Source of the DNA: a virus
Lineage: Duplodnaviria > Caudoviricetes
DNA length: 64,000 bases
Strand: one strand, 5' to 3'
IMG/VR virus record: IMGVR_UViG_3300025601_000007
In this document: positions 1-64,000 of the stretch, piece by piece
Layout: each line of letters starts with the position of its first letter
How positions within the stretch are numbered: position 1 is the stretch's first letter
Made by a program: the position numbers and the translations under genes
The notes under the pieces: model-generated
What the model saw: the letters and a program-made list of their open reading frames with translations, nothing else
Database searches by the model: none
What the model was told of the DNA's origin: nothing

Positions 1-229
1 CCTCGGACTGAACGTCAACATCTGCGAAATTAACTGTGTTGAATCTAACATTTGGAAAATCTTGAAGTATCACTGTGGAGCTTGAACTGTCAATCTCCGT
101 TCGTTCTATTGCGTACTCTTTGTCTATCTCTAAATAGGATGCGACTCTTTTTTTGTCGCCACTCCAGCCTGAATGGCGGGTCTTTTCTGTGACTTTAACT
201 CGAAAACCTTTTAGAGCCAGGATATTCAT
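1..229 (-). CDS. Small hypothetical phage protein, partial (runs off window start)
   Basis: Manually translated from ATG at 229: MNILALKGFRVKVTEKTRHSGW...LQDFPNVRFNTVNF, open to position 1; absent from the ORF track. Confidence 0.7.
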   Translation of the reverse strand, partial: MNILALKGFRVKVTEKTRHSGWSGDKKRVASYLEIDKEYAIERTEIDSSSSTVILQDFPNVRFNTVNFADVDVQSE

Positions 230-242
230 AACATCTTTTTTT

Positions 243-476
243 TTACCCTTTTGTGAGCATGTGAATAATCACGCACAGTTCATCATCGATAAAAACGTCG
301 TGGTCATACACGGAGATATTCATCGGATTCACTTCTTCTGGGCGCTCGTGCTTTTTATTATGGCACGTGAGAGGCTTGTGGCTATCAACTGTAATTTTAA
401 TTACTTTTTCCACATCAATTATTTGATGTTCCTTAACGTTGTAGCGCGGAGTAAGTGTGAGTGTTGAATAAGGCAT
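243..476 (-). CDS. Hypothetical protein
   Basis: 77-aa ORF co-oriented with neighbours, downstream of a CGTATATTA motif. Confidence 0.6.
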   Translation of the reverse strand: MPYSTLTLTPRYNVKEHQIIDVEKVIKITVDSHKPLTCHNKKHERPEEVNPMNISVYDHDVFIDDELCVIIHMLTKG

Positions 477-489
477 AGGTCAATTTTGT

Positions 490-498
490 TAATATACG
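490..498 (-). promoter_or_regulatory. CGTATATTA promoter-like motif (putative early/middle class)
   Basis: Minus-strand AACTTTT..CGTATATTA upstream of 476; same motif at 12028 and 18893. Confidence 0.5.
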
Positions 499-515
499 TA
501 TGCAAACCAAAAAAG

Positions 516-824
516 TTACGCTTTAACCAGCCCTTTTTGAATCCAAGCGTCCCAAGTCTCTGCGTCTTGACCTTGAATCCCAGGGTTGTCTTGATAGATT
601 TGGTTTTTATAAAAAAATCCAATAAACCTCCTTTGGGTTTTGGTTGTCCTTTTAACTTTAACTTTCATCACAGCGTCGCTGAGGGTCTGGTCTAAATCCA
701 GACCCTCGTCGACTGTGTACTTATGCTCTCTGTAGATTGGCTTCGCGTGAAGCCAAAATTGATAGTTCCACCTGGTGTTACACCAGTAGAATCTTAGTTT
801 TGAATGTTTCCACCATTTTACCAT
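516..824 (-). CDS. Hypothetical protein
   Basis: 102-aa ORF tightly packed in the minus-strand run. Confidence 0.55.
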   Translation of the reverse strand: MVKWWKHSKLRFYWCNTRWNYQFWLHAKPIYREHKYTVDEGLDLDQTLSDAVMKVKVKRTTKTQRRFIGFFYKNQIYQDNPGIQGQDAETWDAWIQKGLVKA

Positions 825-1060
825 TGCAAAAATGTAAGTTCAATCTTGCTAGTGATTATAAGCAACAAAAACACAGACAGGGAAGACAGGGCGCTAAAAA
901 TCATGAAGAACACCAAGTGAAACCTGATTCTCTCAAAAGGAGTGATTTCTCCGAAGCCATCTGTTTTTCTTATTCCATTCCAATCTTTAAAGATGTAATT
1001 GAAACAAAATCCACATGCAGCTAGGAAAAGTATTAAAATGATTTTCAGGACCCACGCCAT
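818..1060 (-). CDS. Small membrane protein (two hydrophobic segments)
   Basis: VLKIILILFLAACGFCF and FHLVFFMIFSALSSLSVFLLLII; start overlaps the upstream stop. Confidence 0.7.
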   Translation of the reverse strand: MAWVLKIILILFLAACGFCFNYIFKDWNGIRKTDGFGEITPFERIRFHLVFFMIFSALSSLSVFLLLIITSKIELTFLQW

Positions 1061-1377
1061 TATTTTCCGTCTTCTTCCTCCGTTCCGTCTGAATTATCTT
1101 CCAGTTCATCTTCTGAGCCGTCTTCATGGGAATGTTGTTCTTGTTCTTGTTTTTGTTGAGCTTTCGCTGTGTCTTCTTGAATTTGAGTCATAAACCTAAC
1201 AGCAACTTCTTGAGAGCGCTCCAGTCGAACAATTTGTTCAATAAAAGCTTTTACTTCTCTAATTGGGTCTCTAGTTAAATCGGAGTTATTCAGAGTTCTG
1301 CTAAGTCTGTCGTAGTGTAAGACTCTCTCAGCTTCACAGTCGTCATATACCTGACGTAGGATTCTGATATTATCCAT
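1060..1377 (-). CDS. Hypothetical protein with acidic C-terminal tail
   Basis: 105 aa, ends EDGSEDELEDNSDGTEEEDGK. Confidence 0.7.
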   Translation of the reverse strand: MDNIRILRQVYDDCEAERVLHYDRLSRTLNNSDLTRDPIREVKAFIEQIVRLERSQEVAVRFMTQIQEDTAKAQQKQEQEQHSHEDGSEDELEDNSDGTEEEDGK

Positions 1378-1927
1378 TCTTCTTGGCTTCTTTAATGGCT
1401 TCCATCGCCTGTACGGTTGCCAGGTCTACAATCTCTGAACTCTGCATCACCTCGTTTGCTCCGAAATAATTGACATTGTTTAAAAACTCACGAACATCTG
1501 TTTGATTCTTTTTAACTTTACGCTGCTGCTGTAAGTCAACTTCAACATTAACTCCACAAAGAAGCTTATCTAGTTGAATCACTTTATGCTTACTGTCAAG
1601 TCCTGCCCACACTGGTGCAAATACGCAAATCACATAGTCGTATCTGTCGTCTACAACTTGTTCGATTTCACTTCGAGCGATAATGTATCCCGCTACAAAC
1701 TTGCCCCCGTCTTTCTTTGGTTTGTTTGAGTAAAGAAACTTAATTCGGCTGATTTCAATGTCTTGGTTGTGGGCACATCTTCTTTTAATGAAAGCTGAAA
1801 TTGCATGCATTTCATCATCTGCATCCATGTAAGGAACTTCGTAAGGAATGTCTGGTGTAATTGCGGTGTTATCTAATTTAGAAAAAACCATGTCTGAAAA
1901 ACTCTGTGTTGACTCTGTTGTGTCCAT
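1370..1927 (-). CDS. Phage metallopeptidase-like protein with degenerate HExxH; probable start ATG 1927 (ORF open to 1975)
   Basis: RIKFLY..KPKKDGGK..AG...YDYVICVFAPVW..L......LDKLLCG resembles the putative phage metallopeptidase family, with DKLLC where xHELxH is expected; a TGATTATATT motif at 1958-1967 lies between the two possible starts. Confidence 0.6.
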   Translation of the reverse strand: MDTTESTQSFSDMVFSKLDNTAITPDIPYEVPYMDADDEMHAISAFIKRRCAHNQDIEISRIKFLYSNKPKKDGGKFVAGYIIARSEIEQVVDDRYDYVICVFAPVWAGLDSKHKVIQLDKLLCGVNVEVDLQQQRKVKKNQTDVREFLNNVNYFGANEVMQSSEIVDLATVQAMEAIKEAKKNG

Positions 1928-1930
1928 GTT

Positions 1931-1954
1931 GTTGTGTTGTGTTGTGTTGTGTTG
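1931..1954. repeat. Pentanucleotide microsatellite (GTTGT) x4 plus a partial unit
   Basis: gttgtgttgtgttgtgttgtgttg read directly. Confidence 0.95.
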
Positions 1955-1989
1955 CACAATATAATCAAACATCAATTCATAACAAAGGA

Positions 1990-4203
1990 CTACCGTTTAT
2001 TAAAGGTTAAGCTTTTAGTTAAAGGACTTAGTGTGGTGTCTGACTTTAAATCGAAAACCAAAAGATTCCCTTCGCTGTCATAACCAGTGTTTTTGTAATG
2101 TGTATCAGTTAACCCAATCTCATCGCACTTATTTTTAAGTTCATAGAAATCTTTTTTATCTATTTTTCCCGTGTTTAATTTTTGAGTTATAACGACATAG
2201 AAATTGCCTATATCTATTGGGTAGTCTCTTAGGTATAAACCATTTCCCTGAGGGTTATTAATTTTGTAAACAGCCATTATTTTAGCCACAAATGGAAGAG
2301 GATTTTGGTGAAAGTAATTACTGGTTTCCGCTTCTATTTTGCTCATTGTGACTTTACACATAAAGCCTTGACCTTCGCTTATCCATCCATCGTTTGTACG
2401 GCGAGTTTTTTTTAGAGTTATGCCTAAACTTGCCTCAATTGATTCAATTAATTCTTCTATGCGAATATTTTCACCTCTATAGTTGCTTAGGCTTTTGCTT
2501 GAAACATTTTCGTCTATGCTTGACCAAAAAGCTTTTGCATCGTCGCTTCTACCTTCTTTTGAAATTTGAAACCCATTGTCAGATGAAATTTTTTGGACAA
2601 CCTTAATTAGCAGGGTATATATCCCTTGTCTTCGGTATTTTTGATTTACTTCAGCTCCTCCTATTCTTAATGTGTTTGATTTAGAGTCAATATTAAAACC
2701 AACTCTCCCAACGGGTGTTAAATTCTCAGTTGAGGCTTTGATAGTTAAAGAACGATGTAAACCTGGTGTCTTAAATATTGAGATTGCTATTGGAGTCCCT
2801 TTTATAGTTGTCGCAATATATCCTATACCATTATATTTATCAATGATATTGTTTTCTTCTTTATATCTTTTCTCAGGAGGAATGTATTTATAATTGTATT
2901 TAGTCTTCAACAAATCGATATACTTCTGATTTTTTTCAGCCTTTGGATTCAAGTCGACAACATCAGTGTACATCTGAATGGCTTCGTCAGACCCAGTTTG
3001 TTCCGACAAGCTCTCAGCCTCGATTATTTTAATCTGCTCAGATTCAAATACAACAATCTCATCACCTGCTATTATCGAATCGTGCCCTTCTTGTTTTATC
3101 GCGTTAGTCCAATCATCTGAATTTTGGCCCAAGTCGGTAAGGTAGTCCATTCTTACGTCTTCTTCGAAGTCGTAAATCAGTTTGGGCTCAATCCCAATCT
3201 CTCGAAGTTCTTCTACTGAGAAATCGTTTACTCCTCTTCCGTATCTGGTGCCCTGAGTTTCTTCGTACCAGTCAGACACAATGTTTAGGTCTAAGCCTGT
3301 TTCTCCTTCGTATGTGTCAGGGTGCTTAGTTTTAAACTCTTCCCACCCACGGCTATGGTCTTTGTTTTTAGTGATAGATGCAAGAAGATTAAAAGCGACA
3401 ATGTCTTTTGTCTTTAATTGCAGAAGCAAGTCTTTAAGGTCAATAGCTACAACTGTTTTTTTTGGGAGATTTAATTTATATTTTTCTCCAATACGCACAA
3501 GGCTGCTTTCGTTGACATAAAAAGGGTTTTTCATATCCAAGCGTACAGAAAGAACTTCACCAGTTCCTCCGAAGAATTCTGAAAAGCTTCTGGCTTTTGA
3601 TTCTGTATCTGTAAAATAAAATCCCTTACCAAAATGGCCATCATTCCCACTGGTGGAGCCTATTTGTGATTTATCAAAAGAAGCAAACTTTCCCTTAGGG
3701 CCTACGCCATGATAATAAATGTTTTGGGTAGTATTTTCTTGAAGATACGACTTAATGTTTCCACTTCTAAAGAAGTCTACATCGAATGGATTAAGGCCTC
3801 TCTCTGGCTCGTGCCAAGGTGCTTTTGTTTTATGAATTTCGTCTTTGGTATCCACACCAACTATTCCTACATACCTTCCAAAAGAGCTAGAGCCTGGGGT
3901 TGGGTCAAAATATTCTTTTTTATCGGCATCATAAACCCACCAGTGTTCAATGGGGAAATCGTTTTCAAAAGCGTATCCCTTTACGGGATACAGATTTTCA
4001 TTAGGCCTGTTGTGAATGTAATGAAAGACATTAGTTTCACACTTATTTGACTTTGATTTATCACACTTGATTGACGTAACCTCTCCAGAGCTAAGGCTAA
4101 TACCATTTTTACTTTTGGATATAGCAACAATGTCTGGATGATTATGATAATCCTCTAAGACTTCTCTGATAAGTTTTCGTATGGAGTTTATTTCTGAAGC
4201 CAT
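1990..4203 (-). CDS. Polyvalent effector protein: transglutaminase/papain-like + ADP-ribosyltransferase + GNAT + kinase-like domains
   Basis: CETN..HWW..DPT (aa 55-102); YYHG..FGKGFYFT..KNP..GHDSII..EIVVF..QIK (aa 161-394); VNQKYRRQGIYT..RSDDAKAFW (aa ~485-562); CKVT..DTHYKN.GY..LVFD (aa ~590-720). Confidence 0.8.
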   Translation of the reverse strand: MASEINSIRKLIREVLEDYHNHPDIVAISKSKNGISLSSGEVTSIKCDKSKSNKCETNVFHYIHNRPNENLYPVKGYAFENDFPIEHWWVYDADKKEYFDPTPGSSSFGRYVGIVGVDTKDEIHKTKAPWHEPERGLNPFDVDFFRSGNIKSYLQENTTQNIYYHGVGPKGKFASFDKSQIGSTSGNDGHFGKGFYFTDTESKARSFSEFFGGTGEVLSVRLDMKNPFYVNESSLVRIGEKYKLNLPKKTVVAIDLKDLLLQLKTKDIVAFNLLASITKNKDHSRGWEEFKTKHPDTYEGETGLDLNIVSDWYEETQGTRYGRGVNDFSVEELREIGIEPKLIYDFEEDVRMDYLTDLGQNSDDWTNAIKQEGHDSIIAGDEIVVFESEQIKIIEAESLSEQTGSDEAIQMYTDVVDLNPKAEKNQKYIDLLKTKYNYKYIPPEKRYKEENNIIDKYNGIGYIATTIKGTPIAISIFKTPGLHRSLTIKASTENLTPVGRVGFNIDSKSNTLRIGGAEVNQKYRRQGIYTLLIKVVQKISSDNGFQISKEGRSDDAKAFWSSIDENVSSKSLSNYRGENIRIEELIESIEASLGITLKKTRRTNDGWISEGQGFMCKVTMSKIEAETSNYFHQNPLPFVAKIMAVYKINNPQGNGLYLRDYPIDIGNFYVVITQKLNTGKIDKKDFYELKNKCDEIGLTDTHYKNTGYDSEGNLLVFDLKSDTTLSPLTKSLTFNKR

Positions 4204-4775
4204 CTTTGATAGTCTTGCTTTGTTGCTTGAACAAGCGCTTTAATGTATTGGTCTTGGTTTAATTTTGCCTGAGTAACTCTATGATTACCATCATAGAGCA
4301 TAAACAAGTCTTGGTCAGAATCGTAATGGACCTCGATGGGTTTCGCATCAAATAAATCAACGCCCTTCTGGAATTCATATTCGTTTCCTTCGTCATCTGA
4401 CCAGCTTCCAGGAGTTGGGTCCAAGCCGTCTATTTTATCCACGGGTATCATCATTAAAAGCCCGTGCTCCAGATGATAATTTCCACCTAGCTTTACCATC
4501 TCAGCCTGAGTAAATACTTGTCGACTGAGAAGTTTGGAGTTGAGATTTGAGGGTGAACGTTTAGCAGGAGCTTGGTCCAAACCAAAGTGCGCCACCAATG
4601 CAGGAATATTAAATGCTAAAAACCGAATAAGGTCATTTTTGGAATCAGGCGAGTACAGACGTTTTTCACCTCTATAAAGATTTAGGTTGTCATCCAATGA
4701 AAAATCAGATAACTCAATCTCTAGAAGCGCTTTTCGTATAGCACGTCGAACCTCATTTACGGTGCCTTGAGCCAT
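4188..4775 (-). CDS. ParB/Sulfiredoxin-like domain protein with N-terminal VRRAIRKALLE tag
   Basis: C-terminal KPIEVH....LFMLYDGNHRVTQAKL...IKALV. Confidence 0.75.
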   Translation of the reverse strand: MAQGTVNEVRRAIRKALLEIELSDFSLDDNLNLYRGEKRLYSPDSKNDLIRFLAFNIPALVAHFGLDQAPAKRSPSNLNSKLLSRQVFTQAEMVKLGGNYHLEHGLLMMIPVDKIDGLDPTPGSWSDDEGNEYEFQKGVDLFDAKPIEVHYDSDQDLFMLYDGNHRVTQAKLNQDQYIKALVQATKQDYQRWLQK

Positions 4776-4785
4776 TAAGCCTTAG

Positions 4786-6561
4786 TTAAGAGTTTAAATT
4801 GTCTTTTTCACTTATTTTTTTATCGTACTGCTCTTCAGAGATGATGTTAGACAATAATTGTCGTCTCAGTTGTTTGTCTGGAAATCTTACGAAGTCAACT
4901 TTTTCTTCAACTTGAGCATCTTCAGAGAGGAGGTTTTCCATTCTCTCTTCAAACTGCTCCTCTGTAATTATCTTTGACAAGAGCTGCAATCTTAGCGTTT
5001 CTTGAATATTCTTCTTTTTGTTCATTATTTTTTTGTTTTGTGTTGCGTTCTTTGCCTTAGTCCAAACCGAGTGGTTTCTTGAGTTATTGGTTTTCATCAT
5101 GGTTGCTGACATTGAGCCCATACCATCGTTCATCCCATATCCACCACCACCAACTCTTCGCATATGCTCTTTAGTTCGCATGTTACTGTCGTGAGTTCCA
5201 GCCAAAGCTCTATCTACCCACATTTTAGCGGCATTACCGCCATGTAAATCCCACTCTGGACTTCCAGCTTGATTGTTGTCAAAGAATGCTTTTAGACGCT
5301 TCATTTGAGCATGCGTTTGAATTCCTCCGTCCGCAAGGTCTTGGGCTTTTCTTACTCCACTACCCTCGTTACCTCCATTAGCAGTTTGGCCGCCACTAGA
5401 GATAGCGCGACGAACAGTGCTTTTTACGTTTTCTGGCGGAGAAAAAGACTTATTATTATTGAAGCCAAAACGCTCCAGCAAAGCTTCTCTGATGAAATTA
5501 CGAATTTCACCAATACTTCTATCATGAAGGTCAAACGCCTTTAGTTTACCATTTTTATCGTAGCCCATATTTTCTGGACGCATATCAGAGGCTTCAATGC
5601 CTAATGCGCGAAATGCTCTATTGATATCATCTAGTTGGTCTGCGAATTCTTTCACATCGTCTGGGGCGTCTGTTTCGTCCCAGTCCATTGAGTGTGTATA
5701 CTGAATAGGCAACCCTTGCTCTTCCATGTAGCTGCTGACTTGATAGTAGTAATCCTCTATTTCAGAGTCAATTTCTAACTCCTCCATTAAAATCCACTTT
5801 TCTCCTTCAACAAGCTCGGCAGCATAAATATCTGCAAACACTTTAAATACAGGAGAGGTGTCTCCGATAAGCCGCTTAGCTATATCAAACTCGCTTACAG
5901 CCGTTGTTTTTTTTAAAACTCGGTCTCCATTGACATAATATGCCTCACCAAAATCTCCCTTACCCGCCCAACTGATTGAGTCGGGGTCGATGTTGTTTTT
6001 TGCATAAAAATCCTGTTGAGTCATACTGTACTCTGTTGTATTTTCGGTTAAAGACATAACTTGGTCATAGGTTTCTAATTTTACGAGCTTAGGTTTCGCT
6101 GAATGCTTTAATGCTATTTCATTTTCCCAAAACTGCGTGCTTCTCTCCCATAAAGAAACTGCCGTGTCAATGTCATCACTGCTAATCTTTGCAGTTAGCC
6201 GATAGAGAATATCTCCTCTTAATTTTACCTCCCTAGGGCTAATGTGTGTAAGCATGTCCCAAAATGCACGCTCTTCATGCTGTTTAGGATTTGAGTACCA
6301 GCTGATTCCTAAATTGGTTTCATTTAACTTCTCCCCTGGCTTCATTGCAATAAGGCGATAAATTAATGGATTTGAGGGGGTGTCACCAAACCCATGAGGC
6401 CAAAGGCTTTTTATAGACTGATGAAAATCTTCAACAGCACATTCTTTTGCCTCATCCAAAGAATTAGCCTCATCCCAACACCCGCTAGATTCGTAAACCC
6501 CAGTCAAACCCCACTCTGCTACTTCAAGTAGTTCATCATATGATAAGTTCTCGAATCTCAT
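4786..6561 (-). CDS. Polyvalent protein: R-S-E-type ART-like domain + protein-kinase-like domain + phage head-associated PPxxV domain + duplicated C-terminal motif
   Basis: IYR(69)..GIS(87)W..ENE(146-148); GKGDFG, VLKK, DMRPEN, AFD; SPPENV..GSGVRKAQDLADG..KRLKAFF..W.LHGG; LRxQLLSxIIxEEQ twice. Confidence 0.75.
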   Translation of the reverse strand: MRFENLSYDELLEVAEWGLTGVYESSGCWDEANSLDEAKECAVEDFHQSIKSLWPHGFGDTPSNPLIYRLIAMKPGEKLNETNLGISWYSNPKQHEERAFWDMLTHISPREVKLRGDILYRLTAKISSDDIDTAVSLWERSTQFWENEIALKHSAKPKLVKLETYDQVMSLTENTTEYSMTQQDFYAKNNIDPDSISWAGKGDFGEAYYVNGDRVLKKTTAVSEFDIAKRLIGDTSPVFKVFADIYAAELVEGEKWILMEELEIDSEIEDYYYQVSSYMEEQGLPIQYTHSMDWDETDAPDDVKEFADQLDDINRAFRALGIEASDMRPENMGYDKNGKLKAFDLHDRSIGEIRNFIREALLERFGFNNNKSFSPPENVKSTVRRAISSGGQTANGGNEGSGVRKAQDLADGGIQTHAQMKRLKAFFDNNQAGSPEWDLHGGNAAKMWVDRALAGTHDSNMRTKEHMRRVGGGGYGMNDGMGSMSATMMKTNNSRNHSVWTKAKNATQNKKIMNKKKNIQETLRLQLLSKIITEEQFEERMENLLSEDAQVEEKVDFVRFPDKQLRRQLLSNIISEEQYDKKISEKDNLNS

Positions 6562-6565
6562 TTAA

Positions 6566-7264
6566 TTACTCAATGCCTTTTTTCAAAAGCTTGTTTAATG
6601 TTTCTTTAATTGCAATTGGAAGCTGTGCAGGGTTTCCAAGCGTTTTTAGATGCCAGTTTATTTCATCATAAAAACCCATGTTATTAATAGGGGCACCAGA
6701 TGCTAATGTCCTTTTAATCGCGAGGTCTAATGCTTCTGCTGGTTTAATTGAGGTAGCAACTGAATTAGAACCTCCGTGCTTCTGCTCGTAATCGTCCACA
6801 AGAGAATTCACACTACGTCCACGGTGCATGCCTACAGATGCAGGAGTCGAGTATTGTGATTCATCTATTTTAGCTCTATTCTCTGACCCAGGGTCATGAA
6901 CAGCACATTTCTTCATTTTTTCGTACTCCTCTCTAAGTCTTTGCTCTGCGAGAGTTTCTGTTCTTTCTTTTTTTTTCATATTGCTTTCGTTAAACCCATA
7001 ACTCAATCCTTCGCTTGATGGGACTTCCTCAAATACCCACTCTACCCAATCCTTGCTAGGGCGGTTCCAACTTTCATTGCTTGTAATAAGATTATTTACG
7101 TACTCTTCAAATTTCTTTCTATGCTCAGGAGTGAGTAAAATGTATTCTCCCTCTGGCCATAGTCCTGCGCCTGTTCTGACTCCTTTTGTAAAGTTATTTG
7201 TAAACTCTTTAACTAATGCAAACTGTTTGGTTAGTCTGTTATAGACGATGTCTTTGGTTACCAT
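6566..7264 (-). CDS. Hypothetical protein, probable virion/head-associated
   Basis: 232 aa; contains FNE/IDE motifs and RTETLAEQRLREEY. Confidence 0.65.
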   Translation of the reverse strand: MVTKDIVYNRLTKQFALVKEFTNNFTKGVRTGAGLWPEGEYILLTPEHRKKFEEYVNNLITSNESWNRPSKDWVEWVFEEVPSSEGLSYGFNESNMKKKERTETLAEQRLREEYEKMKKCAVHDPGSENRAKIDESQYSTPASVGMHRGRSVNSLVDDYEQKHGGSNSVATSIKPAEALDLAIKRTLASGAPINNMGFYDEINWHLKTLGNPAQLPIAIKETLNKLLKKGIE

Positions 7265-7725
7265 GTCACCATCCCTATGCCCATGCTTCCTGAATAGTGT
7301 CTAATCGATTTAGGGATTGAGGACTGATACACCTTGTCAAGGTCCCAGGTGGATGTTCCTATCATTGAGTTTGTGGTGTTAGGCGGTTGGTCATCATCTC
7401 CCATTAGGTTCCCATCGTCATCAATAACCTCTTCTAATTCGCCTTCTTGTTCGGAAGATGTTTTCAAAAAATCTTTAATGAATTTTTTGTAAGGAGGTTT
7501 GCTTTCGCCTTCTAGAGAGCTAAACCACTCTTTAAACTTCGCAAACGAAGTAACTATAGAGGCTTTGGTTCCAAAGTTGGTTGAAAAATCAATACGGATG
7601 TAATCATCATCTTTGTCAAATGCTACATGTTCTACACCTCCAACAGTATCTTCAGATATGTGGTTGTAGCCATTGTCCCATTCAGACATAGATTCCAGCA
7701 AGAATTTTTTGATAGATTTTCCCAT
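7258..7725 (-). CDS. Hypothetical protein, probable virion/head-associated
   Basis: 155 aa, first gene after a CTATTTAC motif; N-terminus IKKFLLE. Confidence 0.7.
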   Translation of the reverse strand: MGKSIKKFLLESMSEWDNGYNHISEDTVGGVEHVAFDKDDDYIRIDFSTNFGTKASIVTSFAKFKEWFSSLEGESKPPYKKFIKDFLKTSSEQEGELEEVIDDDGNLMGDDDQPPNTTNSMIGTSTWDLDKVYQSSIPKSIRHYSGSMGIGMVTW

Positions 7726-7743
7726 GTATAAAGCGCTTTATAG

Positions 7744-7750
7744 TAAATAG
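7744..7750 (-). promoter_or_regulatory. Putative late-promoter motif CTATTTA
   Basis: TAAATAG on plus strand, about 20 nt upstream of start 7725. Confidence 0.6.
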
Positions 7751-7784
7751 GGCGAATTAGATGAAACCAAACAGCTGTACTGGC

Positions 7785-7919
7785 GTAACAAATCTCGCAC
7801 TTGTAATCCGCATGCTTGTATGACTTTCTTCTTATCTTGTCCCACTTAGCTTTCGACACTTCGCTCCTAACGTTGGTAAACCAAGCAGTGGATGGAACGA
7901 GTTCAATCGTCAGTTTCAT
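7785..7919 (-). pseudogene. Truncated HNH endonuclease (N-terminal half only)
   Basis: MKLTIELVPSTAWFTNVRSEVSKAKWDKIRRKSYKHADYKCEIC, then loses similarity; no downstream HE(I)W or CxxCH motifs. Confidence 0.65.
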
Positions 7920-8142
7920 CTTTGAGGTCTCCAAACTGTTTTCTGAGGATGATGAGTTGCTGCTTGAGGGTGAATCCTTCTTCAACACCTTTGTCAAGGC
8001 TTTTCTCAAGCTCATCATATGTTATACCACTTTTAGTGAATATTGTTCTTCGAAATTGCTCCCAATCTTTTTTATCCATCGAACCCTCTCGGAAGAGGTC
8101 GGATAAGAGTGCTTCTATTTGGGCTTCGTATTTTCGAGTCAT
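7903..8142 (-). CDS. Hypothetical protein
   Basis: 79-aa ORF overlapping the HNH remnant start. Confidence 0.65.
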   Translation of the reverse strand: MTRKYEAQIEALLSDLFREGSMDKKDWEQFRRTIFTKSGITYDELEKSLDKGVEEGFTLKQQLIILRKQFGDLKDETDD

Positions 8143-8163
8143 TCTAATCAGAGACTTAAATGT

Positions 8164-8526
8164 TCATGTGTTTATCCATTTTTTAATCAACTCAGGCTTT
8201 ATTGAGTATCCAGTGTAATTCCCATCACTTTTCTCCATTCGCTTCAAAGGCGGCAGGTAATCTCCCTCTGGAGTTCTAACCACCACTCTACTTGCTCCAT
8301 CAAAAAACTGATGGAGCAAAACTCCTCCATCAGGAAAAATGGTTACGGATTTTAACTCGCGGTAAATCTCACCATCGTCTTCATGATTGCGATAGACTTT
8401 TTTCAGAGTGTTGTCTGTGAAATGGTAAGCGTACTTTATTTCCCCACACTTGTATTCAATGTATTCATAGAGATTTCCTTGTCTATCATACTTGAACACA
8501 CAGTCTTTTTCAGATATTCCCTGCAT
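8164..8526 (-). CDS. Hypothetical protein
   Basis: 120-aa co-oriented ORF. Confidence 0.65.
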   Translation of the reverse strand: MQGISEKDCVFKYDRQGNLYEYIEYKCGEIKYAYHFTDNTLKKVYRNHEDDGEIYRELKSVTIFPDGGVLLHQFFDGASRVVVRTPEGDYLPPLKRMEKSDGNYTGYSIKPELIKKWINT

Positions 8527-8562
8527 GCTTCTCTGATTTAAACCAAAAAAAACTTGAATTAA

Positions 8563-10614
8563 TCATAGCTCAATATTTGATAAGTCGAGAGTGTCATCTC
8601 CTCGATACTTAATGTCTGTGATTCGTCTGATTGCTATTCCTTTCATCTCTAACCAGTCTCGCACTTCTTTAATGACTCTGTCGGATGCGTGAGTATTGTT
8701 TTTCCCTTTTAAGGCGTCAAATACAATTCCATCATAGTAATCTATTGTCAAGCCCAAAGTGAACCTTAGTTGCTCCCCTTGTTTAATTGGTTTTCCAGAT
8801 ACAAGCAACTTGCAAACCAGCATTTCGTCATCCAGGGTTTTTTGTGCATATCGCCCAGCTGAATGGTCCATTTCCTGTCCTTCTTGAACAAAATCATGAA
8901 ACGTGTCGAGGATTTTGATTCTAACTTTTCCTTCATACTCTGGCGGTAGCTCCTCTAAGATTCTATACTTATCGACAATCTCTGTGAGTGCGCCGTTGTT
9001 TCCTTCCTCTGATTTAGAGAAATAGTTTTGTTGAGTCATAATTCCGTCGTGGAATTTAACGAGCGCATCATATTTTTTTATTTTATTGAAGAATTTGCTT
9101 CTTACAAAATTCTTCTTATGTTCTTCGTCTACAATTCGGTATAGATACTCGATAGCCATAATGGCATCGTCGTAAAACGCAAAATCAAAGTCCTCTACTA
9201 CTCTGTAGTCCAAGCTTTCTTGGATGACTCCTTTTTCGTCAACGAACGCATGCTTCTTAGATTCTTCCTGTACAAACGAAATGACGATATTAAATATTTG
9301 AGTCATCTCTTTTTCATCACATTCTCTTCTGTGATAAATTCTGTCAATAATCGCCACTAAGAATTCTTTCGGATGCTTTTGCATCAACGAGATTAGTTTC
9401 TTCTTGTCTATGAACTTGAAAAATCTAATAAGCTTTTCGTATTCTTTAAATGAGTCTATTCGTTTAAAGATAAACTTAGAGATTGCACCATCCTCAATCG
9501 CCTCTTTTACGTTCATATCACCTTTTTTCTGTCCACGCTGTGCACGGGCAAGTTGAAGAGCTTTTTCATAAGCCCTCTGATTTCGAACTTTTATAGTCAT
9601 CTCCTTCTCGTCACCGTGGGAAACAATTAGTTCTGAGCTATCGTCGGACTGGTCCTCAAGCTTCATTTCTACGTCTGTCTTGTAGATAAAGTCTCTAACG
9701 TTTCTATCTTCCCCAGATATGTCGTCATTGACTTGGTCGATATAGTTTTTTATGAGGAAGTTAAATATTGCCAATGGTGATGTGACTTCTGCTGCTTGAA
9801 TCTCTTCCAACGATGGAAGATGGCATTTCACCATTACATCATACAGGAACTCGGCTCCTTTAGTGATGGCCACAGTGGACAGGTTACTATAGAGTCTAAC
9901 TGCCATGAATATCGACAAGACTTTCTGAAGCTCTCCGAACCCTGTGTCTTTACTTCCTCTGATTTTAGAGATAATCTCTTGCATGACGTGAATTGAATCA
10001 GCATCAGGAACAAAGTTCGCTAGAGAGTTTATGAAGTGGTGAAGATTATGAAGACCAATAACGTATTCGGAATCTCTCGACAAGAAGTCTTGACACACTG
10101 AGGTAATATCACTGAGGTCTATTTTGAACTCTTCGTCTGAGTCTATGCTTTTATAAGTGGCCGAACTATCGATTTTGCTAAATGAGAGTTTTTTATATTT
10201 GACAGCTGTGTCATACCCTTCGTCATCTCTTACAAATCGCACGTGATAATAGTAAATGAAGAGGTTGTCTGCGTCGGTGTCCGTGTGGAACCCTGATGCA
10301 AACGTTTGACCCTCGCTCACTAAGTATTTTTTATCTAATGGGTGGACATAATTTGTTTTACACTTAGGGCACGTTGTTCCCTGGTGTATAGCCATTTTAA
10401 TGTCGTTGAACATCTCTGAAAACTCTTCTAAGTATTCTTTCTGGTCGTCCTGCACTAAATCAGTAACGTTATCTAAGGAGTTAAATTCATCAATATCCGA
10501 TGAGAAGTGATTTCCACACCTGCAATGAAAGTGGTCTTCTTCTTCTTTTTCATATGTGAAAGCGAACTTATTTTTGAGATTTATAATCTCTGGAAGCTGG
10601 CTGATTTGCGTCAT
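8563..10614 (-). CDS. PcfJ-like domain protein with N-terminal zinc ribbon
   Basis: N-terminal CRCG..CPKC; C-terminal FVQEGQEMDHSAGRYA..TL..ALKGKNN.HAS (PcfJ-type EGxxMxHCVGxY, Cys replaced by Ser). Confidence 0.7.
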   Translation of the reverse strand: MTQISQLPEIINLKNKFAFTYEKEEEDHFHCRCGNHFSSDIDEFNSLDNVTDLVQDDQKEYLEEFSEMFNDIKMAIHQGTTCPKCKTNYVHPLDKKYLVSEGQTFASGFHTDTDADNLFIYYYHVRFVRDDEGYDTAVKYKKLSFSKIDSSATYKSIDSDEEFKIDLSDITSVCQDFLSRDSEYVIGLHNLHHFINSLANFVPDADSIHVMQEIISKIRGSKDTGFGELQKVLSIFMAVRLYSNLSTVAITKGAEFLYDVMVKCHLPSLEEIQAAEVTSPLAIFNFLIKNYIDQVNDDISGEDRNVRDFIYKTDVEMKLEDQSDDSSELIVSHGDEKEMTIKVRNQRAYEKALQLARAQRGQKKGDMNVKEAIEDGAISKFIFKRIDSFKEYEKLIRFFKFIDKKKLISLMQKHPKEFLVAIIDRIYHRRECDEKEMTQIFNIVISFVQEESKKHAFVDEKGVIQESLDYRVVEDFDFAFYDDAIMAIEYLYRIVDEEHKKNFVRSKFFNKIKKYDALVKFHDGIMTQQNYFSKSEEGNNGALTEIVDKYRILEELPPEYEGKVRIKILDTFHDFVQEGQEMDHSAGRYAQKTLDDEMLVCKLLVSGKPIKQGEQLRFTLGLTIDYYDGIVFDALKGKNNTHASDRVIKEVRDWLEMKGIAIRRITDIKYRGDDTLDLSNIEL

Positions 10615-10630
10615 TGTAACTTAATTTTAT

Positions 10631-10920
10631 ATGATTTAGCGTAAAACTCACTCATCGCTTTTTAGCGTGGGTGAGATGTAAGCGTTTTTTTTATATATTT
10701 ACAAATAAGTTCTTTTTCGTTGTTTGCATAAAATCATAAGCGAAACAAAATATTAAGCTGTGGGTTGGGGACCAACTTCGCAGGATAAACAAAAAGGCGG
10801 TGAGGCGTTGCCATTGGGCAAGTCTACGAAACGCTGTAAATTCTGAATATGTATCTGCTCTTTGCATTTATATTTTTTTTAGAAGCCCTTCCATCAGCTT
10901 GCTGTGGATGGGTAGTTCAC
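10631..10920 (+). mobile_element. Non-autonomous IS200/IS605-type (PATE-like) cassette, 290 bp, divergent copy
   Basis: Preceded by TTTAT; left-end hairpin CTCACTCA-TCGCT-TTTT-AGCG-TGGGTGAG; right end GAAG-CCCTTCCATCAGC-TT-GCTGTGGATGGG-TAG-TTCAC; no tnpA or tnpB ORF. Confidence 0.85.
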
Positions 10921-10943
10921 AGAATATAATCAGTTACTTCAAT

Positions 10944-10983
10944 AAAACAAAAAAGAGACTTAAATTAGTCTCTTTTTTGTTTT
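10944..10983. terminator. Bidirectional intrinsic terminator
   Basis: AAAACAAAAAAGAGACT-TAAATT-AGTCTCTTTTTTGTTTT, perfect 17-bp inverted repeat. Confidence 0.85.
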
Positions 10984-10998
10984 ATATTTTATTGGTGT

Positions 10999-11939
10999 TT
11001 AGAAGCCTGGCTGTTCAAAGTTGATTCCAGCAATCTCATCAGGCGCTGCTCCTGCGTTTGGTGCTAAATCTGTGAGATTTGACTCTAAAGCAGCATTAAC
11101 GCCACGTGTGAATCCTTTTCCAATGTCTATCAGAACAGATGGATTTGAACGCTCTTCCCACTCAAGCGTGTCAAGGTATTCTTTAAAAGCGCTCTCGCCT
11201 TCTTGGCTGGCATGTAAAGCCTGTTCACCTGCTCCAAGTGTGCCTTCACTTAATCTTTTTTTTTAGACTCCATTAGAGTCGCAACTTTCTCAGCCTGGAT
11301 TTTAGTCCATTCTAGCAATTCATTTCTATTCTTGAAGGTAAACCCTTCTTTCGGCATCTCAATTGCTTTAGCTATAGCTTCTGGAACTGCTTCATTTTGT
11401 GCATCTTCGTGAACATCTGCTCCGTTCATCCCGACATTTGTTGCCTGGTCTGAGCTTAGATTTCCTTTTGCACCGACAAAAGTTTTTGTCCCTTCGTCAA
11501 CTTCCTTGTCCATAGAGTTCATTTTTGCTTCGCCATCTTTATCAAATGGTTCACCTTTCTCTTTGGTAGGGTTTGATTTTTTTGAATCAAAGTTTGCAGT
11601 TTTTTGACCAGCTGTGGCCGATTGGTCACTTGAAAGGTCTCCACCTGCGTTAACTTTAACCGCAGTAGACGCCGCTCCGTCACAGCCAGCCTCTTTGTCC
11701 ATTGTATTCATGGCAACGTTCATAGGGTCTTTGGCAGCAACTTTCGCTGATTTAGTTTCCTCGTTTCCACCAATGTTCTTAACTTTGGCTTCTGGATTTG
11801 CGCTTGCTCCACCAACCATCTTGTTCATAACAACATCAGTTGGATTGCCTGCTGCTTTTATCTCGTCAGCCTCGATTAGCCTTTGAGCTTGTCCGTGGAT
11901 GTATCTTACGAGGTCTTCTTTTCTGATTTGCTTAGACAT
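10999..11939 (-). CDS. Low-complexity probable head/scaffold-type protein; 229-aa ORF (11250-11939) extended by 85 aa through a frame change at an A9 run
   Basis: ...TCT AAA AAA AAA GAT TAA; one extra A reads RLSEGTLGAGEQALHASQEG...NFEQPGF* to 10999, ending just before the terminator; internal LSSDQ and MNxMDKE repeats. Confidence 0.7.
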
Positions 11940-11970
11940 GTGTATTCGTTTTGTTTGCTAGAATTCCCTC

Positions 11971-11978
11971 ATAAATAG
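11971..11978 (-). promoter_or_regulatory. Putative late-promoter motif CTATTTAT
   Basis: ATAAATAG on plus strand upstream of 11939. Confidence 0.6.
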
Positions 11979-12027
11979 CAAGGAAAACAACAAATTCAAT
12001 TTTTACGAAACTTTTATAGACAACCTC

Positions 12028-12036
12028 CGTATATTA
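12028..12036 (+). promoter_or_regulatory. CGTATATTA promoter-like motif upstream of the tRNA-like gene
   Basis: AAACTTTT..CGTATATTA, 8 nt before the predicted 5' end. Confidence 0.55.
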
Positions 12037-12044
12037 GAAGTAAA

Positions 12045-12121
12045 TAGCGTGATGTGGAAGTAAGACTCTCATTAAGTCTTTGGGGGATACCCCTGCTGCT
12101 GTTCGATTCAGCACACGCTAC
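12045..12121 (+). tRNA. Atypical tRNA-like RNA: CAT anticodon, no D-stem, long variable arm
   Basis: Acceptor TAGCGTG/CACGCTA; T-arm TGCTG-TTCGATT-CAGCA; anticodon arm (A)AGACT-CTCATTA-AGTCT(T); variable arm GGGG-GATA-CCCC; D region only ~10 nt (ATGTGGAAGT); no encoded CCA. Confidence 0.7.
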
Positions 12122-12147
12122 TAAAAAAAATATAACTCAAAAAGCAT

Positions 12148-13869
12148 ATGAATATAGTTAAGACTATTCTACTTGGAGGTATTGTTTACTTCTGTGTTTA
12201 TTTTGGACTTCCAACTTGGAAAATGGACAACCCCAACATGTGGCTTACATTTTTGTTTTGGGGAATTTGTGTCACAGTATTAGGGATAAATTGGTCTAAA
12301 AGCAAAGCCACACCTTTCACTTGGGTAGGGGTAATAATTAGTGTTTTAACAATAACTGTGCTTCTTTTACAGTCGATAGGGGGGAATCGATGGTTAAATG
12401 ACGAAAAATATCGAGATTTAATTGGGGTAGTGGAATATAAAGTATATTCAGATGAGGTGGCTCCAATTGACCAGTCAAAGATATTTGTTATACCGCCATC
12501 AACTGCTTTATTACTCGGCCAGAAGTCTCTTGTAGACCCAGAAGATACCACTGAAAACGTAGTTGGGTCTCAAGTTGAGATTGGTGAGTACGTTCTCCAG
12601 GAGGTTAATCAAGGGATTTACTATGTCGCTCCAACGCTTCACACAAGCTATTGGAAATGGCGTAGCAACAAACAAGGCACACCAGGATATGTAATGGTGA
12701 ATGCTGTTGATGAGAAAGATATTCAATACATAGACACGTACAACATTGTGTATCAACCAAAGGCTTGTTTTGACCAGAACTTGGAAAGGCACCTGTGGTT
12801 GAGCGGGTATTCGACAACTTATTTGACAGATTATCAGTTTGAAATTGACGACATGGGAAAGCCATATTGGGTTGTGACTATGTATGACAGAACTATTGGT
12901 ATGTCAGGGAAAGAGGTTTCTGGATGTTTAGTTGTAGACGCTGAAACTGGGGAAATAGAACAGTACACCACTAAAGAGGCTCCTGATTGGGTGGACAGGG
13001 TCCAGCCATCTCATATAATCCATGAACAACTGGTCGACTGGGGTTCTTTAGCAATGGGTTACATTAATTGGGATGATAAAAACAGAAAGAAAATCACAAA
13101 TGACATGAGTGTTGTTTACGGAAACGATGGAGATTGCTACTATTATACAGGTGTAACTTCTGTTGGGAAAGACGATGCTACTATTGGATTTATTGAAGTT
13201 AACACAAAAACTAAGAAAACCATTTTTTACAAAAAAGCAGGAGCCACCGAAGACGCTGCAATGAAGAGTGCTAATGATATGTATGCTGACCTTGGCTATA
13301 AAGCCACTTTTCCTAAAACATATAATGTTAATGGGGAGCCAACATACATAATGGGCATGCAAGCTTCCTCAGGCATGATTAAGGCCGTCTGTATGGTTAA
13401 CGTTGAAAACTATAATACTGTCGGAAATGGGGAGACTATAGGTTCAGCACTGCGCGATTACCGAGGCAAGTTAACTAGAAATATGCATGATGCTATATTA
13501 TCTGAGGACATTGAAAAAGATTTAGCTTTGCATGTCATACAAAGAATTAGGCAGGATGCTGAAAGTGGGATGTTCTATTTACTTTTTGAAGGTCAGGATA
13601 AAATCACCACTGTTGATGGAGTAAGTTTCCAAGAGGTTTTTTTAAGCGAAAGACAGGATTCAGTAGTTGTAGGAGTTATGCCTTCTGAATCGGAAACAGA
13701 ATCGGCTGTCTATTTTGACAACATTAACTTAGACATTCAAGTGTCCGACAAACAAGAAGAGTTAGAGTTTAATTTAAAAAATCCAGTAATTTACGATAAT
13801 GGTAATGAGACGGCCTTGCCTACGGGAAATAAAAAAGATTCTCGAAAAAAAGGTATACTTCCGAATTAA
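12148..13869 (+). CDS. Membrane-anchored protein (three N-terminal TM segments, large soluble domain)
   Basis: 573 aa; three hydrophobic segments in aa 1-78; repeated PYWVV / YYYTG / PTYIM type motifs. Confidence 0.75.
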   Translation: MNIVKTILLGGIVYFCVYFGLPTWKMDNPNMWLTFLFWGICVTVLGINWSKSKATPFTWVGVIISVLTITVLLLQSIGGNRWLNDEKYRDLIGVVEYKVYSDEVAPIDQSKIFVIPPSTALLLGQKSLVDPEDTTENVVGSQVEIGEYVLQEVNQGIYYVAPTLHTSYWKWRSNKQGTPGYVMVNAVDEKDIQYIDTYNIVYQPKACFDQNLERHLWLSGYSTTYLTDYQFEIDDMGKPYWVVTMYDRTIGMSGKEVSGCLVVDAETGEIEQYTTKEAPDWVDRVQPSHIIHEQLVDWGSLAMGYINWDDKNRKKITNDMSVVYGNDGDCYYYTGVTSVGKDDATIGFIEVNTKTKKTIFYKKAGATEDAAMKSANDMYADLGYKATFPKTYNVNGEPTYIMGMQASSGMIKAVCMVNVENYNTVGNGETIGSALRDYRGKLTRNMHDAILSEDIEKDLALHVIQRIRQDAESGMFYLLFEGQDKITTVDGVSFQEVFLSERQDSVVVGVMPSESETESAVYFDNINLDIQVSDKQEELEFNLKNPVIYDNGNETALPTGNKKDSRKKGILPN

Positions 13870-13874
13870 CAGCC

Positions 13875-13882
13875 ATATTTAT
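13875..13882 (+). promoter_or_regulatory. Putative late-promoter motif ATATTTAT upstream of infC
   Basis: 20 nt upstream of ATG 13903. Confidence 0.55.
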
Positions 13883-13902
13883 AACAAATTCAATACACCA
13901 AT

Positions 13903-14469
13903 ATGCGACGAGGCAAAAAAGCCCAACCTAAGAGACAGGATAAATTCACACACAGAGTCAACCATCAGATTAAAGTACTAGAGGTACGGTTAACAGGTGA
14001 TAGTGACAAGTTTGTATCAGGAGAAGTGTATAAGACCGAAGAAGCTAAAAACATAGCGGCAAGTCTTGAGCTTGATTTAATAGAGATTTCCCCAAACGCA
14101 AAGCCTCCTGTATGTAGAATTATAGAGCTTGGTAAATTTAAATATGAAATCAAAAAGAAGGCGCGAGAGCAAGAAGCTAAGCAGCGAATAGCAAAAGTTG
14201 AAACAAAAGAGATTCGTTTAGGGCCAACAACTGGTCCAGGTGACTTAGACTTTAAACGCGCTCATGCAATCAGCTTCCTGGAGGATGGAAACATTGTCCG
14301 TCTAAGCATGTTTTTCCGTGGCAGAATGATTGCAAATAAAGAAATTGGCCAAAAGCTAATGCTAGAGTTTGCGTCCTCCCTTGAAAGCTATGGGATACCG
14401 TTAGCGTTACCTAAGTTCGAAGGAAAAAGACTAAAAGTGGATATTAAGCCCAAGCCTAAACAAAAATAA
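13903..14469 (+). CDS. infC: Translation initiation factor IF-3
   Basis: HRVNHQIK..EVRL..LDLIEISPNAKPPVCRIIELGKFKYE.KKK..KEIRLGP....DLDFK..HAISFLEDGNIV...FFRGR. Confidence 0.96.
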   Translation: MRRGKKAQPKRQDKFTHRVNHQIKVLEVRLTGDSDKFVSGEVYKTEEAKNIAASLELDLIEISPNAKPPVCRIIELGKFKYEIKKKAREQEAKQRIAKVETKEIRLGPTTGPGDLDFKRAHAISFLEDGNIVRLSMFFRGRMIANKEIGQKLMLEFASSLESYGIPLALPKFEGKRLKVDIKPKPKQK

Positions 14470-14479
14470 GAAACTGCCG

Positions 14480-14671
14480 ATGAACGAGATGAAACTGAGA
14501 CTTGACGAACTCTTGATGGAGATGTACATCCCAAATGAGCGCAAAGACCTTAATTTCATCTCTAATATTCGCTGGCTTCTTGGAAATCTAGGAATATATA
14601 ACTCTGATTCTGAGGGTTATGATGAAGCTTTAGACCTTCTTAGAACGCTTACTAGAAAAATGCGTAGTTAA
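14480..14671 (+). CDS. Small hypothetical protein
   Basis: 63 aa, 10 nt after the infC stop. Confidence 0.65.
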   Translation: MNEMKLRLDELLMEMYIPNERKDLNFISNIRWLLGNLGIYNSDSEGYDEALDLLRTLTRKMRS

Positions 14672-15606
14672 TATTTTCGTTTTTTAGGACTAACTTTACG
14701 TTCTTTTAGAGCTGTAAAATTTCCTTTGGCTGTCTCAATTGTTGTGAGTTCGAAATATTTGTCGTCTTTCTTTAGCAGCTCAACAAGTGTTCCATCTTTT
14801 TTCTTGAATGTTACTCTTTCAAACACATATTTACTGCGTTCAGTCTTGATGTGCTCAGCAAGTACTGATTTTACAGTTTTTGATGCAATTTCTTCAGCAA
14901 TCTCACGAATAATAGCTTCATTCATGTGATACATATAATTCTGGTGCGCTTTATAGTCCTTACGCACCTCTGGAGTAGATTCTGCAACTGGAGAAACTTC
15001 TGAAGCAAACCCTTGTTTATCGCTAGCGAAATCTCTATATGAGAGAGCATTTGATTTAGCTGGTTGTTGTTGAACAGGCGACTGAGTAAGCGGCTGCTCC
15101 ATCTCAGTTTGTTTTTGTTGCAATCTGTTCTGTAATTGATTGGAAACATTCATTGCGTTCCAATTTGGGCCATAATTGTCAAGATTAGCTCCAATTTCTC
15201 CTCTTGGGCTCATTGAAAGCCTTGCACCACCACCGCTACCGTAGTCTGGGTCAAACATTTTATCGATAGCGCTCAACTCTGAGTCATTACTTCTATCCAC
15301 TCCTGATGAAAAATCAGCAACCGAAACTTTTTTGTCTTCGTCTACTGGGGCTCCGTTGTGGGGTTTTACTGGAATAGGATTGAATCCAGATGGTCCTGTT
15401 TTAGACTTTTTTGAAAACATTTCCTGGTACTTTTGACGAAACTGTCCACTAAGGACATCGCCATATTGTCTTCTAACGGCTGGTGAATGTGCGTTCCCAT
15501 TTACATCCCCCTCAGTAAGACCTCCTCCCACAGGTCCTTTGTACCCCAATGTCTGGAGTCTGTTATATCTTTCGTCTTGTAAGGTTTGATGATTCTGCTG
15601 ATTCAT
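14668..15606 (-). CDS. Hypothetical protein, probable virion-associated
   Basis: 312 aa, low-complexity middle; MNEAIIREIAEEIA motif. Confidence 0.7.
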   Translation of the reverse strand: MNQQNHQTLQDERYNRLQTLGYKGPVGGGLTEGDVNGNAHSPAVRRQYGDVLSGQFRQKYQEMFSKKSKTGPSGFNPIPVKPHNGAPVDEDKKVSVADFSSGVDRSNDSELSAIDKMFDPDYGSGGGARLSMSPRGEIGANLDNYGPNWNAMNVSNQLQNRLQQKQTEMEQPLTQSPVQQQPAKSNALSYRDFASDKQGFASEVSPVAESTPEVRKDYKAHQNYMYHMNEAIIREIAEEIASKTVKSVLAEHIKTERSKYVFERVTFKKKDGTLVELLKKDDKYFELTTIETAKGNFTALKERKVSPKKRKY

Positions 15607-15995
15607 TATCTAGGTAGTTCTGGGTTGTTTTCGTCATGGAGGCGAATGTTGCAAATTTTGAAATCATGTAGAAAGAAAAAACGGTGATATACTATTTTAT
15701 CTTCCGTAGATTCTTCTTCGTCAATACTCTCTCCCTTGTAAATAGCTTCAAATAGTGAATATTGGACGTCGCTCATTGTTAGACGACAAGTGAGAGAGCT
15801 GGGTCGAGATATTTCTCTAGATTTCCTGAATTTCACTTTTCCAACAAAATCGTTCATCATTATTTTGAACTCAATGTAACTTTCTTGTTCTACTTGTTGG
15901 TAAGTAACGGAGTCTCCATAGAACTCCTCAAACTTATTAGTGCTTCCATCGAACTCAAGGTCGACTAATGCTTCTATTGGTTGTTTTTTTGCCAT
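15606..15995 (-). CDS. Hypothetical protein
   Basis: 129-aa ORF, stop overlaps the next start. Confidence 0.7.
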   Translation of the reverse strand: MAKKQPIEALVDLEFDGSTNKFEEFYGDSVTYQQVEQESYIEFKIMMNDFVGKVKFRKSREISRPSSLTCRLTMSDVQYSLFEAIYKGESIDEEESTEDKIVYHRFFFLHDFKICNIRLHDENNPELPR

Positions 15996-16281
15996 AAGTG
16001 TAAATGATTACTGTGTCTAGTGTTTCACTCCACCAAGCGTAGTATGATTTGCTTCTTTTTGAGCCGCCTCTAAATAGCAAAGAGTCTATAAGAGAATTAA
16101 CGCTGAGGTTTTTAAATTTCTTCTTCAAAGATTTTATTGATTTAGCAATTTCTTTGTCGTTATCCACTTTTATCTCAGAAAGTTCTTTTTTCTGCTCTTT
16201 AAAATCTCTTTTAAGCCACGTGACAATTTCAGTTTTAAACTTGTCTTGGTTTATAAGGATTTGCTTAATGGTATGATTCAC
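15955..16281 (-). CDS. Hypothetical protein
   Basis: 108-aa co-oriented ORF. Confidence 0.6.
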   Translation of the reverse strand: MNHTIKQILINQDKFKTEIVTWLKRDFKEQKKELSEIKVDNDKEIAKSIKSLKKKFKNLSVNSLIDSLLFRGGSKRSKSYYAWWSETLDTVIIYTYGKKTTNRSISRP

Positions 16282-16317
16282 ACTTAATGATAGTTTTTCA
16301 AGGAACTATTTTAAAGC

Positions 16318-17007
16318 TTAAACAGCTGCTGCTCCACCAGCTCCTCCACCTGCAACCGCTCCAGGCGCTTCTCCAGGAGCAGAGCTTAATCCAGGAACCA
16401 TTCCTGGCTGTTCTTGGCCAGGAAGCATATCATCGGCAAAGTCTTCTGGGGCTTCCTCGTTTCCAGTAAGTTTTTGTCTCCATTCTTTTTGCCATTCGTT
16501 GTAGAAATTGTAAATCTCAGGGAACAATTCTTTGTTTTCCTGGGTCAGCTCAACCCCTTCTGTTTCAATCCTTAGCCCATTGGGAATGGAAAACATCCAT
16601 CGCATATTTCCTTCATTTCCAATTTGAATATATCCAGATGCAGTTACAGCAATCCCTTTTGGGTTTTGCGTGAATGACATGCTTTTTCTGTTCTTGCCCT
16701 GCTCATCGAATGTGACAGTTGTGTTTGGATATTTTGAAAGCGTCTCGGCAAACTTTCTTTCAAATTCATTTATTTCACCAGCATCTATCTGTGGAATTGC
16801 TCCCTCAGCTAGGCCATATATTTTGTTGAACCCCGTGTCTTCATAGCCGCCATTAAACAAGATATTTTCAAATTCTCTGTCGTCCATCTTTGGAGGCAAA
16901 TCAGCTTGAGGCTTATTGGCTGCTGCTGCTTTTTCTTGCTTTAGCTTGGATGCTGCTGCTGACCACACCTCTTTTCTGATTAAATCTTTCAAATCTTCTT
17001 TGTTCAT
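16318..17007 (-). CDS. Hypothetical protein, probable head-associated
   Basis: N-terminal KEDLKDLIRKEV tag; G/A/P-rich C-terminus. Confidence 0.7.
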   Translation of the reverse strand: MNKEDLKDLIRKEVWSAAASKLKQEKAAAANKPQADLPPKMDDREFENILFNGGYEDTGFNKIYGLAEGAIPQIDAGEINEFERKFAETLSKYPNTTVTFDEQGKNRKSMSFTQNPKGIAVTASGYIQIGNEGNMRWMFSIPNGLRIETEGVELTQENKELFPEIYNFYNEWQKEWRQKLTGNEEAPEDFADDMLPGQEQPGMVPGLSSAPGEAPGAVAGGGAGGAAAV

Positions 17008-17008
17008 A

Positions 17009-17917
17009 TTAAATCTGGTTTATGAAGAACGCGCTCTTCTCCCATAAATACTTATACTGTAGCACAATCGTCTTGCGAATCATGTCCTTAACTTCTTTCT
17101 TGGACATGTATTCACCTTTTTTTGTTTGTGTTTCAAATTCTTTTTTGACAAACTTTCTAAGCTTGGCCTCTGTCCACGCATCAACTGATTCGTTTAAGCC
17201 GACAGTGCTGTAAGAGCCTTTTTCAAATGGTTGTGGGTCAACGTATCCAACTTCTTTGTTTGACTTGTTTTTTTGAGATTTTCCTGTTGAATTAAAAATA
17301 GATTTTGCTGGCTCAAAGGAAAGAACAAGCTCTTTTAAAAAGTCTTCAATTTCTTTTATGTCAGAAGGCATTAAAGGTCCGTTATATTGTTTTGGAACCT
17401 GTTCTATAAGAATATCCAGAGCCATCTTCAAAGCTGGCTCAAATTGATTCGTTCCTTTATCTGGGTACTCTTCAATCCAAGCAAGATGAACTCTGGTAAT
17501 TACACCTTCTTCGTAAAGCTTGTTTGAAAAGTCTTCCTTTTGTTCAGAGTCCCAATCCTCTGTTTCATTCATACTAAACGCATCAAGAGTTTGCGCGTCG
17601 CCCTGATTGTTAATGGCATACATCTTCTTCCCTGGAGTAGACTTTGCTGCGTCAAACTTTTTCTTACTAGCAGTAATAACGCTAATAAAGGTGGAGATTA
17701 AGCTCTGCATCTCTTCCCTCCTGAGGCCAGATGAAAATTTTAGCTTTAAATCAGGGCCTGACTGAGTAAATAATTCTACAGTAGCTTTATACGTTCGTAC
17801 AAACCACGACTTATCAACACTTAAGTCAACACCAACTTCCTTAGCTATATCCGCAGCAGTTTCATCCCTTGTCAGATATTTAAAAAGTATCTCTACTGGA
17901 TATGTTTTATTTTCCAT
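17009..17917 (-). CDS. Hypothetical protein, probable head-associated
   Basis: GLNE followed by KLRKFVKKEF and VKDMIRKTIV tags at the C-terminus. Confidence 0.7.
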   Translation of the reverse strand: MENKTYPVEILFKYLTRDETAADIAKEVGVDLSVDKSWFVRTYKATVELFTQSGPDLKLKFSSGLRREEMQSLISTFISVITASKKKFDAAKSTPGKKMYAINNQGDAQTLDAFSMNETEDWDSEQKEDFSNKLYEEGVITRVHLAWIEEYPDKGTNQFEPALKMALDILIEQVPKQYNGPLMPSDIKEIEDFLKELVLSFEPAKSIFNSTGKSQKNKSNKEVGYVDPQPFEKGSYSTVGLNESVDAWTEAKLRKFVKKEFETQTKKGEYMSKKEVKDMIRKTIVLQYKYLWEKSAFFINQI

Positions 17918-18818
17918 ACTTTGTTGCTAATCGATTAAGCATCTCTAGAATTCTGTGGTCTGGATACAAGTCAAGTTTATCTTTTCTAACTGTGGAGTGT
18001 GACCAAATTCCAGGAAGAGTTTGTCGAATAACTTCGCTATCATAGTCAAACCAAGAATAGTCAAACTCGTATTGGATTTCGATATTATATTTCTCAATTA
18101 AATGCTCACAAAGTTTTTCTGTGGCATTGATTTGCCCATCAGTAAATGATTGGTAATATTGAAAACCTCTAAACCCTCTAGGTAGGCTGTAAACTTCATC
18201 TTTAGGTATTACTTTTGTAGAGTAATCTTTTGGCCAAGCGTAGTATTTTCCATCTTTTAACTTTAAGGGCCCATAATTGCAGATTTCAATTCCAAATGAT
18301 GATTTATCTAACCTGCCCTTAGTGCCTTTTATGCCTAAGTGATAGCTCCAGTAGTCTGGATTGAAGCATTCAAACACATCACCGTCGCCATCTATGACAA
18401 ATGGCGTTGCAACTCTAGGCTCATTAGAATCCCAATAATCTATTACGTTTTTCGCACTTGGCCCTCCAGCTGTAAAATGAAGAAAGATTTGAGTTTTTGA
18501 CGTAGTTTGCTTGATGTATTGCCCCGTAGACAGTCTGTGACTTTTATCTACTGGCATTGGATATTCTTGTTTTGAAGCTTCATTAGTCACTGATGGCTTC
18601 CATGTTCTTTTTCTTGATGCATGTGCTTTTAAAGCGTCTGCAGTTGACTGACCAACTACACCGTCATTCATCAATCCAATTTTCTTTTGAAAAGCTTTTA
18701 CTGAACGTTGCGTTTTTGCACCATAATCGCCATCTATAACCAAGTCGTAACCTAGAACCGACAGCATTTTTTGCACTTCTATTACTTTCTGACCTCTATC
18801 TCCTACCTTTAAAATCAT
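17907..18818 (-). CDS. Endolysin: peptidoglycan-binding domain + N-acetylmuramoyl-L-alanine amidase (Amidase_2 type)
   Basis: LKVGDRG..V..VQ..L...GY....DGDYG.KT..SV.AFQ....L..DGVVG; IFLHFTAG..SFGIEICN..GIWSHSTVRKDKLD. Confidence 0.9.
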   Translation of the reverse strand: MILKVGDRGQKVIEVQKMLSVLGYDLVIDGDYGAKTQRSVKAFQKKIGLMNDGVVGQSTADALKAHASRKRTWKPSVTNEASKQEYPMPVDKSHRLSTGQYIKQTTSKTQIFLHFTAGGPSAKNVIDYWDSNEPRVATPFVIDGDGDVFECFNPDYWSYHLGIKGTKGRLDKSSFGIEICNYGPLKLKDGKYYAWPKDYSTKVIPKDEVYSLPRGFRGFQYYQSFTDGQINATEKLCEHLIEKYNIEIQYEFDYSWFDYDSEVIRQTLPGIWSHSTVRKDKLDLYPDHRILEMLNRLATKYGK

Positions 18819-18838
18819 GCCATTAGTGTTGTTGGTTT

Positions 18839-18846
18839 ATAAATAG
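18839..18846 (-). promoter_or_regulatory. Putative late-promoter motif CTATTTAT
   Basis: ATAAATAG upstream of endolysin start 18818. Confidence 0.6.
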
Positions 18847-18892
18847 CTGGGATATTTATGAATGCGTAGATGTAACATTTCTTTATTTCCTG

Positions 18893-18901
18893 CGTATATT
18901 G
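18893..18901 (+). promoter_or_regulatory. CGTATATTG promoter-like motif
   Basis: Immediately upstream of the 18905 ORF; matches motifs at 490 and 12028. Confidence 0.5.
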
Positions 18902-18904
18902 TAA

Positions 18905-19357
18905 GTGATGGTAAGGAAAATAGTCATAACACCCAATCGTGATAATGAAGTCCAAATGGATTTCACAAAAACCTTTAAAGCTAAGTCAGGGATTGAGCTT
19001 TACGAGCACATTATAGTCAGAGAGGAAAATGGGGCTCAATGTGTGTACACTATCATGAATGAGTCGTGCTTTGAAATACTTAAAAAAACTTTATTGGAAT
19101 TCCAAGTAAATGTTCAGCAGGATGTTGACTTCACCGAGAACTTTAAAGAGCTATATAGAAGCGGAAGATTATGTGAATTTGTTTATAGCAATGACACACT
19201 GAGTCCCAGTGATTTCATTTCAGACTTTTATTCCAAGCACATTAAATGCGACGAGGTTCTTGAAAAAATTTACATTGGTGGAATTAACTCTCTTGATAAA
19301 TTTGACCGACAAATACTTACAAACTTCAACACTTCTGAAGCAAAAAAGTCAGCTTGA
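18905..19357 (+). CDS. Hypothetical protein
   Basis: 150 aa with its own promoter-like motif and terminator. Confidence 0.7.
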   Translation: MMVRKIVITPNRDNEVQMDFTKTFKAKSGIELYEHIIVREENGAQCVYTIMNESCFEILKKTLLEFQVNVQQDVDFTENFKELYRSGRLCEFVYSNDTLSPSDFISDFYSKHIKCDEVLEKIYIGGINSLDKFDRQILTNFNTSEAKKSA

Positions 19358-19369
19358 AGCTGACTTTTT
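19343..19369 (+). terminator. Intrinsic terminator
   Basis: AAAAAGTCAGCT-TGA-AGCTGACTTTTT. Confidence 0.8.
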
Positions 19370-19386
19370 GTTAAATTTGTTTTTAT

Positions 19387-19742
19387 AAGACGGAGCGTAA
19401 AACCCATTCATCGCGCAGCGTGGATGGGATGAAAGCGACCTTATTCAGCAAATATAACAATTGTTTTTGATAAAGACTTGATGTTTTTGGTTTAAACGCA
19501 TATATTTGTTATAACAAACTTCGATAACCAAGAGTTTGTTGTTCTTTGACGTGGTATAAGGTTGCTCTGCAAAATCTTGCAGTTTGCATAAAACCAAAAA
19601 GTAAAACTGAATTAAAAACATTCACGTCTGGTTGTGGGATGCAGTCGGACGATAATCAAAAACGGGATGAGGCGTTGCTATTAGGTGAGTCTACGACCCC
19701 CGAAGCCCAACCCATCGGCTCTGCCGTGGGTGGGTAGTTCAC
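19387..19742 (+). mobile_element. Non-autonomous IS200/IS605-type cassette, 356 bp (copy A), retaining the TnpB 3' end/omegaRNA
   Basis: Follows TTTAT; left-end hairpin CCCATTCA..TGGATGGG; TATATTTG at 19501; ends ...EAQPIGSAVGG* coding remnant, right-end hairpin CCCAACCCATCGGC-TCT-GCCGTGGGTGGG, then TTCAC; identical to 27611-27966. Confidence 0.9.
19501..19508 (+). promoter_or_regulatory. Bacteroidota-type -7 box TATATTTG inside cassette A
   Basis: TAnnTTTG with TTG ending 20 nt upstream (19478-19480). Confidence 0.6.
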
Positions 19743-20302
19743 TATACTCCGAAATCGCCTCCCTGGCCACTTCTCGCTCCAGATACAAAATCTTTAAAGC
19801 TAGCCCCACCTTTGGCGGCTTGCCTATTAAATGTGTTAAAGTCCATTGGTTGAGCTAATTGTTGCAGGTCTTTGTAAAAAATTGCAACATCAGTAATGCC
19901 ATGTCTTTTAGCGATTTCAGCAGAATCTTGACGAAGCGTTTGTAGCAAGCCTTTCGAAATCTCAACATAATCTGCTGTGCGAGCCTTATAGGCTTGAGTT
20001 AATTGAGCGAGTTCTTGAGATTTTATTTGCTTGTATTCTTTTTTTGCTTTTTCATACTTGCCCATTCCGAAAATTTCTTCGATATCTTGCTCTTGAGTTA
20101 TACCAAGCGTGGCAGCAGTGTGTTCGTCAAGGTTTTGTCCTTTATAAACATCTCGCATTTCCTGCTCTACCTTTGCAAGCTTGTTTTCAAGAAGCTTTAC
20201 TTTGCTGTCAGCAGCACTTTCTTGAATCTTATTAAATTTAAGCTTCATCGCTTCCTCTTTAATAAGAGCATTGAGTTTTTCTTTAGAAATTTTAAGTTTC
20301 AT
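19742..20302 (-). CDS. Hypothetical protein, probable head-associated
   Basis: MKLKISKEKLNALIKEEAMKL tag followed by IQE; late motif upstream. Confidence 0.7.
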   Translation of the reverse strand: MKLKISKEKLNALIKEEAMKLKFNKIQESAADSKVKLLENKLAKVEQEMRDVYKGQNLDEHTAATLGITQEQDIEEIFGMGKYEKAKKEYKQIKSQELAQLTQAYKARTADYVEISKGLLQTLRQDSAEIAKRHGITDVAIFYKDLQQLAQPMDFNTFNRQAAKGGASFKDFVSGARSGQGGDFGV

Positions 20303-20336
20303 CGTTGTGTTCCGTTTGGTTGTGTAAGCTGTGCAA

Positions 20337-20344
20337 ATAAATAG
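20337..20344 (-). promoter_or_regulatory. Putative late-promoter motif CTATTTAT
   Basis: ATAAATAG upstream of 20302. Confidence 0.55.
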
Positions 20345-20358
20345 AAGTAAAAACCCAA

Positions 20359-23300
20359 TTAATCCGCCATTCTATTCATTAGTCTTGAAATTATGCTCTC
20401 ATCTCCTCGTGAGACATCTCGCTTAAAATCTTTGTTGTCCAAAACTTTACTCACAACCTGGTTTTTCTCTTTAAGTAACTCATAGATGTCGATGTCAATT
20501 GAGTCTTCACAAAGAAAAGTCATAATCTGGACGTTATCGTGTGTCGTCGTTGCTCTGTGAATCCTGTCTTCGGCCTGACCCATGTCTGCAGGTGTCCATG
20601 CTTGCCCAATAAAAATTAGTTTATTAGCGGATGTCAACGTGATACCAACACCTGCAGAGCCAAACGTCCCGCCGAACACATTTATGTTTTTCTTTTCTTG
20701 AAAACTGGTGACAGACTCATGCTTTTGGATAGCATTCATTTGCCCTGTGTGCAAAACACATCTATCACCCCACAGTTCTTTTATAGCATTTCCCGTGTCG
20801 ATGTAATCAAAGAATATTACAACTTTGTCTCCAGACTCAATGATGTCGTCAATAAAATCCCTCGCCTTTTCAAGTTTGAATGTCTCCGTGCATTTTTTTA
20901 GTAAGTGAACTTTCGCAAGGAAGCTCATTTCTTTTTCATCTTCTTTTCCTTCCTCGTTAATGAATTTGATTACCTCTTTCTCGGCTTTGTTGTATTCTCG
21001 CTTGGTTTTTATGTCCATTTCCAACACAACTTCGCTATATGTTTTAGGTGGCAGTTGGGACAAAACATCTTTTTTGAGTCGCCTTAGATAAAACGGAGAT
21101 ATTCTTTGGTATAGCTCTTCTAAATATGATGCCCCATCGTACTTCCACCCAAAACTATCTTCGAACCCAGCTCCATAACGCACGCCGAAGTCATGGAAAG
21201 AGTTCCACATGTCCTTATCGAGCAAATTGAGAGGCATAAACAGTTCTATCGGCCTAGATTTGATGGCGGTACCAGAAAGGAGCACTTTCTTGCTTACAGA
21301 CTCTCTAAATGCCATGTTTATTATTTTTGTCCAATCTGTAGTTCTTTCTTTTATCCTATGAAACTCATCAATGATAATCAAATCATAATCGTCAGGGTCC
21401 AGAACTTCCCCATCTTTATCAATGATGTATTGGAGACCTTTTATTCTGCTTTTGAAAGAGTTAGTGTTTGCACACTGAGGGCAGTCGTCTGTAATCTTTT
21501 TCTTGAGGCTGGTGATTTTGCAGTCGCAGTTTCTATTTCCTCCGCTTGAGAAAAGAGTTCCTGTGCACCTGTGGTTGTATTCCAGTTTGATAAACGTTTG
21601 GATTGATTCAAAGTTTATTATATGGAATAGAGACTCCTCTTTAGTGTTGTTTGTCTTCCCGCTTCTTTTGGTTGGGTTGTATTTATATACAAACGATTTC
21701 TCGTGAGAGAACTTCTCAATCTCCGACTTCCAGTTGAGCTTTAGCGATGCAGGGCATATAACAAGAGTTTTTAAGTTATGCTTGATTGCGTATGCGAATG
21801 CTGGAGCTGTATTGTGAGTTACTATGTAATCGTTCACAACAAATGTGCTATCATCAGAATCAACACTTATACATTGTTGAGGGAGCACTCCAATATACTC
21901 AATACTCTCTATATATCTAGACGTGTGATTGGTTGCTACTATTTTGTGTTCTTTTATTTTATCGTCAAGATGAAATGGTGCCCAGTTGAGTTTCACATTT
22001 ACTCGGTACTCAACCCCTTTTTGTTCATGTGTCCTGTCATAAGAAAACACTTTTGCTATGCCTCCCAATGACTGTGTTAATTCTTTTACATCTTCCGCCA
22101 GTTGTTTTGATACTGTGTGATAGTGAGTTCTACTGTTAGAACAACTCCCATCAGTGTCCATAAGCCCTTTTAATAGCTCTGTTCGCTGCTCAGTGGAGCC
22201 GTTTCTGTACTCTTGTGGAATAAATTTGTAATGGGATTTCACATTTAATTTCAAGCGTCTTATCTCGTCGGTGTATCTGTTTTTTTGTCCTAAAGTATCT
22301 GATATTGAGTATCTACTGCAAGAGTGTTGAGTGGACTCAGATTTTTTTATTTTAGCCATCTTCATCCCAGGTAATAAATTCGACTCAATTAAACTGGCTG
22401 TTGATTCTTGGAAATCAGGTATAGACATCGTAGGGGTGGGCGATGAAATAGCTCCATCTCCGATTAAAGAGCCTAAAATAAAAGGATGAATCACATATTT
22501 CTTCTCAGGGAAATTCGCTGGCTGGATAGTCGGGATTTCCCATTTCAAAACAGGCTTTCTACCGCTGTCAATTCTTTTTTTATTTGTCTTATACGATAGT
22601 CCAGATTTTATTAACTCAGCAATAGACTTAACTGTCCACCCTATGCCTTTTTGTCTTCTGTTAGCATCTCTTACTGTCCATAAATGCTCTTCGCAACATT
22701 TTACTTTTGAGCCGTCGTTAAAGGTGACTTCGTATGCATCAAGAAGCCCTTGAGGATATACTCCAGTGACTTTGTGAAATTCGCCATCAGAACCTAACAC
22801 ACTTGAGTCGAGTGATATATCACCCATTCGTATCCATCCTTTATCGGTGCAAATAGGGGTTTCTAAAAACAAACTCTTACCAACACCAGGTTCATCGCCA
22901 AGCATAATTACGCCTTCGTTGATTTCCATGAATTTAACTGCCTGCTTTTGGTAGTCATACGGCTCTATCTTCATAAAACTGTAATCTTCATCGTCAACTT
23001 GTATGCTGTCTGCCTTTGCTTTTAAGGCTTCTCGGATTCTGTTTTGGCGTTCCAAATAAAGCTGTCGAAGTTGCCCCATTTCTGCTTTAGTGAAATTGTC
23101 TAAAGCAAATGGATAACTATTGTCCAGGAGGAATGAGATGACATTTCCCATCTGGACCTCTCTAACTTGAGTGACCCACTGAGCTTTTACGGTTCCATCT
23201 AATTGCAGCACTTCCTCTTTGAACAGCTTCTTGTGCTCGCGAGGGAATGATTTGATATAAGATTGAAGTCGTTTGTCGAATTCGAAAGTCAGGTTGTAAT

Positions 23301-23376
23301 TAGTCCTGAGCTTTTTTATATTCACCGTCGGCCTGTAGCTGGCTTTCTTTTTTGGCTTTCCTTTTTCTTTGCTCAT
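20359..23376 (-). CDS. SNF2/HARP-like SF2 helicase with intein
   Basis: PYDYQ, GDEPGVGK/T, VICPASLKLNW, IIDEFH, LSGTAI, QAEDRIHR. Confidence 0.93.
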   Translation of the reverse strand: MSKEKGKPKKKASYRPTVNIKKLRTNYNLTFEFDKRLQSYIKSFPREHKKLFKEEVLQLDGTVKAQWVTQVREVQMGNVISFLLDNSYPFALDNFTKAEMGQLRQLYLERQNRIREALKAKADSIQVDDEDYSFMKIEPYDYQKQAVKFMEINEGVIMLGDEPGVGKSLFLETPICTDKGWIRMGDISLDSSVLGSDGEFHKVTGVYPQGLLDAYEVTFNDGSKVKCCEEHLWTVRDANRRQKGIGWTVKSIAELIKSGLSYKTNKKRIDSGRKPVLKWEIPTIQPANFPEKKYVIHPFILGSLIGDGAISSPTPTMSIPDFQESTASLIESNLLPGMKMAKIKKSESTQHSCSRYSISDTLGQKNRYTDEIRRLKLNVKSHYKFIPQEYRNGSTEQRTELLKGLMDTDGSCSNSRTHYHTVSKQLAEDVKELTQSLGGIAKVFSYDRTHEQKGVEYRVNVKLNWAPFHLDDKIKEHKIVATNHTSRYIESIEYIGVLPQQCISVDSDDSTFVVNDYIVTHNTAPAFAYAIKHNLKTLVICPASLKLNWKSEIEKFSHEKSFVYKYNPTKRSGKTNNTKEESLFHIINFESIQTFIKLEYNHRCTGTLFSSGGNRNCDCKITSLKKKITDDCPQCANTNSFKSRIKGLQYIIDKDGEVLDPDDYDLIIIDEFHRIKERTTDWTKIINMAFRESVSKKVLLSGTAIKSRPIELFMPLNLLDKDMWNSFHDFGVRYGAGFEDSFGWKYDGASYLEELYQRISPFYLRRLKKDVLSQLPPKTYSEVVLEMDIKTKREYNKAEKEVIKFINEEGKEDEKEMSFLAKVHLLKKCTETFKLEKARDFIDDIIESGDKVVIFFDYIDTGNAIKELWGDRCVLHTGQMNAIQKHESVTSFQEKKNINVFGGTFGSAGVGITLTSANKLIFIGQAWTPADMGQAEDRIHRATTTHDNVQIMTFLCEDSIDIDIYELLKEKNQVVSKVLDNKDFKRDVSRGDESIISRLMNRMAD
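21811..22875 (-). mobile_element. Intein (355 aa) with LAGLIDADG endonuclease, inserted in Walker A
   Basis: Begins S-LFLETPI after GK; ILGSLIGDG and LLKGLMDTDG; ends YIVTHN followed by Thr+1. Confidence 0.92.
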
Positions 23377-23773
23377 TTAACTCCTTTTGCTTTATCATGG
23401 CGTCTTTCAATCTGCCTACTCTCTCAGTAGGGTTAGAATTAGCTTTTTTTAAATTGTCGATTCTAGCTTTATATCGCTTATCGGCATTGTCCATTCGTTC
23501 TTTTTCTTTCTCTAACTTTTTTTCCAAACAGCTTGGGACAGACTCTTTACCTCTAAGTTCTAAACTCATTTTTTGACGCATAAAGTCAGCCAGAAACTTT
23601 AATTCCATTGACTGCTTACGCAAGTGCTTCTTAGAAGCCTTTTTTCCTAAAAGGCCTTTTTCCGCATGAGCTTCCATAGACATGAGGGTTTCAAGGAGTT
23701 CATAAAAGATGTCTAGCTCACTGAACTCCTTCATCCTCTCCAGCTCCGCTAGAGTCCAGGTCGGTTCTTTCAT
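23300..23773 (-). CDS. Basic protein, possibly Hc1-like histone-H1-type DNA-binding protein
   Basis: FYELLETL..ME..AEKG..GKKASKKHLRKQSMELK..A..MR pattern; K/R-rich tail. Confidence 0.45.
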   Translation of the reverse strand: MKEPTWTLAELERMKEFSELDIFYELLETLMSMEAHAEKGLLGKKASKKHLRKQSMELKFLADFMRQKMSLELRGKESVPSCLEKKLEKEKERMDNADKRYKARIDNLKKANSNPTERVGRLKDAMIKQKELNEQRKRKAKKESQLQADGEYKKAQD

Positions 23774-24149
23774 ACAGTTTTGATATTGATTGTAAGTCGT
23801 CGCCAGTTAATTCTCTAATAGCTGCTTGTTGTTCGTGATGACGCTCACGGATTACATCAGACACAGTCTTCCCGTCTTTGGAGGCCTGGAAAAGGTCTAC
23901 TGCGAAACGGTCGTCTGTATATAGGTCTTTGTCGATTCGATAGAACACTTTAGCTGTCATGGTCGGCAGCTTGGCCCCTTCTTTCTCCTCTAGTTTAGTA
24001 TAGCAAAAGCCAACCAAGTCCTCCTCGTTCTTGAGTTGGGTTAAGGGCTGGCTTATTGGTGTTAGTACACGAGCGGTTGAATCTCCGTCTATCGCTTGCA
24101 GCTCTTTACGGATGTATTTCTCTATGTCTTTTGAATTATAATATGGCAT
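23718..24149 (-). CDS. Hypothetical protein
   Basis: 143-aa ORF. Confidence 0.65.
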   Translation of the reverse strand: MPYYNSKDIEKYIRKELQAIDGDSTARVLTPISQPLTQLKNEEDLVGFCYTKLEEKEGAKLPTMTAKVFYRIDKDLYTDDRFAVDLFQASKDGKTVSDVIRERHHEQQAAIRELTGDDLQSISKLYERTDLDSSGAGEDEGVQ

Positions 24150-24184
24150 AGAGAATAATGAACAATTATTCTCGAAAAATCAAA

Positions 24185-24781
24185 TTACTTCTTAGAGCGA
24201 AATACTATTTTTGGGATATAAAGGGTAGCTCTTTTTTTAAAACTTTTCTTTTTTAACTTATCCATGTCGATTTTGAATGCCTTGTTAGCATTTTTCAGCA
24301 CCTCTCGCTCCTTAGCTAAATCTTTGAACATGTTTTCCAACGATGTAATTTGAGAAGGAGTTTCGAATTCTTTATTTGGTCTTGGCTTCTGGATACAAGC
24401 AAAATCCTGTGTACTTTTTTTGTCTCTGAGTTTGTGGAAAATGTAGTTCTTCCCAGCTCTCTCTGCTTTCCAAATAGCAAACTTATTCTTCAGGTTTCTC
24501 ACCCATTTGTATTTGTTTTTACAAGGGTATATAGTAACAAACGCACCTGTGCCTTCTCCGTAGATACGGATGTAGTCGTTTTCTTTGATGCGTTTGGATG
24601 TTCCCCCGTGGTATTGATTACGAATATCCTGAGTGGATTTCATCCTCTCGTTGTAATTCGGCAGTTCCGATTTAACTCTAGCAGCCAAGCTGTTTAGTTC
24701 ATCTTGCTCTTGCTCTAAGTTAATTCCAACTTCGCTGAATAACTTATGGATATTTTTTAATTCTGATTCTTTTTCTTTCAA
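24185..24781 (-). CDS. Hypothetical protein
   Basis: 198 aa, TTG start, late motif at 24798. Confidence 0.65.
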   Translation of the reverse strand: MKEKESELKNIHKLFSEVGINLEQEQDELNSLAARVKSELPNYNERMKSTQDIRNQYHGGTSKRIKENDYIRIYGEGTGAFVTIYPCKNKYKWVRNLKNKFAIWKAERAGKNYIFHKLRDKKSTQDFACIQKPRPNKEFETPSQITSLENMFKDLAKEREVLKNANKAFKIDMDKLKKKSFKKRATLYIPKIVFRSKK

Positions 24782-24797
24782 AATGCTTATTTTTGGT

Positions 24798-24805
24798 ATA
24801 AATAG
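24798..24805 (-). promoter_or_regulatory. Putative late-promoter motif CTATTTAT
   Basis: ATAAATAG upstream of 24781. Confidence 0.55.
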
Positions 24806-24827
24806 ACAGTGATTCCTTGAATGGGAA

Positions 24828-25793
24828 TTATTTTAACTTCCCGTGTTCTTTCAAAAGTGTCTTGTCTTGGCCTGGGAATCCGCTACATAACGGGTGTTTA
24901 CCGCCTTTGTAGGAACAAAAACGACAAGAGTTTTTGTCATCTATCAAATAGTTCCCGCCAAGGTCAACCGTTGGGTTTCCAGCGAAATCTAAAACGAATT
25001 TAGCTTTTTGAAAGTCTTGTTTGATGTGGATTTTGTTGAGTGACTCCGACATTGCCTCTATTGCCTGGCGAATTTCTCCTAGCGATGAAGTCATTGGAAC
25101 ATCAACAATTTCTCCGAAGCCCATGTCTGGCTTCTTCTTGTTTTTCAGTCTGTTCAAAACAACATACTTGGTATCTATCTGAGTCAAATCCACGTTGTTC
25201 TTTCTGGCCCAGAAATACTTATACAATTTCATTTGCATAAGGAAGGTTTTGTTTTTGTTCTTCCAGTACATATTCCACGGCTCAGAGGACGTCTTCCAAT
25301 CGATTATCACAATTCGACCAGTCTTTCTGTTTTTGACCACAAAATCAATAAACCCTTTGAAGTAAAAAATTCCATAAATGTGTTCGTAAAGAGGCTCCTC
25401 CACCGAGACTATCTCGTAATCTCGCATAAATGCTTCCACATCAATGGTCCGAAGCATGTTCTCGCCTTGGTCGGTGAACGCATCAAGGTCAGCGAACTCA
25501 GGGGTGTCTTTCATGTTCTCAATCATGTCCTTCCTGAAAGTGAGCTTGAAATGCTCTACTCGCTTGTCGGTGCTATACTCGTTCTCAAACGTGCGTTCAA
25601 TCGATTCGTGAATGGCGTTTCCGAAGTACAAGTGAATTGATGGAGGCTGTTGGTCCAGACCTAAGTGTTTCTCAATCAAGTGCTTGTGTCCGCATTCTCG
25701 GAATAATGAGAATTCTGAAAAAGAAATGTGCTTGTATCCCTTTTGTTTACCCTCGGCCATTACGCGAAACATATCTTCTTTGCCTTTGCTCAT
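24828..25793 (-). CDS. PD-(D/E)XK nuclease (RecB/Cas4-like)
   Basis: ISFSEFSLFRECGHK, FGNAIH, FKGFIDFV..IIDWKTS, QMKLY, CRFCSY..C. Confidence 0.88.
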   Translation of the reverse strand: MSKGKEDMFRVMAEGKQKGYKHISFSEFSLFRECGHKHLIEKHLGLDQQPPSIHLYFGNAIHESIERTFENEYSTDKRVEHFKLTFRKDMIENMKDTPEFADLDAFTDQGENMLRTIDVEAFMRDYEIVSVEEPLYEHIYGIFYFKGFIDFVVKNRKTGRIVIIDWKTSSEPWNMYWKNKNKTFLMQMKLYKYFWARKNNVDLTQIDTKYVVLNRLKNKKKPDMGFGEIVDVPMTSSLGEIRQAIEAMSESLNKIHIKQDFQKAKFVLDFAGNPTVDLGGNYLIDDKNSCRFCSYKGGKHPLCSGFPGQDKTLLKEHGKLK

Positions 25794-25834
25794 AATACTG
25801 CTGTGTTGTGTCCTTAGCGAATATAATCAATTTT

Positions 25835-25848
25835 TAGATTATAATCTA
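25835..25848. promoter_or_regulatory. Perfect 14-bp palindrome in a divergent intergenic region (candidate operator)
   Basis: TAGATTA-TAATCTA. Confidence 0.45.
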
Positions 25849-25862
25849 GGCTATTTAGGTAT

Positions 25863-26477
25863 ATGGGACACGTATCCTCAATTTATCTTCATAAACTAAA
25901 CAGACTTGCTGGAATTGTTTCAGAGGCACTTAACACTGCCACTGCACCTGACCCTTTTGCGAGGTCCAACGAGCGTGTTCCTTTTAATGTCGACCTGATG
26001 CAGCAAGCAATCGAACAAGGTCTTGTGGTTGGTCTTCTGTTTCAATCCAACAACACCAAGTACAAGATGCCTGTAGCCAAGTACCGCAACATCATGCCTG
26101 TGGCTATGGGGTATGATAAAGACGGTAGATTAGTTTTTCGTGGGGTCCACGTTAAAGGTCAGAGTGAAAAGAAGGCTCGACAGACTGGCGTTAGAAGCGC
26201 AGAGGCATCGAACGAATGGAGGCTGTTTTTGGCATCAAATGTAAAAAGCATGTTCTTTACTGGGGGTTTCTTTTCCCAGGTGCCAATTGGAGGGTTTAAA
26301 TCAAATGACAGTGACATTACGCGTCAGATAGTATCGTTTGATGCGGGGCGAGCAAAAGCTTACCAAGACGAATATAACAAGATGTCGCAACCGCAGTCCG
26401 ACTACAGTCCTGAGTTGAACGAGAAGTCTAGAGTTATAAAGAGTTTGTTTAAGAAAGATTATCGAAGGAAGTGGTAA
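25863..26477 (+). CDS. WYL-like domain protein with N-terminal RLAGI tag
   Basis: AIEQGLVVGLLF..YRNIMPVAMG..LVFRG..WRLFLASNV; CTATTTAG at 25851. Confidence 0.7.
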   Translation: MGHVSSIYLHKLNRLAGIVSEALNTATAPDPFARSNERVPFNVDLMQQAIEQGLVVGLLFQSNNTKYKMPVAKYRNIMPVAMGYDKDGRLVFRGVHVKGQSEKKARQTGVRSAEASNEWRLFLASNVKSMFFTGGFFSQVPIGGFKSNDSDITRQIVSFDAGRAKAYQDEYNKMSQPQSDYSPELNEKSRVIKSLFKKDYRRKW

Positions 26478-26580
26478 TTAAAGAGCATTATTAGCGTTTG
26501 GTCTGTATCGAGTAAAATGGTATCGGTTTTGCTATGTACCACTTCAAACCTTGTGTTTGTGTGATGATGATATCATTTGG

Positions 26581-26829
26581 TTACTTCTGAATTTCGTCTT
26601 TCAGTTGTTCAAGTCTTTCAGTTGTCACTATTATTTTTCTTGGCGAGTTGTTAATTGCTCTTTCAAGTGATTGAAATAGTTCTTTTTTGCTTTTAAACAA
26701 GTGTTCTATTGCTTCATAAGGTGTTAATCCCCTAATCATAGACTCAAAGATACTTCTAAATTCTGCATCAAATTGAAACTCTTCAAAGAACTCTTCTGTA
26801 AACTGTGATTTTAATTCAAATTGGTTCAT
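26581..26829 (-). CDS. Hypothetical protein
   Basis: 82-aa ORF. Confidence 0.65.
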   Translation of the reverse strand: MNQFELKSQFTEEFFEEFQFDAEFRSIFESMIRGLTPYEAIEHLFKSKKELFQSLERAINNSPRKIIVTTERLEQLKDEIQK

Positions 26830-26889
26830 AATAAACGCTTTATGGTACAGGTTGAAAATAAAGACCTACTAGGTCTTATTGGTTATTAA

Positions 26890-27135
26890 TTAAGAAGCAT
26901 CTATCTTTTTTATAATAGTAAGTAATTCGTCTTTGTAATGCTGCTCATTCTCATAGATTTCTTCGTGATTAATAGTTCCTTGTGCCCACATTTCTTTGCA
27001 CAATTTTAACCCAAGTAAAACACCTTCTATTCTTGATATTTCAATTATTTCTTCAACTGATTTAGGATAAACAACATCTAATCCCCAAGTGTCTTGATGC
27101 TTTGCTTTTTCGTAGTACTCTTTTGCTTTTGACAT
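26890..27135 (-). CDS. Hypothetical protein
   Basis: 81-aa ORF. Confidence 0.65.
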   Translation of the reverse strand: MSKAKEYYEKAKHQDTWGLDVVYPKSVEEIIEISRIEGVLLGLKLCKEMWAQGTINHEEIYENEQHYKDELLTIIKKIDAS

Positions 27136-27180
27136 AATAAATTTACATAGTGAAGTATATACATAGCTAACCCAGCCTGT

Positions 27181-27537
27181 TTATTCTTCGGTGATGGATA
27201 TATCACCTTTCTCGCTTATTGTGTACCCATATTCAGTAGTTGTATCATCAAATAACTTGTCAACATCTATCTCTGGGTCATGATGAACCATTTCCTCTTC
27301 ATTGTCAGTTATGAACTTTGTCTGAAACACAACAACAAGTTTATTCATTACTTCCGAAATACTATTTTCACCGTAACGAGTTAATCCGTGTATGATACCA
27401 TTTTTTACTTTGGTTAGAATTACATTTTCACCTTTCTTCAACCAAAACTCTCCGTCTCTTTCCTCTACCTTAATATCTGTTTTCTTTTCAACGTCTTCTA
27501 ATGGAAAGCCTTTTTGAAACATAATGTCTAAACTCAT
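27181..27537 (-). CDS. Hypothetical protein
   Basis: 118-aa ORF. Confidence 0.65.
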   Translation of the reverse strand: MSLDIMFQKGFPLEDVEKKTDIKVEERDGEFWLKKGENVILTKVKNGIIHGLTRYGENSISEVMNKLVVVFQTKFITDNEEEMVHHDPEIDVDKLFDDTTTEYGYTISEKGDISITEE

Positions 27538-27610
27538 AATTCTGTATTTTTAACAGCACCAAAGCATTTGAAACCAACTGATTCTATCTACCTCGCAATG
27601 CATTTTTTAT

Positions 27611-27966
27611 AAGACGGAGCGTAAAACCCATTCATCGCGCAGCGTGGATGGGATGAAAGCGACCTTATTCAGCAAATATAACAATTGTTTTTGATAAAGA
27701 CTTGATGTTTTTGGTTTAAACGCATATATTTGTTATAACAAACTTCGATAACCAAGAGTTTGTTGTTCTTTGACGTGGTATAAGGTTGCTCTGCAAAATC
27801 TTGCAGTTTGCATAAAACCAAAAAGTAAAACTGAATTAAAAACATTCACGTCTGGTTGTGGGATGCAGTCGGACGATAATCAAAAACGGGATGAGGCGTT
27901 GCTATTAGGTGAGTCTACGACCCCCGAAGCCCAACCCATCGGCTCTGCCGTGGGTGGGTAGTTCAC
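27611..27966 (+). mobile_element. Non-autonomous IS200/IS605-type cassette, 356 bp (copy B), identical to copy A
   Basis: Follows TTTAT (27606-27610), ends TTCAC; same sequence as 19387-19742 with different flanks. Confidence 0.9.
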
Positions 27967-28048
27967 ACTATAATATTTTCCAAAAATTCAATTCAGTATT
28001 ATCCAAGATTTGCCCGTGCCGCAAAAAAAACAGCGCATAGCATCATAG

Positions 28049-28471
28049 TCATTTCTTCGGTTTCAGATGTGGGATATAGTGCTCTAGGCATATTTTATCC
28101 GCCTTATTCTTTATGCGATTCAACTGCGTGCTGGTGCTGAATGATAGCTTGTTTCTTTCTTTAATTTTTTCATCTAATATCTTGAGAGTGTAAATCAAAG
28201 TCCCTCGCTTTATTTCGAACAAAGGCTTTTGATTATGAAACCCTACAAGAACATTTCCAATCAAGTCCTCTATCCTCCAAGACAGTGAGGACGTTCCTTT
28301 CTCCATTTTATCGATAGCATCCTGCATTGCTTTAATTTTATCTGTAGCTCTCTCTTCTCTATCAACTTTATGAGCAAGAGATTCTAGTATTTGTGCCTCG
28401 TCGTCTTTTCCGTCGTTTCTTAGGCTTTGAGCTTGAGATTTTAAGTTTCTAGACTGTTTTCTTTTACTCAT
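28049..28471 (-). CDS. Hypothetical protein
   Basis: 140 aa, start overlaps the SbcCD stop. Confidence 0.7.
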   Translation of the reverse strand: MSKRKQSRNLKSQAQSLRNDGKDDEAQILESLAHKVDREERATDKIKAMQDAIDKMEKGTSSLSWRIEDLIGNVLVGFHNQKPLFEIKRGTLIYTLKILDEKIKERNKLSFSTSTQLNRIKNKADKICLEHYIPHLKPKK

Positions 28472-31400
28472 GATATTGTGTGTTGATTTGTGGAGGATAT
28501 TGCCGTTGACGTGGTAAAACTGAAATTGCTTACTCCTGCGTTTTCTGGGAGAGCAGAAAACTCCTTATTAATAAATCCTCTGTCTTTTGTTACCTCAACT
28601 ATGTTATCTACACAGTCTTTTACTTCATTTCTATGTGTAATAATTAGAACATTCTTATACTTCGTCCCTAAGTACAAGAGCATGCTCTGAACCTCTGAGA
28701 TTAAGTCATCATCAAGGCTTCCAAATCCTTCATCAATCATTATAATTGATGGCTGAGAAACGGCATGATTTGAAATCTCGTGCAAAGCGTTTTTTATAGC
28801 CAGAGACACAATGAATTTTTGAGATGATGACGCCATAGCTCCAAGAGGTAGTGCATCAAATTTATCTTCCATAAAATAGAAGACTTCTGTCACGTCTCCT
28901 TTGTCATCAATCTCTAAATCAACTTTAAACTCAACAATCCCTGATAGGATGTTCTGTATTTTCTCATTGATAGTAGGAAGCTTTGTCTTAATAACCATCG
29001 CTGGTATTCCTTGCCTGTGCACAGCTTGAAGGTACAGACTGTGACGACGATATAAAGTGTCAAATTCGCGTATCTCCTTCAACCTTTCCTCTTTGCCTTC
29101 CACGTCTCGACTTAAAACCGCAAGTTCACCCGCTAATATTCGTAATTTCAAAACGATAGATGTGATGCTTTGCTTGTATCCCTCAAGCAATTCTTGATTA
29201 TCATCTATCGTTTTTTGAGTTTCTGTGTTAGATTCAATGTTACGCTCATTTTTGTCAAAGTTATCGCACATCACTTTTAGCTCCACAAGCTCTTTGCGCG
29301 TCTTCTCAATAGCATCAGAGAGCTTTGATAGCTCATTTGAGCGGGAATTAATTAACTCGTTCATCGCAACGATGTCTTTGGCTCCTAATAGTTTTTCTCG
29401 GTCTTTAGAGATGTTCTCTAAGAGCATTTCCTTTGCGGCAAGTTTAACTTTTGTTATTTCTAACTCAGAGTTTCTAGTTTCAAAATTCTGGTTATGATTC
29501 TTGCAAACCTCTACTTCTTTAAGTACATTCTTTTTCTCTGTGAGTTCCCGCTCAAGCCTAGTTTTTCGGATATTCTGTTCTGTTTCACCAAAAGGGTTCG
29601 GTTTTTCAGATACATTTCCGCAAGTCGGACACTTCTTGCCTTGGAAAGAGATGATTTTGTTTTGACACTCGATAATATCAGACTGAATCTTTCTAATCGA
29701 TTCCTCTGTAGTCGTGGTGTCTTCGATGAATTTTTTTGAGTTCTGTAATATCCAAGTTTCAGACTGCTGCTTAATGGATTCAATATTAGTCTTTTGGGCT
29801 CTTTCTTGCTGCAGTTGATGCTCGACATCTGATAGGTTTTTCTCACCTTCGAATGGGACATCTTTTCGAAGATTGCTGTCCAGCCAAGATTTAAGTTCGG
29901 ACTGGCGCTCAATATCTTTATTAAGTAGGTCCTCTGATAGTTCGATTTCATTCTCTAATACGTCTTTGGAGTCAAACTCCATTATCTCCACTCTATGAAG
30001 CTTGCGGGTGTGCTCTAAAATTTTGCTGTTTATGTCAGTTTGTTTTGTTTCGCTTAGAAATTGCTCTTCCTCAAGGCTCTTGATTTGAATATTAAAATCT
30101 TGCTTTTGAATATTTTTCTGAGCTATTTCTTCTTTAATCTCAGGAACTTGCCCAGCATCTTTAAAGTCTCGATTGAGATTGTTTTGTTTTTTATTAACAA
30201 AGTCGTATCTCATCTTAAAGTTAGACAAGTCAAGGTATCTAGCAATTAGAGCATTTTTAGGTTGCTGGCTCAAAGCCAGGTAGTCACTGTCATTGTTTGA
30301 AGCGTGAAGAGCGATTATTGAAAAATCTTCATAATCTCCAATTGCTTTTTTTATCTGTCCTTTAATGTTTGTGTTCTCAGCAACTCCTTCATCTGTTTCT
30401 TCGTCTGTCCACATCCAATCTTGCTCTCCAGTTGGAATTTGGACTTCTTTCCAAATCTCGAACCGAGTTGGGTAAGAATTCCCGCCGTTCCGCTTTTGAA
30501 CGACCTCGCGAGTAATTCTAAACTTCACCCCTTCAATTGAAACGACTACACTCACATATCCTTTGTTGGATTTTGTGTAAATATTTACGAGCTTGGACTT
30601 ATTTTTGGTCCCAATAATAACTTCAAACAGACCGAAAACTAAAGCACGAAGAGTGTTTGATTTTCCGCAGTAGTTCTCGCCGAAAATCCCAGTCAACCCT
30701 GGCATGCTTTCTATTGGAAAATAAACAGCTCTATCGGGAAACGAAAATAAGTTTCGAACTTCCATCGATAGAATATCGAATTTTTTTGATTTGATTTTTT
30801 CTTTGTCAAGTCCAAGTTCTTTTTCAATTGAGTATGCAAATGTAAACAACTCTTGTAGCTCATCGTCTTCCATGTCATGCTCAGTGCGTTTCATGAATTT
30901 TTTAAATCTGCCTTCAAAACTATCTCCACCTTCTAATACTTCACTATCATCGCCCAGGTCTTCTTTTTGCAAAGTCTTCCATTCCACGCGAATACTCTCA
31001 CACTTATATCGGTCCTTTATAAGCTTGGTTATTTGATTGGTACGTTCTTGTGATTTGTTTTCCTCAAAATCTTCGACAGTTACAATTACTTTTGTTTTTC
31101 TCTTGTTATTGGAAAAACTCATGTTCTCTATTCGGTCCTCAACTGACTCTCCACGGGTTACTGTGATTTTTGCAAATCCCCAGTCATTTAAAACTATCTT
31201 TCTTTCGTGGGTTTTAGTTTTAGTATCCCAAATCAGATATCCTTTGTCTATTGATTCTCCATAGCCCTGTTGGATGCAACTTCCACTATAAGCCATTCTG
31301 CCATCAAAGAAATCTTGGTACTCGTGAAAGTCACCCATCATGGTGATGTCAAAATCTTTGAATATCGATTTTTTCCAGCTGGCCTGGTTTGAATTTTCAT

Positions 31401-31944
31401 GACCATTATCCATGCGAGCACCATAAAGAGCTCCGTGCCACATAGCGATATATGTTTTATCAGCTTCTTTCTGGTCTAACTCCAGCACTTTTTCGTCTCG
31501 ACAAGAGAAAATGCCATATGTATGATTTTCGTCGATACTGAAAAATCCAGATAAAGGATAGTAGTAAACGCTGTTTTCCCAAAGATTTATTGAGGATGCA
31601 TTTTCTTTTGTGACTTGGTAAGTGGATTTTCCTCCCAAAATCTCTGAAAGCTCGAAAATTGGGCTAATAACATCGCCTTGGCTCTCTTGTTTCATGTTCA
31701 TATCATGATTTCCAGCTATAATATCTACTGGTGCAATCTCAGAAAGTTTTAAGAAAAACTCTGACATCAATATGAACGACTTAGGAGACATGGAGACCTT
31801 ATTGTGTAATACGTCCCCAGTTATAGCAATACGGTCTACTTTGTTTGATTTTAGGTCCTCATATAATCTTTCAAAAACCTGACGATATTCAGCGTGTCGA
31901 GTTGAAAATCGAATGTGAATATCTGATAAGTGTGCGATTCGCAT
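28468..31944 (-). CDS. Fused SbcD(Mre11)-SbcC(Rad50) nuclease/ATPase
   Basis: HLSDIH, GDVLH, AGNHD, GDFH phosphoesterase motifs; Walker A GENYCGKS; CPTC zinc hook; Walker B IMIDEGFGSLD; ITH. Confidence 0.92.
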   Translation of the reverse strand: MRIAHLSDIHIRFSTRHAEYRQVFERLYEDLKSNKVDRIAITGDVLHNKVSMSPKSFILMSEFFLKLSEIAPVDIIAGNHDMNMKQESQGDVISPIFELSEILGGKSTYQVTKENASSINLWENSVYYYPLSGFFSIDENHTYGIFSCRDEKVLELDQKEADKTYIAMWHGALYGARMDNGHENSNQASWKKSIFKDFDITMMGDFHEYQDFFDGRMAYSGSCIQQGYGESIDKGYLIWDTKTKTHERKIVLNDWGFAKITVTRGESVEDRIENMSFSNNKRKTKVIVTVEDFEENKSQERTNQITKLIKDRYKCESIRVEWKTLQKEDLGDDSEVLEGGDSFEGRFKKFMKRTEHDMEDDELQELFTFAYSIEKELGLDKEKIKSKKFDILSMEVRNLFSFPDRAVYFPIESMPGLTGIFGENYCGKSNTLRALVFGLFEVIIGTKNKSKLVNIYTKSNKGYVSVVVSIEGVKFRITREVVQKRNGGNSYPTRFEIWKEVQIPTGEQDWMWTDEETDEGVAENTNIKGQIKKAIGDYEDFSIIALHASNNDSDYLALSQQPKNALIARYLDLSNFKMRYDFVNKKQNNLNRDFKDAGQVPEIKEEIAQKNIQKQDFNIQIKSLEEEQFLSETKQTDINSKILEHTRKLHRVEIMEFDSKDVLENEIELSEDLLNKDIERQSELKSWLDSNLRKDVPFEGEKNLSDVEHQLQQERAQKTNIESIKQQSETWILQNSKKFIEDTTTTEESIRKIQSDIIECQNKIISFQGKKCPTCGNVSEKPNPFGETEQNIRKTRLERELTEKKNVLKEVEVCKNHNQNFETRNSELEITKVKLAAKEMLLENISKDREKLLGAKDIVAMNELINSRSNELSKLSDAIEKTRKELVELKVMCDNFDKNERNIESNTETQKTIDDNQELLEGYKQSITSIVLKLRILAGELAVLSRDVEGKEERLKEIREFDTLYRRHSLYLQAVHRQGIPAMVIKTKLPTINEKIQNILSGIVEFKVDLEIDDKGDVTEVFYFMEDKFDALPLGAMASSSQKFIVSLAIKNALHEISNHAVSQPSIIMIDEGFGSLDDDLISEVQSMLLYLGTKYKNVLIITHRNEVKDCVDNIVEVTKDRGFINKEFSALPENAGVSNFSFTTSTAISSTNQHTIS

Positions 31945-32031
31945 GTTTGATGCTATTGTGTTTAATAGCGAATATAGCGATTATAATTAATAAGTCAGAT
32001 GTAAAAAAAGGAAAAGTTTTCAACTATTCAA

Positions 32032-32709
32032 CTATTCAACAAATGATACCTCGACAATTGTGCGACCAGGTTTTTGCTCTAGAATAAGAGCCTCTCCTTT
32101 TTCTATCGCATCCACGAGAATAATGTTTGGATTGTCAAGAGTTATTGAAAATTGTCTAGTGTGGCCCACAATCTGTTTCCAGTCATCAATTCTGTTGATG
32201 TTTAGACTTCTTGGCCTGACCCAAATAGGGCTGGACACAGTTGAATCACCGTGTCTTTGAAAACCAGCGAATGCAAAGTGTGAGATGTGTAGGGAGTTGA
32301 TTTTTTTAACAATATCTTTCGTGTCAACTTTATGAATATCGCACCAATCTTTAGTGACTCCTGCATGAGAAATGAGATAGTCATCTATGGAGTGGCACCA
32401 TTGCATCAAATCCTTGTTATCCTCTAGAAGTGCTTCAATATTTAAAAATGCTCCAGCTTGAAACCCGCTATACATTCCGCCTATTCCCATATAATGGGCA
32501 TCATGGTTTCCTGTGAGCAAAGTTACGTCGTCTGGTCTTTCTTTTTTGAGAGCGATGATGTCTCTGAAGTTGTCCATCTGCTCCAGAGCTGTAAACTCCT
32601 TGCTGTCGAAGTAATCTCCGACAAATACGATTTTATCAGGATTAACTGATTTGACATGCTTTTTCCAGGATGGTCCTCCGTGTATGTCTCCTAAAATTAG
32701 ATGTTTCAT
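32032..32709 (-). CDS. Calcineurin-like metallophosphoesterase
   Basis: GDIHG, GDYFD, GNHD, SHAG, VGHT. Confidence 0.9.
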   Translation of the reverse strand: MKHLILGDIHGGPSWKKHVKSVNPDKIVFVGDYFDSKEFTALEQMDNFRDIIALKKERPDDVTLLTGNHDAHYMGIGGMYSGFQAGAFLNIEALLEDNKDLMQWCHSIDDYLISHAGVTKDWCDIHKVDTKDIVKKINSLHISHFAFAGFQRHGDSTVSSPIWVRPRSLNINRIDDWKQIVGHTRQFSITLDNPNIILVDAIEKGEALILEQKPGRTIVEVSFVE

Positions 32710-33254
32710 TATTCGCTTTTAAGTGCTGCTTGTTTCTCCAAGGTAATCATGTGACACAGAGCGATGGTGTAGCTGTCGCACATATCGAAATTTTCATCCA
32801 TAAGCTTCCTTGACTTCGGACCGTATTTCCAATTCAAAAGAGGCTGCAATTTACATACTTCCTCCCACACTTGAGATTTGCTTTCAGAGCCTTTTTTTCC
32901 AAATTTCACATGCGGGTATGCAGTTTTTCGTGCAGAGTTTACGTTGTAGTATACTGGCTCTATTCCCCAGGTTTTATAGCATACAGCCGAAATCATTCCG
33001 TTAAAGAAATTAAGCAATCCGATTGTTGTAGCAGAAGAGAATTTTCCAGCGAACTTTTTAAGCGGTTCCTCTATAGCAATATATGTCAGTTCCATTTTAC
33101 TTATTTCACTTAAATGCTCCTCGAAGTGTTTTAGCTTTTCAAAAAGAGTTTGTTTTGGACGCATTTTAACGTACCCAATCTTGAGCATGTCTCCATCTTC
33201 TGAAAAAAGTGTGTACCCAATACAGGTGGTTGATATATCTAATCCTAAAATCAT
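32709..33254 (-). CDS. RuvC-like (RNase H fold) Holliday junction resolvase
   Basis: ILGLDISTTCIG, IAIEEP, DMCDSYTIA. Confidence 0.8.
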   Translation of the reverse strand: MILGLDISTTCIGYTLFSEDGDMLKIGYVKMRPKQTLFEKLKHFEEHLSEISKMELTYIAIEEPLKKFAGKFSSATTIGLLNFFNGMISAVCYKTWGIEPVYYNVNSARKTAYPHVKFGKKGSESKSQVWEEVCKLQPLLNWKYGPKSRKLMDENFDMCDSYTIALCHMITLEKQAALKSE

Positions 33255-33439
33255 TTTTCTTCTGTATCTTTTTTAAGGTTGTCAACAATCCCAGCCTGTA
33301 GATAAGTAACATGTTCTAGCATAACTTCCTTTATCGTTTTCTTCTCAGGAGCCGTCAGGGTAAGCCCTTCTGATTTGAGGATACTCAAAAGTGTGGAAAT
33401 GATTGTTATTCTTTCTGCAATTGAAATTGTTCTTATCAT
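33251..33439 (-). CDS. Small hypothetical protein
   Basis: 62 aa, stop overlaps the resolvase start. Confidence 0.6.
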   Translation of the reverse strand: MIRTISIAERITIISTLLSILKSEGLTLTAPEKKTIKEVMLEHVTYLQAGIVDNLKKDTEEK

Positions 33440-33449
33440 GTTTAATGAT

Positions 33450-33482
33450 AAAAAAAGCCTTGACGAATATCAAGGCTTTTTT
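33450..33482. terminator. Intrinsic terminator ending the structural operon
   Basis: AAAAAAAGCCTTG-ACGAATAT-CAAGGCTTTTTT. Confidence 0.8.
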
Positions 33483-33499
33483 ATTTGTAGTGTTACTGG

Positions 33500-34612
33500 T
33501 TATACGTCCAGTTCCAATGTAAATGTTAATACTCCAGTGTACCCTTTCTCTTTAGCTCTGTCCAGTTTAGCAATAGCTAAAAGCTCTTCCTCTTTGTTGT
33601 AGAGCCCGATTTCGGTTACATAAGTTGAATCAAAGTTGTTTGTTCCAAGAGTGTACTCTTGAAGGTTTTCAGAGAAGTTCCACGTTGGGTTGTTTGTAAA
33701 GTGAAATTCTCCTGGAAGAGCCATGCAAACGACTGATGTTTTAAAACTAATGTTTAAGTCGTAAAACTGAGCAGTACTTCCTGAGCCAAACCAGATATCT
33801 GTTGTTCCAACCCCAGAGTTTGCATATGCGTGTGGGGTTGTTTTTCCAGATGCCCACGGGATTTGATTTACAATCATCGGGTGAGTTAACACCATATATC
33901 CTTTGTCTAGCGCTGCAAACCCAACAGGGACATCATAGTTGTATCCTTGGTTTGTTGTGGTTGGGTAAATTTCAGGTACTGCGGCGGCAAGATTTACTTG
34001 GCTCCAGGGTCTTTGGTCAGAATTAATGTCGATTTGCACCCCATCTGGGTGCAAGTTTTGATATGCTGTTGCCGAAGGTCTGTCAAGATAGCTTGATGTA
34101 TTCCAAGTGGTTTGACTCGCTTTGTTAACGCCGTTTCCGTCTGTGGTTCCTGTATAAGGAAGGTTAATTTCATCACAAAACAAAAATGCAATATTCTTAC
34201 CTAGAAGGGCGTTTTCGCTCTTCTTCTCCAGTATGTTGTATGTTGACGACACAATTGTTTTAGCGGTCCAATTGGGGTTATCTGCTATTCCATGTTGAGG
34301 AACTGTAAACGTAATGGAACGTCCATCTATCATCTCACTGTAGAAGCTTCTTGGAATAGGCGCTATTACAATTTTACCGACATTTAGCTGATAAATCTCA
34401 GGATGTGCGGAAGCCATTGTACTTCCTGATGCTAAATCTGCTGCAATGTGTGGAAGGTTAAATGACACAAAGTAATTAGCTTCTGTAGAAGTCAGCCCAG
34501 TCCTAAAACACGCAGTGTATGTCAGGTCAGACGTAGCAACAGACTTTAGTGATGCAGTCTCACTCTTTGTTGAAATAACACTCTGTATTGGTTTTTGAAA
34601 ATTACTTGGCAT
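33500..34612 (-). CDS. Structural protein (tail/collar-fibre-like C-terminal motif)
   Basis: C-terminal TYVTEIGLYNKEEELLAIAKL, shared with the 35756 and 37895 ORFs. Confidence 0.7.
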   Translation of the reverse strand: MPSNFQKPIQSVISTKSETASLKSVATSDLTYTACFRTGLTSTEANYFVSFNLPHIAADLASGSTMASAHPEIYQLNVGKIVIAPIPRSFYSEMIDGRSITFTVPQHGIADNPNWTAKTIVSSTYNILEKKSENALLGKNIAFLFCDEINLPYTGTTDGNGVNKASQTTWNTSSYLDRPSATAYQNLHPDGVQIDINSDQRPWSQVNLAAAVPEIYPTTTNQGYNYDVPVGFAALDKGYMVLTHPMIVNQIPWASGKTTPHAYANSGVGTTDIWFGSGSTAQFYDLNISFKTSVVCMALPGEFHFTNNPTWNFSENLQEYTLGTNNFDSTYVTEIGLYNKEEELLAIAKLDRAKEKGYTGVLTFTLELDV

Positions 34613-34675
34613 CGTTTATATTATTATTGATGTTGAGATTTTTTTGTTGGATTTTTTTTGACTATGTACCAGTGA

Positions 34676-35227
34676 TTAACCTTGTCCGAGTCCGACACCA
34701 TCGCCGCCTTCAGTAGGTCCGCCAGGTCCGCCGCCAATCTGTAAACCAGTATAATTAAACCTTACCTCAAAAGTTAAGGAGTTCTCAGACTGAAGTGTTT
34801 GACGTCCGTAAGATGTAAAAACAAGCTTCCTGTAACGAATCATACTAGAATTAAGCGCGGCACGACCATTGTTAATCCATGTTTTTATGTCAGCAATCAT
34901 GCTATCTGGCAAAGCAGTTTCATAATCTCTATACCCGTCTGTATATGTTGCGTCTTTTTTAGCAAAAGTCACATATAAAGTCGAATTTGAGATTGAATTC
35001 GTGTCAGTCGGGTCTGGAAAAGTGAGTTTTAAAAAATGAGACCCTTCTCCTGTGCTATCGGTAAGAGGTATAACTTTCTTGTTTCCTGTAGCCAAAGTAG
35101 AGACAGTAATACCTTGAGCATAAGGCCCAAATATTTTGTGCCCCTCAGAAATAACTGTCTCGTTGTTGGTTGTCGCCAGAGTCACCTTTCGGAAGACTAC
35201 GTTTGTTGGGCTTGGATTGTTAGGCAT
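34676..35227 (-). CDS. Hypothetical structural protein
   Basis: 183 aa in the structural operon, Gly-rich tail. Confidence 0.65.
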   Translation of the reverse strand: MPNNPSPTNVVFRKVTLATTNNETVISEGHKIFGPYAQGITVSTLATGNKKVIPLTDSTGEGSHFLKLTFPDPTDTNSISNSTLYVTFAKKDATYTDGYRDYETALPDSMIADIKTWINNGRAALNSSMIRYRKLVFTSYGRQTLQSENSLTFEVRFNYTGLQIGGGPGGPTEGGDGVGLGQG

Positions 35228-35245
35228 TTTTAGTTTTGTTTATTG

Positions 35246-35719
35246 TTATCCTGCGTTTGGCAATTGAGTTCCACCTGTTCCAGTTCCTGTGCCTACACCA
35301 CCGCCGTCATCTGTACCTGTTCCACCACTAGTGTCACTTCCATTTGGAAGGTCATTAGAGCCTCCAAGATTAACAGATATATCTAAAACATTGTCGGTCA
35401 AGTTTGTGCCGTAAAGAACATCTTGGGAAACAAGTTGGTCAAAGTTTTCAAAAAATAACTGGTTGCGCTGTTCGTAATTCACAGAAGTCTTTAAACAACC
35501 CTCGCTTTTTCCAGAAATATCTGGGACTTCACCTGAAATTAGTGTAATCGTTGTTTTGTAATTGACGTCGGGGTCTCCTAGGGCAAATGACTTAATCTCA
35601 AAGAGGTCATCTCCGAACGCGTCGAAACGAATATTGCTCTTATTGAAAAGATATTCACGACCTTTGTCGGTCAAATATGCTTTCGCATAAAGTGTGTCTG
35701 CTGATGCTATGAATCCCAT
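35246..35719 (-). CDS. Structural protein (collar-fibre-like N-terminal motif)
   Basis: MGFI..AYLTDKGREYL..FALGDPDVNY parallels the N-termini of the two long paralogues. Confidence 0.7.
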   Translation of the reverse strand: MGFIASADTLYAKAYLTDKGREYLFNKSNIRFDAFGDDLFEIKSFALGDPDVNYKTTITLISGEVPDISGKSEGCLKTSVNYEQRNQLFFENFDQLVSQDVLYGTNLTDNVLDISVNLGGSNDLPNGSDTSGGTGTDDGGGVGTGTGTGGTQLPNAG

Positions 35720-35738
35720 TTTTTTTATTCTCTTTCTA

Positions 35739-35746
35739 GTAAATAG
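35739..35746 (-). promoter_or_regulatory. Putative late-promoter motif CTATTTAC
   Basis: GTAAATAG upstream of 35719. Confidence 0.6.
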
Positions 35747-35755
35747 TTTCTCTTA

Positions 35756-37864
35756 TTAAAAATCTAGCTCTAATTGGAAGGTTAAATACCTTGCCGAGCT
35801 TTTCTTAATAGGATAAGTAGGCTTCCCTACAGCCACAAGTAAGCCTTGGTCGTTAAGTATGCCTATTTCGGTTATATATGTGTTTGCGTCTTCTGCCCCA
35901 TCAAAACCTCCGTTATTAGAAGCGTTGAACTCGCTGTCTTTTGCTACAATTGTAAACACAGTTTTGTAGGTGGTAGACATTATTTTTGTTTTGATGTTTC
36001 CAAAGAAGAAATCTTCGTTTCCATATGTCATCCCAGTAAGATTTAAATAATCACTGTTGAATGTGAAACCGCTTGAAACCCCATATAAATTATTGCTGGG
36101 TCCAGCAATAAAATTTGGCTGAGTTGTCCCTGATTTTATGTCATCTAGAGAGACAATAAATTGCTGCCCCTGTAAGTATGTTGGGTCGATGGTTGTGTGT
36201 GTTGACTCACCAGAGTAAACTCCATTACCAAACGCTTTAATATCAGAGGCGCCAGACCACTTTCCTGGGTGCAACGCATCCAAGCCTTTGTCTTCATCTT
36301 TTCTAACTTCTTGAACTAAAATCTGAACTTTATTGGCACTCCACCCTGTTCCAGAGTATGTAGTGAACCCTGCTGTGTTCCTTAGGTAGGGGAATGCTTT
36401 AGTTGGAAATGAGCACGTTAAATACTGAGCATATCCGTTTTCGTCAGTAAAGCCTTCAACCTTACTTATATATCCACAATGCATAGCTTGCTTGTAACCG
36501 TAGGAATCTGTTGAGCTGTATGGAGTTTTAGATTGAGTAAAATATGTTACATAGTAGTAATGGTCGCTTCTCAATAGCCCTGACGTATTCATTACTGTAG
36601 AAGGAGACTTTGGTGCAGACTGACTTCCAACAATCAAAGGAGGGAGCGTGTGGTTACGGTCGGTCTTATAAGACATTGCCGTCAATAACTCAGGGTCTGT
36701 AACTACAATAAGTTTTAGCTTATTATAGATTCTTCCCACAATTAAAGCACTACTTGAAGTCCCATCCTTTAATAGGGTGAATGAGGTTTTCGCTGCTTGG
36801 TCAAAATACACATCGCTTCCTTCGTCTGTAAATCTCTGGCCACTCTCATAAGCTTGTCCTGGGTTAGCACTTTTTCGATGCCACATAATGCTGGGCATGT
36901 CAACCTGAGTTGTTCCTGGGACTAATTGTTCAGCATATGTATTTCCCGTGTACTTATTAGAGTAGTGAATAAACCCTACTTGTCTCAAGTCATCTTCGAA
37001 TCCAAAATATTGTTTTGTGCCACTATACTCTTTGGAGGCAAAAGTAGAATAACTATATCCTGTGTTGGCTCCTATAGCCATTTTTGTTTGACCAATCTCT
37101 CTTGACGTTCTTACAATATTTAAGTTCCAGACTGGACAATTTTCCGTTGCTCCAGAGCCATAGTATGTTTCTACGCCATTCCAAGGATATTCATACCAAG
37201 CAACGTTTCTTGTGCCTGAAGCAAATATAGGAACAGGCCTGTCTACTCGTATTGAATCAACAGAAGCATCTGCCGTTCTTATCCTATAAAATAAATCCAC
37301 AAACGGGGCAGTACTAATTAATTGCGGTTCTGAGCCTATAGGTGCAGAATACCTTAAAAGCAGGAGATTTCCGCCTCCTAGCATTACTTCGGTTGAGGAG
37401 CTCCACGTAGCTGGTCCACTAATTAACCCTGTTGTTGTTTGTCCGCTCCTGATGTATCTGCTTGGATGCAATATGTAATCATTAACAGTTGCTGAGTCAG
37501 CTGTTGTTGCAGACCAGAATCCGACTGAGCTAGTTTGAGCCGTAGCAATCTGTTTTGTCACGAACACTTTTGACGTTAAATCTAAAGCATTTGTTCCATC
37601 AAAGTTTAATGTCGGAAGGGCAGGTTGGTTATCGTGTGGTTCCATAACCCTGCTTTTGCAGATGTTAAACATCTCTGTGGCTGGAGGATTAAGGTTTGCA
37701 AAATAAGGTGTATCTGGATATCTTCTATTGAACTCGTAATTGATTTCTCTATCGGAAACCACTGCTTGACTAAAATTTAGCCTACCCAATGCCAATTCCT
37801 TTCGGCCCTTGTTGGTGAGCTTAACACTGATAAATGTGGTTGGTTCTTGTTGCAAAAAAGCCAT
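35756..37864 (-). CDS. Tail/baseplate structural protein, paralogue 1
   Basis: KLTNKGRKELALG..SDREINY; CPVWNLNIVRTSREIG; TYITEIGILN..LVAVGKPT.PIKK. Confidence 0.75.
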   Translation of the reverse strand: MAFLQQEPTTFISVKLTNKGRKELALGRLNFSQAVVSDREINYEFNRRYPDTPYFANLNPPATEMFNICKSRVMEPHDNQPALPTLNFDGTNALDLTSKVFVTKQIATAQTSSVGFWSATTADSATVNDYILHPSRYIRSGQTTTGLISGPATWSSSTEVMLGGGNLLLLRYSAPIGSEPQLISTAPFVDLFYRIRTADASVDSIRVDRPVPIFASGTRNVAWYEYPWNGVETYYGSGATENCPVWNLNIVRTSREIGQTKMAIGANTGYSYSTFASKEYSGTKQYFGFEDDLRQVGFIHYSNKYTGNTYAEQLVPGTTQVDMPSIMWHRKSANPGQAYESGQRFTDEGSDVYFDQAAKTSFTLLKDGTSSSALIVGRIYNKLKLIVVTDPELLTAMSYKTDRNHTLPPLIVGSQSAPKSPSTVMNTSGLLRSDHYYYVTYFTQSKTPYSSTDSYGYKQAMHCGYISKVEGFTDENGYAQYLTCSFPTKAFPYLRNTAGFTTYSGTGWSANKVQILVQEVRKDEDKGLDALHPGKWSGASDIKAFGNGVYSGESTHTTIDPTYLQGQQFIVSLDDIKSGTTQPNFIAGPSNNLYGVSSGFTFNSDYLNLTGMTYGNEDFFFGNIKTKIMSTTYKTVFTIVAKDSEFNASNNGGFDGAEDANTYITEIGILNDQGLLVAVGKPTYPIKKSSARYLTFQLELDF

Positions 37865-37879
37865 ATGGGAAAGTTTATC

Positions 37880-37887
37880 TTAAATAG
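37880..37887 (-). promoter_or_regulatory. Putative late-promoter motif CTATTTAA
   Basis: TTAAATAG upstream of 37864. Confidence 0.55.
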
Positions 37888-37894
37888 TCTTGGT

Positions 37895-40093
37895 TTAAAA
37901 TTCTAATTTCAATTGGAGCACTTTCCATTCTCCGCTACCTTTTCGAATAGGGCGCGTCGGTTTCCCGACAGCTACAAGTTCTCCATCAGAATTTAGTACT
38001 CCTATTTCTGTAATGTATGTGTTGTCATTTTTTTCTGCATCGAATGAAGAATTCTGTGAGCTGTTTAATTCTCCGCCCTCAACAACTAAAGTGATGTACG
38101 TATCATATCGCACTTTCTTTTTAGCAGTCTTAATATTTCCAAAGAAGTGATTTTCTGAACCCAAAGCTAATCCGTTATTTTTTTCATCATTGTAAAGATT
38201 AAAATAGTCATGCAACTCGTATATGTTTCTGGTTGAGCCACTTAAAAGGAGAGGCATTGTGTCGCCAGATGTTATATCGGCTTGCGAAACAATGAACTCA
38301 GCGTTGTAAAGCTGGGACGGCTCAATTAAGCTTGAGCTTGCATGTCCAAAAGAAAACACTCCTGCAGGGTCTTGGTTTTGCGCATTTTTGTTCAAGCTTG
38401 AACAACCAGACCACTTTCCAGGATGCAAGCTATCTGCACCTCCGTCCCTGTTTACAGGTACTTCTTGAACTAATATTTGAACTTTACTAGCTCCCCAGCC
38501 TGTTCCTGAGAATGATTCAAACGTTTGACTGTTTCTCATGTACGGAAGCTGGCCCTGAGGAAAAGTTCCTTTAAGGTGTTTGTGGTATCCATTTTCGTCC
38601 GTGTGACCGCTTAGTTTTTGAACATAACCACAGTGCATGTAATAGTGATGCCCAAAATTTCTACCTTCAAGATAAGCGTTTGAGCTCAGTTCTCCCAATT
38701 CACCTGGGCTCATGTAATAGGTCATGTAGTAGTTATGATTACTTTTCATAAACCCAGGCTTCTTGCCAGTGTCGAACTGAGGCTTAGGGCTTGACACAGA
38801 AGAGAAATTCATTGGCGGAAGTGTCCAGTTTCTATTTGACTTATATGACAACGCCGTCAATAGTTCTGGGTCTGTTAAAACAATCGTTTTAAGGTCGTAG
38901 TAAACTCGACCAACTGTTAATGGACTTCCTGTAACAGCGTCACGAAGGAGTGTATATGATGTTCCCGCTTTTTTATCTTGATAGATAGTACTTCCGTAAT
39001 CTGTAAATCTATGGCCAGAGCTTATAGCTGTTCCACTTATGAAAAGATTCCCGCTTTCATCTGTGGCTCTGTGCCAAAGTAAATCAGGGATGTCTACCTC
39101 AGTGGCGCCTGGAATTATGGAATCCCAGTAGGTTTGACCTGATGATTCATTGGAGTAATGCAAGAAGCCTACTTGTCTTTGATTTTCATCAAAGTCAAAC
39201 ATTTCTTTTGCCCCTGCGTATGGAACAGAGCCGTAGTTGGTGTAGCTATGGCCTATGTTCCCTCCTACAGCTTTTCTTTTGTGTCCAATTTCCCTTGATG
39301 TTCTTACGATGTTTAAATTCCAAACAGGGCAATTTACTGTTACGGCGGAGCCATAGTAGTTATCTACGGCGTCAAATTCATAGACAAAATATGGTAGAGG
39401 CTTGTCTTGCCCAGACTGAGCAGCAATAAAAGGAGGGTTTCGGTCTAAAGTTCTCCTGCCTGAAGAAATTTCATTTGTTACGCGATACCATTTAGAAATC
39501 ATTGCCACGTCGTTATAGCGAGCATTTGACATCCCTAAGAACCCATTAGCGGTGTTAATAGACGTGGTAGTGCGTAAATACAACAGCTGACCCAATTTTG
39601 GCAATACTCCAGCTAGAAGGTTGGAGGTACCAAAAACGAAGTCAATAGCTCCTTCTTGTATGCTTGTGCTGTTTGAGCCTGAGTAAACCCAGTTATTTTT
39701 TAGCAGGTATCGCCCAATCTTGTGTTTGTTACCATTCGTTAATGCGCTCCAAAATCCTACAGAATCCGTTTGAGCAGTTGTTGTCTCGTTTTTTACGTGC
39801 ACTCTTGAGTTTAGCGAGTAAGGTTGAGAGCCGTCATAATTTATTGGACTTAGAGCAGGGTGGTCATCTTTTGGTGAAAAAATGCTGTTTCCACTTAAAG
39901 CTAGTTCGGTGCCGCTATTTGGGTTTAGATTCCAAAGCGTATCATACCTACGGTCAAAAGAGTAGTTTGTTTCTCTATCCGATAACACGGCTTGGTCGAA
40001 AGTCAAGTTACCTTGAGCCAGTCGTCTTCGTCCTGTGTCGGTTAGTTTTATGTTTATGTACGTGTTGTCGTCCTGAGTGAGAAATGACATCAA
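37895..40093 (-). CDS. Tail/baseplate structural protein, paralogue 2 (likely ATG at 40090)
   Basis: KLTDTGRRRLAQG..SDRETNY; CPVWNLNIVRTSREIG; LHPGKWSG; TYITEIGVLN..LVAVGKPT. Confidence 0.75.
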   Translation of the reverse strand: MMSFLTQDDNTYINIKLTDTGRRRLAQGNLTFDQAVLSDRETNYSFDRRYDTLWNLNPNSGTELALSGNSIFSPKDDHPALSPINYDGSQPYSLNSRVHVKNETTTAQTDSVGFWSALTNGNKHKIGRYLLKNNWVYSGSNSTSIQEGAIDFVFGTSNLLAGVLPKLGQLLYLRTTTSINTANGFLGMSNARYNDVAMISKWYRVTNEISSGRRTLDRNPPFIAAQSGQDKPLPYFVYEFDAVDNYYGSAVTVNCPVWNLNIVRTSREIGHKRKAVGGNIGHSYTNYGSVPYAGAKEMFDFDENQRQVGFLHYSNESSGQTYWDSIIPGATEVDIPDLLWHRATDESGNLFISGTAISSGHRFTDYGSTIYQDKKAGTSYTLLRDAVTGSPLTVGRVYYDLKTIVLTDPELLTALSYKSNRNWTLPPMNFSSVSSPKPQFDTGKKPGFMKSNHNYYMTYYMSPGELGELSSNAYLEGRNFGHHYYMHCGYVQKLSGHTDENGYHKHLKGTFPQGQLPYMRNSQTFESFSGTGWGASKVQILVQEVPVNRDGGADSLHPGKWSGCSSLNKNAQNQDPAGVFSFGHASSSLIEPSQLYNAEFIVSQADITSGDTMPLLLSGSTRNIYELHDYFNLYNDEKNNGLALGSENHFFGNIKTAKKKVRYDTYITLVVEGGELNSSQNSSFDAEKNDNTYITEIGVLNSDGELVAVGKPTRPIRKGSGEWKVLQLKLEF

Positions 40094-40105
40094 ATTGTTT
40101 TACTG

Positions 40106-40188
40106 ATAAATAATCATCCAAAAAATAACACAGAGTGTTTCTAAAGTAAATGCACATTGAGGTTAGAATCTTTTTGATTAATATTTAT
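40106..40188. promoter_or_regulatory. Back-to-back late-type motifs (TTATTTAT minus at 40106-40113; ATATTTAT plus at 40181-40188)
   Basis: Each motif lies just upstream of a divergently oriented structural gene. Confidence 0.6.
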
Positions 40189-40202
40189 TGAAAAGACATT
40201 CA

Positions 40203-42620
40203 ATGCCTATTTTCGAACCAAACACAGCAGATACGATTTCTGTAAACTTCCGCCCAGGACAGGATTTCAGGGATTTCCCTACACAATCCCAGTCAGTGTT
40301 CACGTTTGGCGACTACAGAGTCACGAGAAATCCAAGCACAGACATTGTTAATGGGGATACTCAAGGACTCCGATTTGATGGGTATGAGTCTCTTTCTAGT
40401 CTTAATGTTTCTGGGTTTTCTAGAAACAATTCTGTATTTGTGTCATCTCGTGAACTTAATTTAAAAAAGAAAGACCCGTCTAACTACGCGTATTTTCAAA
40501 CTCTTAAGTTAGACATCGCCACATCTTTGGATAATTCGATTACAGCGTGGCCATATGCTGTGGCATCTATCCAAAAAGAATCTGCTGGAGTAACGGCATA
40601 TGAGTACACAGCTGTTACCACGGGTACCACAGCCTCTTATTGCAAGTTTAAGGTGCCATACTCTGCTTTAACTAACCAAGGCGGTGTAATTCTTAACTCA
40701 GGCTCTACAATTACAGGAAGAAGCCTTTTAATGGATACACAGGACTATGTTATTCAGCTTAGCGGTGTAACGTTATACGATAATCCTTTACATGTAATAT
40801 CCGCATACACATTTTCAGCTGGAACATACTTAGAATTTACTTTAGAAACGCTTTTATTTACTGGGTCAACAGACACAGAACAAACAGCTGCTATATGGAT
40901 TCGCCCAACTGATAGAATTCTAAAGAGCTTTTATAAAGACAGGACTCCTCTGGAGAATCACATATTAACAAGCGGAGCATGGAGGCATCAAAACCCGCAG
41001 TTCGATGACGGAAACTACATCACAACCACATACACATGGCCTAAAAATATTGATGGCTTCAACATTGACATAAACACAGCGGGGTACGTAACTTACCAGG
41101 ACAACCTTCTCACCTTAGCTGAATTGCTAGATTGTGAGAAAACCGATATTATGATGCGAACTATGATTCCAGAAAATTACTTGGACTTAGATTCTGCCGA
41201 CTCTCTTTACAGAAGAACAATCCAAACCTACGCTCACCAGTTTGACGAAATAAAACGTTACATCGATGGAATATCTTATGCTCACACAGTTGAATATGAT
41301 GGGGAGTGTAGTGTTCCAGACAAGTTTATGTTTAAATTAGCTGAACTTCTTGGATGGAAGTTAACCAGCGGTTTTAACGAACTAGACCTTTTGGAGTACC
41401 TCGCTACAAGCGTCGGGTCCACAGGGAGCCCTAAGAAAGAGTACGACCTTCAGCTTTGGAGGAGAATGATGGTGAATCTAACTTGGTTGTTTAAACGAAA
41501 AGGAACACGAGATGCTATGCAGTTTATTTTTAAACTAATTGGTGCACCAGACTGTATGATTCGAATTGAAGAGTTTGTATACGACATCAATAAAGCAATT
41601 ATTACAGGCTCCACGGGAACTATTTTAGAGCTGCAACTGAATAATAAAATTAACGAGCACGGTTACATCAATTATGATGATTCCAATTTTGCTTTTCAAG
41701 AAGGCGGCATGGGTCGTGGAAATGGAGATAAATACATAAATCAGTGGAGAACTGAGTTTGACCCCATTGCTAGAATTGATAACATTAAAATCCAAACAGG
41801 GGCAACAATAAATTGGGGTTCTGAAAACATAATGAATTCCAAGGAGTTGATTGTAGGAATCGACCCCGCTCAAGCTATTGAGTGTGATTTGCATGAATAT
41901 TACCAACTAAGCGGAACGTGTTGGGTGTGGGGCTCTGGAGACCCATTTCAGTTTTCCAACTTAAATGTTCCATTTGAATGGACTATTGAGGATTGCAGTA
42001 AAGTAAACCCTGGAAACATAACGGGAATGACGCTCGCGCAATGGACTGATTTTATTTATAAATCAAATGTAGACCCCGTCAACAGGAAGACGTCTAATGC
42101 GCACAATGGTGGATACCACTACCATAAATTGCGAGAAATATATATGCATTACTATAAGATGACAACCCCTGACCCAAATCAAATTGGATTTGGGAAATTA
42201 GAAAAGTTTCTAGAGCTAATAGAGGTCCAGTTTTACTGTGCGGCGGAACAATTGATTCCCGCAACTTCTATTCTAGAGGCTTTTGGTACGATTTATAGAA
42301 ATACAGTATTTAATAGACAGAAATTTGTTTATCCTGTTGGCATAAATGCTGGTTCTGAATTTCAGATAGCAGTGCCTTTGTCTCCTGATAATCAACTTTA
42401 TCCTATTCGAGTTACTAATACTGTTAACGACATTATAACAATGTCAGGAACTCCCTGGGCCTTAACGTCGCAGGTTGTAGCAGAGATAAAGCTGGATTTA
42501 TGTCCAGTCACATTAAACATTGGAGCAAACGTTGATTTAGTCCAGTCTCAAATTGATACATTTGAAATTGAAGTTGAAGTTGATGATTTTGTTGAAGATA
42601 TAGAAATAATTGATGGCTAA
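40203..42620 (+). CDS. Baseplate/tail protein (P2 gpI-like region); probable start ATG 40203
   Basis: VPDKFMFKLAELLGW..LWRRMMVNLTWLFKRKGTRDAMQFIFKLIG; the TTG in the ORF track lies within the promoter motif. Confidence 0.7.
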   Translation: MPIFEPNTADTISVNFRPGQDFRDFPTQSQSVFTFGDYRVTRNPSTDIVNGDTQGLRFDGYESLSSLNVSGFSRNNSVFVSSRELNLKKKDPSNYAYFQTLKLDIATSLDNSITAWPYAVASIQKESAGVTAYEYTAVTTGTTASYCKFKVPYSALTNQGGVILNSGSTITGRSLLMDTQDYVIQLSGVTLYDNPLHVISAYTFSAGTYLEFTLETLLFTGSTDTEQTAAIWIRPTDRILKSFYKDRTPLENHILTSGAWRHQNPQFDDGNYITTTYTWPKNIDGFNIDINTAGYVTYQDNLLTLAELLDCEKTDIMMRTMIPENYLDLDSADSLYRRTIQTYAHQFDEIKRYIDGISYAHTVEYDGECSVPDKFMFKLAELLGWKLTSGFNELDLLEYLATSVGSTGSPKKEYDLQLWRRMMVNLTWLFKRKGTRDAMQFIFKLIGAPDCMIRIEEFVYDINKAIITGSTGTILELQLNNKINEHGYINYDDSNFAFQEGGMGRGNGDKYINQWRTEFDPIARIDNIKIQTGATINWGSENIMNSKELIVGIDPAQAIECDLHEYYQLSGTCWVWGSGDPFQFSNLNVPFEWTIEDCSKVNPGNITGMTLAQWTDFIYKSNVDPVNRKTSNAHNGGYHYHKLREIYMHYYKMTTPDPNQIGFGKLEKFLELIEVQFYCAAEQLIPATSILEAFGTIYRNTVFNRQKFVYPVGINAGSEFQIAVPLSPDNQLYPIRVTNTVNDIITMSGTPWALTSQVVAEIKLDLCPVTLNIGANVDLVQSQIDTFEIEVEVDDFVEDIEIIDG

Positions 42621-43860
42621 GAAAAACGATACAAATATTGCTAGAATAAGGAATGGTGTAATTCAAAAAACCAAAACCTCAAAAACCTCTGGTACTAAAT
42701 CTACTAAGGGTCAATCTTTCTATGCCAATACTCACTTAAACCATAAAGCATCAGTCAGTGATGTGTTTGAGTTCGATGCGCCTGTTTACAGCGCAATTAC
42801 AGCAGGAACTCTTCTTTTTGCAGGTCAGACCAATAAGTCAATTTTTGAACTCTACGGCAGGCCTCAAATAAAGTTTGCATTTTCAGCAAACAATGCTGTA
42901 TTTTTGTCAGAGAACTACTTAGGAATGAGTCATGATATATACAAAGTTCCTTATACGGAAATTCTAAAGTATAGAGAGGTTCCAAGTCAGGAAAATTACG
43001 ATATTGTAAAAGGAAGAATAGCTCAGCCTTTTATTTCATTTTCAGCATCAACAGCTATAACTACCACACTTACTAGCGAAGCCGTTCCATATGTGTTTTC
43101 GCCCGAACAAATAGATAAACCACTTAAAGGCAGGTCTGAAGAGATATTTGAGGACAAAGCAATGTATTTTTTCAATACTCGTCACGCTTTCAGAGAAGTC
43201 TTGAATACATATAAAAATGTAATTGGGATGAACGAAAAAAGCTTAAATTACAATCGGCTTCCGTCTTTCAAAACATTTGGTGATGAAAATATTATTGAAT
43301 CTGGTTCTTGGAGCGGATTAACAGCTAAAGGGCTTTTCTTCACTTGTTTTTACCCGCCCTCTGTTCCTAAAGTGGAAAGCCCTAGACCTGAAAGCTATTC
43401 AGCAGAAACATTTACTCCAGAATTCTTTTTCTCTAATGTGTCTGATGGGGATGAGTACTTGATAGAAATTACTTATCAAGCAGTTAATAGTGGGTTTACT
43501 ATATCTAGCGCCACTTCTAAGTATTTCTACTCCAAAGCGGAAACAAACAATAGCACAAGACGTGTAGCAAACGTTGAGAAAACATCGTTCATCTCAGAGA
43601 CAACAAGAAGAGCTTCTGTTCCTTTGGTTCCAGGTTCAACATATTATTATCGGTTAGGAAATGTGAAATATGTTGTAAATCTGTTTGGAGTTAAACAGTC
43701 TATTATTTCATACACAGAGGCAACTCAGAGTCAAGTGTACTCTGGCCAGACAATTGGTTATATTGTGGATTCTCCAGCTGACTCTTCTGCGCCAAGCGAA
43801 GGTACAGGGGGTTCTGGGACTCAGACTACAGAATACGAAGGCTTGCCTCCTCAGAGGTGA
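42610..43860 (+). CDS. Structural protein with FN3/Ig-like C-terminal features
   Basis: 416 aa; LVPGSTYYYRLG motif. Confidence 0.6.
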   Translation: MMAKKNDTNIARIRNGVIQKTKTSKTSGTKSTKGQSFYANTHLNHKASVSDVFEFDAPVYSAITAGTLLFAGQTNKSIFELYGRPQIKFAFSANNAVFLSENYLGMSHDIYKVPYTEILKYREVPSQENYDIVKGRIAQPFISFSASTAITTTLTSEAVPYVFSPEQIDKPLKGRSEEIFEDKAMYFFNTRHAFREVLNTYKNVIGMNEKSLNYNRLPSFKTFGDENIIESGSWSGLTAKGLFFTCFYPPSVPKVESPRPESYSAETFTPEFFFSNVSDGDEYLIEITYQAVNSGFTISSATSKYFYSKAETNNSTRRVANVEKTSFISETTRRASVPLVPGSTYYYRLGNVKYVVNLFGVKQSIISYTEATQSQVYSGQTIGYIVDSPADSSAPSEGTGGSGTQTTEYEGLPPQR

Positions 43861-44733
43861 TTAGGAGTTTTGAACGTCGTCAAACGTTTGATTGAAGTCG
43901 ATATTTCTGACTTCTCTCTTAATGTCAATCTCGCCAGTTCCAAACTGATTCTTCTTAGTGAGAAGACTGTATTGTCTCCAAAGATTCCCTTGTTCATCAA
44001 AGTAAGATAGTCGCCCAGTAAGATTGTCTCGGATAGAGTTCCCTGTGAGAACTCTGCCAAGGGTTTTAAGATTTTGGTCCACCATTTCGACTTCAATCAT
44101 AACTGGGTCAAAGAAAGTGTTAGAGATTAAAATCGACTGACCAGCACTTCCAAGGCTTGGTTGTTGAGCATTGGATATTAAAGTGTTTTCGTCTGGCGTG
44201 ACCGTCAAGAATAAACTTGTTCCATTCTGGTCTAACACATAAGATGTAGAGCTTGAGTTTGAGCTGGATGAATTCACAGATACATTTACCAAGTCGCTGG
44301 AAGTAACAATGCGGTGAAAGTTTTTTATTTTTATTCCGTTCTCGTCAATATACTCAAGGCGGTACCCAATTAAGCTTCCTGTGTCTTGAAAGTTTAATTT
44401 TGGAATAATTATTCCTTTTTTAGACATTTGTATTTCAGTGTCTGTATTGGTCACAACGATTGAACAATCAATTATTTGAGTTTGAAATGTCTTTGGTTTG
44501 ATGATTACTGTATAAAAACCAAGCTTATTAAAAATAGTAGCGGGGAGGCGAAGTTTATATGACCCGTCTGCGCCAATCATTTTTCGGAACTCGCTTTCTG
44601 TAATAGAACCAAAAAGAGGTTTAAATTGTAAATCTCCTACGACTTCATGAGAAGGCGTGAATGCATACAAGATGTCCACGTCATTAAAATCGACTGATGC
44701 AAGTGTTTTTGTTCCGTAAAGTCCTGTTGCCAT
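43861..44733 (-). CDS. Hypothetical structural protein
   Basis: 290 aa, late motif at 44748. Confidence 0.7.
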   Translation of the reverse strand: MATGLYGTKTLASVDFNDVDILYAFTPSHEVVGDLQFKPLFGSITESEFRKMIGADGSYKLRLPATIFNKLGFYTVIIKPKTFQTQIIDCSIVVTNTDTEIQMSKKGIIIPKLNFQDTGSLIGYRLEYIDENGIKIKNFHRIVTSSDLVNVSVNSSSSNSSSTSYVLDQNGTSLFLTVTPDENTLISNAQQPSLGSAGQSILISNTFFDPVMIEVEMVDQNLKTLGRVLTGNSIRDNLTGRLSYFDEQGNLWRQYSLLTKKNQFGTGEIDIKREVRNIDFNQTFDDVQNS

Positions 44734-44747
44734 GATTCTTATTTTCT

Positions 44748-44755
44748 ATAAATAG
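44748..44755 (-). promoter_or_regulatory. Putative late-promoter motif CTATTTAT
   Basis: ATAAATAG upstream of 44733. Confidence 0.6.
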
Positions 44756-44808
44756 TGACGCTGAATTATCTTTCTATGTCTACGTCGAATTTGGTGGATA
44801 AAATATTT

Positions 44809-46563
44809 TTACCCGTCTGTTCCATCGTCAATTGGAGATGCGATTTCAAACGGGATTCCTGTCCATAGTGGAGACATGTAACTTGTATTTGCTCCTCCAC
44901 ACACGGGGTTGAAATCATTGAATTTTATAAATTCAAATCCTCCATAATCAGTTTCAGACTCTGTGTCATCTAATAATATAGCTCCAAGCACTCTAATATT
45001 GTATACATTTTCTTCTCCACTGAATTCATTTGTGCATAAGCTGCCGTTGTATCTGGTTAAAACTGATACGTAATATCCAGCTAGATAGTCTTTGTTGACT
45101 TGGGATTCAAAAACATTGCCGTAATTAGTGAATTCGAAAGTCCCTATCTCGACTTCCCCGCCGCTCCCGTTTTTAAGAACGAAGCCATGTGAGTACATAT
45201 TGTCTCCGTCTGGGTTTGTATATCCTTCATTGTTGTATTTAATGTTGATGCTGTATAAGGATTGAGCGTAAAGCCTCTCGATGGCCTCTGTTCCTGTTTG
45301 AGGAATGATTTCACCAGCCTCAATTAGCTGAGAGTTTGATGGCAGCGAAATTTCAAAATCTACGCCACTTACTGGGACTTCAAAAGTTCCTCCTGGCTGC
45401 ACTAAGGTATTATCCCATAAAATATCAAATTCTCCGTTATTTGTTATCTTTAAAGAAATGTCATCTAACCCACCGTTGAATGATGGCCCAAACCTGTATG
45501 TGGGGAAATTATCATAATTGGCTTCTGCAAAACCATTTTCTTCATTGCTAACATTTTCTAAGTACACATTTCCGTATTTCAGAGCCCATCCATTCTGTGT
45601 CTCGTTTAAGTCTTGTGGGATTTCGCTAGAAACTGGGCTTCTTAACTGGAGCTGGCCGCCTATTGTTGGTCCTTTTTGTCTATAAAAGTCTCCAAAATTT
45701 ATCGTTGTCCATCTTCTGTTTATAGAGAGCGAATTGTTTTCCACATACATTAGTGCGTTTTTATAAGCTCCTTGATTTGTATCTAACTCCACTTTTATAG
45801 TGTTTTCTATTGTGACAACTATGACTGGAGAAGTGTTTAAAACAGAGTTTGCTATATTTTCAATAAGCACATCTTTTGTCTGTTCTCCAATCTCAAATTG
45901 AACAGGTATGGATGTTATTAAGCCTGCAAATCTCCCATCAAAATTAGGTGTACTAAGTCGATAGAGTTTTACGCTTAAACGTTCGACTCCGCCCTCAGAC
46001 TGATTGTTTAAGCCAAGTTTTAATGTAACGGGGCTGTCTGTATCATAGAAGTAGCTCAGATATTGAGTTATTCCATTTGACAAGAGAGAGCTGTCTTCTG
46101 TCTCTAAGAAAGAAACTTTGTTAAATATTGTTTCATCCTCAATGACAACTGTTATTGTAGAGTTTGATTCTTTTGGTAAACAATTTATTGCTCCAACCAA
46201 AGCTAAACTGAAATCTTCGTCTCTTCCGACTTCTAGCTCAAAATCTTTTTTAAGCTCCACAAACACAGTTTTGATTTGCTCTCCCTCTGCCCAATTTAAA
46301 ACAATTGGCAAGTTTATCCCTACGTCTTCAAGTCCAGCTGCGCCAGGAATAAATACCACACTGACGCTTTCTCTCCCTTTTTCAGAAGAAGCAAGTAGTG
46401 ATACATCTATCCTAATGGAGGTGTTCTCTGGAGCTCGTCTAAATGTTTCTGTAAAAAACACAGTCGGAACCTTTGTCTCTGAATAGAGAAAATTCTCATT
46501 TAACTCCAGGTTTGTATCTACGAAACACTGTAGTATTGTTGATATCTTATTTGACTCCTCCAT
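44809..46563 (-). CDS. Structural protein with Calx-beta-like repeats
   Basis: LNWAEGEQIKTV.V.L..D.ELE...EDFSLAL and VQFEIGEQTKDV. Confidence 0.65.
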   Translation of the reverse strand: MEESNKISTILQCFVDTNLELNENFLYSETKVPTVFFTETFRRAPENTSIRIDVSLLASSEKGRESVSVVFIPGAAGLEDVGINLPIVLNWAEGEQIKTVFVELKKDFELEVGRDEDFSLALVGAINCLPKESNSTITVVIEDETIFNKVSFLETEDSSLLSNGITQYLSYFYDTDSPVTLKLGLNNQSEGGVERLSVKLYRLSTPNFDGRFAGLITSIPVQFEIGEQTKDVLIENIANSVLNTSPVIVVTIENTIKVELDTNQGAYKNALMYVENNSLSINRRWTTINFGDFYRQKGPTIGGQLQLRSPVSSEIPQDLNETQNGWALKYGNVYLENVSNEENGFAEANYDNFPTYRFGPSFNGGLDDISLKITNNGEFDILWDNTLVQPGGTFEVPVSGVDFEISLPSNSQLIEAGEIIPQTGTEAIERLYAQSLYSINIKYNNEGYTNPDGDNMYSHGFVLKNGSGGEVEIGTFEFTNYGNVFESQVNKDYLAGYYVSVLTRYNGSLCTNEFSGEENVYNIRVLGAILLDDTESETDYGGFEFIKFNDFNPVCGGANTSYMSPLWTGIPFEIASPIDDGTDG

Positions 46564-47312
46564 TATCTTTCTTCTGAGGTTTCAGGGCTGGATAGACTGC
46601 TTCCAGCTGCATTTGTTTCAATAGGAAGCTCTTCTCCAGTGGGGTTTATTAGATTTAAAAATGTTCTCACCATTTCTCCAGACTGAATATCTGTCAAGCC
46701 TTGCGATGTTAAATAGTGCTCTACTGGGTTAAGTCTTGAATCTACGTAGTCGTTGCAAACTTTAAATTTACTTCTAGGCAATTGACTGTGGCTAAAGTTT
46801 AATTTTACAGGGATATAATAGCTGTCTTGAATGTTTATTGGGACAAGCTCTTCTCTAGGTGTGTCAATTCTTATTTGGCTCAAAAGACTTTCAGGGAGCC
46901 CTGTCATTGGTTTTGTTGTAACATCTCCTTCCCACTTAAACCATCCATCATTCACGATTATTGAGATAGTGTTTGCAAGAGATTCATCGATAGCTGCCGT
47001 AACAGACACTTGTTGCCCCTGAAGTTCTGATTCAAAAAATTTATTAAACACCGCTTGAAGCTTTGAGTCGTCATAAAATATTTCCAGAAACTCAGCCTCA
47101 GTTGTGGCTCCTTTAATAAATACAATGAACTGGTCAATAATAAGCTGATTCTGGGGGTCGTTTAGATAAGCGCGTACATTGAACTCACTGGTCAACCCGC
47201 CGCCTAAGTTTTGAGTATAGACATAATAGTTGTTTTGCAGGTCAAGGCCGCTATTGACGACTGGTCCATTTGTTTTAAATCTTTTGTTTATAATTATGTT
47301 GTGCTTCTGCAT
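46563..47312 (-). CDS. Hypothetical structural protein
   Basis: 249 aa, translationally coupled. Confidence 0.65.
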   Translation of the reverse strand: MQKHNIIINKRFKTNGPVVNSGLDLQNNYYVYTQNLGGGLTSEFNVRAYLNDPQNQLIIDQFIVFIKGATTEAEFLEIFYDDSKLQAVFNKFFESELQGQQVSVTAAIDESLANTISIIVNDGWFKWEGDVTTKPMTGLPESLLSQIRIDTPREELVPINIQDSYYIPVKLNFSHSQLPRSKFKVCNDYVDSRLNPVEHYLTSQGLTDIQSGEMVRTFLNLINPTGEELPIETNAAGSSLSSPETSEER

Positions 47313-47833
47313 TATCTATTAATAGCTGTTTTCAATACCTCTGCTTTTGAGATAATGTTGGTTAGATTTATCTGAGCCTTTTCTATGTCATATATCGTTG
47401 TGTCGCTCCCAAGCACACTTGCCCACGGCAGCTCATTTCTCCCTCCAGAGTCGAACCAGTTTTTTAATTCATCATCACTTAAAAACGATACATCAAATCT
47501 TACACTTCGAATAAAGTTTAATTGAGAAAAACTTAAATCTTCTCCATTGTTGACTTTGTTTCTGGCGATGTCATCGAAAAAGCCGTATTCCAAAAAGTAT
47601 GGATTTATTTCTTGCCTTGGGATTTTTTTTATACCAGTGTCAATTTGTGTGTCAACATACTCATGTATCTCAAACGTTTGATTGAGGTTTACATTGATGT
47701 AAAAATCAAACTCAGGCCGCATACCTAAGCTTCTAGTTGAGACTTGAAACACGCCGTAGCCTTGAGTGAAGGCTGAACTCGGCCTCACGTCTATGTATAT
47801 TTGAGTTTTTACTATGTCGTTTTGATATGTCAT
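47312..47833 (-). CDS. Hypothetical structural protein
   Basis: 173 aa; TTATTTAT motif at 47839-47846. Confidence 0.65.
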   Translation of the reverse strand: MTYQNDIVKTQIYIDVRPSSAFTQGYGVFQVSTRSLGMRPEFDFYINVNLNQTFEIHEYVDTQIDTGIKKIPRQEINPYFLEYGFFDDIARNKVNNGEDLSFSQLNFIRSVRFDVSFLSDDELKNWFDSGGRNELPWASVLGSDTTIYDIEKAQINLTNIISKAEVLKTAINR

Positions 47834-47856
47834 CTATTATAAATAACCTGTTTCAA

Positions 47857-50800
47857 TTATTCTATGTTAAATCTAAAGCCTCCGAGACCATTTCTTCCTG
47901 TGTTTAGTTCTCCGACCTCTATTCCAGGCGCAAATTGTTTTGCTTTTAAAGAGAAAGGGTTTATATCAGGCTCTTCTTCAGTCTCTAAATCGAGCACTTC
48001 TTCAAAAATGTCTGATAAAAAATCTCCCAGGGTTTCAATAAGGTTTGCATTTTCTCCCTCATTGTATCCGTCAAAGTTTACTAAATTATCCAATTGAACG
48101 TTGAGTCCTGGAGTTTTGGAAACCAAGGTTAGCTTGTTGTTGGTGACACTTCCTGAAAAAGGTCCTTCTGGTACTTCATTGCCATTCCCCTCGTCGAGTC
48201 TTAGTCTCAGTATCGCATTTGGCTCCAATGGACCATTTTCATCCGACACTGGGATGGGGAAACCATTCCACCAAGTATTTGCAGCCCTTTTTGTAGCAGA
48301 ACTCGAAGGTCCACCAACAGTAAGTGTGTATGCCCCATCGCCATTGCCTAGAGTTATGTCAAATGAACGTGTACCGTTAAAGTTGTTTCCAATATCAGAC
48401 ATGTCTTCAATCTGAACTTCCCATATAGCTCTTGTGTTTTGAGTAGATATGATTTCACTGGTGCATGGTATAGGGACTATGGGGGCGGCTCTAAATTCTC
48501 CCATAAACTCTATTTCATCGTTTTCATTCAGAAAAAACCCTTGCTGTGTTAAGTTTTCTTCGTTGAGAGGCAAAAGGCTTGACGATAAAAGGAGAACCCC
48601 GTTTATGATAACACTTCCATATTCCATAATTTGATTTTGGTCAGGACTGAATGTGGCCTCATAATACGATACCCCTTTTAGGTCATTAGCGTTTAATCTA
48701 AAATTACACTGCTCAAGAGTTGAGTCATATGGGTATAAAATGTCTCGATACCCCGTAACAAGGTATCTATCAACTACCGCCCCCTCCGTAGCTTGTATAG
48801 GAGCAGAAGGTATATAGGTTTCTTTGTAGCCTAATTTGTTGATTGTGAATTTGTATCTAGATTCCTGATTTTGGTTAGAATTGGCATAGAGAGATACCCT
48901 CATTGGCATTTGAGGGTTCAATTGGAAAGTGTTCAAATAATTAACTAATGTGATTGGGTTCTTAGAAAACACAACTAGCCTCACTCCAGGGCTAGTTGAT
49001 GTTAACGTTATTTTTCTTGCATCATCATCGAATACTGCTTTAAATGGTTTAGGGGTGCCATATAACCTATACCAGTCACTTGGTCCATCATCTAGTCGAG
49101 ACTTCATGTTTTCGTATATGTATTGAAAACTTCCGAGGGAAGTGGCAGCTATATCTGTTCCATTTATATTGATGTTCCCAACAGCGCTGATTGGCAAGTC
49201 ATCTAATGAATTAATTAACACATCTTCATAAATAATTTCAACCTTGTGAAGGAGATTGTCTGAGTACGGGGTTTTTATTCTAAATGTCCTTGACTCCTGA
49301 GCCTCTATTGTAGAAGATGCGTCAGTACCTAGGAGTTCATTTGGAGGAATAATTGTTCGAATGCCTTCATTTGTAATCGTGAGGTCAAAGAAGTCATTTG
49401 TATAGAACTCTTCATTTCGGCCTTGCCAAAAGTTTCCATTCCTCAAAATTGAGGGGCCAGGCGCTGTTCTATCGAAGTCTTCATCAGCTGTTATGTCATA
49501 AGAAGTTCTTCCAGTAAACCTTGCTCTGTTTTCCCAGATATTTCCAAAATTGTATCTTACTTCTTTTTGAACAGTATTGTCGAGAAGTGTAAGCCCGTGA
49601 TAAGGAAATACTCCTTTTTCTACTCGGACCGCATTTTCTCCATCAATTTTAAAAAACTCATCTAACTCAATTTCAAAGTCGGTATTTGCTTGAAATGTAA
49701 ACAACTTATTTTGTTCAATTGTGGTCCACTCCAAATCTAAGGGGAGGCTCACTTGATTGCCTTCATGAAATATAGATATATCAGGAGCTGTACCAACAAA
49801 ATACCTTGAACTGTTTGTGTTGTCTGGGATATCAAAAAACTGAGCACTTAGGACTATTGCTGTAAAATCAAATTCTTCATTATCTCCAAAAAACCCTAGT
49901 GTGGATACTGCTTCAATAGTATATGCCCCTTGATAGTCTCCATCTAGTATTCGAAGGTTTTGTCCAACAGTAAAATATTGAAGGTTATCAGGGAGAATAG
50001 GAATTAAAACAAATGCATTACCATTTAGAGCTGCTAGTGACTGGTCTTCTTGTTCAGGCGGAATATTAACCTCAAAAACCCTCTGTGGGTTATCTGCACC
50101 CAAACCAGACAAAACCCCTTGTGAATACCCTGCAAAGGGTGTATTGGGGCTCCATGTTAAAGTTAATCTTTCATTTCCGAAAGGGCTAAGTTTATCCAGA
50201 GACAAAGTGTGGTTCACAGACTGTCCTTCTGACAAGGTGGTTTCAGGGGCATCCCATGTGTATTTAGCAACTTTTTCCTCTATAATATCATAATCCAGTC
50301 TTATCCAGTGTTTGTTGAAGAAGAATGGAAAGTTGTTTTCTATTAACACTGAACTATCAAGATTGATGTCTAGCGTTTCGGTTCCGTATGGTGCAAAATT
50401 CCCTTCAGTATCATAGTGGACTAGCTTTTGACTCCAGCGCTGTTGCTTGTAGCTAAAATTGTCTGAATCTACTTGAAAGTAGACATCATCAGAAAAGAAG
50501 CTATCAACCTCTAAAATATATTTTCCTCTCTTTTTTCCGAACACATTTTCTTTTCCATATGAAACAAGAGTTGTCTCAACAGAGTCTATTTCGTTCAAAT
50601 ACAAAGGGTCCGTAAACACTCTTATAGTTAAATTATTACAATCAATTATTGTACTAGATATTTCTCCGTAAATTCGAAAATTTCGAGACGCATTTCTTTC
50701 TTTTACAAATTGCTCGGCTAAGTCAAAGTTGTTGTCATATCGGCTTTGATTCATGTTTTTATAAGATTGAACCAAATCAATCTCTAAAAACAAATCAACA

Positions 50801-50859
50801 TCCTCAGACGATGCGTTTTTTAAAGCCGTCAGTAATATTTTATGTTTCTTTTTATTCAT
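47857..50859 (-). CDS. Large structural (tail-associated) protein
   Basis: 1000 aa; FVKERNASRNFRIYG N-terminal motif; Calx-beta-like segments. Confidence 0.7.
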   Translation of the reverse strand: MNKKKHKILLTALKNASSEDVDLFLEIDLVQSYKNMNQSRYDNNFDLAEQFVKERNASRNFRIYGEISSTIIDCNNLTIRVFTDPLYLNEIDSVETTLVSYGKENVFGKKRGKYILEVDSFFSDDVYFQVDSDNFSYKQQRWSQKLVHYDTEGNFAPYGTETLDINLDSSVLIENNFPFFFNKHWIRLDYDIIEEKVAKYTWDAPETTLSEGQSVNHTLSLDKLSPFGNERLTLTWSPNTPFAGYSQGVLSGLGADNPQRVFEVNIPPEQEDQSLAALNGNAFVLIPILPDNLQYFTVGQNLRILDGDYQGAYTIEAVSTLGFFGDNEEFDFTAIVLSAQFFDIPDNTNSSRYFVGTAPDISIFHEGNQVSLPLDLEWTTIEQNKLFTFQANTDFEIELDEFFKIDGENAVRVEKGVFPYHGLTLLDNTVQKEVRYNFGNIWENRARFTGRTSYDITADEDFDRTAPGPSILRNGNFWQGRNEEFYTNDFFDLTITNEGIRTIIPPNELLGTDASSTIEAQESRTFRIKTPYSDNLLHKVEIIYEDVLINSLDDLPISAVGNININGTDIAATSLGSFQYIYENMKSRLDDGPSDWYRLYGTPKPFKAVFDDDARKITLTSTSPGVRLVVFSKNPITLVNYLNTFQLNPQMPMRVSLYANSNQNQESRYKFTINKLGYKETYIPSAPIQATEGAVVDRYLVTGYRDILYPYDSTLEQCNFRLNANDLKGVSYYEATFSPDQNQIMEYGSVIINGVLLLSSSLLPLNEENLTQQGFFLNENDEIEFMGEFRAAPIVPIPCTSEIISTQNTRAIWEVQIEDMSDIGNNFNGTRSFDITLGNGDGAYTLTVGGPSSSATKRAANTWWNGFPIPVSDENGPLEPNAILRLRLDEGNGNEVPEGPFSGSVTNNKLTLVSKTPGLNVQLDNLVNFDGYNEGENANLIETLGDFLSDIFEEVLDLETEEEPDINPFSLKAKQFAPGIEVGELNTGRNGLGGFRFNIE

Positions 50860-50861
50860 TA

Positions 50862-53800
50862 TTAAAAGATGTCATCAAGTAAGTTAGATAGTCCACTAAT
50901 CACTCCGCCTAAATCCCCGTCAAGAGCTAGATTAAACACGCTTTGAACTGTATCGCTATCAATAATTTGATAACCGCTGTCCTCTATACAGGTTAGCTCA
51001 TAAGGAGATTGAGAGCTCCAGTATGAAGCCGCGTGCCTTTTGCTGTTTGCGCCATCCCAAAAAGAGCCTCGATATCTTATGTCAGCAGTGTTTTGATAAT
51101 AACGAGGGCCTCCGTTGCATTTTTGGTTTCCAGTCAAGCTTGACCTTGTTTTTACGTTCTTAGAGATAGAGTGTAAATGAACCTTGTTATGAATGCCGCC
51201 TGGAGGCGTGGACGCAAGCTCTCTAGTGATAATGTAATATGTGTTTGTTTTTCTCAAATTCTGAGAACCAGTAGTTGTTAAGTTTTTATAGAATTTAACA
51301 TTCCTAAACTCAAATTTGTAAACGCATTTTGTGTAATATCTCTCTGTATAATCATAGTCAGCATTGCTTTCTGCTTGACAAGTGAGATGAGACCAGTCAT
51401 TTGCCACTTCAAACAAGCTAAGTTCTATTCCTTGTCCAGCCGCTAAAGAATACGCATTTCCATTCCCAAATTTTATCTTAGCAGTTTTTATACCTAAGTT
51501 CTGAACATACAGCTTGGCGTCATTCACGGTTGACTGGTTTACTTCGCTATGCTCAGCATACCTCCATTCGTCTTGGTTTCCGTCGTCCTCAGTTTGTTTA
51601 AACTGAGGCTTTCTGTTTCCTGCTGTGTGTGACCCTTGAACTCTTGTTGGTCCAAAGTAAAATGTAATGGAAGATTCGTTTTCTTTTAATTTAAGAGGAT
51701 TGAGATTCTCATTTGGGTTCGAATTAACAATTCTGTAAAGGTCTAAATAGCCTGTCTTGATGAACGAATTTGAGTTTGAGCCTAAGTTTAAGTGTGTTTT
51801 TTGCCCCGTGTTAGACGCGATTACAGTCATCGAGTTAAAATGAGGAGATTTGCTTATGGTTCCGCCAACACTCCCTTCTTCTGGAGTCGTAATAGAGTTC
51901 GCATTACTTGCATTTAAGTCTTTGTCAAATGTAGCTTCTGATATTCCCCACCAAGAATATATTGCAGTTCTTGCCCAACCTTCTGGTTTCAGAAAGTATC
52001 CGTAACCACACTCGGTTCTTTGATACTTTTCTCCATTTAATACGCTTGATACGCCAGGCTGTGCTGGAAATGTTGGAATGTTTGGTTTGTATCCATTTGC
52101 ATATTCTTCACTTCTATTCCCTCTGTTTTCATATCGATATAAAGTATTTTTTGACACAAATCTTGAAAAATCAGTTCGGAACCAGTCTCCATTAGTTCTA
52201 TCAGACTCCACGCCATAACCACCAGTGCCTCCACCAAAGCCGTCATCTTGAAATTCTTCCACAAATGGATGTCCAATTCTGTCTCCATCTGTATACAAAG
52301 GGTGTTCTAGTACATATGAACCATCTTCTCCCGCGTTGTCATAAAAGTCTGGATTAGACTGAGATGGGAGCCTTGGTATTCCATATGGCTCAGGGTAATT
52401 ATGACTCCACGCCTTTTCATAGGGAAACACCCCATTTGATGCGCCTTCCGCAGCCGCAGAAATGGGCACTTCATCAAAGTTTTCATATGGAAAGTTTAAG
52501 TGAAAATGGTCTCTTCTTGAAAAGGTATTATCTTCAGTTAGGACTGTTTTTTGACCAGTAGCTCGGTATATAGCTTGCGGGCTATCATAAAACAGCTTCA
52601 TTTGATATGCTGCCAACCATACTCCACGGTTCCCAGTTGGGACTCCTTCTCTGTCAGTCTTTAAGCCTTGTGGGTCATAGCAATTGGCAGGGAGCTTAAA
52701 TGCTTGCCAGCCATCTCTTCTTATTTCAATGCGACTTTTGAGCTGTTTAAACTCATTTTTCCACATAAACTGCTGATTTTCTTCTCGGCTTCTAATGTCA
52801 GGAACTTCTACAACTTCAACATTTCGAATAGGATACCCCTCAGTAGCCATATCTCTAATCTGAACCTGAACAGGTGTTGGAACGCCCTGTGATTGTAATT
52901 GCTCAATTGTTTCCTCGTCTATCGCCACAGGGGGAACGAAGAACGTGCTCCATTTTCTGAGGTCAAGGTTTGAGTTTATGTTTACTTCTGTATATCCAGT
53001 CTGAAAATCGCCCCATGTTGGGACAACGTCAATTGGGAACTGCCGAAAAAAGAAAGAAGGAACAGTGTCAAAATTTGGTTGATTGTCTGCTGGGAATGGG
53101 AAAAAATTTAAAGATATTTCATCCTTAGTCAGCCCTTGCTTAAACATGTCAACTTCAAACACCATCGTTTGTGTCCCAGTAGGGACGTTGTGAATAACAA
53201 ATTCTCCCTCGTCATTCGTGTAGGTCATGAATTTATAATGAGAGGGCACTTGAGTGAAGTTGCTACCATCTTGTAAAAACTGCTCAGTATCTGCAGAGAA
53301 GCTCTCGGTATTAAAGTAGTCACTTTGTTTGCTAGCCTCTTTTAAGTTAAAACTAATTCGACTTCCATTATCATCTACATCAGTTGCGTCTGAAAACACG
53401 TCTGAGGGGGCAAACACGCCAATAGGGACATTTCTAAGCGGAATCTTGATATTGTTACCATTTTCATCTTTCACCTTCTGTATAGCCATTATACGGCCAA
53501 ACACAACTCCTGTGTCAGACTCTTGTGTGGGGAAAGAGTTTCTGAGATTGTTATATATTGATAGAGTGTCTAAAGTTTTTTGAGTTCTCTCTAAACCTAT
53601 TGTTATAAATAAATCATCCACAAGTTGTTCTCGGAAAAAAATGTAACTCTGAGAGTTTCCTGAAAACAGTTCGTTCATGTCAAGAGCAAAATTTCTTCTT
53701 GCTCTTGACTTTTGTGAAGAGGATAATGTGTAATCTAGAGTATTGGTGTAAACTGAGCCCGTAATTGTGCCAATTCCAGCAGATGCAGGATTAACCCCAG

Positions 53801-53984
53801 AGTTGTTCACTCCTTTGTTAATCCATTGTTGATTACCATCAAAAGTGGTAATTTCATAAGGGAGATTTAGGTTGTCAAAAGTCATGTACGCAGGACTCTT
53901 TCCTTCTCCTGGTTGAAGGAAGGTATCGAAGTATACTATTGTTGTACCTGTTTTAGATTCTTTATAAAGGATTTCCTCGCGCAT
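50862..53984 (-). CDS. Large structural (tail-associated) protein with transthyretin/carboxypeptidase-regulatory-like domain
   Basis: GVVFGRI..IPLRNVPIGVF..YTNDEGEFVIHNVPTGTQT; ATATTTAT at 53999-54006. Confidence 0.7.
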   Translation of the reverse strand: MREEILYKESKTGTTIVYFDTFLQPGEGKSPAYMTFDNLNLPYEITTFDGNQQWINKGVNNSGVNPASAGIGTITGSVYTNTLDYTLSSSQKSRARRNFALDMNELFSGNSQSYIFFREQLVDDLFITIGLERTQKTLDTLSIYNNLRNSFPTQESDTGVVFGRIMAIQKVKDENGNNIKIPLRNVPIGVFAPSDVFSDATDVDDNGSRISFNLKEASKQSDYFNTESFSADTEQFLQDGSNFTQVPSHYKFMTYTNDEGEFVIHNVPTGTQTMVFEVDMFKQGLTKDEISLNFFPFPADNQPNFDTVPSFFFRQFPIDVVPTWGDFQTGYTEVNINSNLDLRKWSTFFVPPVAIDEETIEQLQSQGVPTPVQVQIRDMATEGYPIRNVEVVEVPDIRSREENQQFMWKNEFKQLKSRIEIRRDGWQAFKLPANCYDPQGLKTDREGVPTGNRGVWLAAYQMKLFYDSPQAIYRATGQKTVLTEDNTFSRRDHFHLNFPYENFDEVPISAAAEGASNGVFPYEKAWSHNYPEPYGIPRLPSQSNPDFYDNAGEDGSYVLEHPLYTDGDRIGHPFVEEFQDDGFGGGTGGYGVESDRTNGDWFRTDFSRFVSKNTLYRYENRGNRSEEYANGYKPNIPTFPAQPGVSSVLNGEKYQRTECGYGYFLKPEGWARTAIYSWWGISEATFDKDLNASNANSITTPEEGSVGGTISKSPHFNSMTVIASNTGQKTHLNLGSNSNSFIKTGYLDLYRIVNSNPNENLNPLKLKENESSITFYFGPTRVQGSHTAGNRKPQFKQTEDDGNQDEWRYAEHSEVNQSTVNDAKLYVQNLGIKTAKIKFGNGNAYSLAAGQGIELSLFEVANDWSHLTCQAESNADYDYTERYYTKCVYKFEFRNVKFYKNLTTTGSQNLRKTNTYYIITRELASTPPGGIHNKVHLHSISKNVKTRSSLTGNQKCNGGPRYYQNTADIRYRGSFWDGANSKRHAASYWSSQSPYELTCIEDSGYQIIDSDTVQSVFNLALDGDLGGVISGLSNLLDDIF

Positions 53985-54112
53985 CTACTTGCTTTTCAAT
54001 AAATATGCGCGAGGAAATTTATAATCTAAATAAAGCAGCCGTCTAACTTATAGTAGATTTAAGCTTTTTAAGAGAAATCATGTTCGAATCTAAAGGTCCT
54101 GACAAAGAAAAA

Positions 54113-55978
54113 TTAAGAGGCAACTCGCACCCTAATATCTTTATTTGGATTCCTGAGCTCAAACATAGCTAAAGAGCTTCCAAAAATGGCGTTGTCCTGT
54201 GGGTTCATAGCTACTCTGTATCCTCCAGTTCCAATGATGTTTTCAATTGCCCCTGTGGATTGAGCATGTAGCGTCTCTGAGTACCCACCTCCTTGCATGT
54301 TGAAGAAATCAATGTCTACAACGTTTACTACGCCTGGAAGCTCTCTCAACATATCGGTAAGCTGCGATATGTAAATGTTTTGCCCCATTTGCCAATTGTC
54401 TACATCAAAGAATTTTTCGACTTCATCAATAGCGGCTGCTTTAATCTCCCTTGTGTTGAAGTTGTTGTTATCAATGTACAAATCAATGTTCAGTGAAATA
54501 TTTATAACTTTTGCATCGTTTATTTCTACAAAGTCATTTACCATTCTATATTTGGAAAGATAGGTCACGATGTTGCTTTTTATTCTACTGGTGGAATTCG
54601 CAACAAGCTTCCCTTTTCCATTGATGGAAAGAATGTACATTTTAACTTTGTTATCTGAAACTTTAGAATGCAATCTGAATGGAACTCCAAACTTTCCATC
54701 CATCTGGTATGCTCTAGATGTGTAATCACCTATGGTTACACATCTTTCTTGTGCAGCATGGTTAGCTGAGATGTTATATTTTATCTCTTCAGTAGACGGC
54801 AGGCCTTTACCTCCAATCCCAGGAATAGGGTTGTTTGACTTGGTAGATGCAACTACTTCCGCGTTCGTAGCTTCACTTACCCCGTTTATTACTGATTCTA
54901 TATTTGCGACAGAAGTAAGAGTTGAGGCTCCTACGTTTGAAAGCTGCCCTCCTCCTACTCGATATTGAACATAAACAGTTGCGCTCTGAGGAATTTTATT
55001 TCCAAGAGCAGTGTTGTCTAAAATGTCTGAGACATTTAAGTTTGAATTATCCTGACATACGTCTTCTCCAGAAAGAGCGTTAATGTAAGTAGTGTATGCA
55101 GCATAGTCTTCATCTCCTCCGCCAAAAGTAATTCGGCAACTTCCATCCGCTAGAAATTCTTTTTCAAATCGTTTAGGGACATCTTTCCAATAGCCTATTT
55201 GAATTCCATTTACCTGAGAGAAATTATCGTTCTCCATGAATATTTGAGAGGTTGGCAAAAAGTCTACCTCATAGTATTTCATTGTGTCGTCGTTCCACTC
55301 TGAGTAAGTAGGTATCTTGTTGACACCTGCCGATGTGTATACGATAATTGAAATTATTTCCAGCACATTTTTTTCAGGAAGTTCAATCTGGTAAAAAGGA
55401 ACGCCCCCATCGGTTGTAACATCTTGCCTAAATGTCTTTGTTACTCCAGCGCGAATCTCTTCTCTTTTGACAATTCTATATTTTAGGAGGTCTTGGTTTG
55501 CGTTGAGAACTGGTTGAATAGTTCTGTTTGCTATTCCATTATCAGAAAAATCACTTGAAAAATCAATGTCATTGAGGGTTTCAAATATTTGACCAGCCCC
55601 TTTTACCTGCATACCCCTTCTGTATAACGGTAGATAAGTTATGCTTGGCCCAGTAGAGGTAGCGGGAACATCTATTATAACGTCAATCAGCGACACAGCT
55701 GGGCGAACGCCAGGCACTTTATACCCTTTTGTTTTAGCAAGGCGATAAACGGAGACTCTTTCTTGAACTCCATCCAAAAATAATTCATTAAACTTTTTGT
55801 CAGCAACATAGCTAAGCAAGTCGCCAACATAAGCATTTAGCTCAAGCATGGCCATTCCAGGTGACGCGACATTAAAATCTTGCCATTGGTCAGGAAAGTA
55901 TGCTTTTAAATACTTTATTAGGTCCTGTTTTATTGTTTGAAAATCTCTGCTGAGATAGTTTACTTGAATTTGTCTCAT
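54113..55978 (-). CDS. Baseplate wedge subunit (T4 gp6 / baseplate J-like)
   Basis: YLSRDFQTIKQDL..DFNVASPG..LLELNAYVGD.LS..; ITFGGG; QYRVGGG; AQERCVT..DY. Confidence 0.9.
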   Translation of the reverse strand: MRQIQVNYLSRDFQTIKQDLIKYLKAYFPDQWQDFNVASPGMAMLELNAYVGDLLSYVADKKFNELFLDGVQERVSVYRLAKTKGYKVPGVRPAVSLIDVIIDVPATSTGPSITYLPLYRRGMQVKGAGQIFETLNDIDFSSDFSDNGIANRTIQPVLNANQDLLKYRIVKREEIRAGVTKTFRQDVTTDGGVPFYQIELPEKNVLEIISIIVYTSAGVNKIPTYSEWNDDTMKYYEVDFLPTSQIFMENDNFSQVNGIQIGYWKDVPKRFEKEFLADGSCRITFGGGDEDYAAYTTYINALSGEDVCQDNSNLNVSDILDNTALGNKIPQSATVYVQYRVGGGQLSNVGASTLTSVANIESVINGVSEATNAEVVASTKSNNPIPGIGGKGLPSTEEIKYNISANHAAQERCVTIGDYTSRAYQMDGKFGVPFRLHSKVSDNKVKMYILSINGKGKLVANSTSRIKSNIVTYLSKYRMVNDFVEINDAKVINISLNIDLYIDNNNFNTREIKAAAIDEVEKFFDVDNWQMGQNIYISQLTDMLRELPGVVNVVDIDFFNMQGGGYSETLHAQSTGAIENIIGTGGYRVAMNPQDNAIFGSSLAMFELRNPNKDIRVRVAS

Positions 55979-56361
55979 TGTCCGTCATCAAAATTTACTG
56001 TAATTGATACATCGTCTTTTAAACCCCCTAATTCTGGGATTTTATAAATAACATCCACAGTCAATGTATAGCTCTCTTCATTAAAACTGTAGTTGATAGT
56101 ACTTATGCTTATGTTTGGAATAAATTCGATAATTTTATCAGTAAGTTCCTTGTTTAATTCCGATTGAGCCCTTGAGTCCCACGGCTCGAATATATAATCA
56201 TACAGAGGTGAGTACAAGCGGTTGTTCATTACGCGCTGACCTCTCTTGGTGGTCAACAGCGAAATTAAATTCGTGCGTATAGCATCTGCATCTGTTTTTG
56301 TAGTAGAAAACATGCCCCCTTGGCTGGTTTGTTGGAAAGGAAATCGAACTCCGATATACAT
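55975..56361 (-). CDS. Baseplate protein, gp25/GpW-like
   Basis: IGVRFPF..IRTNLISLLTTKRGQRVMN. Confidence 0.9.
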   Translation of the reverse strand: MYIGVRFPFQQTSQGGMFSTTKTDADAIRTNLISLLTTKRGQRVMNNRLYSPLYDYIFEPWDSRAQSELNKELTDKIIEFIPNISISTINYSFNEESYTLTVDVIYKIPELGGLKDDVSITVNFDDGQ

Positions 56362-56378
56362 CTGTAATACAGTTTCTC

Positions 56379-56417
56379 ATAAATAGAGGCGGGAAAAAAA
56401 GACCGCTATCTATTTAT
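56379..56417. promoter_or_regulatory. Back-to-back CTATTTAT motifs (minus 56379-56386; plus 56410-56417)
   Basis: Flank the divergent gp25-like and endonuclease genes. Confidence 0.6.
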
Positions 56418-56451
56418 TTAAAAAGCACACGTAGATGTCAATTTTCAAGAT

Positions 56452-57570
56452 ATGAGGCGATTAACAACAATAGAGTTTATACAAAAATCTACAATGATGA
56501 ATAATTGTAGATATTCTTACAGTAATGTCATTTATAAAAATGCTAGAACAAATGTTGTAATAACTTGCATTAAACATGGTAATTTTTCTCAAAACCCCAG
56601 CGTTCATCTACATCAAAAAAGTGGGTGTCCTAAATGCAAATCTTATGCCAATGGCGTTTTAAAAAAATCAAACACTCACGATTTCACTGAAAAATCCATA
56701 ATTGTACATGGGGCTACATATGATTATTCTTTAGTTGAGTATGAAAATAATCAAAAAAAGGTAAAAATTATATGTAGTTCACACGGAGAGTTTAGCCAAA
56801 CCCCAGCCAATCATTTATTTGGCAGCGGATGTAAACAGTGCGCCGATTGCAAATCGTCCAAAGCTCTAGTTTTGGGTCTTAAATCTTTTTCAGATAAAGC
56901 AAAAATGACTCATGGAGATAAATATAACTACTCCAGCGTTAACTACATTAATACAGCTACAAAAGTAAAAATTATATGCAGTTCACACGGAGAATTTAGT
57001 CAAACTCCAAATTCTCACCTTCAAGGAAATGGTTGCCCTCGGTGCTCAGGAAAAGCTAAGTACAACAAAAAAAAATTTCTTTTAAGAGCTATGGAAGTAC
57101 ATGGAAATCGTTATAAGTATACTGCCATAGGAAAAAATATTACCAATCGCACAAAAATTAATATCGACTGCTTAAAGCATGGAATTTTTGAGCAGTCGAT
57201 TGATGCTCACATAAATAAAAAACAAGGATGCCCTGTATGTAATACATCGAAAGGAGAGCTATTAATACAAGAATATCTAACCCTTAGAAAAATAAAGTTT
57301 TTTCCTCAAAAAACTTTTAATGATTGCATTAACCCAAAAACTGGAAAAAAACTTTATTTTGACTTCTATGTTGACGAGTTAAATACATGCATAGAATACG
57401 ATGGCGAACAACATGAGAAATCTATTGCACATTGGGGAGGGGAAAGAGGTTTTACTAAAAGGAAAGAACTTGATTCTATTAAAAATGATTACTGTGTAAA
57501 AAATGACATATCCTTGATTAGAATCAGGTTTGACGAAAAAATAAACTTAAAGCTTAACAACTTGCTATGA
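56452..57570 (+). CDS. Putative homing endonuclease: four DUF723-type zinc repeats + C-terminal PD-(D/E)XK/Vsr-like nuclease
   Basis: CxxHGxFxQxPxxH..GCxxC four times; LYFDFYV..CIEYDGEQHE..KNDYC..LIRI. Confidence 0.85.
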   Translation: MRRLTTIEFIQKSTMMNNCRYSYSNVIYKNARTNVVITCIKHGNFSQNPSVHLHQKSGCPKCKSYANGVLKKSNTHDFTEKSIIVHGATYDYSLVEYENNQKKVKIICSSHGEFSQTPANHLFGSGCKQCADCKSSKALVLGLKSFSDKAKMTHGDKYNYSSVNYINTATKVKIICSSHGEFSQTPNSHLQGNGCPRCSGKAKYNKKKFLLRAMEVHGNRYKYTAIGKNITNRTKINIDCLKHGIFEQSIDAHINKKQGCPVCNTSKGELLIQEYLTLRKIKFFPQKTFNDCINPKTGKKLYFDFYVDELNTCIEYDGEQHEKSIAHWGGERGFTKRKELDSIKNDYCVKNDISLIRIRFDEKINLKLNNLL

Positions 57571-58988
57571 GCACTTATAAAATATACCCCTCGAAAGGTA
57601 ATACGATAGCATCGGGAGCTTTCGCCAACTTCAATTCCAGTCAAAATGCTGTGACGGACTTGTTTTATGGTGGAGGTGTTGAAACCTCTGTTAATCTTAG
57701 GAACGCATTCTCTAGATTTCTTGTCCAGTTTGACTTAGCTGGCTTGACCTCAAAGATTGCAAACAGAGAGATTATGTCTGGGTCAGTGATATCTTATAGA
57801 CTTAGAATGAAGAACTCCATCCCTGCAGAAAGACTTCTGGAGAAGAATTGGGAGTTTGATAAGCTACAGCGACAGATAGCTGCTTCTTTTGATTTGCAAG
57901 TATTCCCTGTGAACAAAGCTTGGGACGAAGGTCGCGGGTATGATTTGGTTAAAGAGGATTATCTTGTGAAACAAAAAGGAAATCTCCTTATTTCGGGGTA
58001 CTCGAACTGGAATTCGGCTTCTATCGCAACTGCGTGGGATGCTGCTGGGGTTTACACTAATCCATCTGCTTCCACGACAAGCTACGGAGAACAACACTTT
58101 GCTATTGGAAACGAAGATTTAAACATCGATGTAACCGACATTGTTGCTGACTGGTTGTCTGGTGGTTCCGCAAACTATGGAATGATGGTTGCGTACCGAC
58201 GAGATTATGAGGCTTTAAGTAGCGATACTCGAACGATTGCATCTTTCTTTACCCATAAGACCAATTCAGCATTTAAACCCTATATAGAGGTCTTATATGA
58301 CCAAACTATAAAAGATGACCGAAATCAAGTCACCAACAACAGAGCTTCAAGATTGTTTTTGTACACATTCTCTGGGAATACTCCTGCTAATTATTCGACA
58401 GCGAGCACAGTAAACATTTTAAACTCCGCTGGGTCTGCTGTTCACTCTGGATTGGTTCCAACTCAATTAGAGAAAGGCGTATATTACATCGATGTGTTTA
58501 TGAGCGGTACAACTCGTGGTCAACAATATAGAGATGTTTGGCAAGGCGTTTCTTTTAACACTGTATACGATACTCAAGATATCACTCAATACTTTACGAT
58601 TCAAGACAACTACTACACTGGGACACAGTTCCAGCCAGCTATAAATGATTACGTTCTTGATATTTACGGACTTCCAGAGGGCGGGATTGTTTATACAGAC
58701 CAGCAGATTAGAGTTTACTGTAACATGCGAGCTGCATATTCGACTCAGCCTCCAAAAAATAATTACTCAATCAAATACAGATTGTACATGAACAATCAGA
58801 TAGAGGCAGTTGGGTGGACCGAAGTGAATCAAGCAGTTATTAACAAGAAGAAACTAAACTATCTTACGTTGGACACAAGCTGGCTGCTTCATAATCAAAC
58901 ATATCAATTGCAGTTTCAAATAGAGGAGTGGGGCACCTCAAGAGTTTATCCTAAGACTATTGATTTCAAAGTGCAAAGACCTTTCTAA
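57567..58988 (+). CDS. Structural protein with DNRLRE/disaggregatase-like domain
   Basis: SRFLVQFDL..WDEGRGYD..SNW..IDVTDIV.DWL.G..NYGMM..KPYIEV. Confidence 0.7.
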   Translation: MSTYKIYPSKGNTIASGAFANFNSSQNAVTDLFYGGGVETSVNLRNAFSRFLVQFDLAGLTSKIANREIMSGSVISYRLRMKNSIPAERLLEKNWEFDKLQRQIAASFDLQVFPVNKAWDEGRGYDLVKEDYLVKQKGNLLISGYSNWNSASIATAWDAAGVYTNPSASTTSYGEQHFAIGNEDLNIDVTDIVADWLSGGSANYGMMVAYRRDYEALSSDTRTIASFFTHKTNSAFKPYIEVLYDQTIKDDRNQVTNNRASRLFLYTFSGNTPANYSTASTVNILNSAGSAVHSGLVPTQLEKGVYYIDVFMSGTTRGQQYRDVWQGVSFNTVYDTQDITQYFTIQDNYYTGTQFQPAINDYVLDIYGLPEGGIVYTDQQIRVYCNMRAAYSTQPPKNNYSIKYRLYMNNQIEAVGWTEVNQAVINKKKLNYLTLDTSWLLHNQTYQLQFQIEEWGTSRVYPKTIDFKVQRPF

Positions 58989-59909
58989 TGCAAAATCAAA
59001 TTATAGATGAGGGATTGTCGGAAGAAAAAGGCCTAAACGAACTGACCAGCGGCGTGTTGGTGGCTCTAGGTAATCAAATTGCTCAGGAGATTAATCAAAA
59101 CAAAGGGCACTTGGACTTAGGAACATATGGTCTCGTTCATACAGGCGGTATATCTCAAAAGTATCAAGAGAAATTAGGTCCAAAAGTTAATTCATTTTGG
59201 GAACAGCTGGACCTGCTGGTGTCAATTGTAAGAAGTAACGCAACTGGTTCGGCCCAATACATACACTCACCTAAAGCTGATGGCACATATAATTACGGTG
59301 CAACAAAGCGTATTGAGCTATTTGTGTCCCCAGAAGACATGCAAGAACTGGCAGATAAAGTGATTGAGTATAAAGATGAAGTCACAGGAATTGATGTATA
59401 TTTCAAGCTGTACTACTTGTTCCATAGTTTATTGCTGCATGAATTACGTCATGCGTTTGATGACATGCGTACCGATGGAATGATATTTAAGAATAAAAAA
59501 AACTATAAGGTTCCAAGATAAGCACGGCCACATGAATACTGAGCCAACAAGTGATGAAGACCCAGAAGTATTCAAAAAACAAAGAGGAAAAGCTTACCTT
59601 CAGCAACCTCACGAAATATGGGCTAGAGCATCTCAGGCAATGCATAATCTAAGATACACAGTTGGCACAGCCGAGTTTGATGAGACCATTAGAATGATTC
59701 CTTTAAAGCTTGTGGTGACACAATTCAGGACTAACTTTAAATGGTGGAATAATATTTCTGATAAAGCAAAAAGAAGACTTGTTAAAGCAGTTGCAAATCA
59801 GTGGAACGAAGTGGATATTGATTTAAAGCAAAAGAATGCATCAAACAGCGTGGAGCTCGCTGAGCTACGCCGTTACATCAGAAGTGTCGTGGCTGAGGTG
59901 GTCAGCTAA
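58988..59909 (+). CDS. Zincin-like metallopeptidase split by a frameshift at an A8 run (ORFs 58988-59521 and 59532-59909)
   Basis: LLLHELRHAFD in the first ORF; YLQQPHEIWARASQ in the second; removing one A at 59495-59502 fuses them (..KNKKTIRFQDKHGHMNTEP..). Confidence 0.7.
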
Positions 59910-60671
59910 TCGCTTTGTTGCGATTTCGAAATTCTCTTCATCTTTTTCTATTGCAATAAATCTCCTGCTTTCTTTTAAAGATGCTATCGGAGTTGTTCCA
60001 GAGCCCACGCAATTATCCAAAATAAGCTCTCCTGGGTTAGAGTAAGTTCGAATCATGTACCTCACAAGCTCTTCTGGCTTTTGTGTGGATATAAACCTTT
60101 GCTCTGCTCCTGAGTTGTCGTTGTTGACAGTGACCCACTCCTGGACGCTCGTTGGGTATCTATCTGTTTGTCCGCCTCCTTGTATGCCTTTCTTGGTCTT
60201 TCCGTATGTGGTTCCATCGGAAGTGTGCTTCGTGAATGAATTAACAGGCTTGTGTCCTGTTGTTTTCTGAGGATTGTAGGTGCATGGCTTCTTGTAAAAA
60301 ACAAGAACGTTCTCATGTTTTTTAAGAGGCTGGTGTTTTGCGTTCAAAAAGTTAGAGGACCTGTTTTTAACCCAAATCCATTCATACTTTAACCATTTGA
60401 TGTTGGATACTCCAAGAATTTTGTCGAAAGGGGTTGATGCTGTTAGCACATATGCACAGTTCTCTTTTCCAATGCGCTTGTACTCTTTCCACAAAAGCTC
60501 TAGGTCAATGGGTGAATCCCATTTGTTTTTAGTCTGGTTGTAAGGTAAATCACAAAAGACCATGTCCACTGAGTCTTTTGGAATAAGTTTCATCACCTCA
60601 AGGCAATCACCGAAATGAATAGTGTTTTCGTTCAGCATATTTGTCTTATAGGGCTCTCCCTCTTTCTTCAA
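59865..60671 (-). CDS. DNA methyltransferase, N6/N4 beta class (probable start ATG 60638)
   Basis: GDCLEVM, CDLPY, WIWVK, STQKP, ILDNCVGSGTT. Confidence 0.92.
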   Translation of the reverse strand: MKKEGEPYKTNMLNENTIHFGDCLEVMKLIPKDSVDMVFCDLPYNQTKNKWDSPIDLELLWKEYKRIGKENCAYVLTASTPFDKILGVSNIKWLKYEWIWVKNRSSNFLNAKHQPLKKHENVLVFYKKPCTYNPQKTTGHKPVNSFTKHTSDGTTYGKTKKGIQGGGQTDRYPTSVQEWVTVNNDNSGAEQRFISTQKPEELVRYMIRTYSNPGELILDNCVGSGTTPIASLKESRRFIAIEKDEENFEIATKRLADHLSHDTSDVTA

Positions 60672-61176
60672 TAGGAATTGCTTGGTTTACTTCATTATAA
60701 ATCAGTCGAGCCAATTCGTAGATTGCAAAGTAGCGTGCCTGGCTAATGCTTTGCTCTACATCTTCCGTCAACTGAACCACTCTTGTGTAAGTCCTCAAAC
60801 TGCTTACTGCGGAAATAACTACACAGTTTGTTTTTTTGTTGACCTCTGATATGAAAACGCTATAGCTTGAGCCATATTTCAGTCTACTTTTTTTAGCTAT
60901 TTTTTCGGCAGCAAGGTCGGTACATAAAGATGTTTGGATGTTTACTTCGTGAAGTTTAAAAAAAGAACGAATCATAGCAGGCCTTGGGGAGGTAATTCCA
61001 CATTTATATCCAATTTCTATATTTTGAGACAACTCTGACAAAGCAGTTCCAACCGTCCCCATTGTATATATTTCGACAGTGGTAATGGTAATTTTATGTT
61101 CTTCAATAGATTCAGCAATAATGCCTAAGAGTTCTTTTTTGCTGTAGCTATTTATAGCCGTTTTTTTCCAAATCAT
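60646..61176 (-). CDS. CinA C-terminal / PncC-fold protein, degenerate active site
   Basis: ITTVEIYTMGTVGTAL aligns with VTTAESCTGGWVA of PncC; GSS and EAK positions not conserved. Confidence 0.6.
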   Translation of the reverse strand: MIWKKTAINSYSKKELLGIIAESIEEHKITITTVEIYTMGTVGTALSELSQNIEIGYKCGITSPRPAMIRSFFKLHEVNIQTSLCTDLAAEKIAKKSRLKYGSSYSVFISEVNKKTNCVVISAVSSLRTYTRVVQLTEDVEQSISQARYFAIYELARLIYNEVNQAIPIEERGRAL

Positions 61177-61405
61177 TTACACTGGGATAACGTAATTCTT
61201 TATTGCACACTTGGCACACTACTTTAAGCTCTGACGAACCCTTGTTTGACGAAACAAACTTTAACTCATCTTTTGGGTGTTCACAAAAGTTTTGAACCTC
61301 TTGCAGCTCTTGCTCTTGTTTTAAGATTCCGCTCTGCAGTTTCTTAGCTTTCCCTTTTAAGATTGTTTCTGCTTCTGTCAAATTGCGTTTTTTATTATCA
61401 GCCAT
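61148..61405 (-). CDS. Small coiled-coil/zinc-ribbon protein
   Basis: CEH..CQVC; TTATTTAT at 61429-61436. Confidence 0.65.
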   Translation of the reverse strand: MADNKKRNLTEAETILKGKAKKLQSGILKQEQELQEVQNFCEHPKDELKFVSSNKGSSELKVVCQVCNKELRYPSVNDLEKNGYK

Positions 61406-61527
61406 TTAGTAGAACTATTGGTGCTCTAATAAATAACAGGCCTAGCGTTGTTTGTGCACCGTTTTCAAAACGTGCGATTATAAGCTATATTACAATTATA
61501 ATATCGAATTCGCAAGAAATCTTTAAT

Positions 61528-62493
61528 TTAATTGACTCTGATGTGCTTCGAAATAAGTTTTTGAAGCTCGCCCTCAACTGTATAATTCAGTAGTTTTTTT
61601 GAATTTGAGTTCGGTGCGAGTGGCGCCTGAGGAGTGTGTACATGTGTTAAAAGAATCCTAATCATCAAGTCTAAGAGTTTTATAAGTTCATCACCGAACA
61701 CTAATGGGTGAAGCCTGCTTGCTAACTCGCCCAACTCTTTTAGGTCGTCATTTATTTCAAATTTTTCTAAACTTTTCTCTCTAAACTTTCCTCTTGGTGA
61801 GTATATGTTTACAACAGTGGAAGTTAGTTCTCCAGCGCTGTATCGTGATATTTCAGCATTATCTCCAGTGTTCACTATTTGTTTTAACCTTAAATAAGAA
61901 GGGTGTTCAATGTTCGCTTTTATTGTTCCTGGGCTGAAAAGACCAGCAGCAATAAATATTTCTTTAGGCCTTAGTATAACGTGAGTGTCATCTCGACCTT
62001 GTAGCGCGACATCGCTTCTTTCAGGGAGAACTAGAGACGGTTCACTCCTAGAAAGAAGAGTCTGGTTAGGGTTGAAGCTAGATTTATCAAATACTCTAAT
62101 TGCGTCTCTATAGGATTGAAAGTTGAATTTAAGTTGAGAAGTAATTACTGGTCCAATCCAATACCTTGGAGCTGTTATTTCTGATGGGTTTTCCATTAAC
62201 AGTATAACCATTTCCCCAGGAATAGGCCTCATGTGAATAAAGCCAGGCATTAGAGGAATGGCATACTGTAGTTTTTCGTTAGAAATATTTCTATCTCTTC
62301 CGCCAGTAATTTCTCCTTTTTCATCTAAAGCAACGATACGCGCAACCAAGCGACCTTGTTCGGTCGGGTCTTCTTCATTTACAACAATTGCAGGGTAAAG
62401 GTTTTTCATGCTTGACAAGTTTGTTTTTGCCTGGTCAAACCTTTGTCCATTATCCTGTTGTAAGCTTTTTGCGTAATCGTCTATTCCTGGCAT
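61528..62493 (-). CDS. Baseplate hub/spike protein (gp5/gpV OB-fold)
   Basis: AIVVNEEDPTEQGRLVARI..PLMP..P..GEMV..YWIG; C-terminal HVH. Confidence 0.8.
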   Translation of the reverse strand: MPGIDDYAKSLQQDNGQRFDQAKTNLSSMKNLYPAIVVNEEDPTEQGRLVARIVALDEKGEITGGRDRNISNEKLQYAIPLMPGFIHMRPIPGEMVILLMENPSEITAPRYWIGPVITSQLKFNFQSYRDAIRVFDKSSFNPNQTLLSRSEPSLVLPERSDVALQGRDDTHVILRPKEIFIAAGLFSPGTIKANIEHPSYLRLKQIVNTGDNAEISRYSAGELTSTVVNIYSPRGKFREKSLEKFEINDDLKELGELASRLHPLVFGDELIKLLDLMIRILLTHVHTPQAPLAPNSNSKKLLNYTVEGELQKLISKHIRVN

Positions 62494-62495
62494 TT

Positions 62496-62699
62496 TTAAA
62501 ACTTATCTAGTAGCTGTTTGTATTTATGTTCGATGTCATCTAATTTCATTCTTGAGGTTTCTATTGCTATTTTTATAACTTCTTTTTGTTTTAAGTCCTC
62601 TTCGGAATCTAGTTGTTCACACATCTCTATGATGGTCGACTTGAGTTTTCCGTGCTCCTTCCCAAGTATTTGTAAATCTTTAAGCGTATCTTGTTTCAT
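62496..62699 (-). CDS. Small coiled-coil protein
   Basis: 67 aa, packed between structural genes. Confidence 0.6.
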   Translation of the reverse strand: MKQDTLKDLQILGKEHGKLKSTIIEMCEQLDSEEDLKQKEVIKIAIETSRMKLDDIEHKYKQLLDKF

Positions 62700-63112
62700 C
62701 GTGGTACTCCAATTCCTGTGTGAGGTGCAATAGAGGCTCCGATGGCGGTAACTGGACCACCAGCGTTTCCTCCAGATGCTTGCACTTTAATTCCTGTATC
62801 CACAGCTAAATCTATTCGGCATTGGCTTTGTATGTGGTCAACAATCTCCTCAGAGAATGCTTTTACAAACGCTTCCATGACATTATTCGTACCATCTTCT
62901 ATAGTGCCTGTTGGGATACCGATTTCTCCGAATCTAGAAATCATAGATGAGGCCAAAAGCTCAGACGACATGCCAGCTCTGCTTTTTGCAAAAATGATTT
63001 GAGGCAAAGAGAGCCTTGGAACAGGAAGCCTGTCCTCTTCTAGCATATATAGGAAAAATGTCGCGATTTCCTCGGACAAATTTAAACTTGGGTCTTGTTG
63101 AAATAGTGACAT
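62696..63112 (-). CDS. Hypothetical structural protein (probable ATG 63112)
   Basis: RAGMS..IGIPTG..DGT.N..GGNAGGPV. Confidence 0.65.
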   Translation of the reverse strand: MSLFQQDPSLNLSEEIATFFLYMLEEDRLPVPRLSLPQIIFAKSRAGMSSELLASSMISRFGEIGIPTGTIEDGTNNVMEAFVKAFSEEIVDHIQSQCRIDLAVDTGIKVQASGGNAGGPVTAIGASIAPHTGIGVPR

Positions 63113-63113
63113 A

Positions 63114-64000
63114 TTAAATCGGTGTTTGTCCTGCAAGTATTGGCGCAAGGGATGCGGCTGCCTTAGCATACGCTACGGCTTTCTTGGCGTCCTCAATGGT
63201 GTTTTCTGCTTCTGCCGTTAAAGCAAAGCGGGCTTTGATTTTGTCAAGTTTTCGCTTTCCTCTTTCTCTATAAATTCTTGCGAAGTAGTTTTTTGCTAAT
63301 TTCTTAAATTCTCGTATAGCGATAATTAAAATCATATTCACGAGTAGCTTGTACAGCTGGTTAGCCAAGCTTTCCCCGAATGCTTTTTTGTTTGGGTTGG
63401 GAGATGATTCATTCATAATCTCACACGTGTTGGTGACCAAGTCATCCACACTGGGGTTATAATCTTCTGGGAAGTCTAACTGAATAGAACCCAGCAGTGG
63501 CCCAATAAATGGCTGTACCAGGTTGGTGATGTTCGAAATAAACTTCTCCAAAAAAATCTGCATAAAAGTCTTTCCACCAGATTTTGCGTTCTGCTGGTTA
63601 TTTATTTGCTGTGCAGTGCTTTCTACATAAGTTGCAAGTATCTCAATGCTTTGAGCTGGGGTTGTGGGGTTGCTAGATAGCGTTTGGATTCCTCCGCCTT
63701 CAAATATCCACGAAGGGTCCTCTGGAAGAGTGATTTTTACTTTTTGACAGGATATTTCTAGGATGACTTCTCCTTTCTCCAGCTGCCTGGCCAAAGCTAT
63801 CCTATTGTACTCAACATCTTCATCGCGGATAAAGCCGTTGTTTGAAAGCGAATACGCATCGACTGCACAAACTGCGTTTTCGATGATTCGATTTCTTTCA
63901 TCCGCATTGGGGTTTAGATATTCTGCTGCTGGCCCTTCTTTGGGCCCGAAAACCGCTAGAGTGAGGTCTTTTACTATTTTCTGCTTTGCTGTCTGCAGGA
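63114..64000 (-). CDS. Structural protein, partial (frame open beyond window end)
   Basis: Frame of the 63114-63794 ORF continues without a stop to 64000 (LQTAKQKIVKDLTLAVFGPK...). Confidence 0.7.
   Translation of the reverse strand, partial: LQTAKQKIVKDLTLAVFGPKEGPAAEYLNPNADERNRIIENAVCAVDAYSLSNNGFIRDEDVEYNRIALARQLEKGEVILEISCQKVKITLPEDPSWIFEGGGIQTLSSNPTTPAQSIEILATYVESTAQQINNQQNAKSGGKTFMQIFLEKFISNITNLVQPFIGPLLGSIQLDFPEDYNPSVDDLVTNTCEIMNESSPNPNKKAFGESLANQLYKLLVNMILIIAIREFKKLAKNYFARIYRERGKRKLDKIKARFALTAEAENTIEDAKKAVAYAKAAASLAPILAGQTPI

Follow-up and report, generated by a model that had tools for sequence, protein, structure and literature searches.

Many otherwise unrelated proteins of a T4-like phage and its relatives share a short helix that probably works as a T4-type leader for capsid targeting and processing (probability about 0.65, judged from sequence). 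The DNA analysed is one stretch of 64,000 nucleotides (the window), and its source is an uncultured T4-like giant phage of Bacteroidota. A preliminary description of the window had put forward a modular address label like the capsid-targeting sequence (CTS) of T4, and several independent computational lines fit that proposal. In the proposed mechanism, the short amphipathic helix would attach its protein to the scaffolding core while the prohead assembles, a gp21-type prohead protease would cut behind the Glu (I-x-E), and the cargo freed within the head would then pass into the host along with the DNA. The predicted cargo kit comprises an ADP-ribosyltransferase (a T4 Alt analogue), a protein resembling ParB/sulfiredoxin, a fusion with a kinase-like region, and domain X, which in other phages is joined directly to the portal or MuF protein. 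Capsid targeting is supported as the best reading by five lines: the head machinery, the T4 CTS positions, the presence of one tag per polypeptide, leader swapping, and the portal/MuF fusions of domain X. The principle is already established for T-even phages; the advance is one of breadth and of a specific variant, not of kind.

A short helix on unrelated proteins

The class A tag, with the core (L/I)-(R/K)-x-(L/I)-I-(R/K)-E-x-(L/I), is a real, position-dependent element at the protein level. In most cases its start lies within 3-12 residues of the N-terminus. A strict pattern drawn from the window sequences, [ILV]R..[ILV]R[EK].[ILVA], has three matches in the window, compared with 0.06 in whole-protein shuffles. 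In two independent relatives, G001 and G003, it matches six times, every time at residues 3-9. When only the first 25 residues are shuffled, with composition kept, 0.06 matches are expected and 0 of 2000 shuffles reach six, which places the motif above background. We also trained a scoring matrix on relatives only, with no orthologue of gene 1990-4203 in the training set, and applied it to about 20,000 window positions. The top four window sites lie in genes 19742-20302, 1990-4203, and 16318-17007 and inside 4786-6561, each with fewer than 0.4 expected. Per 1000 positions there are 4.1 matches at N-termini, 0.83 at C-termini, and 0.10 in protein interiors, about 40-fold and about 8-fold above the internal value at the two ends, respectively.

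All ten strings listed in the preliminary description are present in the ORFs to which it assigned them, and its claim of a short tag common to many otherwise unrelated ORFs is borne out. In four fragments, the 32 N-tagged proteins represent 27 families that have no similarity to each other beyond the tag, which starts at residues 3-15 at a variable distance from Met1. Flavobacterium phage immuto, a cultured phage, has at least seven N-terminal matrix matches. Individually indistinguishable from chance are the strings of 11250-11939 and 59532-59909 and the two LRxQLLSxIIxEE repeats of 4786-6561.

Tagged genes of the window

As the preliminary description had it, the tags sit at termini or domain junctions: N-terminal, C-terminal, and, in 4786-6561, at an internal junction. 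The best-characterized proteins and their tags are as follows.

1990-4203, minus strand: 737-residue candidate cargo protein with an ART-PolyVal ADP-ribosyltransferase domain at residues 162-238 (Pfam PF18760, E 2.5e-11)
4153-4182, minus strand: class A tag IRKLIREVLE, residues 8-17 of 1990-4203; matrix score 16.5, 0.04 expected
4188-4775, minus strand: 195-residue candidate cargo protein with a ParB-N/sulfiredoxin-like domain at residues 80-195 (AF2 pLDDT >90 over the domain)
4719-4751, minus strand: class A tag VRRAIRKALLE, residues 9-19 of 4188-4775; score 6.6
4786-6561, minus strand: 591-residue fusion of a candidate kinase/APH-like region, the tag, domain X (about residues 364-510), and two C-terminal repeats
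5473-5505, minus strand: class A tag IRNFIREALLE, internal, at the domain junction (residues 353-363 of 4786-6561); score 12.0
4831-4995, minus strand: C-terminal repeats of 4786-6561, LRLQLLSKIITEE (4957-4995) and LRRQLLSNIISEE (4831-4869), each with L-S-x-I-I-x-E

The cargo labels proposed earlier fared unevenly. The ART assignment stands on its Pfam match and the ParB assignment on its fold, the best 50 Foldseek matches in the PDB being nearly all ParB-N/sulfiredoxin-superfamily folds (e.g., 7bnk, E 8e-4); the WYL and zincin labels found no support in Pfam and model searches, and no zincin model matched. The AF2 model of 4188-4775 has a helix at residues 3-22 followed by a disordered linker that separates the tag helix from the folded domain. 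Homologues of this protein start with MNSLRKKIRESL and ..NNIRKIIREEL, and it is mainly from homologues that its tag, like that of 23718-24149, draws support. In 4786-6561, the kinase/APH-like region at about residues 180-348 is a lead only. The G001 and G002 orthologues of this gene are about 175 residues long and start at the tag helix, and in the homologue of another relative, L075, a different domain of 139 residues precedes that helix. Both C-terminal repeats match the T4-type core pattern, without independent statistical support.

Further tagged genes, several of them beyond the list of the preliminary description, are the following.

7687-7713, minus strand: N-terminal IKKFLLESM, residues 5-13 of 7258-7725; T4-type core pattern
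11871-11912, minus strand: degenerate leader LVRYIHGQAQRLIE, residues 10-23 of 11250-11939; score -10, not significant alone
16966-16992, minus strand: class A tag LKDLIRKEV, residues 6-14 of the 229-residue protein 16318-17007; score 15.0
17066-17161, minus strand: LRKFVKKEFE (residues 253-262; score 7.5) and VKDMIRKTI (residues 276-284 of 302; score 9.2), two copies of the motif close to the C-terminus of 17009-17917
20240-20275, minus strand: class A tag LNALIKEEAMKL, residues 10-21 of the 186-residue protein 19742-20302; score 16.9
24096-24125, minus strand: weak class A tag IEKYIRKELQ, residues 9-18 of 23718-24149; score 6.2; newly listed
59865-59900, plus strand: C-terminal LRRYIRSVVAEV, residues 112-123 of 125 in 59532-59909; score -3.0, individually unsupported
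61099-61131, minus strand: N-terminal LLGIIAESIEE, residues 16-26 of 60646-61176; score 7.1, T4-type pattern match
61540-61566, minus strand: C-terminal motif LQKLISKHI, residues 310-318 of 321 in 61528-62493; score 9.9; newly listed

Orthologues retain many of these elements. The tag of 16318-17007 is kept in G001 and G002, the VKDMIRKTI copy of 17009-17917 is conserved in G002, and the G002 orthologue of 19742-20302 has VKQLIKEEA in the equivalent place; BLAST did not join the tagged G001 and G003 proteins at the syntenic place to the latter family. Protein 11250-11939 has a second helix at its C-terminus (11268-11318), and its G005 and G001 orthologues carry clear motifs at both ends. Orthologues of 7258-7725 carry ..YLGILAE and ..YLGILSE, and those of 23718-24149 have a helix of divergent sequence in the same place. 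A search among the relatives found no orthologue of 59532-59909, which has a weak LPD1 match (E 0.004, under the cut-off), and none of 60646-61176.

All window tags sit behind a TATTTAY box, which we infer to be a late promoter. The box precedes capsid, scaffold, protease, and tail genes, and it is commoner ahead of tagged genes (12/27 vs 105/482; OR 2.9, p 0.016). A TATTTAC box at 7743-7749 heads the gene run from 7725 down to 1990, and TATTTAT boxes stand by 11250-11939 (11971-11977), 16318-17007 (17044-17050), and 19742-20302 (20337-20343).

Correspondence with the T4 leader and head genes

Across 34 tag instances, the most conserved positions are P7 (L/I, 29/34), P4 (L/I, 27/34), P3 (I, 27/34), and P1 (E, 25/34). 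The conserved form, hydrophobic-x-x-hydrophobic-I-x-E, coincides with residues 4, 7, 8, and 10 of the T4 CTS, MKTYQEFIAE, in which Y4 and F7 were mapped to targeting and I8 and E10 to processing (PMC9026906; PMC8442874). The likeness is one of pattern, with no sequence homology between the tag and MKTYQEFIAE. The T4 record (NC_000866) holds YQEFIAE in IPII and IPIII, INELLRE in gp24, MELITE in Alt, and QLLIE in gp21. A T4-derived pattern occurs 76 times in the first 27 residues of the proteins of seven proteomes, against 29.9 expected, and 18 times in T4 itself, against 8.4, recovering IPII, IPIII, gp24, gp68, and Alt; in the window alone the count is not significant (5 vs 2.4, P 0.09). This loose pattern is non-specific on its own, because in T4 it also matches DNA polymerase, ligase, and other proteins from outside the head.

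The machinery that such a leader would need is encoded by related phages. Peptidase_S77 (E 1e-33) and Gp23 (E 1e-61) are present in four of five syntenic relatives, and immuto has the gene set of gp21-family prohead protease, scaffold, and gp23-type capsid. Because the head module falls outside the window, we infer the gp21-type protease of the window phage from these relatives, whose proteins are 40-60% identical. Their head modules contain tagged genes at the gp67/68 position and directly after the capsid gene. Candidate cargo of the relatives also includes enzymes of the CCA-adding/poly(A)-polymerase type and enzymes combining a nucleotidyltransferase with a 2H-phosphoesterase.

The helix might instead be a common docking or oligomerization module that joins enzymes non-covalently to each other or to some other hub, with neither capsid targeting nor cleavage. 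We consider this unlikely, although several features accord with it: the tag helix is amphipathic and heptad-like and is flanked by basic and acidic residues, internal and C-terminal positions tolerate it, and scaffold and core proteins display no clear enrichment of the pattern. In addition, P1 is K or Q rather than the Glu of T4-type cleavage in about 29% of instances, which would therefore be uncuttable there. The scaffold result and the P1 variants also count against the capsid-targeting reading. However, simple docking leaves unexplained why the conserved positions are the targeting and processing residues of the T4 CTS and why proteins at the gp67/68 position and the protease N-terminus carry the tag. 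It also leaves unexplained the behavior of domain X, which loses the tag exactly upon portal/MuF fusion. A profile search with this domain returned 646 clusters; its close homologues invariably have the tag in front, whereas among the distant ones, which are joined to Portal_Mu, Phage_portal, or Mu_F, 0 of 48 have it. The helix in front of domain X, constant among close members, could partly be a structural element.

Leader classes, split genes, and known systems

Of the two forms of the second motif in the preliminary description, LNRLAGIVSE is a genuine second leader class, and the LRxQLLSxIIxEE repeats are individually indistinguishable from chance.

25887-25925, plus strand: class B leader ..LHKLNRLAGIVSE, residues 9-21 of 25863-26477

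This class B leader (..LxxLAGIVSE; LNRLAGIVSE being residues 12-21 of 25863-26477) is found at residues 11-13 in seven proteins, namely 25863-26477, its G001 orthologue, two immuto proteins, and the database proteins P0050, P0051, and P0067. The G001 copy is divergent (LAELCGLIPD), and the G003 orthologue has class A YIRGLIREILSE in place of class B. On contig L074, the homologues of the ART and ParB-like proteins share with other genes a leader, MK[YH]LKTYExF, common to nine ORFs there; the ART homologues begin MKHLKTYESF, not with a class A tag. A further type, ..YIISE.., occurs on protease and core proteins, and the proteases of the relatives all begin ..KYIISEF. Class B and ..YIISE.. leaders, at least two further types, probably have the same role as class A and are interchangeable with it.

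Gene architecture bears on the same question. In the window, 4188-4775 and 1990-4203 are separate genes with one tag each. In the close relative L075 their counterparts form a single ORF of 720 residues, which combines the ParB-like module with the initial ~165 residues of the ART protein (this stretch precedes the ART domain, and no ART domain was found in the fusion); the tag is N-terminal, with none at the junction. One tag per polypeptide, together with the swapping of whole leaders between orthologues, suggests that a leader is needed for each separate chain. Both observations weigh against regarding the tag as a mere extended prohead-protease site, that is, a removable propeptide with no address role on proteins that enter the head by other means. 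This we regard as quite improbable, even though conservation within the motif is highest at I-x-E and T4 gp24, gp21, gp22, and gp67 carry similar short N-terminal sites; in T4, the same ten residues serve both targeting and processing (PMC9026906). That the motif is due to chance or composition (an abundance of K, R, I, L, and E at N-termini, A-rich codons close to the start, generic amphipathic helices) or reflects an mRNA-level signal is highly improbable. N-termini do show a modest excess of I[RK] and [IL]xK dipeptide-type patterns, and three of the listed strings are individually non-significant, but this explanation is largely refuted by the local shuffles, by the free variation of synonymous Arg, Ile, and Leu codons, which places conservation at the protein level, and by T4, which has no N-terminal class A match at score >=9 among 305 ORFs, and the motif is moreover also internal and C-terminal and absent from >85% of ORFs.

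Compared with the T4 CTS, the putative targeting leader is likewise a short N-terminal element on otherwise unrelated proteins, with hydrophobic P7 and P4, I/L at P3, and Glu at P1, alongside a gp21-type protease and a gp23-type capsid (here, genes of relatives); among the diverse internal proteins of T4, too, the CTS is the sole shared part. It differs in its basic consensus, (L/I)RxxIRE instead of KTYQEFIAE, in its variable distance from Met1 (fixed in T4), in occurring also at internal junctions and C-termini, in the coexistence of several leader classes, and in the much larger number of families that bear it (27 in four fragments), large enzymes included; it is known from sequence. T4 Alt is an ADP-ribosyltransferase that is packaged, injected, and processed by gp21 at both ends (PMC9026906). 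The first tagged protein of the window is also an ADP-ribosyltransferase, but of the ART-PolyVal clade and not the Alt/VIP2 clade (PMC5512222).

Polyvalent proteins (Iyer et al. 2017, PMC5512222) resemble the tagged set in their ART-PolyVal and ParB-like domains, in the weak LPD1 match, in portal/MuF fusion as a sign of packaging, and in predicted delivery with DNA. The domain types that characterize them include ART-PolyVal, LPD, ParB-like, and MPTase. They combine two to fifteen disparate domains per polypeptide (PMC5512222), whereas the window domains are separate or pairwise-fused, each with its own short tag and with no giant multidomain chain; most tagged proteins have one recognizable domain, and 4786-6561 joins the kinase-like region to domain X. 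The giant phages phiKZ, 201phi2-1, and SPN3US also have many head-internal "ejection" proteins cut after Glu by a gp21-related protease, but their propeptides are mostly >100 residues long and end in (A/S/G)-x-E, and a short shared tag is undescribed there (PMC5694885, PMC10052503). The leader of T4 gp24, ..INELLRE, has almost the same form as IRKLIRE, although gp24 is a shell protein and not cargo. Encapsulin cargo-loading peptides are short terminal peptides that bring diverse enzymes into an HK97-fold shell; they have another sequence, are usually C-terminal and uncleaved, and serve a non-viral compartment.

More tentatively, Bacteroidota T4-like phages may have a small code of address helices that can stand in for one another (class A, class B LxxLAGIVSE, and YIISE) at the N-terminus, a junction, or the C-terminus in place of portal/MuF fusion. 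A newly acquired enzyme would then need just a 10-residue tag to become pre-made, injected counter-defence cargo, and the head protease would split fusions at internal tags into separate effectors. Candidate enzymes in such a code are ADP-ribosyltransferase, ParB/Srx-like, kinase-like, CCA-adding, and 2H-phosphoesterase/Acb1-like proteins. If the tags are address labels, the injected proteome of these phages, a large and mostly uncultured group, would be predictable from sequence alone, and dozens of "hypothetical" genes would become early-acting effectors delivered with the DNA, likely counter-defence enzymes among them. Effectors would then be gained by adding a tag rather than by building a giant polyvalent protein. 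The tag could also load foreign proteins into capsids beyond the E. coli/T4 system. Because the cultured phage immuto carries the tag, the address idea is directly testable.

Tag occurrence, form and position

The window has a G+C content of 38% and is densely coding, with the minus strand predominant. DNA and protein searches of the INPHARED phages with the window and with the 370-aa protein 33500-34612 found no near relative. This protein matched 40 IMG/VR contigs at 50-58% identity, of which five were taken whole or nearly so (G001-G005); they show synteny with the window across most genes. Because CheckV puts a 153-kb relative at 52% completeness, the genome size is estimated at about 300 kb. 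Four of the five relatives encode, in the gene order of T4, a Peptidase_S77 T4-type prohead protease (E 1e-33) and a capsid protein of the Gp23 type (E 1e-61); this evidence comes from the relatives, the head module being located beyond the 64-kb window. The closest cultured phage is Flavobacterium phage vB_FspM_immuto (immuto), with 44% identity in the capsid protein.

All tag strings listed in the preliminary description are present in the window. Its placement of them at termini or domain junctions holds, with six at residues 6-23, one internal (residue 353 of 4786-6561) and three at or near C-termini. A strict pattern modelled on the best three copies of the window has 3 matches there versus 0.06 in shuffles. 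In G001 and G003, it gives six matches, all within residues 3-9, versus 0.06 when only the first 25 residues are shuffled, which preserves N-terminal composition; none of 2000 shuffles reached six, placing the motif above background. The core pattern hydrophobic-[RK]-x-x-I-[RK] is enriched 11-fold within the first ten residues. With a matrix trained on the relatives only, the four highest-scoring positions of the window proteome are those in 19742-20302, 1990-4203 and 16318-17007 together with the internal one of 4786-6561. Per 1000 positions, the matrix finds 4.1 matches in N-terminal, 0.83 in C-terminal and 0.10 in internal regions. Neither the copy in 11250-11939, nor that in 59532-59909, nor either of the two LRxQLLS repeats reaches significance individually. 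In G001 and G005, members of the 11250 family have a clear motif at each end.

The consensus over 34 instances is (L/I)(R/K)x(L/I)I(K/R)Ex(L/I), with Glu present in 25 of the 34 (about 29% without it). The 32 tagged proteins belong to 27 families without similarity beyond the tag. No N-terminal match was found among 305 T4 ORFs; in immuto they number at least seven, including those of proteins beginning MKKSQLREIIRKEL and MKKSQLRQIIKEAL. Tagged genes of immuto (MW353176; host Flavobacterium sp. LMO8) lie at 81481-81900, 102250-102825, 102836-103315, 111140-111610 and 113144-113902. The reported recurrence of LNRLAGIVSE proved to reflect a real second leader class, ..LxxLAG(I/V)(I/V)SE, which always starts at residues 11-13 and occurs, besides the window, in G001, immuto (twice) and three database proteins. 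We refer to the (L/I)RxxIRE type as class A and to this leader as class B.

In an AF2 model of 4188-4775, the tag is a helix (residues 3-22) followed by a disordered linker and a confident ParB-N/sulfiredoxin-like domain. A phage-nucleus import or secretion signal was dropped as an explanation, the lineage being T4-like and the helix charged and amphipathic rather than hydrophobic. An mRNA-level signal is rejected: Arg, Ile and Leu codons vary freely among tag copies, and this synonymous variation therefore indicates selection on the peptide.

Comparative evidence for a proposed address function

We put the probability that the tag is a capsid-targeting signal at about 0.65. Several lines of comparative evidence speak for an address function. 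First, the ParB-like gene 4188-4775 and the ADP-ribosyltransferase (ART-PolyVal) gene 1990-4203 overlap by 16 nt and have one tag each. The same split exists in the database, in a cluster identical to the ART protein (16 contigs) and a 99%-identical ParB-like copy; a search of IMG/VR with 4188-4775 returned no relatives, and the ART protein was not found in five relatives. A 218-kb contig carries the ART protein. In L075, a close, syntenic contig, the counterparts form one 720-aa ORF that aligns to all of 4188-4775 (62% identity) and to the first 166 residues of 1990-4203 (49%). This ORF has a tag at the N-terminus only, and its junction sequence is unrelated. Split or fused, there is one tag per polypeptide.

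Second, an internal location is tolerated. What is an internal tag in 4786-6561 stands at the N-terminus of the 175-aa orthologues in G001 and G002, and in L075 it is preceded by a different 139-aa domain. Third, orthologous cargo carries different leaders, that is, leaders are swapped. In the 25863 family, the G003 protein has a class A leader, those of the window and G001 a class B one. L074 (Logan SRR10746999 contig, 40.6 kb), from a different phage lineage, encodes ParB-like (59% identity) and ART (51%) homologues two small ORFs apart. Both begin MK[YH]LKTYExF, a leader that resembles the T4 capsid-targeting sequence (KTYQEF) and is common to nine unrelated ORFs there.

L074 genes with the MK[YH]LKTYExF leader
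924, plus strand
8774, plus strand
9169, plus strand
9795, plus strand
10001, plus strand
12034, plus strand
12957, plus strand
15062-16453, minus strand

The domain directly after the internal tag of 4786-6561 has 646 cluster representatives. In close homologues, the tag invariably comes immediately before the domain. Distant homologues carry fusions to Portal_Mu, Phage_portal or Mu_F, and 0 of 48 are tagged. The tag is therefore something added to a domain which elsewhere is head-internal.

Of the cargo labels in the preliminary description, ART (ART-PolyVal) and ParB (ParB/Srx-like fold) stand. Pfam and PHROGs returned no families for most tagged proteins or for the structural block 33500-46563, so "WYL" and "zincin" lack support; the HExxH of 58988-59521, an untagged protein, matched no model. 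Among the tagged enzymes in the relatives are ones of the poly(A)-polymerase/CCA-adding type and a fusion of a nucleotidyltransferase with a LigT/Acb1-like 2H phosphoesterase (E 6e-7); these are candidates for pre-packaged RNA-repair or anti-signalling effectors.

Tagged enzymes in the relatives
G001 129089-130780
G001 132214-133596
G002 71738-73285

ART, ParB/Srx-like, CCA-type and 2H-phosphoesterase cargo would be of use on host entry, and the domains match those of polyvalent proteins, which are predicted to be injected (PMC5512222). Ahead of its internal tag, 4786-6561 has a region (residues ~180-348) with a GxGxxG-like loop and D-x-R-P-E-N. Pkinase/APH is present in its structural neighbours in the ESM Atlas, and the region looks like a protein-kinase/APH-fold domain, which would make it a kinase-like cargo fused ahead of the tag. 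The G001, G002 and L075 orthologues lack it.

Relation to the T4 capsid-targeting sequence

Diverse internal proteins with only the capsid-targeting sequence in common are established for T-even phages (PMC3012670), and this principle has been proposed to operate generally in T4-like phages (PMC9026906). We found no paper on such tags in metagenomic T4-like or Bacteroidota phages and no immuto virion proteome. New here are the specific basic consensus, interchangeable leader classes side by side, use of the tag internally and at the C-terminus, and the evidence from split and fused genes and from portal/MuF fusions. The presence of the tag in a cultured phage, immuto, is also new and makes the idea testable there.

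In the T4 sequence, MKTYQEFIAE (PMC8442874), residues 4 and 7 serve targeting and residues 8 and 10 processing (PMC9026906). These residues give hydrophobic-x-x-hydrophobic-I-x-E, exactly the positions conserved in the tag described here. The T4 record includes YQEFIAE (IPII, IPIII), INELLRE (gp24), MELITE (Alt), QLLIE (gp21) and EQLIAE (gp22). As an a priori test, a T4-derived pattern was scored over the first 27 residues. It gives 18 matches versus 8.4 expected in T4 itself, picking up IPII, IPIII, gp24, gp68 and Alt; 76 versus 29.9 over the window, five relatives and immuto; and only 5 versus 2.4 in the window alone. This loose pattern matches non-head proteins too.

The relatives' proteases all start ..KYIISEF, an N-terminal site like that of T4 gp21, the prohead protease, which starts with a site fitting its own logo (PMC9026906). 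Tags occur on proteins at the gp67/68 position and immediately after the capsid gene. Within scaffold, core, protease and capsid proteins, the T4-type pattern is not convincing (0-3 per protein versus 0.3-1 expected), with no enrichment in the scaffold proteins. A predicted complex of the G001 prohead protease (alignment A3) and residues 1-40 of a tagged protein (A2) scored 0.00 and was weighed neither way.

A candidate late promoter and further genes

TATTTAT/TATTTAC boxes number 33 in the window versus 17.5 expected, and those tabulated lie 12-40 nt upstream of structural and tagged genes. The box equals the T4 late box, TATAAATA, in reverse complement.

Sense-strand TATTTAT/TATTTAC boxes in the window
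7743-7749, minus strand
11971-11977, minus strand
17044-17050, minus strand
18839-18845, minus strand
20337-20343, minus strand
24798-24804, minus strand
40106-40112, minus strand
44748-44754, minus strand
47839-47845, minus strand
53999-54005, minus strand
56379-56385, minus strand

TATTTAY stands ahead of genes for capsid, scaffold, protease, tail and baseplate, is commoner before tagged genes and, in the relatives, lies upstream of capsid, scaffold and protease genes. It is a candidate late promoter of the lineage. A 27-bp TCATCC-N15-ACTCAT element shows no enrichment in the window, where 5 matches allowing up to 2 mismatches compare with 5.8 expected. A PG_binding_1 and Amidase_2 protein (lysin; 17907-18818, minus strand), with a TATTTAT box ahead, is first in the gene run that holds tagged 17009-17917 and 16318-17007.

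Adjacent paralogues 35756-37864 and 37895-40093 (minus strand; 702 and 732 aa) correspond to one single gene in G001-G003 and have a conserved N-terminus in common with the next, 157-aa gene (35246-35719). No Pfam or PHROG family matched any of the three; they probably encode a major component of the tail or virion that has been duplicated in the window phage. In the single 1158-aa ORF 28468-31944 (minus strand), residues 1-391 are an SbcD-like phosphoesterase, which is followed by an SbcC/Rad50-like ATPase; this fused gp47-gp46 equivalent is kept in the relatives.

The 1005-aa SNF2-family helicase 20359-23376 (minus strand) contains a LAGLIDADG/Hom_end homing-endonuclease-like insert (residues ~386-459) within the helicase domain, a probable intein; the relatives align only to residues 513-1003. 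In G005 (89489-91336), the prohead protease has 615 aa versus the usual ~222 aa. The Peptidase_S77 match in G005 falls in two pieces ~1.1 kb apart in a single open frame, and the gene may contain an intein or other insertion.

What the first reader, a model, noticed from the sequence alone, without database searches (positions are those of the whole stretch)
12045..12121. D-arm-less, long-variable-arm tRNA-like RNA with CAT anticodon
Seen: well-formed acceptor, T and anticodon arms, but only ~10 nt with a GG where the D-arm should be, a GGGG-GATA-CCCC variable arm, U at position 37 and no CCA. It has its own promoter-like motif and lies 1.8 kb from phage IF3. Established: Met/Ile2 tRNAs have short variable loops, and initiator tRNA has three G-C pairs in the anticodon stem, which are absent here. 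Inference: not a normal tRNA. It could be a decoy for anticodon nucleases or other tRNA-targeting defences, a tRNA-mimic regulator, or a processing signal for the downstream membrane-protein mRNA.
Basis: partly seen in the sequence, partly recalled or inferred. Interest (0 to 1): 0.68.

Follow-up and report, generated by a model that had tools for sequence, protein, structure and literature searches.

The report
Non-cloverleaf phage tRNA(CAU)-like gene family
This 77-base stretch is an intact member of a small, uncatalogued family of phage RNA genes shaped like a CAU-anticodon tRNA, in which a three-pair helix between the strand before the anticodon arm and the end of the variable arm replaces the D-arm hairpin; phages of bacteria therefore keep tRNA-shaped RNAs that break the cloverleaf rule, but whether this one decodes is untested.

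Summary
Window 12045-12121 (+) has a perfect 7-bp acceptor stem, a 5-bp T stem with a UUCGAUU loop, an anticodon arm with loop CUCAUUA, a GGGG/CCCC variable hairpin, no D hairpin and no CCA. ARAGORN and Rfam do not call it.

It is neither chance nor a decayed pseudogene. I found eight distinct full-length homologues, one per phage record, plus a partial ninth in the same lake. One carrier is a 98-kb phage with no canonical tRNA. Another is a 248-kb phage, where the element sits inside the tRNA cluster.

All helices covary. The three bases before the anticodon stem (12060-12062) pair with the three bases before the T stem (12094-12096). This pairing holds in 8 of 8 sequences, with 3-4 pair types per position. 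The D stem is therefore rewired, not lost.

The loop CUCAUGA is near-invariant. The window copy alone has U37.

Most likely (about 0.5) it is a processed, chargeable phage tRNA that reads AUG, or AUA after lysidine modification. A non-decoding tRNA mimic is the main rival.

It is inserted in the leader of a membrane-protein/IF3 operon. Close relatives lack it, and other carriers lack IF3.

Earlier notes of this scan report other rewired phage tRNA families on other DNA. I found no paper that describes one.

The parts
12045..12051 (+). Acceptor stem, 5' strand (UAGCGUG)
   Evidence: Pairs with 12114-12120. Five of the 7 pairs show double (compensatory) changes among 6-8 homologues.
12052..12059 (+). 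Single strand AUGUGGAA, D-loop-like, with GG at 12056-12057
   Evidence: Seven of 8 positions are invariant in 8 homologues; the third is U in L021. The pattern used to find four of the members demanded this motif. L021 was found without it and has AUUUGGAA. It resembles the D loop AAUUGGUAGA of host class II tRNA-Leu.
12060..12062 (+). Helix X, 5' strand (GUA), continuous with the anticodon stem; stands in for the 3' strand of a D stem
   Evidence: Pairs with 12094-12096. It is paired in 8 of 8 sequences, with 3-4 pair types at each of the 3 positions. These pairs rank 2nd, 3rd and 7th in the all-against-all column covariation scan.
12063..12079 (+). Anticodon arm: stem AGACU/AGUCU, loop CUCAUUA, anticodon CAU at 12070-12072, U37 at 12073
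   Evidence: The stem covaries in 3 of 5 pairs. The loop is CUCAUGA in 7 of 8 members and CUCAUUA only here. The 31:39 pair is U-A here and a mismatch in 5 of 8 members.
12082..12093 (+). Variable-arm hairpin GGGG-GAUA-CCCC
   Evidence: Three of 4 pairs show double changes. The loop sequence is not conserved.
12094..12096 (+). Helix X, 3' strand (UGC), directly followed by the T stem
12097..12113 (+). T arm UGCUG-UUCGAUU-CAGCA
   Evidence: The T loop is canonical. The stem is conserved in 7 members and replaced in four of its five pairs by other pairs in L033 (GUAAG/CUUAC).
12114..12123 (+). Acceptor 3' strand CACGCUA, then C (12121) and UA; no CCA
   Evidence: A-C-(U/A)-A is conserved in all 8 members. 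Canonical tRNAs of the same phages and of a host end A73-C-A-A, so the register of the mature ends is ambiguous.
12028..12035 (+). Conserved promoter-like box CGTATATT, 9 nt upstream of the element
   Evidence: It is present in all syntenic relatives, including those without the element, where it lies about 20-25 nt before the ATG. There are 4 copies in the window. Promoter function is inferred only.
12148..13869 (+). Downstream 573-aa gene whose leader carries the element (context, not part of the RNA)
   Evidence: ORF. It has over 1,000 homologues, many in Flavobacterium. No terminator-like site lies between it and the element.
13903..14469 (+). Phage IF3 gene (context)
   Evidence: Pfam IF3_N 2.7e-22 and IF3_C 7e-21; phrog_9787.

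Best explanation
The element is a stand-alone phage RNA gene of the tRNA type with a rewired core. It is transcribed as the first part of the membrane-protein/IF3 transcript. Host RNase P and a 3' tRNA-processing nuclease cut it out, and the host enzyme adds CCA. It folds into an L-like shape. In that fold the acceptor and T stems stack as in any tRNA. The GG of the single strand AUGUGGAA docks on the T loop. A 3-bp helix stacks on the anticodon stem where the D stem normally sits; it is formed by the strand just before the anticodon stem and the last three bases of the variable region. The RNA is then charged and used on the ribosome as an extra CAU-anticodon adaptor. Charging is most likely by MetRS, which reads the CAU anticodon, or by IleRS if host TilS converts C34 to lysidine. 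Its odd core and anticodon loop (G37, or U37 here; an unpaired 31:39 in most members) could make it insensitive to host tRNA-targeting nucleases. What is shown: the fold, its conservation and covariation, single-copy status, and tRNA-like genomic placement. What is inferred: processing, CCA addition, charging, decoding and nuclease resistance.
For: (1) There are eight distinct full-length members plus a partial ninth. About 92% of cells are paired, and 14 of 24 pairs show double changes in six sequences. None of 500 shuffles reaches the observed values, and all slid controls collapse. In the unbiased all-column scan, the 12 best covarying column pairs are exactly the pairs of the proposed helices. 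(2) The tRNA hallmarks are kept: a 7+5 bp acceptor/T stack, T loop UUCGAUU, GG in the D-loop-like strand, U33, and a 7-nt loop with an invariant CAU. (3) There is one copy per phage record. In the 248-kb phage it lies on the tRNA strand among 54 tRNA genes. In L021 it lies 3.6 kb from a tRNA cluster. In the 98-kb, roughly 98%-complete phage it is the only tRNA-like gene. This is the usual pattern for phage tRNA genes. (4) Neighbouring genes are unrelated among carriers, which points to a trans-acting product. (5) The topology is sterically sensible. The replacing strand runs in the same direction as D-stem strand 10-12 and ends at the T stem, as residues 45-48 do. The D-loop-like strand and helix X 5' strand resemble the D loop plus D-stem 3' strand of host class II tRNA-Leu. 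(6) E. coli EF-Tu and ribosomes accept an engineered D-arm-less tRNA without adaptation (PMC11551756). (7) AUA is frequent in this phage, at 22 per 1,000 codons. Phage tRNAs with anticodon-loop changes have been proposed to evade anticodon nucleases (PMC10264068).
Against: There is no expression, processing or charging data. Position 37 is G in 7 of 8 members and U in the window copy. CAU tRNAs (Met, fMet, Ile2) normally have A37, and a pyrimidine at 37 is almost unknown in working tRNAs (my own knowledge). Three features sit where EF-Tu and synthetases bind: position 1:72 is mismatched in 3 of 8 members; an extra unpaired A sits between the T and acceptor stems in 6 of 8; and the discriminator is C in the 7-bp register. 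The three G-C pairs of initiators are absent. The 248-kb carrier already has at least four canonical CAU tRNAs, so the element is not needed to fill a gap there. Close relatives of this phage lack it at this site. No other anticodon was found on this exact scaffold.
Confidence: 0.5

Rival explanations
1. Non-decoding tRNA mimic. The RNA is processed like a tRNA but does not serve in translation. It would act as a decoy or sponge for a host factor that recognises CAU-type tRNAs, such as an anticodon nuclease or another tRNA-targeting defence or enzyme, or it would act through loop-loop pairing.
For: The anticodon loop is non-standard yet strictly conserved: CUCAUGA with G37, which gives a 6-nt palindrome UCAUGA. 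Position 31:39 is unpaired in 5 of 8 members, 1:72 is mismatched in 3 of 8, and an A is bulged between the T and acceptor stems in 6 of 8. The tRNA-rich carrier already has four canonical CAU tRNAs. Only CAU occurs on this scaffold. tRNA-targeting defences and phage counter-measures are documented (PMC10264068; PMC11555353 listed).
Against: The acceptor/T minihelix, T loop and GG elbow are kept in full. A loop-only decoy would not need them. No partner protein gene is linked, since the neighbours are unrelated. The window copy breaks the palindrome (UCAUUA), yet scores among the best against the family model.
Confidence: 0.27
2. Cis-acting leader element. The tRNA shape serves as an RNase P / 3'-nuclease processing or stabilising signal for the downstream membrane-protein/IF3 mRNA, like the t-elements of plant mitochondria. 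The released RNA would have no role of its own.
For: In the window and in L001 it lies between a conserved promoter-like box and the start codon, 27 nt before the ATG. No terminator lies between them. In all carriers it points the same way as the next gene.
Against: The anticodon loop and variable/helix X core are conserved and covary. A processing signal does not need these, because the acceptor/T minihelix is enough for RNase P (my own knowledge). Downstream genes differ in every carrier, and the distance to them ranges from 27 to about 330 nt. In the 248-kb phage it is surrounded by tRNAs, not by an mRNA start. Relatives express the same operon without it.
Confidence: 0.08
3. The family is real, but the window's copy is on its way out: a recently inactivated member kept only by inertia.
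For: U37 is unique to this copy. At this site the element is dispensable. It is absent in L003, L005, L007, L008 and L010. It may be a decayed remnant in L006 (weak: 19 of 500 shuffles score as well). It is slightly damaged in L001, with acceptor mismatches at 1:72 and 7:66.
Against: All 24 pairs of the fold are standard pairs in the window copy, and it scores 99-100 bits, third of eight. The four salt-lake runs laid on it show no variant inside the element.
Confidence: 0.12
4. Chance tRNA-like fold, or an ordinary tRNA mis-read by the first reader.
For: Relaxed ARAGORN can force a weak cloverleaf, Thr(AGT).
Against: The alternative fold needs mismatched D and anticodon stems. The covariation supports the non-cloverleaf fold. 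Rfam's tRNA model gives no match at E <= 10 here, nor at E <= 1 in four other members.
Confidence: 0.02

Closest known systems
Canonical bacterial and phage CAU tRNAs (elongator tRNA-Met, initiator tRNA-fMet, lysidine tRNA-Ile2; Rfam RF00005)
   Same: A 7-bp acceptor stem and 5-bp T stem; T loop UUCGAUU; GG for the elbow; a 5-bp anticodon stem; a 7-nt loop with C32, U33, CAU and A38; no encoded CCA, as in neighbouring phage tRNAs; placement inside tRNA clusters in some phages.
   Different: No D hairpin, and only 8 nt between the acceptor stem and the next helix. A long-range 3-bp helix encloses the anticodon arm plus a variable hairpin. Position 37 is G (U here) instead of A. There are no three G-C pairs. 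An extra A lies between the T and acceptor stems in most members. It is not detected by Rfam or ARAGORN.
Class II tRNAs (Leu, Ser, Tyr) of bacteria, for example host tRNA-Leu(CAA) (L061:1494-1579)
   Same: A variable-arm hairpin between the anticodon and T arms. A D-loop-like AAUUGGUAGA/AUGUGGAA motif followed by a 3-nt strand that runs into the anticodon stem. The family model R2 picks up host tRNA-Leu as its only weak outside hit.
   Different: Class II tRNAs keep the 5' strand of the D stem (positions 10-12). Here that strand is missing, and its place is taken by the last three bases of the variable region. The anticodon is CAU, not Leu, Ser or Tyr.
D-arm-less mitochondrial tRNA-Ser(AGY) and the engineered 'mini HisT' (PMC11551756; Kuhle et al. 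2022, PMC9427863)
   Same: No D hairpin, with a short connector in its place. Mini HisT shows that bacterial EF-Tu and ribosomes can use such an RNA.
   Different: Those RNAs have no helix that replaces the D stem and no long variable arm. This family keeps the GG/T-loop elbow and rebuilds a D-stem-like helix. It is also natural and carried by phages of bacteria.
allo-tRNAs and other irregular tRNAs (Mukai et al. 2017, PMC5389517)
   Same: Long variable arm with unexpected anticodons. Some occur in phages, and some are suspected to be non-translational.
   Different: allo-tRNAs have 8/4 or 9/3 acceptor/T stacks and a normal D arm. This family has a 7/5 stack and no D hairpin.
Rewired-core phage tRNA families noted earlier in this scan (unpublished AI notes, mostly Ile-UAU; one CAU beside a mini-TilS)
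   Same: No D hairpin. The D stem is rebuilt from a strand before the anticodon arm and a strand in the variable region. They are phage-borne and missed by tRNA finders.
   Different: In those notes the D-loop-like piece is said to lie behind the anticodon arm. Here the GG strand stays in front, and an ordinary variable hairpin is kept. No sequence match to them was returned. No TilS was found in the carriers.
tRNA-like processing signals (plant mitochondrial t-elements, mascRNA) and the tRNA-like domain of tmRNA (my own knowledge)
   Same: An acceptor/T minihelix without a D stem, sitting within a longer transcript.
   Different: Those lack a conserved anticodon arm. tmRNA has G3-U70 and a tag reading frame. 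Here 3:70 is G-C or C-G and there is no tag.

Membership tests
tRNA (canonical cloverleaf, Rfam RF00005) | A 7-bp acceptor stem stacked on a 5-bp T stem, with a GTTCRANNC-type T loop | tested here: met
   7 bp plus 5 bp, T loop UUCGAUU. Six of 8 members have one extra unpaired A at the junction.
tRNA (canonical cloverleaf, Rfam RF00005) | D arm: a 3-4 bp stem closed by the D loop, between position 9 and position 26 | tested here: not met
   Only 8 unpaired nt precede the next helix. The helix that follows pairs with the variable region, not locally.
tRNA (canonical cloverleaf, Rfam RF00005) | A 5-bp anticodon stem and a 7-nt loop with U33 and a purine at 37 | tested here: inconclusive
   Stem, loop size and U33 are met. 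Position 37 is G in 7 members but U in the window copy.
tRNA (canonical cloverleaf, Rfam RF00005) | Scores above the family threshold in Rfam / is called by ARAGORN | tested here: not met
   no call and no Rfam match, at E <= 10 in the window and at E <= 1 in four other members.
tRNA (canonical cloverleaf, Rfam RF00005) | 3' CCA end and aminoacylation | not testable with these tools
   CCA is not encoded, as in neighbouring canonical phage tRNAs. No RNA data are available.
Bacterial initiator tRNA-fMet | Three consecutive G-C pairs (29-31:39-41) in the anticodon stem | tested here: not met
   29:41 and 30:40 vary (A-U, G-C, C-G and others), and 31:39 is U-A or mismatched.
Bacterial initiator tRNA-fMet | Mismatch at 1:72 (C1xA72) | tested here: inconclusive
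   A72 is invariant. Position 1 is U in 5 members (including the window), C in 2 and A in 1. This gives a weak or absent pair, but not the canonical C-A in most.
tRNA-Ile2 (lysidine, AUA decoder) | CAU anticodon with A37 (t6A) and A73; substrate of TilS | tested here: inconclusive
   CAU is met and A37 is not met. A73 holds only in the alternative register. No TilS gene was found in five carrier records. Host TilS was not tested.
Class II (long variable arm) tRNA | A variable-arm hairpin of 3 or more bp, together with a Leu, Ser or Tyr anticodon and a complete D arm | tested here: not met
   The hairpin is present and covaries. The anticodon is CAU and the D arm is incomplete.
Rewired-core phage tRNAs (kind noted earlier in this scan; not found in print) | No D hairpin, and a covarying long-range helix between the strand before the anticodon stem and the variable region | tested here: met
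   Helix 12060-12062 / 12094-12096 is paired in 8 of 8 sequences, all three pairs show double changes, and the pairs rank at the top of the unbiased scan.
tmRNA tRNA-like domain | G3-U70 alanine identity pair and a linked tag reading frame | tested here: not met
   3:70 is G-C in 7 members and C-G in 1. ARAGORN finds no tmRNA.

The most novel reading that the evidence does not exclude
A natural tRNA that works on bacterial ribosomes without a D hairpin, its core rebuilt by a helix between the pre-anticodon strand and the variable arm. It would be charged through its CAU anticodon and used by phages as a private Met or Ile(AUA) adaptor that host tRNA-targeting defences cannot recognise. It may be initiator-like, given the weak or absent 1:72 pair, and in this phage it is co-transcribed with the phage's own IF3.
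Probability: 0.4. Interest if true: 0.85.

Novelty: new variant of a known kind. Interest (0 to 1): 0.7.

Why it matters
[quoted passage not shown] A conserved, covarying phage RNA that keeps every functional end of a tRNA but wires its core differently has three consequences. First, it shows that the cloverleaf is not the only solution used in bacterial systems. Second, tRNA finders and Rfam overlook a class of phage genes, so counts of phage tRNA repertoires are too low. Third, it offers a natural, structurally orthogonal tRNA scaffold for genetic-code engineering. It also provides a concrete candidate for the idea that phages carry tRNAs built to escape host tRNA-targeting immunity. If it proves to be a non-decoding mimic, it would be a new kind of phage counter-defence or regulatory RNA.

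Tried and rejected
- **No whole genome held.** None is held for the window.
- **Public phage records.** INPHARED phage records give no DNA match to 11000-13000.
- **IMG/VR searches from the neighbours.** Neither neighbouring protein nor the exact 24-mer has a close relative there.
- **Metagenome pattern scan.** It returned only two chance hits, in high-GC coding DNA.
- **Genome-collection pattern scan.** Of 28 hits, 27 were chance hits that failed the covariance model.
- **Further IMG/VR scans.** They added no member and no other anticodon on this scaffold. This includes one scan that left the anticodon free and one that relaxed the D and T motifs.
- **RNA evidence.** No RNA holder is listed among the public runs, so expression could not be examined. 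The contigs laid show only that the DNA is invariant in four salt-lake runs. They also show that another genome in the lake carries a related copy.
- **Link to IF3.** Rejected as general. No IF3 was found in five other carrier records, and IF3-bearing relatives lack the element.
- **Link to TilS.** None was found in the carriers.
GAU occurs in only 3 of 8 loops (GAUA). Two more have GAAU and the rest are unrelated, so this is not supported.
- **Sixth anticodon-stem pair (12062:12080) predicted by RNAfold.** Its 3' partner never varies. The 5' base covaries with 12094 instead.
- **Thermodynamic support for helix X.** Nearest-neighbour energies do not favour helix X over the simple fold. The evidence for it is covariation only.
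- **L006 as a decayed copy.** Only weakly supported: 19 of 500 shuffles score as well, and the covariance model gives no hit.
- **Target-site duplication.** None is visible at the insertion.

Full report
**1. The observation**

The energy is -26.3 kcal/mol, z = -2.8 against dinucleotide shuffles.

There is no D hairpin and no CCA. Position 37 is U, and the anticodon stem lacks the three G-C pairs of initiators.

ARAGORN finds no tRNA in the 64-kb window. Rfam finds nothing at gathering score, nor at E <= 10 in a 351-nt search around the element. Only a relaxed ARAGORN threshold yields an alternative, poorly paired cloverleaf, 'Thr(AGT)'.

The element lies in the 208-nt divergent spacer between a 229-aa gene on the minus strand (11250-11939) and a 573-aa gene on the plus strand (12148-13869). 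That gene is followed by a phage IF3 gene (13903-14469).

No whole genome is held for the window. Public runs place it in salt-lake metagenomes. Earlier notes of the scan describe the genome as a large T4-like phage of Bacteroidota.

**2. Relatives at the same site**

The 573-aa protein has close phage relatives and more than a thousand bacterial ones. I fetched seven syntenic contigs. All keep the spacer's conserved blocks: ATAAATAG, AACTTTT, and CGTATATT about 20-25 nt before the ATG.

- L001/L002 (79% protein identity) carries a homologue of the element.
- L003, L004, L005, L007, L008, L009 and L010 lack it cleanly.
- L006 has unrelated-looking filler, of which only the 3' part aligns weakly (19 of 500 shuffles score as well).

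In the protein tree the window and L001 are sisters (99/99). They sit inside a six-member clade whose inner order is unresolved.

The element is therefore an about 90-nt insertion in the leader of this operon, just after the pre-existing promoter-like box. It is dispensable at this site. No terminator-like site separates it from the ORF.

**3. A family in unrelated phage contexts**

Pattern scans followed by covariance-model screening found further members.

- IMG/VR: L014 in a 98-kb record, about 98% complete; L015, which is identical to L020 from a 248-kb record; L017; L019; L021.
- A 36-kb contig of a Bacteroidia MAG: L033.
- A salt-lake run: a 396-nt contig matches 12052-12111 with five differences. 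It has different flanks that again form a complementary acceptor stem (UGGUGUA/UACACUA). This is a ninth, partial member from another genome in the same lake.

The other pattern hits were chance matches in coding DNA.

Each phage record has exactly one copy. The window has no second copy.

The neighbouring genes are unrelated among carriers: ParB-like, pyrophosphatase, AAA ATPase, tail-fibre-like and unknowns.

In the 248-kb phage the element lies on the tRNA strand within a region that holds 54 tRNA genes, a few hundred bases from tRNA-Phe. In L021 it lies 3.6 kb from a tRNA cluster. The 98-kb phage has no canonical tRNA at all.

Rfam gives no match at E <= 1 in four of the other members either.

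**4.

On the six-sequence alignment A2, the simple fold already shows 11 of 22 pairs with double changes, and none of 500 shuffles reaches the observed measures.

Earlier scan notes about phage tRNAs with rebuilt D stems prompted me to look for long-range pairing. I found that the three bases just before the anticodon stem (window 12060-12062, GUA) pair with the three bases just before the T stem (12094-12096, UGC).

The pairings in the eight members are:

| Member | 5' strand | 3' strand |
|---|---|---|
| window | GUA | UGC |
| L001 | GCG | CGC |
| L014 | GUG | CAC |
| L015 | ACG | CGU |
| L017 | CCA | UGG |
| L019 | CCA | UGG |
| L021 | GUG | CAC |
| L033 | GGU | ACC |

With this helix included, 14 of 24 pairs show double changes and 92% of cells pair. 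All slid controls fall to 31-56%. In eight sequences the three pairs are paired 8 of 8, with 3-4 pair types each.

I then scanned all column pairs without any prior. The 12 best covarying pairs are exactly the pairs of the acceptor, helix X, anticodon and variable stems. The helix X pairs rank 2nd, 3rd and 7th.

The sixth anticodon-stem pair predicted by RNAfold is not supported, because its 3' base never varies. Nearest-neighbour energies do not favour helix X. The case for it rests on covariation.

The resulting layout is as follows:

- acceptor stem (7 bp);
- an 8-nt single strand, AUGUGGAA;
- helix X (3 bp), which encloses a three-way junction of the anticodon arm (5 bp) and the variable hairpin (3-4 bp);
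- the T arm directly after helix X;
- the acceptor 3' strand.

Topologically, the 5' strand of helix X is continuous with the anticodon stem, as D-stem residues 23-25 are. Its partner runs toward the T stem, as residues 45-48 do, and in the same direction as the missing D-stem strand 10-12. The helix can therefore occupy the place of the D stem. The GG of the single strand can make the usual elbow contacts with the T loop. Both points are inference from canonical tRNA geometry.

Model R2 hits nothing else in 151 Bacteroidota genomes except L033 and, weakly, host class II tRNA-Leu(CAA). That tRNA's D loop AAUUGGUAGA, followed by CGC and the anticodon stem, resembles AUGUGGAA plus helix X. This suggests descent from a long-arm tRNA that lost the 5' strand of its D stem. 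The same phages do carry cloverleaf CAU tRNAs with long variable arms, of 83, 85 and 93 nt.

**5. Conserved single-stranded features**

- The anticodon loop is CUCAUGA in seven members and CUCAUUA in the window. Three of the scans did not demand it.
- The 31:39 pair is mismatched in five of eight members.
- A72 is invariant. Position 1 is U (5 members), C (2) or A (1).
- Six of eight members have an extra A between the T and acceptor stems. The window and L019 do not.
- All members end A-C-(U/A)-A.

Canonical tRNAs of these phages and of a host end A73-C-A-A. An alternative register is therefore possible, in which the invariant A is the discriminator, the first base is position -1, and 7:66 is an A-A mismatch. 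That register would restore the A73 typical of Met and Ile tRNAs in most members. The window and L019 would instead use U1-A72 with C73. Only mapping of the RNA ends can settle this.

**6. What it does**

The evidence shows a single-copy, trans-type RNA gene under selection for a tRNA-like three-dimensional layout and for a CAU loop.

I rate a working tRNA as most likely (0.5). The acceptor/T minihelix, T loop, GG, U33 and the CAU loop are all kept. It sits among tRNAs in some carriers and is the sole tRNA-like gene in another. Bacterial EF-Tu and ribosomes tolerate an engineered D-arm-less tRNA (PMC11551756).

MetRS relies mainly on the CAU anticodon (my own knowledge), so Met is the simplest identity. 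Ile via lysidine is the alternative. AUA is frequent in this phage, at 22 per 1,000 codons. No carrier encodes TilS.

Several features argue against an ordinary decoder and keep a non-decoding mimic or decoy at 0.27:

- G37, or U37 in the window copy;
- the unpaired 31:39;
- the weak or absent 1:72 pair;
- the bulged A;
- the presence of four canonical CAU tRNAs in the tRNA-rich carrier.

These same features fit the proposal that phage tRNAs change their anticodon loops to evade host anticodon nucleases (PMC10264068). That holds under either reading.

A purely cis-acting processing signal is unlikely (0.08). The downstream genes differ in every carrier, and the anticodon/variable core is conserved.

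IF3 is a neighbour only in this lineage.

**7. Novelty**

I found no paper that describes a natural tRNA or tRNA-like RNA of bacteria or phages with this wiring.

- A 2020 review of non-canonical tRNAs does not mention phages (PMC7609411).
- A 2024 paper states that all known bacterial tRNAs are cloverleaves.
- Mukai et al. describe 8/4 and 9/3 allo-tRNAs, which have normal D arms.

This scan has noted other 'rewired' phage tRNA families before on other DNA, mostly Ile(UAU) and one CAU next to a mini-TilS. No sequence match to this family was returned. Its layout also differs: the GG strand stays in front of the anticodon arm, and an ordinary variable hairpin is retained.

I file it as a new variant of a known kind, namely tRNA. 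It is not a member of the canonical cloverleaf family in the strict sense, because the D-arm criterion was tested and not met.

Noticed in passing
L015:8300-8400 (same phage as G001, 248 kb): The stretch reads like a tRNA 3' half (T arm GGTGGTTCGAACCCACC plus acceptor strand). About 15 nt later comes a tRNA 5' half with a textbook D arm (ATAGCTCAGTTGGTAGAGCAC). This could be a permuted or split tRNA-like unit. ARAGORN does not call it.
   Followed up: no
L015:8690-8770: A second odd CAU RNA lies 100 nt downstream of the family member. It has a C1-A72 mismatch, anticodon arm CUCAC-CUCAUAA-GUGAG, a short variable loop, about 13 nt with no clear D stem, one extra base between the T and acceptor stems, and the 3' end A-C-U-G. 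Rfam's tRNA model scores it just over threshold (31 bits at G001:109673-109740). ARAGORN misses it.
   Followed up: partly
L058 (G001:144000-161500) and L021:6243-6335: These jumbo-phage tRNA clusters hold cloverleaf CAU tRNAs with long variable arms (83, 85 and 93 nt). They also hold CAU tRNAs with a U-U mismatch at 1:72. One tRNA has anticodon CUA, which ARAGORN labels 'Pyl', so it is a possible amber suppressor (in L056).
   Followed up: partly
window 11960-12040 and the same spacer in L001-L010: The divergent spacer has strongly conserved blocks in all relatives: TTTGCTAGAATTC, (T/A/C)ATAAATAG resembling a T4-type late promoter, GGAAAAC, AACTTTT and CGTATATT. CGTATATT occurs 4 times in the window against 1 expected.
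   Followed up: partly
window 12148-13869: The 573-aa membrane protein next to phage IF3 has no Pfam or PHROG family. It nonetheless has over 1,200 homologues, many in Flavobacterium genomes, where some sources name it 'cell shape-determining protein'. It is probably a host-derived gene carried by this phage lineage.
   Followed up: no
window 14074-14147 (inside IF3): Several short contigs from the salt-lake runs match this 70-nt stretch at 80-90% identity, with unrelated flanks and high depth. It is a conserved IF3 segment shared with other organisms or phages in the lake.
   Followed up: no
canonical tRNAs in L055, L058, L021 and host L061: Four canonical tRNA genes of these phages and of a Bacteroidota host all continue A73-C-A-A after the acceptor stem instead of CCA. 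This may be a conserved 3'-trailer start relevant to 3' processing in this group.
   Followed up: no

Follow-up and report, generated by a model that had tools for sequence, protein, structure and literature searches.

Gene-less IS200/IS605-type mini-elements with a predicted TnpB omegaRNA scaffold in a very large salt-lake phage

Three short insertions in the phage DNA analysed here, two of them identical (A1 and A2) and one diverged (B), are very probably non-autonomous elements of the IS200/IS605 family (PATEs) that descend from tnpB-only transposons. Internal deletion of tnpB has left both ends of the transposon in place, together with the complete predicted omegaRNA scaffold and a short non-coding stretch that contains a promoter-like match. 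We consider it probable that these tnpB-deleted mini-transposons carry an omegaRNA that acts in trans for the benefit of the element itself. All positions refer to the window, by which we mean the whole 64-kb stretch of DNA that was analysed.

Effector-less omegaRNA mini-elements are a type already known, of which the present elements are a clear yet fairly ordinary example. PATEs often encode omegaRNAs that need TnpB in trans (Meers 2023, PMC10055086), and in OMEGA systems, standalone omegaRNA loci that have no effector of their own are reported to act in trans with compatible effectors (Altae-Tran 2021, as summarized in PMC10691335). Since both of these accounts are in print, the notion of trans-acting standalone omegaRNAs is not new. 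The "dispersed CRISPR-like guide set" of the initial annotation is unsupported. What the elements provide is a well-documented natural case in which effector-less TnpB guide-RNA elements proliferate in a giant environmental phage; the ends and the transposon-adjacent motif (TAM) are defined, a covariance model is available and relatives have empty sites. Should the RNAs be in use, a phage genome would serve as vehicle and arena alike for RNA-guided homing by a transposon that has its nuclease in another genome, a testable reading that extends published ideas and opens no new one.

Anatomy of the elements

Element A1 (19387..19742, plus strand) is a gene-less mini-element of 356 bp that lies between two convergent genes. 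A2 (27611..27966, plus strand), identical to A1 across all 356 bp (100%), occupies an intergenic gap within a run of minus-strand genes, and B (10631..10920, plus strand) is a diverged 290-bp member of the same family. All three are preceded by TTTAT, the presumptive target and TAM (19382..19386, plus strand, left of A1; 10626-10630 for B), contain GCGTAAAAC beginning 8 nt in, and have TAGTTCAC at the end. The core that they have in common, GAGGCGTTGC-N9-AGTCTACGA, has exactly three occurrences in the window, with none expected from shuffled sequences.

The ends of the elements form imperfect subterminal hairpins without terminal inverted repeats. Folded as single-stranded DNA, the left and right ends of A and B (all four ends tested) each had a stem of 11-12 pairs interrupted by an unpaired T, and the differences between the A and B hairpins are paired changes. 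In A1, the left-end hairpin (19403..19428, plus strand), which has the unpaired T, is preceded by AAAA, the presumed left DNA guide for TTAT, and the right-end hairpin (19705..19735, plus strand) has GAAG before it and TAGTTCAC after it. The corresponding hairpins of B, again on the plus strand, are at 10647..10675, with paired changes relative to A, and at 10885-10913, where the hairpin is set off from the scaffold stems by a 46-nt insertion. The initial annotation had described two identical elements and a divergent one, with TTTAT in front, a motif at an 8-nt offset, a TTCAC terminus and hairpins with compensatory changes; coordinates, identity and termini are all confirmed by the sequence and the DNA folds.

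In IS608 and ISDra2, bulged subterminal hairpins are accompanied by tetranucleotide guides 5' of the hairpins, insertion takes place without duplication, and the omegaRNA covers the 3' end of tnpB and the right end of the element. The guide/cleavage pattern of IS608 is AAAG/TTAC and GAAT/TCAA. Reading the sequence of the present elements gives AAAA/TTAT at the left end and GAAG/TCAC at the right end, the fourth position co-varying, so that under the IS608 rule the 4-nt DNA guide 5' of each hairpin appears to fit its cleavage site in A1, A2 and B. The likeness to IS608 and ISDra2 therefore extends to the bulged end hairpins, the guide tetranucleotides, the insertion at a short motif without duplication and the position of the omegaRNA, whereas the present elements have neither tnpA nor tnpB and insert at TTTAT, not at TTAC or TTGAT. 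The PATE-like minimal IS200/IS605 elements of Geobacillus stearothermophilus (PMC10055086) are likewise comparable in their hairpin ends, lack of an open reading frame and TAM-adjacent insertion, but represent another sequence family with another TAM and other hosts; here the TAM is TTTAT and the setting is a phage.

The interior of the elements holds only short stop-to-stop frames and no protein-coding gene, and the sole similarity to TnpB is a degenerate tail of ~25 aa that aligns to residues ~360-391 of TnpB proteins of 395 aa. Together with the full-length scaffold match described below, this tail bears out the earlier claim that tnpB has been deleted almost wholly and its 3' segment retained. 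Upstream of the scaffold, A1 has a promoter-like match on the plus strand (19478..19508; TTGATG-17-TATATT) that overlaps TATATTTG at 19501-19508. The motif claimed in the initial annotation is thus present in A, as a consensus match only; B has TATATTTA in place of TATATTTG, and a scripted count found no enrichment of TAnnTTTG in the 64-kb window (42 and 31 occurrences, against 43 and 24 expected). No RNA run was found that contains the stretch.

The omegaRNA scaffold

The last ~133-179 nt of the elements match the 3' end of bona fide metagenomic tnpB genes (~400 aa), and the genes ending in this same segment encode the HTH_OrfB_IS605, OrfB_IS605 and Cas12f1-like TNB domains. On the plus strand, the predicted scaffold of A1 (19610..19742) matches the covariance model of this segment, R1, over its full length with 135 bits and includes the last ~35 tnpB codons as a degenerate remnant; that of A2 (27834..27966) also scores 135 bits, and that of B (10742..10920), with its 46-nt insertion before the right-end hairpin, 118.5 bits. 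These scores are on par with those of tnpB-bearing copies. In the predicted RNA structure of 24 pairs, 96.3% are paired, compared with 29-44% in slid controls, and the covariation score is 0.373, compared with at most 0.078 in the controls, with nine pairs altered on both sides. The protein-less copies alone (n = 10 distinct), in an alignment fitted to the model, are 96.7% paired, with ten pairs altered on both sides. The right-end hairpin is outside the scaffold-helix model.

The comparison supports the identification of the 3' segment as a TnpB omegaRNA scaffold, predicted to be complete in A1, A2 and B. A covariance model had been proposed as a check in the initial annotation, which also took loss of the scaffold pairs as the mark of ordinary decay; all three elements match the model, the pairing is kept in 96% of cells (29-46% in slid controls) and compensatory changes are present. 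Rfam holds no family for this scaffold at either gathering or permissive thresholds. As the family searches were seeded on the scaffold, the rarity of scaffold-less PATEs is not inferable from them.

Insertion sites and mobility

Near-identical type A copies (99.7-100%) were found at other sites, with TTTAT before each copy in which the left junction is present (L028 and L036). Five copies that are independent of one another (A1, A2, B, L028 and L036) have TTTAT on the left and unrelated right flanks; insertion is directly 3' of TTTAT, without target duplication. At the A1 site, related phages (65-78% protein identity) have an uninterrupted intergenic region; at the B site, the same two genes are separated by only 96 nt in a relative; and at the A2 site, relative L155 has no room for an element. 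The look for empty sites in related phages that the initial annotation proposed found all three insertions lacking there. The A1 insertion preserves the stop codon of the neighbouring gene, TAA becoming TAG. The closest empty A1 site, in relatives L124 and L125, reads TTTCT, not TTTAT.

All near-identical contigs that extend to the A1 site, from several samples, have the insertions. The joints expected of an empty allele, 19386^19743 and 27610^27967, were absent from the contigs of four runs, a weak search because contigs drop rare variants. Within the GenBank phage collection there was no match to the element or to the surrounding 10-kb stretch, and IMG/VR gave no match to two scaffold-core patterns.

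A possible source of the enzymes

Neither tnpB nor tnpA was found in the 64-kb window, the tnpA search being a weak test with partial queries, and no TldR-like gene was seen there. Outside the window, two Chitinophagaceae metagenome-assembled genomes (MAGs) contain related ends or scaffolds, with at least 40 matches in one and at least 12 in the other, among them right-end hairpins that are 100% identical over 44 nt, and both also carry fragments of TnpB and Y1 TnpA. On the basis of these matches and fragments, a Chitinophagaceae-like host may supply the enzymes. For the tnpA and tnpB with matching ends that the initial annotation proposed to look for, the searches gave fragments in MAGs that carry related ends and nothing in the window. 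In run X18, contig word depth is ~530 over the right-end part of the element, compared with 6-8 for the phage.

The candidate-host MAGs yielded no intact tnpB whose scaffold matches closely; the copies there are contig-end fragments or internally deleted, and in one of these MAGs, G001, none of five left ends that were followed led to an intact gene. Intact tnpB genes of the family (L021-L031) are in unrelated metagenome contigs only and have a different right-end hairpin and a TTCAT end. Of 151 genomes sampled from the family to which MAG G001 belongs (labelled Chitinophagaceae), only two match model R1; the element family is therefore patchy, and the survey does not allow a host to be named.

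Putative guides and their matches

The sequence immediately right of each element, where an omegaRNA would take its guide, corresponds on the plus strand to 19743..19762 for A1, overlapping the 3' end of a minus-strand gene (19742-20302), to 27967..27986 for A2, and to 10921..10943 for B, a 23-nt flank followed by a perfect 17-bp hairpin (10944-10982). These flanks had been listed correctly in the initial annotation, and its reading of the elements as omegaRNA cassettes stands insofar as each scaffold abuts a different flank that would serve as its guide. The part that is not supported is a CRISPR-like guide set serving the phage: the putative guides are insertion flanks that match nothing else in the window, and three Chitinophagaceae genomes gave no TAM-plus-guide targets beyond chance-like matches. 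In three Chitinophagaceae genomes, a search for the TAM with the guide returned no match for A1, one with three mismatches for A2 and four with 2-3 mismatches for B; these matches, which are AT-rich, are treated as chance because all are mismatched in the TAM or the seed and the sequence around them shows no similarity.

The guide of A1 lies where a gene has its conserved 3' end, and the first 14 nt of this guide match the same site in L124 and L125; other relatives are mismatched in TAM and seed alike. The proposal that the guides cut empty-site alleles in relatives found no such allele in the four runs, and in L124 and L125 the TAM is TTTCT.

Proposed mechanism and alternatives

According to the account that we favour, copies would have landed 3' of TTTAT in intergenic DNA of a very large salt-lake phage, moved as single-stranded circles by a Y1 TnpA made elsewhere, the most likely origin of the enzymes being IS copies of a Bacteroidota (Chitinophagaceae-like) host. 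Each copy, if transcribed, would give an omegaRNA guided by its own right flank, and this RNA, with a compatible TnpB in trans, would cut the element-free allele only (TTTAT plus flank), the occupied allele being spared because TTCAC stands in the place of the TAM. Repair templated on an occupied genome copy would afterwards bring the element back, in a cycle of cutting and restoration that would benefit the element and not the phage. That the omegaRNA is actually made and used is a narrower proposition, which we put forward tentatively and with some doubt.

The published standalone omegaRNA loci, as far as they are described in PMC10691335, are similar in that a mobilised omegaRNA scaffold lies beside a transposon end without nuclease or transposase and the flank is the guide; they share a cellular genome with effector-bearing loci, whereas the present elements are in a giant phage, with no such locus in the 64-kb window.

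The first alternative, which we regard as a real though rather unlikely one, is that the insertions were recently thrown by TnpA into replicating phage DNA and are inert, with no expression or loading into TnpB and with a scaffold that is intact through youth or through tnpB-bearing parents. The lack of tnpB and tnpA in the window and a promoter that is a consensus match only are compatible with inertness, as are the continuum of tnpB decay in the MAGs (copies with the N-terminal part only, with internal pieces, with the tail only) and one B copy elsewhere in which one arm of the left-end hairpin is gone. Type A copies are so alike (99.7-100% identical) that they are uninformative on selection, and conservation of the scaffold could be inherited from tnpB-bearing ancestors. 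On the other hand, A and B are greatly diverged and every helix is preserved by paired changes, a pattern also seen in the protein-less copies alone, and substitutions in the B lineage are in loops and linkers rather than scaffold helices (the numbers are small and exclude the right-end hairpin, where L039 has one stem change). Moreover, in several independent derivatives the deletion has its 3' breakpoint just upstream of the scaffold, and standalone omegaRNAs in the literature do act in trans.

A more specific version of the trans-acting reading, in which the mini-elements borrow the TnpB of the host or of an unseen part of the phage genome and cut element-free phages of the same or a close kind at TTTAT plus flank, as a homing gene drive or an inter-phage weapon, is unlikely. 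The 14-nt match of the A1 guide in L124 and L125, next to a TAM that is off by one base, is an observation that touches on it.

Less probable still is a guide set adaptive for the phage, with cassettes that, through a borrowed or nuclease-dead TnpB, cut co-infecting relatives or regulate genes. Such a role would agree with the position of the A1 guide in a conserved gene end matched over 14 nt in L124 and L125, and with the insertions in all near-identical contigs that reach the A1 site in several samples. Phage orphan guide RNAs that hijack effectors in trans are also known from VIPR, where the solo vrRNAs of VIPR-null phages (bioRxiv 10.64898/2026.10.15.759431) resemble the present case only in their working, as phage guide RNAs with an effector thought to be supplied in trans; they belong to an unrelated RNA and protein system and have demonstrated non-self targets, whereas the guides here match their own insertion site only. 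Against an adaptive set, the guides are flanks by construction with no other match in the window, L124 and L125 have TTTCT instead of TTTAT and other relatives combine TAM and seed mismatches, the matches in the three Chitinophagaceae genomes deviate in the TAM or the seed and lie in sequence without further similarity, and no TnpB or TldR-like gene was seen in the window.

Finally, that the elements are not derived from transposons and are phage regulatory repeats (terminators, replication or packaging signals) merely resembling IS ends is highly improbable: they are indeed intergenic and rich in hairpins, but related phages are without them, dozens of related copies are present in bacterial MAGs, and their 3' part, coding remnant included, shares homology with the ends of genuine tnpB genes.

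Structure and origin of the elements

The window carries three gene-less elements, two identical copies of 356 bp (type A: A1, 19387-19742, and A2, 27611-27966) and a diverged relative of 290 bp (type B, here B: 10631-10920). Several lines of evidence support well the conclusion that all three are PATEs, non-autonomous IS200/IS605 elements that arose from tnpB-only members of the family by internal deletion, and that they bear the scaffold of an omegaRNA, the guide RNA of TnpB. Each is directly preceded by TTTAT, taken as the transposon-adjacent motif (TAM), contains GCGTAAAAC beginning 8 bases inside the element and terminates on the right in TAGTTCAC; the right flanks are mutually unrelated. 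The window has three occurrences in all of the shared core GAGGCGTTGC-N9-AGTCTACGA, and 100 shuffled versions had none. Folded as single-stranded DNA, the element ends form hairpins of 11-12 bp with one unpaired T, and the differences between the type A and type B stems are paired changes, in agreement with the initial annotation, which had described the flanking TTTAT, the internal motif, the end sequence and the compensated hairpins. In IS608, the four bases 5' of the hairpin correspond to the cleavage site. The window elements, read from the sequence, follow the same pattern with a co-varying fourth position: AAAA (left) and GAAG (right) match the cleavage sites TTAT and TCAC, where IS608 has AAAG/TTAC and GAAT/TCAA. 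The three elements share the + strand, and most of the surrounding genes are on the - strand; the common orientation of the copies would fit the strand-specific insertion of IS200/IS605 elements, which uses the lagging-strand template.

A scan with the conserved-core pattern led to 57 loci being fetched. The 3' segment of the elements closes a gene of about 400 codons in the metagenome contigs L021, L022, L023, L025 and L031, and the two of these genes that were tested against Pfam (L023, L025) contain HTH_OrfB_IS605, OrfB_IS605 and Cas12f1-like TNB domains, which identifies them as bona fide tnpB. L025 (655-6225) encodes three different tnpB genes within 6 kb, with the scaffold family on the third only. 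In the window copies, all that remains of the protein is a degenerate tail, which corresponds in alignments to residues ~360-391 of the ~400-aa TnpBs, C-terminal of the RuvC-III motif, so that the earlier reading of an almost completely deleted tnpB with a retained 3' segment holds. Since the scaffold is shared with tnpB 3' ends and only the tail is kept, the elements are best described as internal-deletion derivatives.

Conservation of the RNA scaffold

The scaffold alignment comprises 17 distinct members (A, B, tnpB-bearing copies, and copies from Chitinophagaceae metagenome-assembled genomes, MAGs, of the candidate-host type) and yields a consensus structure of 24 pairs, with a long 5' stem, a closing stem and an inner hairpin. 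Pairing is observed in 96.3% of cells, versus 29-44% with slid partners; the covariation score is 0.373, compared to at most 0.078 in slid controls, and nine pairs are changed on both sides. The covariance model of the scaffold, R1, matches the window at full length three times and no more (135, 135 and 118 bits), and A1, A2 and B score in the same range as tnpB-bearing copies. The protein-less copies alone (10 distinct, in an alignment fitted to R1) show 96.7% pairing, with 10 pairs changed on both sides. Unconserved scaffold pairs had been named as grounds for abandoning the omegaRNA reading; given the pairing among all members and among the protein-less ones, this test does not refute it. 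Because the scaffold itself served as the seed in searching for family members, the searches cannot show that PATEs without it are less common.

Mobilised standalone omegaRNAs without effector or transposase exist and act in trans with compatible effectors, as summarised in PMC10691335, and Meers et al. state that PATEs often encode omegaRNAs requiring TnpB in trans and also provide a retention and homing model (PMC10055086). The window elements, likewise scaffold-bearing and devoid of effector and transposase, add another case to this known kind. Their likeness to the phage-borne orphan guides of VIPR is functional only, the system being different.

Enzymes, expression and guides

There is no tnpB in the window, and Y1 tnpA was not detected in it. 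Two Chitinophagaceae MAGs contain at least 40 and at least 12 end or scaffold matches, among them right-end hairpins with 100% identity across 44 nt and scaffolds that share 85-90% identity with type A, together with TnpB and Y1 TnpA fragments; most of their tnpB copies are internally deleted or cut by contig ends. The scaffold family is patchy: of 151 genomes sampled from the MAGs' family (labelled Chitinophagaceae), 2 carry it. Provision of both TnpA and TnpB by a Chitinophagaceae-type host is a reasonable, if unproven, proposal.

None of the RNA runs contains the window stretch. The promoter-like motif noted inside the elements is present as a consensus match only, and the window shows no enrichment of the Bacteroidota -7 motif. 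The guides of A1, A2 and B are their insertion flanks. The closest candidate for a non-self target is the A1 site in two relatives (L124, L125), where 14 bases match and TTTCT replaces TTTAT; at this site both the TAM and the seed are mismatched in other relatives, and a target search in three Chitinophagaceae genomes gave chance-like matches only. The proposal that each cassette could express an omegaRNA with its own guide is compatible with the retained scaffold and differing flanks; its extension to a "dispersed CRISPR-like guide set" is unsupported. Judged from sequence, use of the elements as guides is plausible.

Mobility and empty sites

Near-identical type A elements (99.7-100%) are also present elsewhere, in metagenome contigs where the right flanks differ. 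TTTAT precedes the copy in L028 and L036, the two contigs that reach the left junction; L029 and L057 stop before it. Two of the contigs, L028 and L029, look phage-like and could derive from elsewhere in this phage or from giant phages related to it. Beside its type A copy, L028 encodes a reverse transcriptase and a C-type-lectin-fold (Lcl_C) protein (2352-3593, 4404-5570), which look like a diversity-generating retroelement, and L029 a class I aminoacyl-tRNA synthetase (Glu/Gln; 2175-3719) and an HNH nuclease. Type B relatives are found in L039, L042 and L043.

In related phages (neighbour protein 65-78% identical) the A1 site is an unbroken intergenic gap of 23-27 nt; in one relative the two genes flanking B are separated by just 96 nt, and in another the A2 site leaves no room for an element. 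All eight examined contigs with a 99%-identical neighbour protein carry A1 or break inside it. A1 is inserted exactly at the stop codon of the gene at 19742-20302 (-): the G of the TAG stop (19742-19744) is contributed by the final base of A1, where the empty-site model has TAA, so the frame end is unchanged. Contigs of four runs contain no empty-site joints and join the element ends to many other flanks. These joints, taken with a contig word-depth of ~530 for the right-end part versus 6-8 for the phage (one run; contig depth is a rough measure), suggest that the element has numerous further copies in more abundant genomes elsewhere in the community.

B coincides with a breakpoint between alternative arrangements (window 10629-10661; L152, L154, L039). 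To its right, L152 and L154 are >99.7% identical to the window; to its left, their flank is that of L039, whose own right flank is different again. This pattern could have arisen by recombination between B copies, or it may reflect chimeric assembly at the repeat. The B copies in L039 and L154 lack 26 nt between two AGCG repeats and, with them, the 5' arm of the left-end hairpin, and are therefore probably immobile. On the left they are preceded by a flank ending in TCCAT instead of TTTAT. A perfect 17-bp hairpin flanked by A and T runs (10944-10982) begins 23 nt past the right end of B. It would terminate a B transcript soon after a guide-length stretch and probably represents the locus's own, native terminator for both directions.

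Phage setting

The window appears to be a portion of a very large, novel phage. GenBank phages gave no match to the element or to 10 kb around it, and IMG/VR gave none to two scaffold-core patterns. The DNA was detected in 20 runs of salt-lake metagenomes. The cluster that includes a protein 100% identical to the product of the gene at 11253-11939 has a longest contig of 446,956 nt, so the genome may be about 0.45 Mb. The window also encodes a PD-(D/E)XK nuclease, an SbcCD-like protein, an amidase, ART-containing polyvalent proteins, a DNA methylase and an SNF2-family helicase of 1005 aa (20359-23376, -) with a LAGLIDADG domain (residues ~397-458) within the helicase core. Orthologues in related phages (622-650 aa) are devoid of this domain, which is thus likely an intein or an inserted homing endonuclease.
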